A DNA stretch of 64,000 nt from Stegostoma tigrinum (Eukaryota): assembly GCF_030684315.1 (NCBI RefSeq), contig NC_081365.1:39206985-39270984 (forward strand), written 5' to 3'. The notes beneath the pieces were generated by a model. The model saw only the letters and a list, made by a program, of their open reading frames with translations, did not search any database and had not been told where the DNA came from. The position numbers were made by a program, and so were the translations under genes. How positions within the stretch are numbered: position 1 is the stretch's first letter; every line of letters starts with the position of its first letter. Shown one piece after another: positions 1 to 64,000 of the stretch.

Positions 1-3000
1 TCCCCCCCTCCCCTCTGTTCTTCCCCCCCTCCCTCTCTTCTTCCCCCCCTCCCCTCTCTTCTTTCCCCCCCCTCCCCTCTCTTCTTCCCCCCCCCTCTCC
101 CTCTCTTCTTCCCCCCCCTCCTCCTCTCTTTCTTCCCCCCCCTCCCCCTCGTCTTCCCCCCCTCCCCTCTCTTCTTCCCCCCTTCCCCTCTCTTCTTCCC
201 CCCCTCCCCTCTCTTCTTCCCCACCCTCCCCTCTCTCTTCTCCCCCCTCCCCTCTCTTCTTCCCCCCCCTCCCCTCTCTTCTACCCCCCCCTCCCCTCTC
301 TTCTTCCCCCCTCCCCCTCTCTTCTTCCCCCCCCCTCCCCTCTCTTCTTCCCCCCCCCCTCCCCTCTCTTCTTCCCCCCCCTCCCCTCTCTTCTTCACCC
401 CCCCCCTCCCCTCTCTTCTTCCCCCCCCCTCCCCTCTCTTCTTCCCCCCCCTCCCTCTCTTCCCCCCCCCTCCCCTCTCTTCTTCCCCCCCCTCCCCTTC
501 TCTTCTTCCCCCCCCCCCCTCCCTCAACATTCTACCCCCCCTCCCTTCTCTTCTTCCCCCCCCCTCCCTTCTCTTCTTCCCCCCCCACCCCTTCTCTTCA
601 TCCCCCCCCCACCCTTCACTCTCCCCCCCTCCCTCTCTCTTCCCCCCCCCTCCCATTCTTCCCCCCCCTCCCTTCTCTCTTCCCCCCCCTCCCCTTCTCT
701 TCTTCCCCCCCCTCCCTTCTCTTCTTCCCCCCCCCTCCCTTCTCTTCTTCCCCCCCCCTCCCTTCTCTTCTTCCCCCCCCTCCCTTCTCATCTTCCCCCC
801 CCCTCCCTTCTCTCTTCCCCCCCCTCCCTTCTCTTCTTCCCCCCCCCTCCCTCTCTCTTCCCCCCCCCTCCTTTCTCTTCTTCCCCCCCCTCCTTCTCTT
901 CTTCCCCCCCCTCCCTTCTCTTCTTCCCCCCCCTCCCTTCTCTTCTTCCCCCCCCTCCCTTCTCTTCTTCCCCCCCCCTCCCTTCTCTTCTTCCCCCCCC
1001 CTCCCTTCTCTTCTTCCCCCCCCCTCCCTTCTCTTCTTCCCCCCCCTCCCCTTCTCTTCTTCCCCCCCCCTCCCCTCTCTTCTTTCCCCCCTCCCCTCTC
1101 TTCTTCCCCCCCCTCCCCTCTCTTCTTTCCCCCCCTCCCCTCTCTTCTTCCCCCCCTCCCTCTCTTCTTCCCCCCCCTCCCCTCTCTCTTCCCCCTCCCC
1201 TCCTCTCTCTCTCTTCTTCCCCCCCCTCCCTCTCTTCTTCCCCCCCCTCCCTTCTCTTCTTCCCCCCCCCTCCCCTCTCTTCTTCCCCCCCCCTCCCCTC
1301 TCTTCTTCCCCCCCCTCCCCTCTCCTTCTTCCCCCCCCTCCCCTCTCTTCTTCCCCCCCCTCCCCTCTCTTCTTCCCCCCCCTCCCCTCTCTTCTTCCCC
1401 CCCTCCCCTCTCTTCTTCCCCCCCCTCCCCTCTCTTCTTCCCCCCCTCCCCTCTCTTCTTCCCCCCCTCCCCTCTCTTCTTCCCCCCCCTCCCCTCTCTT
1501 CTTCCCCCCCTCCCCTCTCTTCTTCCCCCCCCTCCCCTCTCTTCTTCCCCCCCCTCCCCTCTCTTCTTCCCCCCCCTCCCCTCTCTTCTTCCCCCCCTCC
1601 CTCTCTTCTCCCCCCTCCCCTCTCTTCTTCCCCCCCCCCTCTCTTCTTCCCCCCTCTCTTCCCCCCTCCTCTTCTTCCCCCCCTCTCTCTTCCCCCCCCT
1701 CTCTTCTTCCCCCCCCTCTTCTTCCCCCCCTCTCTTCTTCCCCCCCTCTCCCCCCTCTCTTCTTCCCCCCNNNNNNNNNNNNNNNNNNNNNNNNNNNNNN
1801 NNNNNNNNNNNNNNNNNNNNNNNNNNNNNNNNNNNNNNNNNNNNNNNNNNNNNNNNNNNNNNNNNNNNNNNNNNNNNNNNNNNNNNNNNNNNNNNNNNNN
1901 NNNNNNNNNNNNNNNNNNNNNNNNNNNNNNNNNNNNNNNNNNNNNNNNNNNNNNNNNNNNNNNNNNNNNNNNNNNNNNNNNNNNNNNNNNNNNNNNNNNN
2001 NNNNNNNNNNNNNNNNNNNNNNNNNNNNNNNNNNNNNNNNNNNNNNNNNNNNNNNNNNNNNNNNNNNNNNNNNNNNNNNNNNNNNNNNNNNNNNNGCCCT
2101 CCTCCCCCCCTGCCCTCTCCCCCCCCTGCCCTCCTCCCCCCCCCTGCCCTCCTCCCCCCCCTCCCTCCTCTCCTCCCCTGCCCTCCTCTCCTCCCTCCTC
2201 CTCTCCTCCCCTCCTCCTCTCCTCCCTCCCTCCTCTCCTCCCCTCCCTCCGCTCCTCCCCTCCTCCCCCCCCCTGCCCTCCTCCCCCCGCCCCCGCCCTC
2301 CTCCCCCCCCCTGCCCTCCTCCCCCCCCCTGCCCTCCTCCCCCCCCTGCCCCTCCTCCCCCCCCCTGCCCTCCTCCCCCCCCCTGCCCTCCTCCCCCCCT
2401 GCCCTCCTCCCCCCCCTGCCCTCCTCCCCCCCCCTGCCCTCCTCCCCCCCCCTGCCCTCCTCCCCCCCCTGCCCTCCTCCCCCCCCCTGCCCTCCTCCCC
2501 CCCCCTGCCCTCCTCCCCCCCCCCTGCCCTCCTCCCCCCCCTGCCCTCCTCCCCCCCTGCCCTCCTCCCCCCCCTGCCCTCCTCCCCCCCTGCCCTCCTC
2601 CCCCCCCTGCCCTCCTCCCCCCCCTGCCCTCCTCCCCCCCCTGCCCTCCTCCCCCCCCTGCCTCCTCCCCCCCCTCCTCCCCCCCCTCCTCCCCCCCACC
2701 TCCCCCCCCCTCCCTCCCCCCCCCTCCCCCCCCCCCTCCTCCCCCCCCTCCTCCCCCCCCTCCTCCCCCCCCCACCTCCCCCCCCCCTCCTCCCCCCACC
2801 TCCTCCCCCTCTCCTCCCCCCTCTCCTCCCAACCACACCTCCCCCATCACCCCCCCCCTCCTCCCCCCTCCTCCCCCCCTCCTCTCCCCCTCTCTCCCCT
2901 CACCCCACCTCTCCCCCACCTCTCCCCCCCCTCCCCCCTCCTTCCCCCCCCCTTCCCCCCCCCCTTCCCCCCCCCTTCCCCCCCCCTTCCCCCCCCCCAT

Positions 3001-4678
3001 CCCCCCCCCCTTCCCCCCCCCTTCCCCCCCCCCTCCCCCCCCCCTTCCCCCCCCCCACCCCCTAACCCCCCCCCTTCCCCCCCCCCCTTCCCCCCCCCCC
3101 CCCCCCTTCCCCCCCCCTTCCCCCCCCCCCTTCCCCCCCCCCCTTCCCCCCCCCCCTCCCCCCCCCCTCCCCCCCCCCTCCCCCCCCTCCCCCCCCTCCC
3201 CCCCTCCCCTCTCTCCCCTCCACCCCCCCACTCCCCTCTCTTCCCCCCCCACCCCAACCCCTCTCTTCCCCTCCCCTCACCCCTCTCTTCCCACCCCTCA
3301 CCCCTCTCTCCCCTCCCCTCTCCCCTCTCCTCCCCCCCTCCCCTCTCTTCCCCCCCCCTCCCCTCACCCCTCTCTTCCCCTCCCCTCACCCCTCTCTTCC
3401 CCTCCCCTCACCCCTCTCTTCCCCTCCCCTCTCCCCTCTCTCCCCCCCCCTCCCCTCACTTCCCCCCCCCTCCCCTCACTTCCCCCCCCTCCCCACTTCC
3501 CCCCCTCCCCTCTCTTCCCCCCCTCCCCTCTCTTCCCCCCCCTCCCCTCTCTCCCCCCCCTCCCCTCTCTTCCCCCCCCTCCCCTCTCTTCCCCCCCCTC
3601 CCCTCTCTTCCCCCCCCTCCCCTCTCTTCCCCCCCCCTCTCCCCTCACTTCCCCCCACCCCTCACTTCCCCCCCCCTCCCCTCACTTCCCCCCCTCCCCT
3701 CACTTCCCCCCCTCCCTCTCTTCCCCCCCCTCCCCTCACTTCCCCCCCTCCCCTCTCTTCCCCCCCCTCCCCTCTCTTCCCCCCCCTCCCCTCTCTTCCC
3801 CCCCCTCCCCTCTCTTCCCCCCCTCCCCTCTCTTCCCCCCCCTCCCCTCTCTTCCCCCCCCTCCCTCTCTTCCCCCCCCTCCCCTCTCTTCCCCCCCCTC
3901 CCCTCTCTTCCCCCCCCTCCCCTCTTCCCCCCCCTCCCCTCTCTTCCCCCCCCCTCCCTCTCTTCCCCCCCCCTCCCCTCTCTTCTCCCCCCCCCTCCCC
4001 CTCTTCTCCCCCCCCTCCCCTCTCTTCCCCCCCCCTCCCTCCCTCTCTTCCCCCCCCCTCCCTCCCCTCTCTTCCCCCCCCTCCCTCCCCTCTCTTCCCC
4101 CCCCCTCCCTCCCCTCTCTTCCCCCCCCTCCCTCCCTCTCTTCCCCCCCCTCCCTCCCCTCTCTTCCCCCCCCTCCCTCCCCTCTCTTCCCCCCCCTCCC
4201 TCCCCCTCTCTTCCCCCCCCCTCCCTCCCTCTCTTCCCCCCCTCCCTCCCTCTCTTCCCCCCCCCTCCCTCCCCTCTCTTCCCCCCCCCTCCCTCCCCTC
4301 TCTTCCCCCCCTCCCTCCCCTCTCTTCCCCCCCCTCCCTCCCCTCTCTCCCCCCCCCCTCCCTCCCCTCTCTTCCCCCCCCCCCCCCCCTCTCTTCCCCC
4401 CCCCCCTCCCTCCCCTCTCTTCCCCCCCCCCTCCCTCCCCTCTCTTCCCCCCCCCTCCCTCCCCTCTCTTCCCCCCCCTCCCTCCCCTCTCCTCCCCCCC
4501 CCTCCCTCCCCTCTCCTCCCCCCCCTCCCTCCCCTCTCCTCCCTCCCCTCTCCTCCCCCCCCTCCCTCCCCTCTCCTCCCCCCCCCCCTCCCTCCCCTCT
4601 CCTCCCCCCCCCTCCCTCCCCTCTCCCTCCCCCCCCCCTCCCTCCCCTCTCTCCCCGCCCCGGCCCCCCCCCCCCCCA
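1..4678. repeat. Polypyrimidine/polypurine low-complexity satellite with changing unit
   Basis: Almost pure C/T on +. Units: ~21 nt CCCCCCCTCCCCTCTCTTCTT (1-1770), ~17 nt CCCCCCCTGCCCTCCT (2096-2660), CnTT, then CCCCCCTCCCCTCTCTT variants to ~4650. Confidence 0.95.
1771..2095. other. Assembly gap (325 N)
   Basis: Run of N. Confidence 1.
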
Positions 4679-4869
4679 ACTTCTCCCGCCCGCAACTCTG
4701 GTGGAGGTGGCTGAGAGTGCCTGATGAGGCAGCAGTGCAAGATTGGGCAGTGAGGCGGGCCCGGGGCGGATACTGGCAGTGGCATGGTGTGGCTTGGAAA
4801 GCCCAGAGCAAGACTCTGGTGGAGCATGGCAAGGGCTGGAAATCCCTGAATGGATTGTCAGGGGAAAGG

Positions 4870-5016
4870 AAAGTTGGACTCTCTTAAGTTATCATTTTGT
4901 CTTATTCTGAATTAATGTGAATGGTGCCATGTATATATGGTGAACGTACACACTTGTCACTGTATTTTTACACTGAATACATGTGACAATAAACCATTAC
5001 ATCCAATTCAATTCAA
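4870..5016 (+). mobile_element. Probable 3' end of a non-LTR retroelement (Rex1/RTE-type tail)
   Basis: ...cactgtattt...catgtgacAATAAA followed by a short (CAATT)n tail; family assignment from recollection of similar tails only. Confidence 0.45.
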
Positions 5017-5091
5017 TATCCATCCAAGATAATAAAATGTGAGGCTGGATGAACACAGCAGGCCAAGCAGCATCTCAGGAGCACAAAAGCT

Positions 5092-5119
5092 GACGTTTCG
5101 GGCCTAGACCCTTCATCAG
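5092..5119 (-). ncRNA. Minimal hammerhead ribozyme core (PLE)
   Basis: Reverse complement CTGATGA-a-GGGTCTAGGCCC-GAAA-CGTC. Confidence 0.75.
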
Positions 5120-5825
5120 AGAGGGGGATGGGGGGAGGAACTGGAATAAATAGGGAGAGAGGGGGAGGCGGACCGAAGATGGAGAGTAAAGAAGATAGGT
5201 GGAGAGGGTGTAGGTGGGGAGGTAGGGAGGGGATAGGTCAGTCCAGAGAAGACGGACAGGTCAAGGAGGTGGGATGAGGTTAGTAGGTAGCTGGGGGTGC
5301 GGCTTGGGGTGGGAGGAAGGGATGGGTGAGAGGAAGAACCGGTTAGGGAGGCAGAGACAGGTTGGACTGGTTTTGGGATGCAGTGGGTGGGGGGGAAGAG
5401 CTGGGCTGGTTGTGTGGTGCAGTGGGGGGAGGGGATGAACTGGGCTGGTTTAGGGATGCAGTGGGGGACTCCCCTTCCCCCACTGCATCCCTAAACCAGC
5501 CCAGTTCATCCCCTCCCCCCACTGCACCACACAACCAGCCCAGCTCTTCCCCCCCACCCACTGCATCCCAAAACCAGTCCAACCTGTCTCTGCCTCCCTA
5601 ACCGGTTCTTCCTCTCACCCATCCCTTCCTCCCACCCCAAGCCGCACCCCCAGCTACCTACTAACCTCATCCCACCTCCTTGACCTGTCCGTCTTCTCTG
5701 GACTGACCTATCCCCTCCCTACCTCCCCACCTACACCCTCTCCACCTATCTTCTTTACTCTCCATCTTCGGTCCGCCTCCCCCTCTCTCCCTATTTATTC
5801 CAGTTCCCTCCCCCCATCCCCCTCT

Positions 5826-5853
5826 CTGATGAAGGGTCTAGGCCCGAAACGTC
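5826..5853 (+). ncRNA. Minimal hammerhead ribozyme core (PLE)
   Basis: CTGATGA-a-stem II GGGT/GCCC-GAAA-CGTC; palindromic ACGT in place of helix III. Confidence 0.75.
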
Positions 5854-5952
5854 AGCTTTTGTGCTCCTGAGATGCTGCTTGGCCTGCTGTGTTCATCCAG
5901 CCTCATATTTTATTATCTTGGAATCTCCAGCATCTGCAGTTCCCATTATCTC

Positions 5953-6380
5953 CAATATCCATCCAGCTGCCTTTTAAATATTGTAATTGTATGAGCCTTC
6001 AACACTTCCTCTGGTTGCTCATTCTATATACAACCATCCTCTGTGTGAAAAAGTTGCCCCTCAGGTTCCTTTTAAATATTTCTCCTCTTACCATAAACCT
6101 ATGCCCTCTAAGTTTGGACTACCCTTCAGGGGAAAAAACTTTGCTATTCACCCTTTCCATTCCCCCTCATGTTATTAACCTCTATGGTCACCTGTCAGCC
6201 TCTGAAGCTCCAGGGAAAGTAGCCCCAGCTATTCAGCATCTCCCTGTAGCTCAAATCCTCCAATCCTGGCAACATCTCTGTAGATCTTTCCTGAACTTGT
6301 TCAAATTTAACATCTTTCCTATTGCAAGGAGATCAGATTTGAACACAGTATCCTAAAAGTGGCCTCACCAGTACCCTGTG
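5953..6380 (-). mobile_element. CR1 LINE 3' fragment
   Basis: Reverse-complement similarity to the CR1 3' regions at 7700-8120 and 10731-11230. Confidence 0.8.
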
Positions 6381-7049
6381 ATTACATTTCATAAATATTT
6401 CAGGTTTTCTTGATGAGGACGAAGAGGGACTGGGCGGGGGGGGGAGTTCTTAATTGGAGGAAGGCTGATTTTGCACCACTTGTTCACTATATACCCCTAC
6501 AACTCTCTGCTTCTATTCTGACTGCCTAAGCATTCTTGATTTTCTTTTGACCATTTGCAACCACACTTTCAGCACCCAATACGCAAAACTCTGGTTTGAC
6601 AACTTAAGGCTGATATGATTGCACAGTGTTTGGCAATCCAGAAGACAAGGACTATGAAGAAGTATGAAAGACAACTGTTTTTGCACCGCAACCTCTGCCA
6701 GCAAGCTCACAGGTGATGTTCACTCATGACTTGGTTTTTTGGCAGTCTTTTGAATGTAGCGAGAGTAATTTAGAAGTGGCTGAGTCACTCTGGTATAGTT
6801 GGTCATGCTGCACATGTTCACAGTTAGTAACATTTAAGATGTTTTGTGTAATTGGAGTCCTTGGAAGCTAGATTGATGGGATTAGTCTGGGTATCAGCAG
6901 ATCAGTTTTCAGTGCATTTCGGGTAGTCTTGGGCTGGAAGGCAGTATCATTTGAGGTTTGAGTTCAGGTACTCTTTTTGATTAAGTATAGAGAAGATTGT
7001 GCATTAAATAGGCCTAAATGCCTTGAACCTGTCAATTTGTCAAGGCCTG

Positions 7050-8420
7050 TAAACAGAGACTGGTGAGGGCAGAGCAATGGACGTTGTTTACATGGACTTT
7101 TAGTAAAGCTTTCAACAAGGTTCTGCATGGTGGACTAATTAGTAAAGTTAGATCATGTGGGATTCAAGGTGAATTTGTCAGTTGCATACATAATTGGCTG
7201 GAAACAGAAGGGCAGTGGAGGGTTACTTTTCAGCCTGCAGGCCTGTCACCAGCGGTATTCTGCAGGGATTGTTTCTGGGGCCTCTCTTGTTTGTCAATTA
7301 TATAAATGATTTGGATCAGAATATAGAAGGCATGGTTAGTAAATTTGCAGACAAGGCCAAAGTTAGTGGCATAGTAGACAGTTTTTAAGAAGGTTTTCTG
7401 AGATGGAAAAGGGATCTTGACCAAATAGATCAATGGGCTGAAAAATGGCAGATCGCATTCAATCTGGATAAATGTGAGGTATTGCATTTTGGTACAACAA
7501 AAAAACAGAAGGACTTAGACACCTAATGGTAGGGCCTTAAGTAGTGTCATAGAACAGAGAGACCATGGGGTTCAGGTGCATAATTCTTTGAAGTTTGCGT
7601 CACAATAGACAGGGTGGTTAAAAAGACATTTGGCGTGCTTGCCTTCATAGCACAGTCCTTTGAGTATAGGAGTTTGGAGGTCATGTTGAGGTTGTCCAGG
7701 ACATTGGTGAGGCCTCTTCTGGAATACTGTATCCAGTTCTGGTTGCCCATTTATAGGAAGAATATTTTTAAGCTGGAGAGGGTTCAGTAGAGATTTATCA
7801 GGGTTTTACCAGGTGTGGAAGATTGAATTTAGAAAGAGAGAATGGAGAATGAGACTTTTTCCACTGGAGCCTAGAAGGTTGAGAGGCAACCTTATAAAAG
7901 TTTCCAGAATATTGAGGGATATAGAGAGTTAGTAGTTGTTGTCTTTTTGCTAAGATGGGGAATTTCAAGACTATGGGGCACCTTAAGTTGGGAGTAGAGA
8001 GATTTTTTAAAAAGACATGAGGGGCATTTTTTTTTTTGAGGATGGTTTACACGTGGAATGAACCTCCTGAGGAAGTGGTGGATTGCTGTGTTTAAAAGAC
8101 TTTTGGATAAATACATGAATTAGAAAGGTATGGAGGGATACGGGTCAGGAGCAGGCAGGTGAGACTAGTTTAGTTTGGTGTTCACTAATGTCCTTTAGGG
8201 AAGGAAACTGCCATCCTTACTGGGTCTGGCCTACATGTGACTCCAGACCCACAGCAATGTGGTTGACTCTGAACTGCCCTCTGGGCAATTAGGGATGAGT
8301 AATAAATGCTATCTAGCTGACAACATCCTCATCTCGTTAATGCATGAACAAAAAAAGATTGTTTGGCATGGACTAGTTAGATCGAAGGGCCTGTTTCCAT
8401 GCTGCATGACTCTATAACTA
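7050..8420 (+). mobile_element. CR1 LINE, 5'-truncated and decayed (RT to 3' tail), interrupted by a SINE
   Basis: RT motifs DFSKAFNKVLHG, QGLFLGPLLF, SKFADK; CR1 3' tail gggcctgtttccatgctgcatgactcta. Confidence 0.88.
8181..8355 (+). mobile_element. Deu-domain SINE (SacSINE/AmnSINE-like), 5'-truncated
   Basis: ggaaggaaactgccatcctta...ggtctggcctacatgtgactccagacccacagcaatgtggttgactct is a Deu-type core; 3' tail gggcaattagggatg...aaaaaaa shared with the LINE at 37748-37818. Confidence 0.75.
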
Positions 8421-8554
8421 AAAATACCTTGCAATATTTATTTGGGAAGGGCTGTACTTTTCTCAATAGAGTAAAAACTGCAATATGAAAATTTAAATAA
8501 TAGAACATTTCTTATGTGCGCAGGTACTTCTGGTTTTAGGAAGAAATAGTAATC

Positions 8555-8945
8555 ACAGGCTAGGCCAGCATTTCTTGCCTGTTGGAGAAGCTAGCAGTAA
8601 TCTTCCTTATGGGACTGCTACAGTCCTAGGGGCATGAGGATCCCCACAATGCTGGTAAGAAGGAAGTTCCAGGATTTTGCCCGAATGACGGTGAAGGGGC
8701 AGTCATATAGTTCCAAGTCAGGGTGGTGAATGGCTTGGAGGCAAAGTTACAGGTGATGTGTCCCTTCAGCTGCTGCTCTTGTCCTTCTGGATGTTCAAGA
8801 TTATGGGCTTGGAAGTTGCTGTCTAAGGAGCCTCAGTGAATTGTTGCAGTGCATATTTTAGATGGTACACACTGCTGTCAAAGTGCGTCTGTGTTGTAAG
8901 GAATGAATTTTGAAGTTGCTGGTTAGGCTAGCTGTCAAGTAAGCT
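8555..8945 (-). mobile_element. CR1/L2-group LINE 3' fragment (family of 34897-37818)
   Basis: Reverse-complement similarity to 37400-37790. Confidence 0.75.
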
Positions 8946-10730
8946 GCATTTTCTAACTCAATGAAATGGCATGATAGGTGAACAGGAAAAGGGTGGTGAG
9001 TGGAAGTATTTGATATCAAGTTATAAAGAGCCATGAGGGATGGCCAGAGGACCGCAAGTTATATGAGTTGGCATGAGTGGGGCATTGGGAGTATATGTGG
9101 ATGAGGGGAACTGAGGGGTGAATGCTGGAAGAATGTTTCTTATTTTCTTCCCTTTCGGAGAGGTAAGGTTCCCCTTCGGATATGGTTCCGGCACACCTTT
9201 TGTGAGGGTAACGGTGCTCTCTGGGACTGTTTGAAAGGCATATGTGTAGATAAAAAGTTTAACTCATTAGAGCTTGCAATGTTGTCAAGAAACTGTCCAA
9301 AAGGGATAAAAATAAAATGAGTGTTTGAGAGTGCTTGTTTACCTAAGACCATTATAGGATTTGTGTCAAGTGACTGATTTCCCAAACTATCATTTTCACA
9401 GTTGGGTGCTTATTGATTGAAAGTTTACTTCCTTCTCAATGAAAATGTTTGTTGATACAAACTTTTAAGAACTTAAAAGTTTTTTTTCGTTTGTTGACAC
9501 CAAAGTATCAGACCATTAATGTTTGTTTATATAAGTCATGTAACACTTCAGTAAATTGCTTACTTTCAAAGGGATTTGTTGAAGTATGGTAGATTTGTTG
9601 AGCTAGATTCATTCAGACCCTTGGCATCCCAGTCTGGCCAGAACTGGGCATCCTCTTAGGCTTCTCTCAGGTCACCTGTCCTGACTTGCGATCCAAGCTG
9701 CCTCCAAAACTCGGACTGAAAATTCTGAAATGTGAGCAGCCGTTCTTAAGTGGTGGTTTCATGGAGCCCGATTCTTTTCCTCTGCCCCAGGATAGAAAAT
9801 CAAGGCTTTAGTAATCAATTTAGTTAATCAAGTCTCGGCAAAACCCTCTGTTAATGTGTATATCTTGCAGAGATTCTATTTGTTCATGCCTGTAGCAGCT
9901 ATTGCTTCAAAACAAGTAATTATAGTCTGATGTCAGAAACACATGATAAAGTGGTTTAATTCAGTGGGAATTCTAGCTTTTCATGTTCCCTAGCGGTTTG
10001 ATTCTGTGTTATCATCTCACTGTCAGGAATACAGATATTGCTCGTTTACAGCTGTAAGCATGCTGGCAGAGTCTGTCTTTTTTGAAAAAAAGTGAAATAG
10101 TTGATCAGCTTCAAAACAAAAAGTCCACTTGGAAAGGAAAAACTGGTAATTGCATTATCAAAAAATTACATTGTCATAACATCATGCACAGAGCATTATG
10201 TTGGTAAATGTTTGCTGTCATGGCAACAAGTAAATTATTTCCATCTTCGACAGCTATACTCACCATATTTGATGGTGAAATTTGGTGATCAAGTCTCTGG
10301 TTGCTTGGTGATAAGGTTACACATTGTACACCTGGCTTAGAAGTGTCCACATGTGGATGGTATGCCTACAGTGAAAGCCACACTACCACTTGAAACTTCA
10401 TGGAACAAACCAAACATATTTGAAAACAAATATTCAGTTGCCTAGACAACTTCTAGGGCCAGGGAGCTTGCCAGTTCTTATGGAACATTGCTCCAACTTC
10501 ATGAACTCATGGATACTGCATCCTTCATTACCTTACTCTCTCAATCTCTTAGCCCCTATCCCTCCTTCAGAGATGGAAGAGAAAGAGGGTCTCGGTAGGG
10601 TGAGTGCAAAAATGAAAAGGAAGGAAGGGAGCACCTGGAACCTCTTTGCTCCAGATGAGGTATCCTTGAATAGTTAATCATACTTCAGTTCTCAGAAAAT
10701 CTCATTTATTGCAAAATTTCTCAACTATCA

Positions 10731-11230
10731 CAGTTCTGGGCGCCCTATTATAGGAAAGATGTGGATGCTTTGGAGAGGGTTCAGAGGAGGTTTACCAGGA
10801 TGCTGCCTGGACTGGAGGGCTTATCTTATGAAGAGAGGTTGACTGAGCTCGGTCTCTTTTCATTGGAGAAAAGGAGGAGGAGAGGGGACCTAATTGAGGT
10901 ATACAAGATAATGAGAGGCATAGATAGAGTTGATAGCCAGAGACTATTTCCCAGGGCAGAAATGGCTAGCACGAGGGGTCATAGTTTTAAGCTGGTTGGT
11001 GGAAAGTATAGAGGGGATGTCAGAGGCAGGTTCTTTACGCAGAGAGTTGTGAGAGCATGGAATGCGTTGCCAGCAGCAGTTGTGGAAGCAAGGTCATTGG
11101 GGTCATTTAAGAGACTGCTGGACATGTATATGGTCACAGAAATTTGAGGGTGCATACATGAGGATCAATGGTCGGCGCAACATTGTGGGCTGAAGGGCCT
11201 GTTCTGTGCTGTACTGTTCTATGTTCTATC
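10731..11230 (+). mobile_element. Young CR1 LINE 3' fragment
   Basis: Open ORF2 C-terminus LERVQRRFTRMLPGL...RGDLIEVYKIM...FFTQRVVRAWNALP; tail ttctatgttcta. Confidence 0.92.
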
Positions 11231-11689
11231 AGTCTGTCTCTGAAGGATCATTGCCACATTTTTTGACCAACATTCAAAAATAAAAGCACACAGAAAATTC
11301 TTTAAACTTTATCAAATAGCTCTCTTCAATGATATATTTTGACAATTCAAAGGCAATTGTGGATGAACAATACATCATGGTCTTGCCAATTGCCTACATC
11401 CTGCAAAAGAATAAAGAAAATAAACATGCTTCTCTTTTAAGATTTGCAAGTTAGCTGTGTATTGTGCTAACCATGTGTAATTCTGGAATTACTGCTGAGT
11501 GTGCAAACTATCAGTGGCACGTTTTGTGCTCAGCTACTTACTGCAATTGTTGAATGAACCAGGGTAGCACAAAATTTACATGGTGCCTGCCACAACTTAA
11601 TCAAGCACAGGGTAATCACATGTCATGATCCATGTAGCTGCTAGCAGTCTTAATTGAATTATTAGCCCTAGATAACCTAATCTGGTTGG

Positions 11690-12795
11690 AGTCAAACCTA
11701 GCACAAGGGAAGATATTTGGGGTTGTTGGAAATCAACCGTTTCAGCCTCAGGCCATCAGTACATGAGTTCCTCAGGGCAAGTATTCTGAATCAACCTGTT
11801 TGGATATGTTGTGAGAGTTTTGACTTAAACCCAGACATTCTTGCCTAGAGGCAGGAACTCTACCACTGTGAGTTCCTCAGGGTAGTGTCCTGGATTCAGT
11901 CATTTTCAGCAGCTTCATAAGTGACCTTCTCCCTGTCATAAAGTAAAAAGTGGGGATGTTCACTGATGAATTTTCGATGTTCAGCACCATTGATTAATTC
12001 CTCAGATACCGAAGCAGTCCATGTCCATATGCAACGACACCTGGACAAGAACTAGGCTTGAGTTGATAAATAGCAAGTACATTCACACCACCTGTACCAG
12101 GCAATGACCATTTCTCAAATAATTGAATCATCATCTTGATATACAATTGCATTATCATCACTGAAAGTCACACTATCAACATCATGGGGGTCACCATTGA
12201 CTAGAAACTGAACTACAGTAATTATATAAATACCGAGCTGGTACTGAGCTACAAGAGCAGGTTAGACCATAGGAATTCTATGTGAATTACAGATTTCCTG
12301 TCTTCCTGATGGGTAACTGCCATCAACATTGCACGTGTTTATTCGGCATTCGCCTGGATGTGTGCAACTTGAATATCACTCAGGAAGCTTAATGCCATCC
12401 AGAACAAAGTAAACTACTTGATCTACCACCTTGCATGTTCAGTCTTTGCATCTCAGATGCACAGTGGCAGATGTGTATATCATGTACAAGATGCTTGACA
12501 TAACGTCACCGAAGCTCCTCCAGTAGCACCTTTCACATTCGTTGACTGCCCCATCTAGACAATAAACGTGTTAGATTCCTGGGAACCTCACTACTAACAT
12601 GTTCTGATTTAGAAATATATCACCGTAGTTTAGCTGGAATTGGGTTAAAATCCTGGAACTGCCTCTCACGACACTCTTGGTGTCCCTATGTCCCAAGAAC
12701 TACACTATCACCTTCATGGCAGTGGCAGATACTGGTTATGGTAATAACTGCTGGTCTGAGCAGTGACATCCAAACCCATGAGCGAATAAAAAATA
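11690..12795 (+). mobile_element. CR1/L2-group LINE 3' portion (family of 34897-37818)
   Basis: Colinear similarity to 36815-37818, ending gaataaaaaa. Confidence 0.82.
11778..11868 (-). mobile_element. Very short tRNA-derived SINE-like insert
   Basis: 14 bp TSD tgagttcctcaggg (11764-11777, 11869-11882); minus strand has A-box-like CAGTGGTAG and B-box-like GGGTTTAAGTC. Confidence 0.65.
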
Positions 12796-12908
12796 ACATA
12801 CTGATATGCTCAGGCCAGATTTACACCAACTCCACTTTGATTATTGATTCTTTCTTATAATTGATTTACTGAAATACGTCAAATTCTATGTAATAATTTG
12901 AGGACATA

Positions 12909-13212
12909 TTTAGATTAGATTCCCTACAGTGTGGAAACAGGCCCTTTTGCCCAACAAGTACACACCACCCTTCAGAGCATCCCACCCAAACCCTTCCCCC
13001 TATAACCCACACACCCCTGAACACTACGGGCAATTTAGCATGGCCAATCCACCTAACCTGCACATCTTTGGACTGTGGGAGGAAACTGGAGGAAACCCGC
13101 GCAGACACGGGGAGAATGTGCAAACTCTACACAGTCACCCAAGTCTGGAATCGAGCCTGGGTCCCTGGTGCTGTGAGGCTGCAGTGCTAACCACTGAGCT
13201 ACCATGCCGCCC
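12909..13212 (-). mobile_element. tRNA-derived shark SINE (HE1-like), full length
   Basis: A box TAGCTCAGTGG, B box GGCTCGATTCC, CR1-type 3' tail ending (AATCT)n; homologous copies at 20408, 56106 and 57865. Confidence 0.85.
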
Positions 13213-13748
13213 TAATTTTTTTATTCAACATCACCCAATTGCTTGATGTTGAATAAAAAAAATTTACGTATGCAGTTTTTTCAAAATCTTCACTTGTAAA
13301 AATGCAGCATTCAGAAATTTGTCATTTGACAAGATACGTGATCAGTAGATGCCTAAAACTTATTCAATATTGTAAAAAAAATGCTTACACTTACAGATGT
13401 GCATAATGTATAAGGTAGTAAGTAGCTGAAAGGACTAATTGACATAACAAGATAAATTCCTCAGACTAGGACAAAGGACCATTCTTTGGAGGAGCTAACC
13501 AGCGTAATACTTACTGGTTGTTGTTCCAGTGTTAAATTTTGTGCAGCTAAACAGTAAGGTGTGTTTACTCTTAATTCTCACCTGAGTTCCGGCAACGGAC
13601 TATCATAATTAATACAGAAAGTGCTAGAGAAACCGAGCAGGTCTGGCAGCATTTATGGAACTGCAAACAGGGTTAACATTTGGAGTCTACAAAATGTGAG
13701 GCTGGATGAACACAGCAGGCCAAGCAGCATCTCAGGAGCACAAAAGCT

Positions 13749-13776
13749 GACGTTTCGGGCCTAGACCCTTCATCAG
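13749..13776 (-). ncRNA. Minimal hammerhead ribozyme core (PLE)
   Basis: Intact CTGATGA...GAAACGTC on minus strand. Confidence 0.75.
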
Positions 13777-15768
13777 AGGGATGGGGTGAGGGTTCTGGAA
13801 TAAATAGGGAGAGAGGGGGAGGCGGACCGAAGATGGAGAGAAAAGAAGATGGGTGGAGAGAGTATAGGTGGGGAGGTAGGGAGGGGATAGGTCAGTCCAG
13901 GGAAGACGGACAGGTCAAGGAGGTGGGATGAGGTTAGTAGGTAGATGGGGGTGCGGCTTGGGGTGGGAGGAAGGGATGGGTGAGAGGAAGAACAGGTTGG
14001 ACTGGTTTTGGGATGCAGTGGGTGGAGTGGAAGAGCTGGGCTGGTTGTGTGGTGCAGTAGGGGGAGGGGGCAAACTGGGCTGGTTTAGGGATGCAGTAGG
14101 GGAAGGGGAGATTTTGAAACAGGTGAAGTCCACATTGATACCATTAGGCTGCAGGGTTCCCAGGCGGAATATGAGTTGCTGTTCCTGCAACCTTCGGGTG
14201 GCATCATTGTGGCACTGCAGGAGGCCCATAATGGACATGTCATCTAAAGAATGGGAGGGGGAGTGGAAATGGTTTGCGACTGGGAGGTGCAGTAGTTTGT
14301 TGCGAACTGAGCGGAGGTGTTCTGCAAAGCGGTCTCCAAGCCTCCGCTTGGTTTCCCCAATGTAGAGGAAGCCACACCCGTTACAGTGGATGCAGTATAC
14401 CACATTGGCAGATGTGCAGGTGAACCTCTGCTTAATGTGGAATGTTATCTTGGGGCCTGGGATGGGGGTGAGGGAGGAGGTGTGGGGACAAGTGTAGCAT
14501 TTCCTGCGGTTGCAGGGGAAGGTGCCGGGTGTGGTGGGGTTGGAGGGCAGTGTGGAGCAAACAAGGGAGTCACGGAGAGAGTGGTCTCTCCGGAAAGCAG
14601 ACAGGGGGTGGGGATGGAAAAATGTCTTGGGTGGTGGGGTCGGATTGTAGACATTTCACTCCCGCACACCCCAGATGTCCAAATTCTTCAAGGACCGCAA
14701 CTTTCCCCCCACAGTGATCGAGAACGCCCTCGACCGCGTCTCCCATATTTCCCGCAACACGTCCCTCACACCCCGCCCCCGCCACAACCGCCCAAAGAGG
14801 ATCCCCCTCGTTCTCACACACCACCCCACCAACTTCCGGATACAACGCATCATCCTCAGACACTTCGGCCATCTACAATCTGACCCCACCACCCAAGACA
14901 TTTTTCCATCCCTACCCCTGTCTGCTTTCCGGAGAGACCACTCTCTCCGTGACTCCCTTGTTCGCTCCACACTGCCCTCCAACCCCACCACACTCGGCAC
15001 CTTCCCCTGCAACCGTAGGAAATGCTACACTTGCCCCCACACCTCCCCCCTCACCCCCATCCCAGGCCCCAAGATGACATTCCACACTAAGCAGAGGTTC
15101 ACCTGCACATCTGCCAATGTGGTATACTGCATCCACTGTACCCGGTGTGGCTTCCTCTACATTGGGGAAACCAAGCGGAGGCTTGGACACCGCTTTGCAG
15201 AACACCTCCGTTCAGTTCGCAACAAACTACTGCAGCTCCCAGTCGCAAACCATTTCCACTCCCCCTCCCATTCTTTAGATGACATGTCCATTATGGGCCT
15301 CCTGCAGTGCCACAATGATGCCACCCGAAGGTTGCAGGAACAGCAACTCATATTCCGCCTGGGAACCCTGCAGCCTAATGGTATCAATGTGGACTTCACC
15401 AGTTTCAAAATCTCCCCTTCCCCAACTGCATCCCTAAACCAGCCCAGTTCGTCCCCTCCCCCCACTGCACCACACAACCAGCCCAGCTCTTCCACTCCAC
15501 CCGCTGCATCCCAAAACCAGTCCAACCTGTCTCCGCCTCCCTAACCTGTTCTTCCTCTCACCCATCCCTTCCTCCCACCCCAAGCCGCACCCCCATCTAC
15601 CTACTAACCTCATCCCACCTCCTTGACCTGTCCGTCTTCCCTGGACTGACCTATCCCCTCCCTACCTCCCCACCTATACTCTCTCCACCCATCTTCTTTT
15701 CTCTCCATCTTCGGTCCGCCTCCCCCTCTCTCCCTATTTATTCCAGAACCCTCACCCCATCCCCCACT

Positions 15769-15796
15769 CTGATGAAGGGTCTAGGCCCGAAACGTC
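15769..15796 (+). ncRNA. Minimal hammerhead ribozyme core (PLE)
   Basis: CTGATGAAGGGTCTAGGCCCGAAACGTC. Confidence 0.75.
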
Positions 15797-17682
15797 AGCT
15801 TTTGTGCTCCTGAGATGCTGCTTGGCCTGCTGTGTTCATCCAGCCTCACATTTTGTTGTCTTGGATTCTCCAGCATCTGCAGTTCCCATTATCTCTAACA
15901 TTTTGAGTCTGATATGACTGGATGTTCTGAAGGACAAAGCTCCAAAGACGAGTCATATCAAACTCAACATGTTAGCAGTGTTTCTCTCTCCACAGATGCT
16001 GCCAGACTTAACTGAGTTTCTTCAGCACTTTCCACTTGTATTTCAGGACGCCAACACTGCAGGACATTGCTTTCATCAGATGTAGTGCAACTACCTCTTG
16101 CATACCATGTATTAAATCCCTTCTGTTAAACAAGACCAAGCCCATCTTCTGCTGAAGACTTTATGTGGTCTTCCTTTTATGCTTGGTGTCAGTAACTTAG
16201 ACCAATACCAGTAAGAAGGACTGGTGGCAGTGAATCAGCCACGTGGTTTCAATGATCACAACCAAAACACATGCCAGATAAAATAATTAACTAATGTAAA
16301 ACAGCATTGACATATGGAAAAGAAAATAAGCAAAATACATACTTGCTCTTAATGGTGACAGAGGTTTAAACTGCTCTTAGTTTTGTAAGACATACTGTAT
16401 CATGAACCAGCAGATAGGAAATGTATTTAAAGAAACAGCACATGAATCATTAAAGAACAGCTGATTTCTTTTTCCTTCAGTCCTATTTTCTTACAGCAAA
16501 ATTGATCTCGGATATTTGTTTTGTCTTTAAATTTATTTTTCTCACTAAATCTGGACTTGCTGTTTTTGGATCTAACAATTAATTGTTGTCTAACTGTTAA
16601 CTATTTATTTGACATTAAAACAAAAGCCTAATACAAACTCCTTAACCTCCCAAATAATTTTTTGTTTTGCATTCGATTGATCAAAGGAGCTGATGTAATT
16701 GCATGGAACATAATAGGAAGGGGGTATTATCAATTTCACTGATAATCCAAGTAAATGTCTCAACTACTGACTGAGAGGCACTGGGATCTCGCTCCTCTAA
16801 AACCCATGCCAATTTTACTTCACTCATATTGCTGCTTTTCCCTGTCATGCTTGAGGCTGTCCCTCTGAGTGACCCAAACAAATCTCTTTTACAAAGGTGA
16901 TGTCCACTACCAGGCCCGATCGAATACTGAGGTACATGTTGCATATCTGAGAGGAACAACTTGATATTCTTAATTGCCTTGTGGATCTTATCCCATCAGT
17001 GCTGGACAGTTCCCTGATTTAACATTCACACTACCACTAGCTATAGCTCTTGTCTGGCTAGCCAAGTTGTTGGCAAAATCCTTTGTCCATTAAAAATATG
17101 CATAAATATAGAGACAGTAAAATGTTTAATCATTCAGTAAATGAAACATTAATTGTAAACAACCTAACCAACCATACATAACACAATTTCCTATGGAATG
17201 GGGACCCAGATCTGGCTTCTCCAAACCTGTACACACCATCAAGCCTGGAAAGCAACAGCGTTCTTTCTATCTAAATAAAGAAAACTGTGTGACTTCTTTA
17301 TATCATGCTCTTCTATAGTTTCTTTTTTCCCGCAGAAGGCAACTGAAGTTTTACTACCACCTAAGAGTTCAAATTGATTGCTAAAGTGAGATCAGAGGCC
17401 TGGGGCTTTCCAAGCCAAACTTGTATTTCAGTTCACAAGCTGTAACTTTGTGGGCAATAGACTTTGATGCTCTAATCCTGCTGCAATAAAAATCCAAACA
17501 GTATTATAAACACTTTCATGTTTCACCTTCTTTCAACTCCACATATCTCCACTTACTTTATTTGTGTGAACCTACCTTTATAATATACTGCAACATCCCT
17601 GTTCTTGAAAGTGATCCTCTATAACATTACTAGTGCTACTGAAGACATAACCTTTGAAAATATAATTCATATCTATTCTAAT

Positions 17683-17907
17683 TAAAAACTGAAAGAACTC
17701 CGGATGCTGTAAATCAGGAACAAGAACAAAATTGCTGGAAAAGCCCATTGGGTCTTGCAGCATCTGTGAAGGAAAAAAACAGTTAACGTTTTGGGTCCAG
17801 TGACCTGGTTCTGAGGAAGGATCACTGAACCCAAAACGTTAATTCTGTTTTTTCCTTCACAGATGCTGCCAGACCTATCAGGTTTTTCCAGCAACTTTGT
17901 CTTTGTT
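17683..17907. mobile_element. Miniature PLE fold-back (older family)
   Basis: Inverted arms centred near 17805, decayed hammerhead ctgaggaaggatcactgaacccaaaacgtt; TSD core tatctattct at 17670-17679 and 17910-17919. Confidence 0.8.
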
Positions 17908-18595
17908 GGTATCTATTCTGTCTATGTTTTATTTCTAATGAAGTCAAACGAGTACAGCAAAGACATATCAACAATAACTATCAAGAAATACTCAACACAT
18001 TGAGATTGCTTTCTCAGAAAAGGAAAAACTAAAGGCGCTGAAGTGAGATCTTTAAGATTCTGTGGGGGTTGATAGGACAGAGTAGATGTTTCCACTAACA
18101 GGATAATAAACTTGTTTGCTGAATGGTTTGAAAGTTGAATATTCGATCTCGTGAAGTACTTGAGATGAATAGTACAGATGCTATTAAATGGAAGCTAACT
18201 AAATTCACAATGTAGAGAACAACAGAAGGATATCCTGATCAATGTAGATGAAACAAGATGAGAGGAGATTCATGTGGAACCTAAAATCTAGCATAGACCA
18301 GATGGGCTGAATGATTTGTGTTTGTGAAATAAATTCAACTCTCAAAATAACAAATATTTTGCAAAATCTGCTGTTACAAAGCCAAACAAACTGAATTTCA
18401 AATCCTGGAAAAATTAAGCAAAGGAAAAATATGCTAAAGTACACAGCATAATAATCAGTTTCCATGAGACTTTAATAACAGACAGAAAACAATCCCTGTA
18501 AATTTTATGTAACAAATTTAGAATTACTGTATTGGTTTCTTAAAATGACATCCATGAGATCACTAAAACATCTGCAAGCTGGTTAAATTTCCATA

Positions 18596-19336
18596 ACAAA
18601 AGAACTGAAAGAACTGTGGATGCTAGAAATCAGAAACAAAAACTGAAATTGCCAAAAAAAGACAGCAGGCCTGGCAGCATCTATGGAGAGAAATCCGAAT
18701 TAATGTTTCGAGTCCAGTGATCCTTCTTCAGAACTAATGGTAGCGAGGAGAAGTTTGATTTTCATGCAGAAGATAGAGTGGGATGAGGGAGGAGAAATGA
18801 ATGATAGGTGGAGGTAGAGCCCAAAGAGAGAGGAAGAACTGTTGGACTGTCAAAGAAATAGATAGGGGTCAATTTGGGAGAATGAATAACTGCTGATGGA
18901 AATTATTAGTGGCTGATAATGGATTGTATGTGGCAGCAGCCTATGTGATGACAAGGCATGGCGTGTGGGGATGGGGAAAGCATGGGGGAAAGTACTCAAG
19001 CCCTGAAATTGTTGAACTTGAAGTGAAATCTAGAGAAATGAGGTGCAGTTCTTACAGCTTGCGCTGAGCTTCTCTGGAATAGCTGAGACAGACATGTTGG
19101 CCAGGGAATAGGGTGATGTGTTGAAATGGCAGGCAACTGGAAGCTATGGGTCCTTTTGTGGACCGAACTCTGTCTGCACTTTGTTTCTCCAATGTAGAGG
19201 AGACCACACTATGAGCAGTGAATACTGTAGACTGGATTAAATGTGCTTCACGTGGAAGGTGTATTTGGAACCTTGGATAGTGAGGAGGAAGGAAGTAAAT
19301 GGGCAGGTGTTAAACCTTCTGCTATTGCGGGGAAGG
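18596..19336 (-). mobile_element. Older PLE 3' portion with GIY-YIG remnant
   Basis: ttgtttctccaatgtagagg = LYIGET on minus; terminus like 17683 and 34697. Confidence 0.78.
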
Positions 19337-19796
19337 GTTAAATTTCCATGGATGTTTTCCCAATCATAAATGTAATTCTCCTTGATTGAAATAATTATGG
19401 TGGACAATTGCGAGAACTCTATGATGTAACTGGCAAATAAATGTACCAGCAAGCGGGACTAGTAAAAACATCCATTTACAAATAGTTCTGTCCAATTTAT
19501 TCATCTCATTTAGTATAATCTGATTTTACCTGCTAGTCTGAATGAAAGCTAATTTGCCTCAACAGCGTAACCCTGTATAATTGAGTCATAAGGTTGAGCG
19601 ACTTTATTTATTGTGAACATGCTAAAGATTAAAATTTGGAAAAATCAGTAACTTAATTGGGTCAAACTGGTACCGTGTGTTGTGCCTTAAACAATAATTT
19701 CAAATTATTATAGCAAAGGTGGACGGAGTGGATGGATTGAACAACCTTGGCTTGGAACAATGAGCTTATGTTCATCAAGTATTGAAAGTACAGAAT

Positions 19797-19815
19797 GTTC
19801 CACTAGGTGGCATCA
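19797..19815 (+). promoter_or_regulatory. Candidate CTCF binding site
   Basis: CCACTAGGTGGCA matches the CTCF core CCASYAGRKGGCR, in non-repeat sequence; motif only. Confidence 0.45.
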
Positions 19816-19848
19816 TCGCCTAACTTTTCACATCCACTGGAAAACCTG

Positions 19849-19943
19849 TTTGTGCTCCTGAGATGCTGCTTGGCCTGCTGTGTTCATCCAGCTTCACACT
19901 TTATTATCTTGGATTCTCCAGCATCTGCAGTTCCCATTATCTC
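19849..19943 (+). mobile_element. PLE extreme 3' terminal fragment (~95 bp)
   Basis: Near-identical to 15801-15895. Confidence 0.88.
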
Positions 19944-20407
19944 TTAAGTAAGGCACGTTCGGTATCTTTGAGATTAGATAATACTGTGTTGTGTTTCTGG
20001 CAATACATCAAGGATTATGGATGTTATACATCAAATTAGCAATGCTAGAAATCTGAAATGAAAAGAAAAACATTCTGGAAACACTCAGCAGCTTAGAGAG
20101 GAGCTTCAGCAGAGAGAGGGAGAACATTAATATTTCAGGAGCTGGAAGATGAATCCTATCTCTCTGCACGGATGCTGCATGACCTACCCTAATGTATTAA
20201 CATCAGGTGATCTGGAAGTGCAGGAAAGGGTTATGGGTGAGAGAATAGTGCAGCGTAGGAGATGGCTGAGTCTCAGAATGTAGTTATGTTATGAAGGAAG
20301 GATTCCCACACTGGAGAAGTTAGTTGCAGGAACATCAGCAGAATGATCTTAGCACAAAGCGACATTGAAGTTTTTGTTTGTGGGAGGACTGGGATAGTTC
20401 TAACTTT

Positions 20408-20717
20408 GAATCAGAGAATCCCTGCAGTGTGGAAACAGGCCCTTTGGCCCACACCAATCCTTGGAGCATCCCACCCAGACCCATCCCCCTCCAACCCAGC
20501 TGAGCTACTTATCCCTGAACACTACAGAAAATTTAGCATGGCGGATCCACCTACCCTGCACATTTTTGGACTGTGGGGTGGAAACTGGAGCACACGGAGG
20601 AAACCCATGCAGACACGGGGAGAATGTGCAAACTCCACACAGATAGTCGTCTGAGAGTGGTATCGAACCCAAGACCTGGTGCTGTGAGGCTGCAGTGCTA
20701 ACCACTGAGCCACCGTC
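20408..20717 (-). mobile_element. tRNA-derived shark SINE (HE1-like)
   Basis: A box TGGCTCAGTGG, B box GGTTCGATACC; homologous to 12909-13212. Confidence 0.85.
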
Positions 20718-21082
20718 TCACCTCTTTTTGAGCAGGCCAAAGGAGGAATAGTCGAATCAATTTTGAATATTGGAGGGGAGAGTGGTTGGAATCTGGAGAG
20801 GGAATATCCTGGAGTGAGGAAGGGTTTGGAGCATTGAGGGGATTAAAGTTGCAGCAATGTAGTAGGGTGTACTGACTAACAGTCTGGAAGGGAGGTTCTG
20901 AAGTTTTTTTTTAACAAGTTAAATACCAGTCAAACTTGGAAATAACTGATGGGAACAAATTTTACTGGTTCCTTTCAGGAGATCATTTGATCCTAATGTT
21001 CATCATATTTCTGCATATTCCTATCAAATTTATCCACACTCTGTTTATCCCAATCAGATAATTACATTCTACACAGACATTT

Positions 21083-21530
21083 CCTCTTGGGGACCCTGCA
21101 GCCTTCTGGTCTGATATTGAGTGCAATAATTTTAGGCCCAGAGCACCTTCTCCCATGTCCTTACCCCAACCCTTGTATGTAGGCTTGTCATTCATTTGGG
21201 CTGCCACCACAAGCAACCCATTGTCAGCCAAAAATAGTCACTAATAACAGCTATTCATTCTCCAAGGTTGATTTTTACCCTTTCCTTCATCTGTCAAACT
21301 GTTTTTCTCTGTCTCTGATCGCCATCTCCACCTATCATTTACTCCTTCCTCCACCTCCCACCTCTCCTCTAGCATATATATTGACTTTTTCCTAGCCACA
21401 ATCAGTTCTGAAGAAAGGTCACTGGACCTGAAACATTATCTCTTTGCAGATCTTGCCAGGCCTGCTGAGATTTTCCAACAATTTCTATTTTTATTTGATT
21501 TCCTGCGTGCACAGTTCTTTGGGTTTTTAT
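21083..21530 (+). mobile_element. Older PLE 3' fragment
   Basis: LGTLQP remnant, decayed hammerhead ctgaagaaaggtcactggacctgaaac; reverse-complement similarity to 18596-19060. Confidence 0.75.
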
Positions 21531-22167
21531 TTTTTGTCTTTAAGTTCTACCTTGAAGAATTTCAGGCGTAAACTTTGAAAGGCTCTGGAAAAGCATGATG
21601 CTAGCTGGCAGCAGATCCTATCAGAAAGGGCTGCAAAGATTGTAATGGATAAGAGCAATATCCTCAAGTATTGACTGTTTCATGGTTTATACCCTGCCTT
21701 CTGGCAGCCCCCTCAGCTGCTGATTAACCACCTTCAAATATTTCTCCCTGCAGTAGAAACTGGTGATAGTGGTTAAAAACGTGAGCAACCCTAAACTCTC
21801 ATCATCAATGTTAAAAAGCAACCTAAGCACTGAGATCTATACAGTATCACCTCGCACCAAGTGTTGAGAAATGCAAACCTGTCAATTTTCTATTGAATGC
21901 ACATTACCTGGGTTTGGTTTCATGGGAACGACAGTCGCTGCTATATCTCATCCAACCTGTCCATCACTGCTTCAAGCATGAAGTTACCAAATCTACTCCC
22001 ATTATCTTTCAACATCCACTAACAGAATCCCGATTTGTCAGCAGTCACTGCCCAGTAAGTTAGAAGAGAGAAAATCATCACGTTTTCTTTCTCATGTTAA
22101 GAGACAACAGGCTGGGTTAATTCCCATTAGTCAATACGTATCAATTGTTGCCAAATTTATCAATTGT

Positions 22168-22375
22168 AAACATAGAAAATAAGAGTAGAAGAAAGGATTC
22201 AGCCCTTCAGACTCATTCTGCCATTTGACATGATTATGGCTGATCATCCAAACCCAGGACCCTTTCCTGCTTTCTCCCCATACATTTTGATCCCTTTAAC
22301 CCCAAGAACTATATCTAGCTCTTTCTTAAAAAGTGTTCAGTATTTGACCACAATCTCTTTTTGTGGCGGAAAATT
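22168..22375 (-). mobile_element. CR1 3' tail fragment
   Basis: Reverse-complement similarity to 47900-48112. Confidence 0.7.
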
Positions 22376-24008
22376 GAAATGGTTAACATATTCCTTTATG
22401 TTTAGTCTAAGCAATTTGCATCATTCTGATGCTATATCATTATCCTGAGTATAATATTTAACAATGTTCTGCCAGAGACAGTGATTACAGAAGCAGCAGT
22501 CTGCAGCATCTTTCCCAGGCAGAGGTTTGCATTTGATCTCATTCTCAGAGTCATGCAGAGAAGCAGCCCTTTATACCATTCAGTTTGACACTTTGTTGTG
22601 TCAAGACCCTCTCATTTTTTCCACTTGCTTTCCATCCTTGCCCAGTGATTACATGGGTTATTCTGAACCTTAATCATTTTTGTGGTGAGTAGCATCACAC
22701 ACTTTGCAAACCAAGAAGGCTAAAGTGGTGGAAGAAAGCAGGTCAATTTTTTTGAGTCTATTATTGTAGTAAAATGCATCTCTGAAAAAGAAAAGTACAT
22801 ACAGAGAAAAGAGCAGCATGCAAGGTTTATGGTTTTGCAATTTCAGAAAAATGGGTAATGATTAAGAAACTCAACTTTTTTATTCTCTAATTTTTAATTC
22901 ATTTAATATATCAATGATACTGACTGTTGTAGCAGTTGGGGGATTTAGCAATAATCAAGGAAAGGGTGCTAGAGAGCAGAAAGAATTAGGCAGTGCCTGC
23001 AGTTTTTCAAATGACAGAGGACCAGTTTGAATGGTACTGCTCTCCACATGTAGATTTTACAAGACTGTAATTCTGGAGTTGATAAGACCTCCAGCCAGGG
23101 AGATTAATGTGACAAACTGTACATTTCAATCCGTGTTTAAAGTAGTATTTTGCATGGCTATAAATAACACTGTGGGTTAAAACCTAAAGCCACATAAGAT
23201 CAGCCTTACGCGTGGCATTATTTCTGAGGAGAATGAGGATGATTGGATAATTTCCCTATTAGTTATGCATGGAGACTTTGTTGCTCTAAGTGAGTCAAAG
23301 TGCTTTTATGCTCATTTATTTAATTTGTAAGCATTCACTCACTGTGCAATGTTGGAAAATGATTGCTTTGATTTGGAGAAATTGCAGTTTCCTGTAGTTC
23401 ACAGAGGCTTTTTAAAAAAATATACACTTTAAATTGCTGTTGGAAGTTGTTCCCTTAGTCCCATCCTGTCTTCAACTCATAGGCTGACTTAATGGGTAGG
23501 ATTACTCGCTTGGTGCTGGTCTGCTGTCAAAAAATCTGGCATGAAACACATCCTTACCAAGATCAGAGCCTTGCAGTCACTTATTACTTGGTGAAATATT
23601 AATTGGCCAGGGGTGGAACTTACACCCTTCATTCAAAAATAAATCACGCAGGCAATTAACAGCTACTATGAAGTGAGCATTGTCTCTGGCAGGTTATTTG
23701 TGCCTGATGCAGAAATGCTTATGTTAGCTGCCGTAAACCAAGAAATGATTATGGTAATGTGATATTGAAAAATTCACAAGACCAAGAGTATCTTCATCTT
23801 GATGTAGGTTGGGTAATTGGCTGAGTGCATCAGGAATAATCATCATGGAACCTGCCTTAAAACTCACTTCAAAGTCACATTCTTGTAAATTGGCTAGAAG
23901 ACGCTGCAAATGTGGTAGACCATTCATGAGTGGTTAATGGAATACCATTTTTAGTGCTGAATAATCTTTCACTGGTGAATTTCTAAAGGAATAATTAGGT
24001 ATGAAACT

Positions 24009-24536
24009 AGCGAGTTTGGAGAAGATTTGTAGCTCAGGTTGAGGTTCTGGATGTGAGTTTGCTCGCTGAGCTGGAAGGTTAGTTTTCTGACGTTTCGTCA
24101 CCATTCTAGGTAACATCATCAGTGAGCCTCCGACGAAGCGCAGGTGTTATGTCCCGCTTTCTATTTATCTGGTTAGGTTTCCTTGGGTTGGTGATGTCAT
24201 TTCCTGTTCTTTTTCTCAGGGGATGGTAGATTGGCTCCAAGTCAATGTGTTTGTTGATGGAATTCCGGTTGGAATGCCATGCTTCCAGGAATTCCTAGAA
24301 GCATGGCATTCCAACCGGAATTCCATCAACAAACACATTGACTTGGAGCCAATCTACCATCCACTGAGAAAAAGAACAGGAAATGACATCACCAACCCAA
24401 GGAAACCTAACCAGATAAATAGAAAGCGGGACATAACACCAGTGCTTCGTCGGAGGCTCACTGATGATGTTACCTAGAATGGTGACGAAACGTCTGAAAA
24501 CTAACCTTCCAGCTCAGCGAGCAAACTCACATCCAG
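24009..24536. mobile_element. Second-family (Penelope/Poseidon-type) PLE fold-back: 245 bp arms with no spacer
   Basis: Palindrome 24047-24536 centred in GGAA|TTCC (24291/24292), ~5 mismatches; encodes EFLEAWHSNRNSINKHIDLEPIY (GIY-YIG C-terminus); 12 bp TSD aggtatgaaact at 23997-24008 and 24535-24546. Confidence 0.9.
24461..24494 (+). ncRNA. Minimal hammerhead ribozyme core (mirror copy 24089-24122 on minus)
   Basis: tca-CTGATGA-t-GTTACC tagaat GGTGAC-GAAA-CGTC-tga: 6 bp helix II, 3 bp helix I. Confidence 0.8.
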
Positions 24537-25387
24537 GTATGAAACTGTGTTATACCAAATTCCAGAGCTAATGTTTTGAGCTCTATAACTACTTGGTTTG
24601 CACAGGTGACAATGCTTTCAAAAAAAAATCAATAGCCATCTCATTTTGCATAAGATGCACACCTAGGCCTTTCTGTGATGCCTCCACTTTGAGAATTGTA
24701 AATTTTATGGGGTTGATGTTTTGCAGCAAGGTTTTATTGATTTACCCTCCTTGAGAGAATCAAAGGTCTGTCGGTAGTCAGCTTGTTAAGCGTAAGTGAC
24801 ACCCTTCTTCAGCACGTCTCTCAGTGGAGCTCTCTTCTCACAATGTTAGGAACGTATGGTGAGAGGAAGTTGAAAAATCTAAAGCAGTGTTGTGGATCCC
24901 ATTTATCTTGTGCAGTCAGCGTTTGTTTAACATTTTTAATCTTTCTAGGATCAGGATGTACTTGAAAGTTTGAGTACACCTGGCCACAGCTACAAAGATG
25001 TCTATCTGGCTGATGTTGGTCTGACACTTAATGCTGCTAAATACTAATACATTTCATGCAATGTGCCGTCTTTAGGTGAAGGTTATGGTTGTGCTTTGCC
25101 TTTCTTTAATCCATTACCATGACATCATCAACTGTGCAAACACAGCCAAGTTCATTTCCAATAATCCTTTCCATGTGTTATTGCAACAGATACTGGTAGC
25201 TCAACCGGTACCCTTTGAAAGCAGCACCGCTCAAGTGCCCCCCCCAGTTATCATGAACTACTGGGATTCTTCTGCTAAGTGGATGAACCAGTGGCAATGT
25301 TTCTCATCTAACCTGGCTTTGGAAATTTTAAGATTTAATTCTTCTAATGTCTGTAATGGTGCCATGAAGCTATATCAATTTGCTTGG

Positions 25388-25565
25388 GTGATAATGGGAA
25401 CTGCAGCTGCTGGAGAACCCGCCTCCCCCTCTGTCCCTATTTATTCCAGTTCCCTCTCCCCATCCCCCTCTCTGATGAAGGGTCTAGACCCGAAACGTCA
25501 GCTTTTGTGCTCCTGAGATGCTGTTTGGCCTGCTGTGTTCATCCAGCTCCACACTTTGTTATCTT
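25388..25565. mobile_element. Miniature PLE insertion with an inverted 30 nt terminus
   Basis: Inverted terminus 25388-25417, forward part with intact hammerhead 25472-25499; 14 bp TSD tca(a/g)tttgc(t/a)tggg at 25375-25388 and 25565-25578. Confidence 0.85.
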
Positions 25566-26184
25566 CAGTTTGCATGGGACTAGCATTCTGAATTCACCCC
25601 ATCTCATTCAGTTCTGCTTGAAGCTCCCCCTGCATGTGCACATTATACTTCTTTCTGGAATTAATGCACATTGTTGCATTGTCTTTGAGATGCAATACTA
25701 CATTACTTTTAAAATTGCTGATCTTGTTCAAGTGATTTGGGCACAGTTATTGAGATTTTTGATTGGTGGCCAGTTCTACCACAGTGATCTGAATCTCATG
25801 AATTGTGACTATACAGATGTCTGTGAATACTGGTAATCTTGTTACTGTTGGACAATTGGTATCTGCCAGATAGATGATTTAAGGAAACCAAGATGAGCTT
25901 GTGTATTAGCACTGCACTGTGGTTCTGCCAATGCAAGGAATCAGTGATCATTTAGAGCAGCTTTCTTATAGGTTATGTCAGGGAGCACCATTTGCTGATC
26001 TACATGTCCTTCAGGATGCATAGTGGTAATATGTTGGCTCTCACTCTATTATTGATAGTGCTTTTATGGTTTGTCATTCTTCCTTTTCAGAACATATAAT
26101 GCTAAAGATTTTAAAGCTGATCACAACAACAATGTTGGCTGCACCATAAGCATATAATTATGGTGGGCTTGCCGTTATGGTTCC

Positions 26185-27200
26185 AAACTTGCATAGATTG
26201 AACAAGTTGAGTGAATGAACAGAAGCATAGCAGATGAAGTATAACGTGGATAAATGTGAGATTATCCACTTCGGTAGCAAAAACAGGAAGGCGGATTATC
26301 TGAATGGTGATAGATCAGGAAAGGGGCAAACACGATAAACCCTGGGCATTCTTATACATCAGCTATCAAAAGTAAGTTTGCAGCTGCTGAAGGTGGTGAC
26401 GGAGGTAAGCAGTGTGTTGGCCTTCAGAGCAAGAGGATTTGAGTATAGGAGCAGGGAGGGATGTCTTGCTGCAATTGTACAGTGCCTTGGTGAGACAATA
26501 TCTGGAATATTGTTTGCAGTTTTGGTCTGATGAGGAATGTTCTGGCTATGGAAGATGACCTTCTGATGCTGTTTCAGTTTTAGTAATATTAATTTAATTT
26601 TAATTTATCAGGTATTTTACCATCTATACAATTTATTCAGTAATTTATTCCTTAATCCAAGATGATACTTAGGTACAAGTGACAATATATTAAATAAACA
26701 AAAGGAAGGTGTGCACTGAAGGTTTACCAGTCTATTCCTGGGATGGCAGTCTGATGTGTGAAGAGAGATTGGATCAGTTAGGACTGTATTCACTGGAGTT
26801 TAGAAGAATGAGGAAGGATCTCACAGAAACCTATAAAATTCCAGCAGGACTGGACACGGTCAATGCAGAAGGTAATTCCTGAAGACTGGGGAATCCAGAA
26901 CCAGGAGTCACAGTTTAATCAAAATGGTTAGGCCATTTAGGACTGAGATGAGGATACATTTCTTTACCCAGACAGTGGTAAGCCTGTGGAATTCTCTGCC
27001 ATGGAAAACAGTTGGAACCTATGTGAAGCCAAAAATTGTATAGTTTTCAGAAAGAGATAGATGTAGTTATTAGGGCTGAAGAGATCAAAGAGTGTGGGGA
27101 GAAAGCAGGAACAGAGTACTGCATTGGATGAAAAACTGTGGCGGCGCAATCTGGAAGAGCCGAATGGCCTAGTCCCACTCCTGTTCTCTATGTTTCTACA
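26185..27200 (+). mobile_element. CR1 LINE 3' portion, interrupted by an AT-rich segment ~26555-26710
   Basis: NVDKCEIIHFG motif, LVRQYLEYCLQFW, CR1 tail cctgttctctatgtttcta. Confidence 0.82.
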
Positions 27201-28949
27201 TCTTCAAACAATGTAATTTCCAGATCATCATTTCTGAATGCTTTAACTGAAGTAGGGGTGATTAATCAAACCCTTTACTGTGACATCTTGTCACAAACGT
27301 AGAAATATCCTATCTAAGTGTTGCTGATGGTATGACACGTTAGAGTCCGATTGTCTTGAAGTTAATTCTTACCTTGAGTTAATCTTTAAGTACTCTCCAG
27401 ACCATTTCTGCATCTTTCTACAGAAAGATTGAGAGTGTTAATTCTGTGAAACCCTGCCTTGCTGACAGTAAGCCATGTTACCAGACATCTTTTCTCTGGA
27501 TCGTGTATAATTCGATCTGTAAGAAATGCTGCATAGGTTGCTTGAAGATCTGTGACTCATTAAATTGACTGCCTTGCCCATAATTAAGAGTTTGTCTTCC
27601 AATTCTTTATGGAAGTTTATTTTGTTAGATGTAAAGGGTTACTGTGTTTGTTTCTTTCTTTTACTTGTGTGCTTTTCACCTTCTCCCTTTCCCTATGCTG
27701 CTTCTATTTCACGTTATTTTTCAGTATTGCCATTCCTTTACTTGACTTTAGAGGAACAGTCCCTAAAGTGATTAAGGAATACAGGTCTGAGGTAATAAGT
27801 TTCTACCTTTCGTTGGTTTTAGCACCAACTAAGGAATGATGATATTACTTGGGGTTCCCTCTGCATTTGTACCAAACCGGAGAGGAAAAATGATGAAACC
27901 CATCGACCTCTGCAAACAGGTAAAACTGATCAGAAAAGTGCTTTGCAGTGCTTCAGAAAGTTTTATTTTGTTCCGGAGAGCTCTTTACCCAGCCTATAAG
28001 AAACCTTTGACTGCTGCTTTTAACTTGATTGTGGAATAGGAAAGCAGGCTGTCAATTTGACTTTGTAAAAAATGAATTAGGCCTTGCAGCTTGATTTAAG
28101 TTTATAAGCGGAAAGAAGGTAGCTCTTTGTATAATTTACAGATCCCCAATTATATAAATGCATGCTTTAGTTTTCCAAATAAAGTCTAGCACTGATGTCT
28201 GGCCGATATTCAATGAGGCTTCCGAGTATCTATCATGAATAAGTTGGATTCTTTACAGTGACTGCTACTAACTGTGGCTTATCACCACTATATGGGCTTT
28301 GACTCCAACAACAACGAGATGAGGCAATGCTTATGCTCTGATAACATAAGAATTCAATGCGATTAACGTGGCAGTGAAAGATTCACAGGGCATTTTATTG
28401 CAGCTCTTACAACGACAGGCCCTTTAGAGTCTGGATTAATGTCAAGCTATTTGGTTACAAAAGTAACACATTTTCAAAGTGTGTCAAGCTTCAAGTGGCC
28501 CCAGTTATGATGGGATATGAGACTTTTTTTAATACCCAAATCAGGCTATGATATGGTTATGAAATCATGACAATACCTCTTAGAGGTATATCACATACTA
28601 ATTATGAGACATAACACAACAGATGAAACCAGAGACCATTGTCAAAACTATATCTAGTTTCATACTGTTAAGTGTTAGGAGTCCAGGTGTAGGTTTCAGG
28701 TTTCAGCTGAAGTTCGACAGCAAGTAAAGGGTAAGTCCCACAGGAATACTGATCAAGGTGCAAAGACTGTGACCTGAAGGACGCAATGCAGTGGGACATG
28801 CTGCTGGGAGCCCTTGATCAGGAAAGAAGCCTATCACAGAGAAAGCTAGCTTTTCATCCACCTGGGACCTGGTAAGGGTAGCCTGCTGAGCTCCTCCACC
28901 ATCCCCCACCTTTTGCCTTGACCACCTGCACTCCCAACCTTTTTGAACA

Positions 28950-29560
28950 CTTAATTGTAGAGTTCTGGGGAGTGTTGCTGAACAAAGAGACCTTAGAGTT
29001 CAGGCTCATAGCTCTTTGAAAGTGGAGTCACAGGTAGACAAGGTAGTGAAGAAGGGGTTAGGGCATCACGTTGCAGTTGTGCAAGACAACAGTTAAGCAA
29101 CATTTGGAATGCTACATTCAGTTCTGGTGTCCCAGTTATAGGAAAGATGTTGTTAAACTTGAGAGGGTGCAGAGAAGATTTACAAGGAAGTTGCTGGGGT
29201 TAGAAGGTTTGAGCTATAAGGAGAGGCTGAATAGGCTGGAGCTACTTTGCCTGGAACATTGGAGGTTGAGAGGTGTCCAAAAATTAGCAGGTATATATTC
29301 AAGGTGAGTGGGGAAAGACATAAAAGTGACCAAGGGGCGACTTCTTCACACAGATAGTGGTGCATGGATGGAATGAGATTCCAGAGGAAGTGGTGGAGGC
29401 TGGTACGACAACATTTAAAAGGCATCTGGATGGGTACATGAATAAGAAGGATTTAGAAGGATATGGGCCAAAAGTTGACTAGGTTAACTTAGGATATTTG
29501 GTCAGCATGGTTGAGATGGACCAAAGGGCCTGTTTCCGTGTTGTACAACTCTATGACTCA
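28950..29560 (+). mobile_element. CR1 LINE 3' portion with internal deletions
   Basis: HLECYIQFWCPSYRKDVVKLERVQRRFT; CR1 tail. Confidence 0.85.
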
Positions 29561-30233
29561 ATGATTATATTTCACTAGTCTCAGGATTGAGCCTTGGCAT
29601 TAAGTGACTGCTTAAAAGCTTCACTTTGTGGGAAAGGTGCCATGATGATTTGGGCTTCACTTGCTGTATGTAAATGGCACACTAGGCAGAGGCAACTCAG
29701 GGAACATTATGGATCCCCACAAATCCATAGTTAAGTCACATAAAATATTCCCACTGGTGTTAATAAACTTGCACAGAAAGTATTTCAGTTCTGAACTCAG
29801 AGAAACTGCTTGTAGGAATACAAAGTCTTAAGCATCTGAGATAAGCTCAATGGGAAACTCATTGTGTAAATTGATTTATTGACTTAATCACAGTTAATTG
29901 CAGATACCTTTGCCAGTTTAGAAGGTTAACTGTTCCTTCAATATCACTGAAAGGATTAATTTAGTTTAGATTTAAGAGTTGTAAGTGCCCATTGCTTTTA
30001 GTTTCAGTCTAACTGGTCAGTTGGTGAGATTTAAATAAGAGTGGGGAGTCGAAATAGCACATGCAATATTTATGGAATAATGGTTAAGTTTCCAACTCAC
30101 CACACTAAAAATTCCTGCTGCTACCTTTCCTGAACTAGCAGCTAGAAAATAGATTGAAGATCCTGCTTACACTGTTTTCAGCAATGTATCCAGAGAGAGC
30201 GTTCTTAACCATCTTGCATTCTAAACACTGGAT

Positions 30234-31566
30234 AATACACCTCCTCCCACCCACCCTCCTGCAAAAATTCCATCCCCTATTCCCAATTCCTCCGCCGCAT
30301 CTGCTCCCACGATGAGGCATTCCACTCCCGCACATCCCAGATGTCCAAGTTCTTCAAGGACCGCAACTTTTCCCCCACAGTGGTCGAGAACGCCTTTGAC
30401 CGTGTCTCCCGCATTTCCCGCAACACATCCCTCACACCCTGCCCCCGCCACAACCGCCCACAGAGGATCCCCCTCGTTCTCACACACCACCCCACCAACC
30501 TCCGGATACAACGCATCATCCTCCGACACTTCCGCCATCTACAATCTGACCCCACCACCCAAGACATTTTTCCATCCCCACCCCTGTCTGCTTTCCGGAG
30601 AGACCACTCTCTCCGTGACTCCTTTGTTCGCTCAACACTGCCCTCCAACCCCACCACACCTGGCACCTTCCCCTGCAACCGCAGGAAATGCTACACTTGC
30701 CCCCACACCTCCTCCCTCACCCCTATCCCAGGCCCCAAGATAACATTCCACATTAAGCAGAGGTTCACCTGCACATCTGCCAATGTGGTATACTGCATCC
30801 ACTGTACCCGGTGCGGCTTCCTCTACATTGGGGAAACCATGCGGAGGCTTGGGGTCCGCTTTGCAGAACACCTCCGCTCAGTTCGCAACAAACAACTGCA
30901 CCTCCCAGTCGCAAACCATTTCCACTCCCCCTCCCATTCTTTAGATGACATGTCCATCATGGGCCTCCTGCACTGCCACAATGATGCCACCCGAAGGTTG
31001 CAGGAACAGCAACTCATATTCCGCTTGGGAACCCTGCAGCCCAATGGTATCAATGTGGACTTCACCAGTTTCAAAATCTCCCCTTCCCCTACTGCATCCC
31101 AAAACCAGCCCAGTTCTTTCCCTCCCCCCACTGCACCACACAACCAGCCCAGCTCTTCCCCTCCACCCACTGCATCCCAAAACCAGTCCAACCTGTCTCT
31201 GCCTCCCCAACCTGTTCTTCCTCTCACCCATCCCTTTCTCCCACTCCAAGCCGCACCTCCATCTCCTACCTACTAACCTCATCCCACCTCCTTGACCTGT
31301 CCATCTTCCCTGGACTGACCTATCCCCTCCCTACCTCCCCACCTATACTCTCCTCTCCACCTATCTTCTTTTCTCTCCATCTTCGGTCTGCCTCCCCCTC
31401 TCTCCCTATTTATTCCAGAACCGTCACCCCATCCCCTTCTCTGATGAAGGGTCTAGGCCCGAAACGTTAGCTTTTGTGCTCCTGAGATGCTGCTGGGCCT
31501 GCTGTGTTCATCCAGCCTCACATTTCGTTATCTTGGATTCTCCAGCATCTGCAGTTCCCATTATCA
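30234..31566 (+). mobile_element. Penelope-like (Neptune-type) 5'-truncated copy, no inverted arm
   Basis: ORF 30341-31276 with Cys linker and GIY-YIG; hammerhead core 31441-31468; terminus gcagttcccattatc. Confidence 0.93.
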
Positions 31567-34500
31567 CTGATACATTAAATGACGTTGCTTTTGAATGCCC
31601 TTCTTTGAAATCACAATGAAAAGATATTAAGTAACAACTTCAATTATAAAGTTCTTCGTAAAGAAGGAGCAATTGATTTACTTTAAGTTTTGTCTCTGCA
31701 TGGATTTATAAAATCTTCACTCAAATAACTGAGGTGTCCTGTCTATTTATTAATTACAAAGTGTGTTTTCATTGTAAAAATATAGAAGAGATTTTGAGCT
31801 TTAAGTAGTGTCAAATGGTAACAACTGTATCCTGCCTAGATGATTCATTGATACGCTTCTGGTGTTCTGAACAACCATATTACAAATGAGCAATGTAAAA
31901 CGACATGAGCTGGTTTACGTAATTAATATTTTTCTCTTATTGAACTCTACAAGTGATTATTCTATGTCCTAACTTTTACAATTCAGAACAATACATTTCT
32001 TCTTCTGTCATGTGCTTGAATTTTCTGGAGGTTTTCAACATAACTGCAATTTAAGAGTCGATTTGCACAACTTTTCCCTGAAGAAAATTTGTATGTAATT
32101 GATTTAGTCTAGTTTTACACCAGTTTGTTACTGCGCATGAATTTGTTTGTTTATTTGCAATGCTGTTGACTTACCACAGTGAAAGTCCAATAGTCTATTA
32201 ACCCAACTCTGCCCCTTTGCTGAAGATCAGAGGAGCTGAAATCGCTAAGCAGCATTTGATAATTGTGTAGACAATATGTTTACTCCCTCATATTATTTGT
32301 GATTTTTTTCACTTGGCATGATCACTACCATTAGTATTCTTCTGGGAAGACAAGGAAATTGAATAATTTGTTTGAAGTTCTATCTTAGAAGTCACCTCAG
32401 CATCTGACATTTAATTTAAATCTGTTGTTACTATTTGCTCCCTAAACTGTGTCGCATTCTAAATTAATTTAGCTAAAGATTCATCAATGGGATCAAATGG
32501 GATGTGCTGCTGTTTGGTTATTTGATTTATTCTGCCTTCTTGCAAACCTGCTGAGTCTTGCAACCTGAATACTTCTCAGTATTGACAGGATTGGAAAACA
32601 TTTGACCAATTTGGTATAGTCATGATTTCCAACTTGCTGGTAGTATTTTTATATCACCATAGTTAATCTTGATGAATTCTGTTTTGTGTTTTGATTCTGA
32701 CATGAGCCTAGGGAGCTTTGTGAAAGCTTTATTTGTTGTTCCATGACCAGCTGGCCAGTAATTGAATGTTCTTTGACCTGTTTTTCCGTGACCTGTTGTT
32801 CCTTAACTTAAACAATTTGACTCCTTCCATCATCTGAAAACAATTCAGGTCAAAATGCTGACTTGTGCTTAAGGGTGGGAGTTCTTAGTTGTGAACTATG
32901 TATAGAGTCTGTACAATCAGATGCCCCTAAAGTAGGCAAGTTACTTGTCTCAAATATTTTACTCCAGAACATATTTTGTGAAACTGTTGGTTATAGAGAA
33001 TGTTACTTCAACCATGGTAGATTATCTGATAAAGTAATGACACTTGCCACTGTACAGAGCTTAAAATTGGTGAAGTGCACATTGACATTAATGGCTTCTT
33101 GTCAAGCAGCTAGATCTGAATAAGTTGTTTCTCCTATGAATACCTTTGGCCTTCTTAGTTCTGTAAGTTGTTCTATCATATGAAATTCTTTGTGAGTAGC
33201 TAATTGTCTTTTTATTGCTCTGTGAATATGCCCTATTTTGGCACATTTTCTGAAAACGACCTGCTCTTTTACAAATAAGGTATATCTTTGTAAATTATTG
33301 GTCACTACTTGTGTCTTTAAGGTTCATTAGTGCCACGGCATTAACAATGACTATTCATACCTGTGTGCTATTCACTGAATTGGTTTCTCACATGTGCCTT
33401 TAAGGGCCTTGTACCTTAAAAACTGAGTAGATTCTGTTGCTCTCCTGTGATAAAATTAATCTCGAAGATTTATTTTTCTAAACTTCTGCTTTGTTCACTA
33501 TCTGAGACGTTTTCTCTGTAGTCAAATCCTACTTTATAATAAATATGACAAAAACTCATCAGCAACTCCAATGACAATTTTATCTCTTATGAATCCTGTC
33601 TTTAAACCTCATTAGTTATGTTTTTTTTATACTAATCTGAACAGTTCACTAATGATTTACTGATGTGTTCCCTGGTTTCTGAACCCTTCAATGAAGTCTG
33701 ACTCTTTCAAGAATTGTGGTTAAAATAATTTTGACAGTCTTACAGTACTTCAACATATCTTTCTTTTGCTTTTTTGTTTTTTTCTTCTTGGTGAGCTAAA
33801 ACATCATTAGCTACACACCATAAGTTATTTACTTTTTCAAGTTTTGATTTAGTGTCCTGTTTGGAAGCGATTCTATATCTTGAGAATTTTTTCAATCAAT
33901 ATGTTCAGTTCTGTGTTCTGTGTCCTATCTCACCCATGTTTGTAATCACGTCTTCCTGGCAATATTATATCTGCTATTTTCTCTAATGTTATTATTTATT
34001 TTCCTTATTTAAAAGATATATAACTATTCAGTATGGCCAAATTACTGAGAACTGCTGTAATTAATATTTTCCCTTCCTTTTATGATTAAAGTGGAGCTTT
34101 TATTTTTAACCTTTTTGAGAGTAAATTAGATGGTTTATACATTTTGTGCAGCTTCTCTTGACAAATCCCATTAATCACTGCCATAATATAATTCCCATTT
34201 CCTTCATGGCTCAATGAGTTAACCTCACTCTCTGTACTTTTAATAAATGATTTCTGCTGTCTTAATGGCCTTAATGAATTAATTCTGCTCCACACACCTC
34301 AGTAAGACAAATCTGATCCATTCACAGTTTTAGCTAGATGATTTCTGAGGTACTAAATAATAATTATTGTTGCTTTCACGGTCTTTTCCGAGATGAATCC
34401 CAATGTTTGTGGTTTACATGAACTGCAGTAACGACAGGAACCGTTTAAGTAATAGATCTCCAACCTTTTCTGGGGCTTCTCTGGCTCCCAACTATTTTGC

Positions 34501-34696
34501 TTCTTTACACTTAGTTCGCTTAAGTTTCTAAATTGTGGCTTTATCATTCAAATTTAGGCTTTGTAATGTTTCTGGTTTTGTGACATTGTTTTAAATTGCT
34601 TCAGTGGCCCTTGATTTCCTTTAACGTAACGATGCCCTCAAAATGTTTGCTCGCGAAAGCAACAAACTGTAAGTCTTTGGATTACATCTAGCTTTG

Positions 34697-37600
34697 TAAA
34701 AAACTTAAGAACTGCAGATGCTGTAAATCAGGATCAAAAACAGAAATTGCTGGAAAAGCTCAGCAGGTCAGGCAGCATCTGTGAAGAAGAACCCTTCCAC
34801 AGAACTGATGATTACTAGGAAAATGTCAGTTTGTATGCAGATGATATGGTGGGGTAAAGGGGTATGGAGTAAATGATAGATGGGGATAGAGCCCAAAGAC
34901 CCACAGCAATGTGGTTGACTCTCACCTGCCCTCTGAAATGGCCCAGCAAGCCACTCAATTGTACCAATTGCTAAAAAGACTGAAAGAAATGAAACTGGCA
35001 GGTCACACGGCATCGACCTAGGCACTGGAAAAGTCAGGGGCAGAAACAGCCCTGTCAGCCGTGCAAAGTCATCCTTGCTAACATCTGGGGGTCAGTGTCG
35101 AAATTGGAAGAGCTGTCTCACAGACGAGTCAAGCAACAGCCTGGCATAGTTATACTCACAGAATCATACCTTACAAACGATGTCCCAGCCACCACCCGCA
35201 CCATCCCTGGATATGTCCTGTCTCACCGGCAGGACCGATCCAGCAGAGGAGACAGCACAATGGTATACAGTTAGGAGGGAGTTGCTCTGGGAGTCCTCAA
35301 CACTGACTCTGGATCCCATGAAGTCTCGTGGCAAAGACACCTCCTGCTGATTACCACATACCGTCCTCCCTCAGCTGATGAGTCAGTACTCCTCAATATT
35401 AAACAACACTTAGAGGAAGCGCTGAGGATGGCAAGCCACAAAATGTACTCTGGGTGGGGGATTTCAATGTCCACCACCAAGAGTGGCACGGCAGCAGTAC
35501 GACTGATTTGAACTGGTCGAGTCCTACAGGACATAGCTGCTAGACTGGGTCTGCGATAGGTGGTGGGGGAACCGACAAGAGGGAAGAACATACTTGACCT
35601 CATCCTGACTAATCCACCAGCTGCAGTTGCATCTGCCCATGGCAGTATGGGTAAGGGTGACCTTCGCATGGTCCTTGTGGAGACGAAGTCCCACCTTCAA
35701 ATTGAGAACAACCTCCATCGTGGCACTATCACCATGTTAAATAGGACAGAGTTTGCACAGATCTAGCAACTCAACACTGGGCATCCATGAGGCACTGTGG
35801 GCCACTAACAGCAGCGAATTGTACTCCAGCACAATCTGTAACCTCATGGCCCGGCATATCCCCCACTCAACCATTACCATCAAGCCAGGGATCAACCCTG
35901 GTTCAATAGAGAGTGCAGGAGGGCATGCCAGGAGCAGCACCAGTCATACCTGAAGATGAGGCATCAACCTGGTGAAGCCACCAGATAGGACTACTTGCAC
36001 GCCAAACAGCAAAAGAAGCAAGTGATAGACAGAGCTAAGTGATCCTACAACCAGCAGATCAGATCTAAGCTCTGCAGTCCTGCCACACCAGTCACAAATG
36101 GTGCTGGACAATTAAACAGTTCACTGGAGGAGGAGACTCCACAAATATCCCATCCTCAATGATGGAAGAGCCCAGCATATCAGTGCAAAAGATAAGGCTG
36201 AAGCATTCACAGCAACCTTCAGCCAAAAGTGCCGAGTAGATCCATCTCGGCCTCCTCCAGTGGTCCCCAGCATAAAGGTTAGCAGTCTTCAGCCAATTCG
36301 ATTCACTCCATGTGATATCAAGAAATGGTTGGAGACACTGGTCAGTGCAAAGGCTATGGGCCTTGACAACATTCCGACAGTAGCACTGAAGACGTGTGCT
36401 CTAGAACTTGCTGCTCCCCTAGGCATGCTATTCCAGCACAGTAACAACACTGGTATCTACCTGACAATGTGGAAAATTGCCCAAGTATATCCCGTACACA
36501 AAAAAGCAGGACAAATCCAACCTGGCCAATTACTGCCCCAAGAGTCTCCTCTCGATCATCAGTAAAGTGATGGAAGGTGTCAACAACAGTCCTATCAAGC
36601 AGCACCTGCTCAGTGACGCCCAGTTTGGATTCCACCAGGGCCACTCAGTTCCTGATCTCATTACAGCCTTGGTTCAAACACGGACAAAAGAGCTGAATTC
36701 CAGAGGTAAGGTGAGAGTGACATCCCTTGATATCAAGGCTGCATTCAACCGAGTGTGGCATCAAGGAGCCCTAGCAAAACTGGAATCAATGGGTATCAGG
36801 GGGCAAACTCTCCGGTGGTTGGAGTCATACCTGACGCATAGGAAGATGGTCGTGGTTGTGGGAGGTCAATCATCACAGTTCCAGGACATCTCTGCAGCAG
36901 TTTCTCAGGGTAGTGTCTGAGGCCCAACCATCTTCAGCTGCTTCATCAATGACCTTCCCTCTATCATAAGGTCAGAAGTGGGGATGTTCGCCGATGATGT
37001 TCAGCACCATTTGCAACTCCTCAGATATTGAAGCAGTCCATGTTCACATGCTACAAGATCTGGACAATATCTAGGCTTGGGCTGACAAGTGGCAAGTGAC
37101 ATTTGTGCCACACAAATGCCAGGCTATGACCATCACCAATAAGAAACAATCTAACCACCACCCCTTGGCGTTCAATGGTGTTACCATCACTGAATTCCCC
37201 ACTGTCAACATTTTGGGGGTTACCATTTACCAGAAACTCAACTGAACTCACCACATTAACCCACAAGAGCAGGCCTGTCCACCATCTACAAGGCACAAAT
37301 CAGGAGTGTGATGGAATACTCCCCACTTGTCTGGACGAGTGCAGCCCCAAAAACACTCAAGAAGCTTGACAACATCCAGGAAAAAGCAGCCCACTTGATG
37401 GGCACTACATCCACAAGCATTCACTCCCTCCACCACTGATGCTCAGTAACAGCAGTGTGTACTATCTACAAGATACACTGCAGAAATTCACCAAAAATCC
37501 TCGGACAGCACCTTCCAAACCCACAACCACTTGCATCTAGAAGGACAAGGGCATCAGACATATGGGAACACCACCTCCTCCAAGTCCTCCTCCAAGCCAC

Positions 37601-38665
37601 TCACCGTGTTGACTTGGAAGTATATCACCATTTCTTCACTGTCGCTGGGTTAAAATCCTGGAATTCCCTCGCTAATAACACTTTGGGTCAACCCACAGCA
37701 GGAGGACTGCTACAGTTCAAGACGGCAGCTCACTACCACCTTCTCAAGGGCAGTTAGGGATGGGCAAGAAATGCTGGTCAGCTAGTGATGCACAGATCCC
37801 ACAAATGAATTAAAAAAAGAGAGAAAAGCAGTTGGACAAAGAAGCTGATAAAGATCTCGCTAGGACAGTAAATAGCTATTAATGGGGACTGTTAGTGGCT
37901 AATAATGCATAGTATGTAATGTCAGACAAGTAATAATAATGCCTGATGTGTGGGATGGTGGGCTAGGTCATGGGAGGCCCTAAAATTATTGAACTTGATT
38001 TTGAGTCCGGAGGGCTGTAAGATCCCCTAGCAGAAAATGTGGTGCTGTTCTTCCAGCTTGCGTTGAGCTTCACTGGAACACTGCAGCAAGCCAGATTCAG
38101 AGATGTTCGTCAAGGAACAGAGTGGTGTGTTTAAGTGGCAGGCAACTGGAAGCTCTTTTTTGGGGGCAGAACTAAGATGTTCTACGAAGCAGTCACCCAG
38201 CCTACACTTTGTTTCCCTAATGTAGAGGAAACTATATCGTGAGCAGTGAATGCAGTAGACTAGATTGTGAGAAATGCAGGTGAAATGCTGCTTCACCTGA
38301 AAGGTATGTTTGGCCCCTTGGATGCTGGGGCAGGAGGAGGTAAGTGGGCAGGTGTTGCACTTCCGCTGGTTGCAGGAGAAGGTGCTGTAGAGCTGTGGGC
38401 AGCTGTTGGAGTTCAAGGAAGTGTGGGCCAGGGTATCCCGGAGGGAACGGTCCCTGCAGAAGGCGGACAAGGGAGGCGAGGGGAATATGTGTCTGGTGGT
38501 GGCATCTTGCTGGGGGTGGCGGAAATGGTGTCTGATCTTCTGGATGTGGATATGGTTGGGATGCTGTTGTGGGAGGGAAGAGAAGGAGTGGGGGTGGAAG
38601 TGTGGGAGATGGGACTTGAACAGATCTGAGGGTGGAAGTGTGGGAGATGGGTCTTCAACAGATCC
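34697..38665 (-). mobile_element. Older PLE (34697-34899 + 37819-38665) split by a LINE insertion
   Basis: Flanks rejoin as gagcccaaaga|gagaaaagcagttggac, as in the uninterrupted relative at 18817-18850; ORF 38027-38704 contains NLVYCIHCSRYSFLYIRETK. Confidence 0.85.
34897..37818 (+). mobile_element. Near-complete, decayed CR1/L2-group LINE (APE endonuclease + RT) with a Deu-like 5' segment
   Basis: EN motifs GDFNVHH and PTRGKNILDLILT; RT motifs ANYCPKSLLSIISKVME, QFGFHQGHS, LDIKAAFNRVWH, QGSV*GP, MFADD; 3' tail gaattaaaaaaa. Confidence 0.9.
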
Positions 38666-41600
38666 GTTCATTGTTTTGTCGTTTACCTCAATTCTGCATG
38701 TCACTGCATGAAAGGAAAACGTGGTAATGTGGATGATGAAAAAGAATGTCTAATATCCATAAATAATCTCCACAGGATTAAAAAAAATTGGAAAGTTTTT
38801 AATCAAAGGTGTGCTGACAAGGTACTTCTAGAAACACAATGACTTTTTTCAAGACACATTATTTTATTAACAACAAAATGACAAAAGATTTCAAAGCACA
38901 CCACATTTTAAAATTTACATTAAAATACATCACAAATGAAATTTTGCCATATCATGCACTATTAATAACATAGAAAATACCTAAAACAGGGCATTTGTCC
39001 AGTGAGAAATTGGGAATATTCTTTAACACTTTAAGCAATATTTATGATTTAATTGAAGTGTCAATTTATGACAGGTGTTCCATATCAGTGACAATAAATA
39101 TCACAGTGCCGACAGTATAGAATTGTTTGTTTTGATTATGAGTTGGAGTAAAGACTGCTACCTCACAATTTCAAATTTAATTCAGGTCACCTTCACAGGT
39201 TATGCCGGAAGAAATGCCTGTACACAGGAACAAATGTATCAGACTGGTTGTGTGAGATGTTCATTCTTCAATTAATTTTAATACTGTGAAGCACTCATTT
39301 TTCAACAATTTTCCAAGTTAGCAGTGGGATTTCAAACTAGAAGGTCTCATCTTGTAGACGATCTTTACCAGCAGGCAGTGCAAGGACCCCTTGAAATCAA
39401 TTTGCGAATATGTCAGCATTATAGGTACAAAGTGCACTAATCTCATGAGGGGAAAATTATAAACATCTACCAGATTAATAAAATGGTTTCATGTGCTTCT
39501 GACCAAGTTTGAATTTTTGAATTGGTCATGTGGCATCTGACAAAGTTTTAAGAAATTGTGAAGAAAATAGAATGAATCAGATTTAATGCACAATAACTTC
39601 TTCAAGGAAGCACGTTCAGTTCTGCCGCAAGCCTTAAGTTACAACACACTCCATTGGAGAAGCTACACTATTAACATAGGACCACCTGAAATACAATGAT
39701 TCAGTTTCAGTGTCAAATTATCACTCTTTATTCAGTGGTAATGTTTGTTTTCTCTTCGTAAATCCACAATTAACATCTACCAGGTGTGGGAAAACCTTAG
39801 AATGGGTGTTACAGTTGTGTTGGCTTGATGAGATTAATTGTATTTCTAATGACATTCAGAATCTAAGTTTTCTATCTGCTGAAACTATGGGGTAAATTTT
39901 CATCTAGTATTCACATAGGCAGTAAGCTAATGATGTAGATCGCTGCCAAATGTTCAAGCCACTTGAATTTCATTCCATTGATAGGTTCCATAACAGGCTG
40001 GGAGGGGAAGGACATTTCACTCCACCAGAGTACCGTCCATGTGGTGAGGCTGAAAACTTAACCCACTTTTGTCTGACAATCAACCTGACCATAAATGAAG
40101 TTTGCAGTAAGTCACTTTCTGACCATTGAAACATGTTACTGCATGTGCAACAATCAACTATATTCATGGCAAGTTCGACTTGATAGCATTTTAAACATTT
40201 AAACTCACATTCAAAATTGGAGCAGCTCCAAGATGCTTGTGAGTTTTTCAAAGTGCAATAACTCGCTGACATTACACTAACAATGGTCCCATTCATTAGT
40301 AGTTATGTGCTGATACCATTTTACAAACTATTTCAAAAACCATTGTGAGTAGAACAGCAAAAGACAGCTTCACATGGAACATAAGACAAATATGATGGTC
40401 GAATCAATCCTGAAAAGCACAATCCATTATACTTGAACTCTGTATTCTACCTTGCATTCACCATCTACCCAATTTTCCAAAATAACTGATACATATTTTG
40501 AAAAAATTTTCAAAAAACCTAAAAGTTTTCAATTTCACTTTGTATGAGTACCCATCTTTACCCCCCTGAGATCTGACGACACATGATATGGCTCATTCAG
40601 CTTGTCAGGCAACAGGTTATTGTAAATTGTACTAAAATTCCATGACAGATGATATTCACATGTATCATATTGATTTCAACCAGCAATATCTAACCCACAA
40701 AAAACTGTCCTGTTAAATGTTATAGGTGCCATAATACATAGGTAATGCATGCAGACTTGATTAAATGTAATTTAACATAATATTTACCACTATAACTAAT
40801 AGAAATATGTGGATTTAGATATCCGCTTCTAGTTTGAATTTGACCAACTGGAAAATGATGCACTCAATTATTATTTAGCATAGTTTTAATATACAAGTCA
40901 TTTCTTCACTGAAATTCAAATTTGCAAAACAAAAAAAAATGAAGGAAGACTTATGCAGTGAGATTTGCTGCATTGCTCCAGGTGAAAAGTATCTGGCTAA
41001 TTCCCCAGTCATCCCACAGATTGATAGATATTGTGAGAAATGGAAGATTGAGGTATTAGTTGAAAATATCTTTATTATAAAGTGGATTCAAACTTGGAAT
41101 AGCTCTCTTTCAATCTGTCTAGCAAGCATATTAGAATTTGCACTGAGAGGAATTTGAATACACGATGGAATCGTGCTGATTTGAAAGATTTGCTTGGAAC
41201 TTTAGCAAATACCTAATGTCTCTTAACTTTATTTGATATGCCTATTCTCCATCCACACAGCTTCCCAAACATATGTAATATTTCAAATAAACTGTTTTGT
41301 TATAAATATAAATGAGGAAAAAGATATTTCCACTGGCAGAAGGCTGGATTTAAGAGTACCTAATTAAGATAATTATCAAAAGAACCAGAGGGGAAATGGA
41401 GAGAATTCTTTTTAAGTAGCAAGCTGTTATTACATTCATTTACTGGAACACATTGCCTGAAAGGGTGCTGAAAGCAGATTCAAAAGTGAACTGAAATACC
41501 CTCAAAAAGGAAACATTTGCACTTGGGGGCAAGAAGATGGTAATGGCACAAATATGGATATGTCAGAAAACTGACAAAAGCACAGTGGCCATATTCTATA

Positions 41601-42059
41601 CTGTATGAGTCTATGAAAGCAGTTTCTTTCAGGGTGGAATGGATGACCCAGGAAAAAGGGTAAATAGTTGAATAGTGGTGTGTACTGAATTACTTGATCC
41701 CCTTTGAGAAGCAGCTGCATACTTCAATTGCATCCAGCCATTCTGAACTAGAGGCTGAATTCTAGACAGAATGACTGAGGCTGGAAAATGTGTGAGAAAC
41801 GTCAATGAGAATAGATACATCCTTTACACCATTCATAATCAAGCAGTTTACTTGAAATTACTATTCATGATCAGAAATAAAGAGTGCCAATTTGGATGGG
41901 ATGATGTACTGGGGGTGCTGTACATGGAATTGTACTCCAGCAAGGTTGTGTGAAATTCAAAGATTTGAACAATCTATAGAAAGTATCTAAAAGCATAGGA
42001 GAAATACCACAAGTGCTATCTTTAGAACTTTTTACAAATCTGGTGACCACAAAGGTGGT

Positions 42060-42480
42060 CCAGTGACTTGCTTAATGTTCAGCTGAAAATGAGTCAAAAC
42101 CAGCTCTGAACCTGAACATGCCATTCATATTCCTGATTTCAGGCTCCTGAAGCAATGTTCCACTTGGAGATCAGTTGTAGCAAGAAACTCCCAGGAGACT
42201 GCAGAAATGCTTTAGAGGTCTCCTTAAAACATTCCAGGAAAGGTCTCACATACCCACTGACTCAGGAAAAGCCTTCTTGTGAATAATGAAAATGGGGAAG
42301 GCTCGTTCAGGAGAGCATCGTGACACTTTGTCAGGAAAATAGAGGTGAAGTCCAGGCTTTGGAGGGACATTAACCTCTAAACAGTCTACCTACCCAATCT
42401 TAAAGAGTTACCTACCCCACCTTTGATAGAATCTGCAGATCATGCAATAGATTGATTAGCCGTTTCAAAAGCCAAATGAA
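42060..42480 (+). mobile_element. Ancient RTE-clade LINE 3' remnant
   Basis: caggctcctgaagcaa...agcaagaaactcccagga...aaatgctttagaggtctccttaaa resembles RLPKQ...GKR..GGQ.KRFKD.LK. Confidence 0.5.
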
Positions 42481-43461
42481 TTGAAGTTGAAACAGGATTT
42501 TGCTTGACCCTTGCAGACAGTTTAAGAACAGAATTCTCCAGCAAGATTCAGGATCTTCAGGTGGTATGGAAGGAATATAGAAAATTAATTAAAGAGGTAA
42601 AAAACAAAAGGGGAGAAAATGTTTGGCTTATCACTGTGAGTTTACGGATATTTCAGTTTTGTACCTACTGGAATAAGCGATTTGTGATAAACCACTTACC
42701 AATTTAAATACATGTTTATGAACTGTTACTTGAGATTTAAAAAAAAATGTTTTGAGGGTTGGGATAGAAATAGTTAACCTTAGCTTTCAATAACATTAAT
42801 ACCATTTCTATCACAGAGATGTTTCCTATCACATTGATACTTCTTCTTTACAAAGCTCTGGTGTGGGGGAATAGGATGCTTTTCAAAAGGTAGGTGCAGA
42901 CTTAATGGGCTGATTGGCCTCTTCCAGCCTTTTCTCAATAAATAGTTTGCAAGTACATTTTCATTGAACAAATAAACTCTTGATTGCACAAGTAGATAAT
43001 GAAAATGTTAAAAATCATGCCAATTTTTTTACAACTCTTGGAAACTTGCAATATCTGCAATTTGAAATTCATTATCAGTTTTCCTGTAGATTATAGGAAT
43101 GGTATGAATCATGCGCATCACTCGTCATTATACTTTCATTTAAATATTAATTAAAGAGTATGCTTGCATGGCTTGTATTATCAGAATACTGCTGACTGTA
43201 GGATTTTCTGCAATACACAATAAAAGCCCAAGGCACCAACTTTATCATTTGTCATTTTTACATTTCTGCTCAATTATCCAAACCAAACGCAAAAGTTGAA
43301 TATGCATTTGCTGAAGATCCAGATAACGCCCAATTACAGTCTGCTTTTTGAAGTTGTGGTATGATCTTTTGTGAATGCTAGTGCAGAACCAGTTATGTCT
43401 TTCCTGGCTTGCTCAGTCAAGACTTATGTTTAATAGACCCATATTGCTACTTTACTCATTC

Positions 43462-43562
43462 ATGGCTTTGGTGGTGGTGCCAATTGACTTTATCCAGAAA
43501 TATTGCTGTTGCCATTTCACACAACTTGGCAACTCGCAGACTGTGCTGGGTAAGTCAGAATC
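43462..43562 (+). repeat. 101 bp direct repeat, copy 1
   Basis: 97/101 identical to 44563-44663. Confidence 0.95.
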
Positions 43563-44562
43563 TGTATCCTTGATCTTTTTTTAGAGTCAGCATTATCCAA
43601 AGTTGGTGGAACTCCGCCAGAAATTTTCCAGAATTAAAAGTGTTAGGGAATGCCCAATAGAATTTTTCAGTCAACAATTTCATAGTCATTACCAAGCTAT
43701 GAACCCAGTAAAACTGTTCACTTTCTCAGTATAGCCAAATGTTTCAATGGGTTTGATGAAACAAACCTTTTCATCGGCCAAATTGGTGTCTTCTACAGCC
43801 TGCCATATATATGTTATCTTAAATAACAGCGTTCCCAAAACAATTCATCCATTACTGGACTAATAATTTGCAGTGTATTTAATTACCAGATGTAAATTCA
43901 ATGCTTCTTTGCAGACCAGTCACAGTTTTCAGCTGGTTCCGTCTGTTCGTTGAGTGAACTCCACAAAAATATAATTCCGCAATTCTACTACTGATGCATC
44001 TCAGGATGGCCTTTAACCGATATTGATAGTCAAACTCAAATATTTAATATATTTTATTACTCATTTATCATTAGGTTCCATGACTTTATAGAGATTGTGC
44101 TATTTCTATTGCATTTTACCATTAGAAATGCTTAGAAAATTAGAAATTTCCAGAACTTATTTTACATGGTGATTTCCCACTTCTTCCACTCACACTTGAG
44201 AATCTTTATTTGAATAAACTGCTTTGGTTTACTAACTCAATAACACATTTTTTATTGCTTCCTTTGTCTGTGCTTTTTTTTAAAAACGTGTTTTGAATGA
44301 TTAGTACTTAATAAGTTCAAAGTTATGTAAATGAATGTTTCACTTCCCAACATAAAGTTGGGTAAGTGATACTTTCAAATCAGTAGAACCCAAATTCGGA
44401 GAAGCACAAATTCAGAGGAAATATCTGCGAAAGCAAGTTTCATAAGCCAGGGAATTCAAACATTTTAAGGAATGTTGAACTTATTATAGTGAGACTAATG
44501 TGCAGTGCAAAAGTTATGTTACAATGTGAACTTCTGACACAAGGGAGGAAAGGACACAATTT

Positions 44563-44663
44563 ATGGCTTTGGTGGTGGTGCCAATGGACTTTGTCCAGAA
44601 ATATTGCTGTTGCCATTTCACACAACTTGGCAACTCACAGACTGTGCCGGGTAAGTCAGAATC
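44563..44663 (+). repeat. 101 bp direct repeat, copy 2
   Basis: 97/101 identical to 43462-43562. Confidence 0.95.
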
Positions 44664-45309
44664 GGAAACATGATACATTATGTTACTTTAGATTTAGCAT
44701 TTTAATCCATCACATCACTTGGCATTGGGACTGTGTAGAACAGTCCATGAGACTATAAGTGATCAACTAACTTTACTAGCAACTCCACAGCTCTTTCATA
44801 TTGTCCAATGATGGCTATACATAACAATTGGACATCAAAGGCATGTTCTCCCTTGCTACGCTGACCAATGAATACATTGTGTGCCACTGGCCACATGTTC
44901 AAAAGGAGGATCTTTTGCCTAAGTACTTGATCAGATGAGGAATCAAGTGATTGTGTTCAGGATGAGATGCTGTGACATGCAAATAAGATATAAATTTAGA
45001 TTTTAGAGGAAAACTAAAGTAAATTTTTAAACAAAACTTACTATCATAGTTCATCATTACTGCAAGAGGACAGCAAACTTAATAAAAGTGCTGAGCATTA
45101 GAAATACCAAATATAACCTAAAACCATTGCTGGTCATCCAACAAATATCATTGAAGGCAGGTAAAAGCATTATCAGACTCTCACCTGAAAATTTTCAGCT
45201 TCTGTGAACTGTAACAATAGTGTATAAATTAGAAATACTAAGTTAGGGATGCATTGGCTTACAACAGCCCTACATGTTTGAGTACTGTGCTCCTGGTACA
45301 TGGTTTTTA

Positions 45310-45475
45310 TACATTTTATTTTATTCATTTGTGGGATGTGGGCATTGCTGGCTGGCTGGCTGGCATTTATTGCCCATCCCTTGTTGCCCTTGAGAAGGTG
45401 GTGGTGAGCTGCCTTTTTGGATCACTACAGTTGACCCACAATGCCATTAGAGAAGGAAGTTTAGAAATATGACAT
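45310..45475 (-). mobile_element. CR1/L2-group LINE 3' tail fragment
   Basis: Reverse complement of the 37660-37818 tail. Confidence 0.75.
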
Positions 45476-47308
45476 GTGTGGGACATAAACCAGATGAAGA
45501 AAGAGTAATTTTATCTCGAAAGTACAGTTAATTCTATTCTGTTTAGTTTGTGCAGTGGGATTTATGTGAACAGAGATCTCTTCTATCAGATCAAATGAAA
45601 CAAATAATCACTTATCAATTCAAAACTGATTTGCATCAAAATTATATCAATTCAACATGAAAACTAAAGATTTGGTTATGCATAGAGGTCCAGCTAGGTT
45701 GGCTAATCCTCTCACATATTATCTTGTTTGAACTCCATCCCTATAGTTTGATGTTGCCCTCATAAGACCGCTCAGATTTCTGGCATTCACCTTTCCAAGC
45801 TCATTTCTCTTTCTATTCTTTTCTCCCCCTATTGTGGAATTTCTGGTTTTTAAGAGTTTGATTCAATTAAATCATCATTTTTGTTTTAGTGCAAAACATT
45901 TTTACCCTGAAAAATTATCAATAATTCAGAGCTACCCACAGCATAACCTCACTGTGTGATGTGAAATCTTACATGATTAACATGGTAAATACACATTGAT
46001 TTTGTTTCAACAGAATGTTCTTGAATGTAGAATGTTTGAGACTTTTCTGAAGATATCAAACAGAGACATGTGTTACATGATTGGACTAAATGGGCTTGCA
46101 ACAAAACCAGGATTCTCTCAGCACGTTGAACCCGCTTGGGCATTGATTCTGTTCAGACTTGTCATCATTTCCTTTGACCAAATGATACTCTTTCAAAAAG
46201 AACACTATCAGAACGAAACAAGCAATCATAACAATTCTTGTTCAAACATAGAATAAAAAGTTTTTCAAAAAGTGCAAAAACAACATATAAAAAAAACTAT
46301 CCAGCTGCATGACTACTTTCCATTCTACACAATTGCAGCTTGATCAGATTTCTGTATCAAAAATTCATCAATGAGAAACATTGGCTGTACTTGCTAATAG
46401 TCTACTTAAGCTTTACCTATATTTATTAAGAAGGGACGGAATTTCTTTGTCCATATCCTGTATTAAGTAATATTTGTGTTCGTGCAATCCTGTCATAATG
46501 CAGTCATAACATCGATGACGATCTTTGTAGGATGTCCTTCCTTGCTTTTCTATTGCACAAGTTCTAGTCATTTGACACGTCAAAAAATTGACACAACATG
46601 TTTGAGTCTTTAGTGCTACAGTTTCTTCTCAGCTTTTATGAAGTTTCCACTCCTGTTTTGTTCCATTGTTCAAATGTTCAGAACAGTGCAATGACTGAAC
46701 AGAAAGTCTGGATGTTATGTCCGTCCTTCCAGTTATGACGTTTCTGATTTGGTGTTGACTATTCTCAGACATTATAACTAAGCGTTGGGGCAGTTAAGTG
46801 TAATGAAGCATTAAAAAATTCTAAATCTTACATCATTACAGCTCAATATTTCTCTCCACAGGTCTGCATTTGCTACAGTTCTGTATTTTTCAAAATTGAC
46901 AATAGTCTTAACATTCAGGAGATCATCTGACATATTAATGAGATCGGACTTATTACACATGGCAGACTAGTGTGACAAGCAGAGCTCTCATGCAGTTAAA
47001 AACAGTTGGCAGAAGACTACACATCTACATTAGTGTAAAATTAAACATTCCAAACAGATCAACTAATTGTGTTGGGAGTAATGGGGAGAAGACCATTTGA
47101 GGCAAATATCTTGGAATAAAAGTACCCACTCTCCCTCCTACCTCACTGCCATGACCCTCAGAATGTACATTCTTAATGTGGAAGATATTGCTTCCAAATG
47201 TGGATTTTTTTGGGAGGGTAATTATTGATCCTTAATTCATTATAACTTTAACACCATCAGTTGAATATCATTTAGATTTTTTTTAAAAGCTATATGCCTG
47301 CTCGTTTG

Positions 47309-47559
47309 TTAACCGAGGCTTCCTGGTCCTATTCTGAAATCTGGTGGCTCAAGGCTTGTTGGAGAATAAGTCACTGCGGGTTCTTTAATCCAGAGCAACG
47401 GGACACCATTTTTGCCATCAGACTTCTTCTGTGAGTTTAGGGTTTTATAGCGTGTTAATAAAATGGCAATAAGCAGGACTCCAAATATTGGAAAAGGGTA
47501 GAAAAATATAAAGTAGAAAAGGGCATCATTTGAACAAATTGCTTCCTGAAGAGAAGAAC
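47309..47559 (-). CDS. IGSF3: IGSF3 terminal coding exon (transmembrane helix and cytoplasmic tail)
   Basis: (G)SSLQEAICSNDALFYFIFFYPFPIFGVLLIAILLTRYK...SDGKNGVPLLWIKEP...YSPTSLEPP closely matches the recalled human IGSF3 C-terminus; acceptor ttcctacAG, phase 1, joins in frame to the 58185 donor; TAA at 47309-47311. Confidence 0.93.
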
Positions 47560-47754
47560 CTGTAGGAAAGAAATAATGAAAATCAGAAACTTTCTTATTT
47601 TTTGACATTGCCTTTCCCCTACGCTTCCACTTCCCTCTGCAATGACTGCCTCAACTTCTTCCTTTACTCTGTGTTATTCGAAACACGAACTACTGACCTG
47701 AGTCCCGAGCATCCCATCCTCAAAGCTAAAGGAGATATCTTTGCAACAACATCT

Positions 47755-48112
47755 TCTAATAGGACTGGACAGGGTAGATGCAGGGAGGATGTTCCTGATG
47801 GTGGGTGTGTCTAGAACCGTGGTCACAGTGTGAGGATTCAGGGTAGACAATTTGGAATGGAGATGAGGAGACATTTCTTCACCCAAAGAGTGGTGAGCCT
47901 GTGGAATTCATTACCACAGAAAGTAGTTGATTCCAAAACATAGAATGTATTCAAGAGGCAACTAGATATAGCACTTGGGGTGAATGGGATCAAAGGTTAT
48001 GGGGAGAAAACAGGTTTAGGCTGTTGGGTTGGACAATCAGCCATGATCATGAGGAATGGCGGAGCAGACTCAAAGGGTCGAATGGCCTCCTCCTGCTCCT
48101 ATGTTCTATGTT
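47755..48112 (+). mobile_element. CR1 LINE 3' fragment
   Basis: RRHFFTQRVVSLWNSLP; tail cctatgttctatg. Confidence 0.85.
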
Positions 48113-48890
48113 TTATATTTCATTGACAATATCTGGATGATTCTCGATATATATCTGGTGGTAATACTTCATATGCTCATTTGGAGAAACTTTAGGAACA
48201 AAAATTACATTAACCTGAAATCAGTGATTAATTCCTGTTTGTATTTGAATGTATGAAACAAACACTAAATACCAAAATGATGTAAGTGATATTATGATTT
48301 GAATTTTTTTTTTCTTTTTAATTAGGATTTCTTCGAGGATTACAGATTGAATTCACAGGTAACTGGCATTTTTAAAAAAGTGGCAGTTCCTTTTTGTGAT
48401 ATTTAGCCAAATGTCAAAATAGAATTGCCTGAAGTATATGGACAGATGCCTTGCTGTTACAATTTAAAAGTTGACACTGCAAAGTCTACCTTATTAACAT
48501 CTGGCCACTAGTGTCAAATTTTGAAAAGATATCTTATAGCCTAGTCAAGCTGCATCCTGGCACAGTTATGGCCACAGAATCATCTCTTGCACACAATCTC
48601 CTAAGTATTGCCATTGCTATTCCTGGGCATGTCCAGACCATTCCACAGAACGGATCCAGAGCATAGTGGCACACAGTTAGAAAGAAGCTGTACTGGGAGA
48701 CTTCAGCGCTGACTCCTGACTTCATGAACTGTCATAGCATCAGGTGAAACCTGAGCAAAGAAACTTTCTGCTGATGATCGCAGACCAACCACATCCACCT
48801 CTCCCCTCAGCTGATAAATCAGTTTTCCTCCATGTTGAACACCACTTGGAGGAACCACTGAAGAAATAAAAGGAACAGAATGTAATCTGG

Positions 48891-50957
48891 GATAATGGGA
48901 ACTGCAGATGCTGGAGAATCCAAGATAACAAAATGTGGACCTGGATGAACACAGCAGGCTAAGCAGCATCTCAGGAGCACAGAAGCTGATGTTTTGGGTC
49001 TAGACCCTTCAGAGAGGGTGATGGGGAGATGGCCCCACCGAACCTATCTCCACCTATCTGGACTCCATTTTCTCCCCTTTGGTCCAGGAACTCCCCACCT
49101 ATGTCTGTGACACCACCCACGCCCTCCACCTCCTCCAGGACTTCCAATTCCCTGGCCCCCAACACCTCATTTTCACCATGGACGTCCATTCCCTATACAC
49201 CTGTATTCCTCATGCAGATGGCCTCAAGGCCCTCCGCTTCTTACTGTCCCGCAGGCCCGACCAATCCCCCTCCACCGACACCCTCATCCGCCTAGCCGAA
49301 CTTGTCCCCACCCTCAAGAAATTCTCTTTCGATTCCTCCCACTTCCTACAGACAAAGGGGGTGGCCATGGGTCCCCGCATGGGCCCAGGCTATGCCTGCC
49401 TCTTTGTAGGTTACGTGGAACAGTCCCTCTTCCGCACCTACACAGGCCCCACACCCCATCTCTTCCTCCGTTACATTGATGATTGTATCGGCGCCGCCTC
49501 TTGCTCCCCAGAGGAGCTCGAACAGTTCATCCACTTTACCAACACCTTCCACCCCAACCTCAAGTTCACTTGGGCCATCTCCAACACATCCCTCACCTTC
49601 CTGGACCTCTCAGTCTCCATCTCAGGTAACCAGCTAGAAACTGATGTCCATTTCAAGCCCACTGACTCCCACAGCTACCTAGAATACACCTCCTCCCACC
49701 CACCCTCCTGTAAAAATTCCATCCCCTATTCCCAATTCCTCCGCCTTCGCCACATCTGCTCCCAGGATGAGGCATTCCACTCCCGCACATCCCAGATGTC
49801 CACGTTCTTCCAGGACCGCAACTTTCCCCCCGCAGTAGTCAAGAACGCCCTTGACCACGTCTCCCGCATTTCCCACAACACATCCCTCACACACCGCCCC
49901 CAGAGGATCCCCCTCGTCCTCACATACCACCCCACCAACCTCCGGATACAACGTATCATCTTCCGTCACTTCCGCCATCTACAATCCAACCCCACCACCC
50001 AAGCCATTTTTCCATCCCCACCCTTGACTGCCTTCCGGAGAGACCACTCTCTCCGCGACTCCCTTGTCCACTCCACACTCCCCTCCAACCCCACCACACC
50101 CGGCACCTTCCTCTGCAACCGCAGGAAGTGCTACACTTGCCCCCACACCTCCTCCCTTACCCCTATCCCAGGCCCCAGGATGATCTTCCATATCAAACAG
50201 TTGTTCACCTGCACATCTGCCAATGTGGTATACTGTATCCATTGTATCCGGTGTGGCTTCCTCTACATTGGGGAAACCAAGCGGAGGCTTGGGGACCGCC
50301 TTGCAGAACACTTCCGCTCGGTTCGCAACAAACAACTGCACCTCCCAGTCGCGAACCATTTCCACTCCCCCTCCCATTCCTCAGACGACAGACGACATGT
50401 CCATCATGGGCCTCCTGTGGTGCCACAATGATGCCACCCGAAGGTTGCAGGAACAGCAACTCATGTTCCACTTGGGAACCCTGCAGCCCAATGGTATCAA
50501 TGTGGACTTCACAAGCTTCAAAATCTCCCCTTCCCCTACTGCATCCCAAAACCAGCCCAGTTCTTTCCCTCCACCTACTGCATGACAAAACCAGCCCAGC
50601 TCGTCCCCTCCCCCCACTGCATCCCAAAACCAGCCCAGCCTGTCTCTGCTTCCCTAACCTGTTCTTCCTCTCACCTATCCCTTCCTCCCACCTCAAGCCG
50701 CACCTCCATTTCCTACCTACCACCTCATCCCGCCTCCTTGACCTGTCCCCTCCCTACCTTCCTGCCTATACTCACCTCTCTACCCATCTTGTTTTCTCTC
50801 CATCTTCGGTTCGCCTCCCCCTCTCTCCCTATTTATTCCAGTTCCCTTTCCCCATCCCTCTCTCTGATGAAGGGTCTCGGCCCGAAACGTCAGCTTTTGT
50901 ACTCCTGAGATGCTGCTTGGCCTGCTGTGTTCATCCAGCTCCACACTTTGTTATCTT
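48891..50957. mobile_element. Penelope-like (Neptune-type) insertion: short inverted full-terminus arm 48891-49028 plus long forward copy 49030-50957
   Basis: Perfect 15 bp TSD agaatgtaatctggg at 48877-48891 and 50958-50972; hammerhead core 50864-50891. Confidence 0.95.
49079..50431 (+). pseudogene. PLE reverse transcriptase + GIY-YIG ORF, 5'-truncated and frameshifted near the C-terminus
   Basis: TMDVHSLYT (A), QTKGVAMG (B), LRYIDD (C), FLDL, CNRRKCYTC, VVYCI...LYIGET; 7 bp duplication agacgac near 50383-50396 shifts the frame. Confidence 0.92.
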
Positions 50958-52011
50958 AGAATGTAATCTGGGTTTGGTCCTCAATGCGCCACACCAAAAG
51001 TGGCTGGGTAGCCGCATTACTGACCGAGCTGGTCATGTCCAAAAAGGTCATAGCTGCTGGACAGGTCCTGCAGGAACTGATGAGGGAACTAACAGGAGGG
51101 AAAATTATACTTACCATGGTCTCACTATGCAAAGCAGAAAAGATGTGTCTGTCCATGATCATTTCAGTATGAGTGACCACTGCACAGAGCTGGAGGAGAC
51201 GCGGTGCTATCTTCACATTAATGATAATTATCATTATGTTATGGGGTACTTCTAACATATTGAATGGGATAAGTTTCAGACAGGTCTGACAACTCATGTA
51301 TGTGCATGCTTGAGGAATTAAGGATCATCATCAACAGCGTAATTATACTTAACCATAATCCGTAACATCATGGTTCCACTACTAACACTAAGCCAAGGAA
51401 TCAACTGCGAGCCAATGCATAATGCAGATGGTCATGCCAGCAGCAGCAGCATTAAAACGGATCAGATCTAAGCTCTGCAATCATGTCACATTCAGTCATG
51501 AATGGTAATTGACAACTAAATAACCCATTTTGTGGAGGAGGTTCTGTAGGTATTCTCATTCTCAATACATCAGCACAAAAGACGAGGCAGAAGCATTCCT
51601 AAGCATCTTCAGCCAAGCAGATGATTCACTTCAGATTCCTTGGAAGGTCCTTTGCATCACAGCTGCTAATCTTCAATGAATTTGATTCAGTCAACATGAT
51701 GAAGAAACAGCTGAAGACATTAAGTATCACATAGGATACGGCCCTGACAACATTTGGCAGCAGTACTGAAGAAATGTGCTCCAGAAGTTGCCTTGCAAAG
51801 CTGTCCCAGTACAACTACATCACTAGTATTTAACTGACAATTTGGAAACTTAGCCAGGTATTTGTGGTCGCATACACTGAAAAAAGGACAAGTCTAATCC
51901 AACCAATTACCAGCCCATCAGTCTACTCTCGATCATGAGTAAAGTGATGGAAGGTGTCATCAACAGTGCTATCAAGCAGCAGTTAACAAAAACCTGCTCA
52001 CTGACTCTTAT

Positions 52012-52187
52012 TAACAAAGTGTGGAGCTGGATGAACACAGCAGGCCAAGCAGCATCTTAGGAGCACAAAAGCTGACGCTTCGGGTCTAGTCCCTTCATCA
52101 GTTTTTCTGCTGCTTGGCCTGCTGTGTTCATCCAGCTCCACATTTTGTTATCTTGGATTCTCCAGCATCTGCAGTCCCCATTATCTC
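52012..52187. mobile_element. Miniature PLE fold-back
   Basis: 12 bp TSD ctgactcttatt at 52001-52012 and 52187-52198; inverted arms. Confidence 0.88.
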
Positions 52188-54425
52188 TGACTCTTATTTT
52201 CAGCTCTTTCAGACACATTCTGCTTTTGACCTCATTACAGTCTTGGTTCAAACATGGACCAAAGAGATGAACTCCAGGTATGAAGCGAGACTGACTGTCC
52301 ATGGCTGTCAAGACCACATTTGAATGAGTGCAGCATCATGGAGCTCTAGCAAAGCTGGGACATTGAGGATCAGGAGGAAAACTGTCCACTGTTTGTATTT
52401 TTAGCTGGCAAAGGACAGTGGTTGTGATTGTTGGAAGTCAGTCATCTTACTCCCAGGACATCATTGCAGGAGTTCATCAGGGTAGTGTCCTGAGCCCAAC
52501 CATCTTCAGGTGCATCATCAATAACCTTCCCTCATTATAAAGTCAGAAGTGGGGATGCTCGCTGATGATTTCACAAAGCAAGTCTAACCATCATCCATTG
52601 ACATTCAATGGCATTACCATTACCAAATCCCCCACTATCAAAGTCCTGGGGGTTAATGTTGTCCTGAAACTTAACAGGACCAGCCATTTACATACTGTAG
52701 TTACAAGTGTATGTCTGAGACTGGAAATTCTGGTGAATAACTTATCTCTTGACTCCCAAAGATCTTCCTGCCATCTAAAATGCACACATCAGGAGTGTTA
52801 TGGAATATTCTCAACTTGCGTGGGTGAATTCAGCTTCAACAACACTCAAGAAGCTCAAACTTATACAGGATACAGCAGCCCACTGATTGGCATCCCTTCT
52901 AAAACCTTCAACATTTCCTTCCTCTACCACTGACATATAATGGCAGCAGTGTGTATCATCTGCAAGACAGCTTGCAACAAATTAACCAAGGCTCCTTCAA
53001 TGAGCTATACTATTTAGAATCATGAAGACAGCAGATAATTGGAAACAAAACCACCTGCAAGTTCCCCTTCAAGACACACACGACACTGACTTGGAGAATT
53101 ATCACCATTCCTTCATTGTCACTTGGTCAAAATCCTGCAACTTGCTCCTTAAGAGCAATATGGGCATCTTGACATAGACTGCAGCAGAACAAGAAGACTG
53201 CTCAACACCAATTTCTCATAGGCAATTAGGGATGGGCACTAAATGCTGGACTAATGAATGCTTGAAAAGGAACATGTTGAAACTTTACATCAGAATTTAC
53301 AGATTGATCATGCGAACAAGCTAAACTTGAGCTACGTTTGGTCAGTTTGTGGAAAAAACTGAGGCACAGCTGATTAGTACAAATGGTATTTTGCACATAG
53401 GCTGTGGTTCACTTATCACACATAATGACAAATTACTTTGAAATCTTTTCTTCCAGGGTGTTTGAGAGAATATATTCTGATTGATACCAATGTACGTTAG
53501 TGAAAATGACTGACAGGGCGTTGATGATTCCTATAGTACTGACGACATACATCCCAAAAAAAATATAAAATCAAAGCAAGGTACTGGGGATCTGAAAAAA
53601 GTATCATGTGTCAGAAAAACTAAGCTGGTCTGATTTTGTATTGGTAGACAGCGGAACAGGATTAACATGTCAAGTTCAATATGACTGTTCTTTGAAAGGT
53701 CACAGAAACCGGCTTAGTTGAGCACCAGAAGATCATAAACCTGAGTTATGTCTTTAAACCACACACCGTTATTTTGGGGATAATGTTTAAGTCTGAGCCT
53801 CTGAAATATGATCCCAATAGTTACATGAAAGATTCTGCTGGAAAGTAGTTACTAAAGCAGATCTCAGCATATATAAGGGCTGCACAATCTCTGTGTAATT
53901 ATTGTTAATAAATACTATTTGAAGGAACAACTGGAAGTCTGGCCTGAGATTATTTGAAAAGCAGATGGATCCACACTAAAACATCTCTGAAGCACTTTGA
54001 ACGTTTTATACCTCAGAGGCATGATATAAATGCAAACTTCAAATATAAATGTGTGCTGCTGTCACACTTTAGTCACACCCTATAATTCAACAGCACATTG
54101 CATTTAGAATAGAAAAATGACACTGAGCCAAAGAAAGGCTTTACAATGGTTGACAAAAACTTGAGGAAAAGAGGTGGGTTTTATGGAGTGCCTTAAAGAA
54201 TGGAAGGAAGACAGGAGGGATCTAGGAAGAAATTCCAGAGCACAGTGCGGCTGAAGGGAAGTTACCAATACTGGTGAGAAGTGAGGACCTATAAAGCAGG
54301 TAAACATTATGGAGCTAGGAAGAATCTTGGCTACAAAGAGATTTAAAATCAAAAATTGAATTTGAAACACACCAGGATGATATAGGTAATGAGATAAAGC
54401 ATTTTTAGGAATTTGTGTAGGATAC

Positions 54426-54641
54426 AGAGATAGTAGGAACTGCAGATGCTGAAAAATCTGAGATAACAAGGTATACAGCTGGATGAATACAGCTGGCCAA
54501 GCAGCATTAGAGGAGCAGGAAGGCTGACGTTTCAGGCCTAGATCCTTCTTCAGAAGGGTCCAGGCCTGAAATGTCAGCCTTCCTGCTCCTCTGGTGCTGC
54601 TTGGCCTGCTGTGTTCATCCACCTCTACACCTTTTTATCTC
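54426..54641. mobile_element. Miniature PLE fold-back (related older subfamily)
   Basis: ~90 bp inverted arms meeting at the hammerhead (~54550); degraded TSD core tgtgtag at 54414 and 54642. Confidence 0.82.
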
Positions 54642-55147
54642 TGTGTAGAGTGCTTTGTATGAGTTGAAGAGGATTGATGGTGAAGAATTAGAAGTAGGCT
54701 AGGATCACATTGTTCAACATGAAGTTGCATAGGCAAAATGTAGATCAGATGAGTAGTGGTGGTTAAGGAAGTGAAATGAATTAATCTTTGTGATGGATGT
54801 TCCTTAATGTGTAATTTGATACTAATGTATGGATAATTTTCTAATTACAGAATCACTGAAACAGACCTGGGGAGAAGCTGAAAAGTCCTGGATCAGTCCT
54901 ATTCTTGCTTGTCCACAATGAATGCAAAAGAACAATTTCCCTCAAGAAGCTGACAGGTCCAGCATCTGGTCAAGCTGCTAGGCATCTCCAAGGTCAAGTT
55001 GTCCCTCACATATTATTAAATGTCAGTAGCTTCTGCCTTTGATATGTTAACTAAACCCCCCTACCTCTCTTCTGGAGATCACTTTTCCATGTAGTAATTT
55101 ATGGGCCTTTAAGATTTAGACATGTGAAAAAAAAAGGCAGGAATATC

Positions 55148-55275
55148 AGAAATAGTAAGAACTGCCAATGCTGGAGTCAGAGATAACACAGTGTGGAGCT
55201 GGAGGAGCACAGCAGACCAGGCAGCATCAGAGGAGCAAGAAAGTTGATGTTTCGGGTCTGGACTCTTCTTCAGAA
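55148..55275 (-). mobile_element. PLE 3' terminal fragment
   Basis: Similar to 54426-54553. Confidence 0.75.
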
Positions 55276-55324
55276 ATAATCTCTTTCTTCACAGTTTTTA
55301 TTAAAAATCTCCAGTGATATTCTA

Positions 55325-56975
55325 TCAAGGTTCCGCATCCTAGACTGGTTAGCAAGATTAGATCACGTAGGAAATGGGTACCCAGCCAATTTATACAAAA
55401 TTGGCTTGCAGGTGGGAGACAGAGGGTAGTGGTGGAGGGTTGCTTTTTGGACTGATGGTCTGTGACCAGCAGTGTGCCGCAAGTGTCGATGATGGGTCCT
55501 TTACTTTTTGTCATTTATATAAATGATTTGGATTTGAACATAGGAGGTACGGTTAGCAAGTTTGCAGATCACGAAAATTGGTGGTGTAGTGGACAGCCAA
55601 AAACATTATCTCAGAGCACAATCGGATCTTAATCAGATGGGCAAATGGCTCAGGTGTGACAGATGGAGATTAATTTAGATAAATGTGAGGTGTTGCATAG
55701 TGGTAAGGGAAACCAGGGCAAGACTTTTTATAGTTCATAATAGGGGTCTGGGGACTGTTGCAGAACAAGGACACCTAGGGGTGCAGGTGCATAGTTCCTT
55801 GAAAATGGAGTTGTAGGTAGACAGGGTGGTGAAGAAAGCTTTTGGTATGCTTGTCTTTATTAATTGGTGCATTGAGTATGGGAGTTAATACGTCATGTTG
55901 CAGCTGTACAGGACATTGGTGAGGCCACTTATGGAATATTCCATATAATTCTTGTCTCCCTGCTATAAGAAAGTGTTAAAAATTGAAAGGGTTCAGAAAA
56001 TATTTCCAAGGGTATTGTTGGGATTGGAGGGTTTGAGCACAGGGAGGGGCTGAAATAAGCTGGGGCATTTTCCCCTGGAGCACTGGGGGCTGAAGGGTGA
56101 CATTATCATTGAATCATAGACTACCTACAGTGTGGAAGCAGGCCATTCAGTCCAGAAAGTCCATACCCACCCTTCCGAAGAGCATTCCACCCAGACCCAC
56201 ACCCCGACCCTGTCCCTATAATGCCATGGCTAATGCACCTACCCTGTACAACCTGGACATTATATGCAATTTAGCATGGCCACTCCACCTAACCTGCATA
56301 TCTTTGGATTGGGGGAGGAAACTAGAGCACCTGGAAGAAACCTACATGGACATTGGGCAAATATGCAAACACCATACAGACGGTTGCCTGAGGCTGGATT
56401 CAAACCCAGGTCCCTATCACTGGAGGCAGCGGTGCTAACCACTGAGCCATCGTTATACCCTTGGCATTTCTTACACCTACCAGCCTTGTTCTTCACAATA
56501 ACTGGAACACACTGTCTCTGAACTCTCATTATCTCATTTTTGGAAGCCTCCCACTTCCCAACTGTCCGTTTATCTGTGAATAGCCTCCCCCAATCAACTT
56601 TTCAAGATTCCTCTTGTAAAGCCATGAATGGGATGAATAGCCAAGGTCTTTTTACCAGGGTGGGGGCGTATAAAAGTAGATCTAATCTAATCTAGACAGC
56701 GTAAGTTCAAGGTGAGAAGGGAAAAATTTAAAAGGGACCTAAGGAGTAATTTTTTCATGTAGAGTGTGTGGTGTGTGTATGGAATGAGTTGCCAGGGGAA
56801 GTAGTGGAGGCAGGTACAGTCACAACATTTAAAAGGCATTTGGATAGGGAGGGATTAGAGGGATATGAACCAAATGCTGCCAAATGGGACTAGATCAATT
56901 TGGAATATCAGGTTAGTGCAGGTCGAAGTTGAATCAAAGGGTCTGTTTCTGTGCTGTGTAACTCTATGACTTTAT
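55325..56975 (+). mobile_element. CR1 LINE 3' portion, interrupted at ~56106-56613
   Basis: VTSSVPQ, GPLLFVIYINDLD, SKFAD; CR1 tail. Confidence 0.87.
56106..56455 (-). mobile_element. tRNA-derived shark SINE (HE1-like)
   Basis: A box TGGCTCAGTGG, B box GGTTTGAATCC; homologous to 12909-13212. Confidence 0.83.
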
Positions 56976-57088
56976 CAAAAAGTACTTTTCTGATATATGG
57001 TGCCACATCAGTTCTTCTCCCATTCTGTGTAAACAATGAAAAACAAGAAATGATTGCATGATTAACACATTAAAAAATAAATACTTAC

Positions 57089-57293
57089 CTCAGGAAAATG
57101 ACAATTATATCCAGTGCACTTTCACTCACTCTGCTGTCTCCCCAATACTTCATACTTGGCAGACCAACTTCATGCATGTGCTCCTGACTCAATCCCTCCC
57201 TAGTTTCACCTATGACCAGTCTACATTCCGCTGTTTGTGGCCTCCTGCCACTTACTGCTCTGGCCATTCCCTCTTGCAGTTTTTTACTATTTC
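57089..57293 (-). other. Candidate alternative (cassette) exon in the last IGSF3 intron
   Basis: Pyrimidine-rich acceptor ...tcttccAG, consensus donor AG|GTAAGT, 205 nt, open in the frame set by the upstream phase-1 donor; no homology support. Confidence 0.35.
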
Positions 57294-57864
57294 CTGGAAG
57301 ACTATTAATACAAAAACAGAGGAAAAAACTAGAAAATGAGGGAGAGAAACGATGATACAAAATAGATAAATAGAAACAATAACAGAAGAACAGATATCAA
57401 CAAAGAGAATAGGAGGTACAGTAACAGATCAACTTAGACAAATGAAGAAAGTTAGGAATACAGGAAGAAATGCATAGAAATGAGAGGAATAAAACACAAC
57501 ATTAACTTGCATTTTACAGTAACTTTGCCCCAGTAAAATATTTGACTCTACTTCACATAAAGTGGACACTAAGCAGTCGTGGAGGACGAAATTGGTGACT
57601 GTAGACAAAATCAAAACTGTTTGCCGTGGCTGCGGCAACTTGAATGTGTGAAAAAGGAACGAAAAATTGACAAAGACAAACAAATGAGCTCAAGTCCTGA
57701 CAGCAAAGTTGCTGGTTTAAGTGATCCAGGTAGCGAAGAGAGACAATTCAGATTCTGGTGGTTGTAGCTTTCAAGGTTCAAGTGTTTCACATTTAAACCT
57801 TGCTGCAAATCGAGAAGTGTCAGGGGTCTGGAAATGGTTAGGAAGATTTGTGTCTTAGAGATTA

Positions 57865-58052
57865 GCTGGGATCTGGAGGTTGAGCCATTCGGCCCAACAG
57901 GCCTGCACCAATCAAGCCTCCAAAGAGAATCCCACGGAGACCCATCCCCTAACCCTGCATTTTCTATGACTAATCCACCTAGCCTGCACATCCTTGAACA
58001 CTATGGGCAATTTAGTATGGCCAATCCAACTAACCTGCATATCTTTGGACTG
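57865..58052 (-). mobile_element. HE1-like SINE 3' fragment
   Basis: Similar to 12920-13075. Confidence 0.75.
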
Positions 58053-58184
58053 TTTTCATCACAAAATCTGGACTTCTTCATAAAGCATTCCCAAAGCATC
58101 ATATACTTGGCATTAAGAATGAACTTAATTATTTAATATAATATGATTCAGGAAATATCAGCATTTTTCACGTGAACGAGTTAC

Positions 58185-58607
58185 CTTTGTCTTGTACAGT
58201 GACCATGACCAGCCCAGACTCATCCTCTCCTAGCTTATACCAGACCTTGTTGGCGTTTTGAATCCACTCCTCCACGTGGCATGAGTAGTTGCCTGTATCA
58301 CTGCTGGCAGAATCCTGCACAGTCAAGCTGTACAGTCCATTGGAAGGTCTCTCTAACTGCAATCTCTCCTTCATTCCTTCGACTCCATCCAGGGAAACAT
58401 CGAATGCAAACACTGAATTGTAATCAACTTTTAAAATGGCCTCCTTCACAATTTGGTCAGCACCTTCTTTGACTTTCCACACGAACCAAGTTACAGCAAA
58501 TTGAGAATTATCTTGTGTTTGGTGGGTTACATTACAGGTGAGCTGAAACAGGTCCTTCTCTGGTATGCTAATATTCAATTCAGTTTTATCCACTTGCATT
58601 TTAAATT
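58185..58607 (-). CDS. IGSF3: IGSF3 last (membrane-proximal) V-type Ig domain exon
   Basis: FQLTC...FAVTW...YSLTV...DTGNYSCHVEEWI (EWI motif); acceptor gcaaacAG at 58608-58609, donor AAG|GTAAC; 423 nt, phase 1-1. Confidence 0.93.
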
Positions 58608-58944
58608 CTGTTTGCAAAATTGAAAACAAGAAGTTAACAGATTTTAAAGTTTAACTTGTAAAAATCTGAGAAAGTCAATGTACCCATTTTTCAGTTTGTT
58701 GAACAAACTCACTAATCTGATCCTCCTAACAGGGCGACACATTTGAACACAATGGGCAGGTCACAGCATCTGCTGTGTTGCAGTCCTACCTCTAATCCTT
58801 ACTTCCATTATTCGTTGCTTCCAACTGGGAGTGCAGGATCAGTAAATTTATCTTAAGTTCACACTATTCCTCTCCTTCAAAGAGTGAAACAAAGGACATC
58901 CAGTCATCTCTGCCCAGATCAACCCACCAGCAGGAAAGATTGAA

Positions 58945-60345
58945 AGGTGCAGTGTGGTGCGGGAGTGTGGTGTGGACGAGGAAGTCACTGAGAGAGTGGT
59001 CCCTCAGGAAGGCAGATGGGGTGGGGAGGGAAACATATTCTTGGTTGTGGGGTCATTTTGTAGGTGGTGGAAGTGGTGTTGAATGATTTGTTGAATCCGG
59101 AGGTTAGTGGAGTATACATGAGGACAAGGGGAATTCTGTCTTCGTTTTTGTTGCGGGGAGGGTGTGTGATCGTTGAGGTGTGGGGAATACAAGTAACGTG
59201 GTCAAGAGCATTTTCGACCAATAAAGTGGGGAAGTTGCGGTCCTGGAAATACGAGAACATCTGGGATGTTCGGGAGAGGAATGCTTCATCTTGGGAGCAG
59301 AAGTGGAGGAATTGGGAGTAGGGGATTGTATCCTTGCAGGAATGTGGGTGAGAGGAGACGTACTTTAGGTAGCTGTGAGAGTCAATGGCTTGAAATAGAT
59401 ATCAGTTTTTAAGGGGGTTACCACAGATGGAGACAGAGAGGTCCAGGAAGGAGAGAGAGGTATCAGAGATGGTCCAGGTGAATTTGAGGTTAGGGTGAAA
59501 GGTGTTAATAAAATTGATGAACTGTTAGAGCTCTTCCACCAATACAGTCATCGATGTAGCAGAAGAGGTGGGGAATAGCCCCAGTGTAGCTGTCCTACGA
59601 AAAGGCAGGCATAGCTTGGGCCCATGCGGGTTCCCATGGCCAACCCCTTAATCTGTACTAAGTGGGAGGTGTTAAAGGAGAAGTTGTTCAGGGTAAGGAC
59701 ATGTTTGGTTAAGCGGATGAGGGTGTCGGTGGAGCGGAACTGGTTGGGCCTGTGGGAGAAGAAGTGGTGGACGGCTTTTAGGCCATTTGCGTGGGCAATG
59801 CAAGTGTACAGGGATTGGACATCCATAGTGAAGATGAGATGTTGCGGGCCAGGGAATTGGAAGTCTAGGAGGAGGTGGAGGGTGTGGGTGGTGTCCTAGA
59901 CATAAGTAGGGAGTTCTTGGACCAGGGGTGGAGGGGAGAAAATAGAGTCAAGACAAGCAGAAATAAGTTCAGTGGGGCAGGAGCAGGGAGAGACAATGGG
60001 TCGGCCAGGGCAGTTAGGTTTGTGGATTTTGGGAAGGAAATAGAAATGGGTGGTGCGGGGTTGGGGAACAATGAGGTTGAAGGCTGTGGGCAGGAGGTCA
60101 CCTGAGGTGATGAGGTTATGGATGGTCTGGGAGATGGTGTTTTGGTGGTCGGGGTTGGGGTCATGATTGAGGTAGGCGGAGGTGTCAGAGTGTTGGCACC
60201 TGGCCTCCAAGATGTAAAGGTCAGTACGCCATACTACAACTGCGCCTCCCTTGTCTGTGGTTTGATGGTGAGTTTAGGGTTGGAGCAGAGGAAATGGAGG
60301 GCTGCACGTTCTGTGGGGGAGAGACTGGAGTGAGTGAGAGGGGTG
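58945..60345 (-). mobile_element. Older Neptune-type PLE RT region, decayed
   Basis: DKGGAVVVW (frameshifted), YFLPKIHKPNCPGRPIVS, MDVQSLYT, GLAMGTRMGP; extends further 5' than the other copies. Confidence 0.88.
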
Positions 60346-62334
60346 TCATATATTTTGCATGCCGTGAGTAGTCAACAGTGGAAAACAATATTCAATGAGC
60401 CCAAATTAGTTAGAAAATCTCATGACAACTGGTTTACAATTATTTAAAGGCAACTTGCACCAGTTGGGATGTGCAGCTGTGTAAAGCCAGTGATTTTCTT
60501 TGCTTAACTCCATGGGATAAGGGAGGGGAGCAGGAGATGGAGTTCCTGTGTGGAAGCTTGAGAATGGCAACAGTGAATCAATAGTAAATAGATTGTCGAG
60601 TGGGGTCACTATAATAGAGGAGTGAGTTCACAAGTATAGGGAAGTGAAATAGGAAGGGCATTGGATCCTGGAAATGACGAGATAGTGAAATCAAGAAAGT
60701 ATGGGGGCAAAGGGCATTGTCAGTGTAATCCAAATGAGAGTCCGTTTCAGGTCATTGGTGGGCAGAATCCTCACAGGGCTTTGGTAGAACATTTCAACTA
60801 ATCCCTGCAGAGATCATTCTTGGACAATATCCTTTGTAATGAATGGAAGAGGGGACCAGTTGAGCTTGCAAATTCAGCTGTGTCCCACAGTGTGGTGAGT
60901 ACAACACTGGACACTAACATAAATACTCAAAGGCTGAGCACAAAAATACAGCATTGTTTCTTCCACTATAAAGGAAATATCCCTATAACATCCCTGCAAT
61001 CATCAACACATCCCAACCATGAGGTAGGCCAGAACATTTAACTTTGACTAAGATAGTCTCAACAAAGAACAATGATGCACACATGAATAATGTAAAATCA
61101 TTGTAATGTGAAATACTTACAACTTAAATTTAATTTTGAGGAACACCTGCACCACCTTTGGGCTCTCAAGTCTTATGTTAATGTCAGTGGAGTTGGGCAG
61201 AATGCTGTGGTCAAGATACAGAGTCTCCTTGTTTGACCACAAGCTCCTCTGACCAGACCCTCTGTAGGTGCAGCATTGTCAACTGATGGCAGGTTTTACC
61301 AATGAGAAAATTCTGCTGCCACTAAATCAAATGTGTTTTGCATGCAGACACCTGCACTTCTAGATTTAAATTTAATCATATGGGAAGAGGCAAATATGGG
61401 AAATGAAAGTGGCAAGCTGTTGAGAAAATCCCAGTCATGGAGTTAGCTCCATAACGTCTGTCCACCTTCAAGCAGTTTTCCCGTGGAACAGTCCCTAATG
61501 GCTGAGGTTTCCCCGCCTCATTTTTCCAGATACAGATACCATGAGTGGTGCTTCCCCTACCCCACAATTCACCGCAGTAAAGACGCAGTCAAGCCCACAT
61601 CCACAAAGTGCAGATTCAGGAGTGAAAACCATTGCCTGCTGTCTTGAGACATGCATTGTAGATTGCAGTCAATTTCCATTTAACACTAACAGTAAGATTA
61701 TACTACATTAAAACTGCATCATCAAAACCACAGCTAGAGGCTTACATTTGGTCCCAGTAATAATGTGGCTGTCAAATGAAGCTCATTCCGGAAAGGTTCC
61801 AATCCACAATGGCCTATTTCATGTCTTTCCTCCATATGTATTAAAAAATAGATTCTGTGCAGCTGATATCAAAATTTCAGTTTCTGCTGAACTATTCCTT
61901 GTGATTCACTAATATATTAATTTCTGGAGTTCCCTGGAGCTCAATCCCATCAGCTAACTCAAATAAACTGTTATCTTGGCAGGATAATTTCTGCCTCCTT
62001 TGCATCTGATCACACCTTCCACCTTTTCTGGCTATTGTCACTGAAGTTGACATCAGTTTAATCATGAATAAATGAGGCAGAGATGAACGACCAGCTAATA
62101 GTTCAGTTGAAATAACTCTTTTAAAGTAAGTCACACTGTGATTAAGTCAATATTAACACCAGCACTGCTAATGAGATTTAAAGAGATTGCCTTAGGCAAA
62201 CTATGGCTATATGATTAGATTTGCTTTTCGTTTATTTCCATTTAATAACATCTGTGCCTTGACTCACAAGTAACCAATATATAATTATCATCCAAGAAAT
62301 TTGTGCCTAACTGCCTGACGATACCTCTGGCCAC

Positions 62335-62570
62335 AAAAGTATGAGAAAGAAGAACAGGAGTCAGCTACATCATACCGAGATTGCTCCATCATTCAATAAT
62401 GTCATGATTCAGCTGATCCTGGCCTGAATTCCACCTCACTGCCTAAGTCCCATTGGCCTTGGTTCCCTTGTAGACCAACAAACCAGCCTTCATGACTCTG
62501 AGATGAAAAATTCCAGTTTAACAATACTCTGAGAAGAAATTTCTCCTCATCTTCATCTTAAATGGGAGAC
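62335..62570 (-). mobile_element. CR1 3' tail fragment
   Basis: Reverse-complement similarity to CR1 3' ends in the window. Confidence 0.6.
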
Positions 62571-62574
62571 TTAA

Positions 62575-63030
62575 ATGAGATGGTTGGATTATGAGGACAG
62601 ACTGAGGAGACTGAGCTTATACTCATTGGAATTCATAAGAATGAGGGGAATCTTATAGAAACATAAGATTATGAAGGGAATAAATAAAGTGGAAGCAGGG
62701 AGGTTGTTTCCACTCGCAGGTGAAACTAGGACTAGAGGGCATTGCCTCAAAATAAAGGGAAGCAGATGTAGGACTGTGGTCAGGAGGAACTTATTCACCC
62801 AAAGGGTTGTGAATCTGTGGAATTCCCTGCCCGGTGAAGTGGTTGAAGTTACCTCACTGAATGTTTTTAAGGCAAGGTTAGATAAATTTTTGAACAGTAA
62901 AGGAATTAAGGGTTATGGCGAGTGGGTGGGTAAGTGGAGCTGAGTCTGAAAGATCAACCGTGATCTTATTAAATTGCGGGGCAGGCTTGGGGGCCAGATG
63001 GCCTACTCCTCCTGGTTCTTATGTTCTCTC
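62575..63030 (+). mobile_element. CR1 LINE 3' fragment
   Basis: RMRGNLIETY...LFTQRVVNLWNSLP; tail ggttcttatgttct. Confidence 0.88.
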
Positions 63031-64000
63031 ATTTTGAAGCTTTGCCCCTAGTCCTGGAAACCCCGACAGCAAGAAACACACTCTCTTCATTTACTCTGTC
63101 AAATACTCTTATGTGCTCATGTTTCTAAATTGTTTCTCATTCCTGACCTTTCAGGACAGCCCTCCAACAATCAAATATTCTTTCCACTTCCACCCCATTG
63201 CATACACACATGTATGCAGATGTATAATGTGTATACTGTAACTGTTAAGCTGCCAAAGTGTGATATACTACTGGACAGAGCACTGCTACAAACAGGATTA
63301 ACTTTGCTCAGGTATTGGCTAGAATCTGATGTCTTTATTACTGACATAACTGAATTTATCAATGCTGCATCATTGAATTAACAGGACTGATCTAACCCAC
63401 GACAGTGACAGTGCACTTCTTCGAAATACAGAGCACACGTTACCAGCTCTTATTTTTCAGAAAACCCGAGCATGCATTTAAATCTTGCTCATCCCACATT
63501 ACCTGCATTAAACGTGTGTGATTTTGAGGGTTGGGGGCAACACGTATGGCAAGCAAAATACTTGAACAACATGCACTGTGGTATTATGACGGACAATGTA
63601 TTTTGATTCCAGCATCTGTATTGGAGGCAAGATAACATAACTTGGTTGGGAATTGATGGTGCATTGGGATGCAATGCATTCAGTGCCAAAAGAGGTGAAA
63701 CGTTCTCTGCTATATTTACGATGCTAACATCGTTGTAATTTAAAATGGAGGCTAACTCAGTCCATATCAATCTGTTGAAAGGTATTACATTTCAGAAACC
63801 AGATTTCAGCTAATGTTTTGCATAATTTAATTCTTCATACATTATAGAATCATGTCTTAAAATTTTCAGTAAGGTAGACTCATATACTATGGTCTAATGC
63901 TAATCAAAAGGATAGTTTTTGAAACAATCCTTCATTAAAACATTCTTTCCTAAACTGAAAATAATAGCTATACGGTACCTGGTTGTTGTACAGTAACAAA

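What the first reader, a model, noticed from the sequence alone, without database searches (positions are those of the whole stretch)
5014..54648. Recurring rule in Penelope-like insertions: fold-back arms, 10-15 bp TSDs, second arm always 30-39 nt short of the 3' terminus
Seen: eight insertions from at least three PLE families share one architecture (5023-5952, 13689-15895, 17683-17907, 24009-24536, 25388-25565, 48891-50957, 52012-52187, 54426-54641). Both 3' ends face outward between direct repeats. One arm has the full terminus; the other lacks about 30, 39, 35, 38, 31, 31, 36 and 33 nt respectively. The full-terminus arm can be the long arm (13689) or the short arm (48891, 25388). Some truncated arms share 1-4 nt with the TSD (tcca at 5023-5026; ag at 24535-24536). 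Known: inverted pseudo-LTRs and a ~35 nt 3' tail are described for Drosophila Penelope. Inference: both nicked target strands prime reverse transcription, one at the RNA end and one ~35 nt internally via microhomology, so the same region is copied twice, unlike non-overlapping L1 twin priming. The offset appears conserved across divergent families, which would point to a fixed RNP footprint.
Basis: partly seen in the sequence, partly recalled or inferred. Interest (0 to 1): 0.8.

Follow-up and report, generated by a model that had tools for sequence, protein, structure and literature searches.

The report
Shark Penelope insertions with one-sided tail
Eight jumping-gene insertions in this shark DNA are each built as two head-to-head copies inside one target duplication, with a roughly 35-base end piece on only one copy; the pattern is real, but it is the published hallmark of Penelope-like elements and fits 2024 test-tube results, so it is mostly ordinary.

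Summary
All eight loci are inverted head-to-head pairs of 5'-truncated Penelope-like element (PLE) copies with their 3' ends facing outward. Six sit inside highly significant 10-15 bp target-site duplications; two have decayed ones. In each pair one arm ends at the full terminus and the other stops 30-39 nt short.

A census of the window found no pair with two tails or none, plus a probable ninth, older pair. Six single-arm copies all carry the tail. Contigs from a public run of the same species end on the element at three places only, 34 and 38 nt before the terminus and 1 nt past it. A related species appears to lack the youngest insertion.

This is the known PLE architecture: a 30-40 bp "tail" at one end of an inverted pair (Arkhipova 2013; Craig 2021). 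Frangieh et al. 2024 showed in vitro that a PLE protein cuts and extends both strands and starts reverse transcription at two adjacent internal sites that bracket the tail, without target homology.

So the two-strand, offset-priming idea is right but published. "At the RNA end" and "via microhomology" are not supported. The possible additions are strict one-tail-per-pair coupling, one pair whose arms abut without overlap, and a conserved helix inside the tail. The scan has noted the same architecture elsewhere in this genome.

The parts
5023..5952 (.). Fold-back 1 (family A). Tail-less antisense arm 5023-5468; sense arm 5469-5952 with tail 5923-5952; TSD 5014-5026 / 5953-5965.
13689..15895 (.). 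Fold-back 2 (family A). Tail-less antisense arm 13689-14651; sense arm 14652-15895 with tail 15857-15895; TSD 13674-13688 / 15896-15910. It is nested in an older C-like fold-back.
17683..17907 (.). Fold-back 3 (family C). Tail 17683-17718; centre at about 17813, at the start of the hammerhead box; TSD 17670-17679 / 17910-17919.
24009..24536 (.). Fold-back 4 (family D). Tail 24009-24046; perfect zero-loop palindrome centred at 24291/24292; TSD 23997-24008 / 24535-24546.
25388..25565 (.). Fold-back 5 (family A). The antisense arm is only the tail (25388 to about 25418). The sense arm 25419-25565 ends 31 nt short of the terminus. The arms abut in element coordinates. Decayed TSD 25375-25388 / 25565-25578.
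48891..50957 (.). Fold-back 6 (subfamily of A). Tailed antisense arm 48891-49027; tail-less sense arm 49028-50957 carrying the ORF 49079-50431 (YIDD motif, CCHH zinc finger, GIY-YIG); TSD 48877-48891 / 50958-50972.
52012..52187 (.). Fold-back 7 (family A). Tail-less antisense arm 52012-52101, ending at the start of the hammerhead box; 6-nt filler; tailed sense arm 52108-52187; TSD 52001-52012 / 52187-52198.
54426..54641 (.). Fold-back 8 (family E, about 80% identical to A). Tail 54426-54459; centre at about 54550, at the hammerhead box; decayed TSD 54414-54421 / 54642-54649.
13611..16073 (.). Probable ninth, older C-like fold-back, split by fold-back 2. Tail-less antisense arm 13611-13688 plus 15896 to about 15925; sense arm from about 15940 to about 16073, with roughly 32 nt of tail-like sequence. 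No clear TSD.
19849..19943 (+). Single-arm family A copy with full tail; no convincing TSD.
30234..31565 (+). Single-arm family A copy (1.3 kb, endonuclease part of the ORF) with full tail; no convincing TSD.
21395..21530 (+). Single-arm family C copy with hammerhead core and tail.
18608..18738 (-). Single-arm family C copy with tail. The outer boundary at 18608 is also a genome-wide loose end.
34699..34792 (-). Single-arm family C copy with tail.
55148..55277 (-). Single-arm E-like copy with hammerhead core and tail.
58961..60344 (-). Decayed internal PLE fragment (reverse transcriptase region, residues 177-637 of a bamboo-shark PLE protein model). No terminus.

Best explanation
These are ordinary insertions of endonuclease-bearing Penelope-like elements of an orectolobiform (carpet) shark.

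Proposed mechanism:
- The element's GIY-YIG endonuclease nicks both target strands 10-15 bp apart.
- Each freed 3' end then primes reverse transcription of element RNA. One starts at a precise distal site, giving the 'full terminus'. The other starts in a 9-nt window 30-39 nt upstream, giving the tail-less end.
- The two cDNAs are joined at their inner ends. The product is a head-to-head inverted pair inside one TSD, with the 30-39 nt tail on one side only.

Both start sites are most likely internal to a longer RNA and are set by how the protein holds a structured RNA segment, not by pairing with the target.

Shown here: the anatomy, the TSDs, the discrete offset, the strict one-tail-per-pair pattern in this window, and the PLE identity of family A.

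Shown elsewhere, in vitro for an anole PLE: both strands are cleaved and extended, and there are two adjacent start sites without target homology.

Inferred:
- In one event the two strands use different sites.
- Both primers sit on the same RNA molecule, with the distal-primed cDNA displacing the other one.
- Symmetric pairs arise when both cDNAs run to the same RNA 5' end.
For: PLE identity:
- The ORF 49079-50431 has the YIDD reverse-transcriptase motif, a CCHH zinc finger and GIY-YIG. GIY-YIG scores 19-21 bits in three copies, just under the Pfam cut-off.
- It matches 720 proteins at E<=1e-10. The best are whale-shark and zebra-shark models at 85-86% identity, and many hits carry RVT_1 and GIY-YIG domains.
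- Hammerhead cores sit about 95-125 nt from each outer end, as published for PLE repeats.

Architecture.

Census:
- 8 of 8 pairs are heterotypic, 9 of 9 with the older one; no pair has two tails or none.
- If each arm chose its site independently, the probability is at most 0.004.

Genome-wide:
- In the same-species run X15, contigs leave the family A arm at 15857 (647 contigs), 15861 (766) and 15896 (1317). The C-family distal end 17683 has 1502.
- X15 contigs cross the junctions 13688/9, 17682/3 and 17907/8 with 0-1 mismatches.
- A contig of a related species (about 6% diverged) aligns over 13400-13688, stops exactly at the insertion boundary, and has 20 further letters that do not fit. The same species does carry the older 17683 insertion.

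Against a single-cDNA snap-back: the tail is on the short arm in 25388, 48891 and 52012.

For one shared RNA: in 25388 the tailed arm is 30-33 nt long and stops where its partner begins, at -31.

Literature.
Against: - Only eight or nine events were examined, and all come from one 64-kb window.
- The genome-wide table lists only the best-supported loose ends, and it counts contigs, not copies. Tail-less ends (1413 contigs) are about as frequent as tailed ends (1317), so tail-less single copies may exist elsewhere and the strict rule may not hold genome-wide.
- The 15857 cluster may be inflated by a private base of the reference copy at 15858.
- In vitro, Frangieh et al. saw no difference in start-site use between the two strands. 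That gives no reason for strict coupling.
- Near-symmetric pairs away from any landmark (fold-back 1, where the arms differ by 6-7 nt) are explained more naturally by self-priming.
- The single-arm copies lack convincing TSDs.
- No full-length copy is in the window, so 'both sites are internal' rests on analogy and on open frames in stop-poor sequence.
Confidence: 0.8

Rival explanations
1. A single target-primed cDNA folds back on itself (self-priming or a template switch to the nascent cDNA) and copies itself outward. The endonuclease then resolves the intermediate about 35 nt short of the end, which leaves the tail on one side. This follows the suggestions in Arkhipova 2013 and Craig 2021.
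For: - Fold-back 1 has arms whose inner ends differ by only 6-7 nt at an unremarkable position.
- Fold-back 2 has the tailed arm reaching 220 nt further in than its partner.
- Palindromes at inverted junctions have been read as self-priming.
Against: - The tailed arm would have to be the one that reaches furthest inward. In 25388, 48891 and 52012 it is the short arm (30-33, 137 and 80 nt against 147, 1930 and 90 nt), and a tail cannot be copied from a tail-less cDNA.
- Fold-back 4 is a zero-loop palindrome, which a hairpin cannot make directly.
- In vitro, both strands are extended from RNA.
Confidence: 0.1
2. Short fold-backs are non-autonomous hairpin elements that are transcribed and copied as whole units. 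On this view the tail-less end is inherited from a master copy and is not made at each insertion.
For: Many contigs genome-wide share one inner junction (13777/8 joined to 15767/8) in both the same species and a related one. Dual hammerheads on opposite strands 100-700 bp apart are common in other animals.
Against: - The eight pairs have different arm lengths and inner junctions: 446/484, 963/1244, 137/1930, 90/80 and about 31/147 nt.
- The tail-less end varies over 9 nt within family A.
- Arms within a pair are 96-100% alike where family copies differ by 5-13%.
- The shared junction is at the hammerhead box start, which also marks the inner ends of single arms (572 loose ends at 13777), as a run-off or stop site would.
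Confidence: 0.05
3. Each pair is two independent insertions, the second homing into the first, or is an assembly artefact of a palindrome.
For: PLE endonucleases recognise their own tail region. Palindromes are hard to assemble.
Against: - One TSD brackets each composite in at least six of eight cases, at scores never reached by random placement.
- Contigs of a separate run cross three outer junctions with 0-1 mismatches.
- Arms within a pair are near-identical.
Confidence: 0.03

Closest known systems
Endonuclease-positive Penelope-like elements (Penelope/Poseidon type), as described by Arkhipova et al. 2013, Craig et al. 2021 and Frangieh et al. 2024
   Same: [quoted passage not shown]
- A minimal hammerhead in the terminal repeat.
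- 5'-truncated copies joined head to head inside a short TSD.
- A 30-40 bp tail at one end only.
- The hammerhead cut site lies 25-26 nt after an ATG in the CUGAUGA box and about 95-125 nt before the insertion ends, the same geometry as the anole element PAc.
   Different: - These are shark families, with very high copy number in at least two related species.
- TSDs are longer (10-15 bp) than the 8-10 bp reported for rotifer copies.
- No direct pseudo-LTR or full-length copy is present in this window.
- In this window the tail is never on both arms or on neither, which is stricter than the 'optional' or 'often' wording of the papers.
L1 twin priming (inversion and 5' truncation of LINE-1 insertions)
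   Same: Both staggered 3' ends of the target prime on element RNA. This gives an inverted segment next to a direct one inside one TSD. Insertion 25388 has non-overlapping arms like an L1 inversion.
   Different: - The second start is confined to a 9-nt window 30-39 nt from the first. In L1 it can be anywhere on the RNA.
- It needs no target microhomology in half the cases.
- In seven of eight events the same RNA region is copied twice.
R2 / non-LTR target-primed reverse transcription
   Same: The nicked target serves as primer, and the copies are 5'-truncated.
   Different: In vitro, R2 and L1 extend only the bottom strand from the RNA 3' region. Here both ends carry RNA-templated arms.

Membership tests
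Penelope-like elements (EN+) | Single ORF with a PLE-type reverse transcriptase followed by a C-terminal GIY-YIG endonuclease | tested here: met
   Family A and its subfamily only. The ORF 49079-50431 has YIDD, CCHH and GIY-YIG, and the GIY-YIG hit recurs in the copies at 14675-15544 and 30341-31276. Strong matches to shark and invertebrate proteins with RVT_1 and GIY-YIG domains; tblastn placement. Families C, D and E have no coding part in the window.
Penelope-like elements (EN+) | Minimal type-I hammerhead motif in the terminal repeat | tested here: inconclusive
   The CUGAUGA...GAAAC-GUC core is present in every arm long enough to hold it, in all four families. It matches the published description of minimal PLE hammerheads. 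Rfam models give no hit at the gathering threshold or at E<=10. Cleavage was not tested.
Penelope-like elements (EN+) | Inverted 5'-truncated copy adjacent to the element, the whole unit flanked by a short TSD | tested here: met
   Eight cases; six have TSDs beyond any of 3000 random placements.
Penelope-like elements (EN+) | [quoted passage not shown] | tested here: met
   Offsets are 30-39 nt in all eight. Genome-wide loose ends lie 34 and 38 nt before the terminus and 1 nt past it.
Penelope-like elements (EN+) | Partial tandem arrangement giving direct pseudo-LTRs | tested here: inconclusive
   No internal copy of the tail motif and no direct repeat of the terminal region was found in any copy. 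All copies here are 5'-truncated, so the feature could not show.
L1-type twin priming | Second primer anneals at variable internal RNA positions through microhomology; the inverted and direct parts do not overlap | tested here: not met
   The second start is confined to 30-39 nt from the first. Microhomology is 0 nt in four of eight cases. Arms overlap in seven of eight.

The most novel reading that the evidence does not exclude
In living cells the two target strands never use the same start site in one event. That would mean both primers sit on one RNA molecule held by a dimeric element protein, one on each side of a conserved 7-8 bp helix strand inside the tail. The distal-primed enzyme then follows behind the proximal one and strips its cDNA off the RNA. 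On this reading, insertion 25388 (a tail-only arm abutting its partner) is the stalled form, and symmetric pairs are double run-offs at the RNA 5' end. This coupling is not stated in the papers I read, and the in vitro data showed no strand bias.
Probability: 0.3. Interest if true: 0.5.

Novelty: already known. Interest (0 to 1): 0.3.

Why it matters
PLE integration is the least understood of the major retrotransposon mechanisms, and the first in vitro system dates from 2024. These shark genomes hold very many young, TSD-bounded insertions from several families. They are a natural record of integration outcomes against which the in vitro two-site model can be checked. If the one-tail-per-pair rule holds genome-wide, it constrains the geometry of the integration complex: two active sites, one RNA, and a spacing of about 35 nt. 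As a description of architecture, the finding adds nothing to what is published.

Tried and rejected
- Rfam covariance models did not call the hammerheads at the gathering threshold or at E<=10. I relied on the core motif and the published description.
- tblastn of three longer homologous protein models found no N-terminal coding region in the window. Internal initiation could therefore not be shown directly.
- The idea that the two arms of 48891 came from different RNAs (87% identity, perfect 15-bp TSD) was dropped. Several of the differences are CpG decay, and a perfect AT-rich TSD at that divergence is not unlikely (about 0.14).
- Joints such as 15896->13691 and 15896->17683 looked like tail-to-tail arrangements. 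They have unknown letters between the sides and only about 33 nt on the shorter side, so they are most likely contigs bridging two separate insertions.
- A TATA-like box 33-34 nt before the hammerhead box in families A and C suggested a transcription start there. Family D does not share the spacing, so this stays a lead.
- RNA folding energies of the terminal 83-103 nt are not better than shuffles. Only the specific helix recurs.
- Alignment of families A, C and E shows no compensatory changes in that helix. Only family D gives an independent version.
- A bacterial promoter scan was uninformative.
- The bisulfite raw-read runs were not used, because converted reads would not align.
Full report
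**What is there**

The window is shark DNA. The best protein matches are whale-shark and zebra-shark models at 85-86% identity. It is rich in 5'-truncated copies of Penelope-like elements (PLEs).

Repeat finding and self-BLAST confirm that all eight listed loci are inverted repeats. Hammerhead cores (CTGANGA...GAAAC-GTC) sit on opposite strands in the two arms and read outward.

In the 2-kb copy at 48891-50957 the long arm carries a 450-codon ORF that also reads outward. It has a YIDD reverse-transcriptase motif, a CCHH zinc finger and a GIY-YIG endonuclease.

I see four sequence groups:
- A, with a subfamily at 48891.
- E (54426), about 80% identical to A.
- C (17683). Like A and E, its tail carries a motif close to CAGCATCTGCAGTTC.
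- D (24009), which is unrelated in sequence apart from the hammerhead core.

**Offsets and TSDs**

Aligning the outward 120 nt of the two arms gives missing lengths of 30, 39, 36, 38, 31-33, 31, 37 and 34 nt.

A scored search for flanking direct repeats found 13/13, 14/15, 10/10, 12/12, 15/15 and 12/12 matches for six insertions. All six score above every one of 3000 random placements. The two older insertions give 12/14 and 7/8, p about 0.03-0.05.

**Census**

Searching the window for the tail motif and for a body motif about 60 nt upstream accounts for every family A/E copy. There are six pairs, each with exactly one tail. The window also holds tailed single arms at 19849-19943, 30234-31565 and 55148-55277.

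A hammerhead-core scan adds family C single arms at 18608-18738, about 21395-21530 and 34699-34792, all tailed.

The 13689 element is itself inserted into an older C-like fold-back, 13611-13688 plus 15896 to about 16073. Its right arm appears to carry about 32 extra tail-like bases.

So 8 of 8 pairs (9 of 9 with the old one) have one tail, and none has two or zero. If each arm chose its start site independently, the probability is at most 0.004. The single arms have no convincing TSDs, so their status as complete events is open.

**Genome-wide and cross-species evidence**

I laid contigs of four public runs on 13400-19399. Family A is present at enormous depth in the same-species run X15 and in a related species, and at lower depth in a third.

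Among the best-supported loose ends in X15, contigs leave the tailed family A arm at only three places:
- 15857 (647 contigs)
- 15861 (766 contigs)
- 15896 (1317 contigs)

That is 38 and 34 nt before the terminus (15895), and 1 nt past it. This is a discrete distribution, not a uniform one. There are three caveats. Only the top rows are shown. Contigs are not copies. The 15857 peak may absorb ends up to 15862, because the reference copy has a private base at 15858.

X15 contigs cross the junctions 13688/9, 17682/3 and 17907/8 with 0-1 mismatches.

A 1107-nt contig of the related species (about 6% diverged) aligns over 13400-13688 and stops exactly at the insertion boundary, with 20 further letters that do not fit. 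This is what an empty site would give, but I could not read those 20 letters. The same species has the older 17683 insertion.

**Comparison with what is known**

- Arkhipova et al. [quoted passage not shown]
- Craig et al. [quoted passage not shown]
- Frangieh et al. 2024 (PMC11167929) purified an anole PLE protein. [quoted passage not shown]
- Cervera and de la Peña 2014 (PMC4209133) describe the minimal hammerheads, and note pairs of them on opposite strands 100-700 bp apart.

The shark elements share the anole geometry. An ATG lies in the CUGAUGA box, the cut site is 25 nt later, and the insertion ends are about 90-125 nt after the ATG.

No paper in the library links PLEs with the term 'twin priming' in a mechanistic sense.

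*Microhomology.* Bases shared between the tail-less arm and the TSD number 4, 0, 0, 2, 1, 0, 1 and 0. The sum of 8 against 2.7 expected gives a post hoc p of about 0.017. Half the junctions have none, so pairing may bias the choice within the window but is not required. This agrees with the in vitro result.

*'RNA end'.* In families A and C an ATG about 80 nt before the terminus opens a frame that stays open through the tail. In family D the frame from the ATG in the hammerhead box does the same. This is as in the anole and rotifer elements, where the tail lies in the first codons of the ORF. The evidence is weak, because the sequence has few possible stops and no full-length copy is in the window.

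*Precision.* The distal end is precise to within about 2 nt, while the proximal ends of family A spread over 9 nt.

**How it most likely works**

Two-strand priming explains all eight events. A single cDNA that snaps back explains only those in which the tailed arm reaches furthest inward. In 25388, 48891 and 52012 the tail is on the short arm, and it cannot have been copied from a tail-less cDNA.

Insertion 25388 is informative. Its tailed arm is only 30-33 nt long and stops where its partner begins, at -31. This is what is expected if both primers sat on one RNA and the distal enzyme ran into the other start point. If arm length were arbitrary, the chance of this is about 2%.

One shared RNA would also explain why no pair has two tails. 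The overlapping arms then require strand displacement; this step is inferred.

Inner junctions are direct, with 0-7 nt of filler. Several inner ends lie at the first base of the hammerhead box:
- fold-back 3
- fold-back 8
- the left arm of fold-back 7
- many genome-wide joints from 13777/8 to 15767/8
- 572 loose ends at 13777

Fold-back 4 is a zero-loop palindrome. Double run-off at a common RNA 5' end followed by end joining would give such symmetric pairs. Whether that 5' end is a transcription start is untested.

**An added observation**

In every family the longest perfect complement between the tail and the upstream sequence falls at the same place. The 5' strand lies 17-22 nt after the hammerhead cut, and the 3' strand lies in the middle of the tail. 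The 3' strand is 5-14 nt beyond the proximal site and 15-22 nt before the distal end.

The sequence is AGAUGCUG/CAGCAUCU in family A, with shortened forms of it in C (7 bp) and E (6 bp), and AGCUCAG/CUGAGCU in D. Shuffle p is 0.003-0.009 for A and D. The two start sites thus flank one strand of a conserved helix, which fits the stem-loop noted for the anole element. Within families A, C and E there is no covariation.

**Limits**

- The analysis rests on one window and contig-level genome-wide data.
- Earlier notes of this scan on other parts of the same genome describe the same architecture, and one follow-up reached the same verdict.

Noticed in passing
window 13777/15768, 17811-17813, 52101, 54550-54553, 18735: Inner (5') ends of arms pile up at the first base of the hammerhead CUGAUGA box, about 28 nt upstream of the predicted ribozyme cut. 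In-window cases are matched by many genome-wide joints and by 572 loose ends in the same-species run. A TATA-like box lies 33-34 nt upstream in families A and C but not D, so a transcription start there is possible but unproven.
   Followed up: partly
window 15813-15820 with 15871-15878 (family A); 24066-24072 with 24031-24037 on the minus strand (family D): A 7-8 bp helix pairs a segment just after the hammerhead cut site with the middle of the tail. It sits at the same relative position in all families and has a different sequence in family D. In families A, C and E the 5' strand contains the candidate start codon.
   Followed up: partly
window 13611-13688 and 15896-16073: Fold-back 2 is inserted inside an older C-like fold-back, so PLEs are nested within PLEs here.
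   Followed up: partly
window 58168-58629 (minus strand): An ORF with an immunoglobulin V-set domain (Pfam E = 5.5e-7) lies next to a decayed PLE fragment. It may be an exon of an Ig-superfamily gene.
   Followed up: no
window 1-4800: Extremely C/T-rich low-complexity sequence (GC skew near -1) with an N gap at 1771-2095. The long ORFs listed there gave no Pfam hit where tested and are probably spurious.
   Followed up: no
window 37991-38563 (minus strand): A divergent PLE endonuclease-region fragment, about 73% identical in DNA to family A. No terminus is present.
   Followed up: no
window 13600-16000, 17600-18000, 18600-18800: Families A and C are at very high contig depth in the same species and in a species about 6% diverged. 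Family A is also present in a third organism, so these families predate those splits or are still active in each lineage.
   Followed up: no
window 19849-19943, 30234-31565 and the four other single arms: Single-arm tailed copies lack convincing TSDs, although some are young (about 95% identical to family A). In contrast, the fold-backs have clean TSDs.
   Followed up: partly
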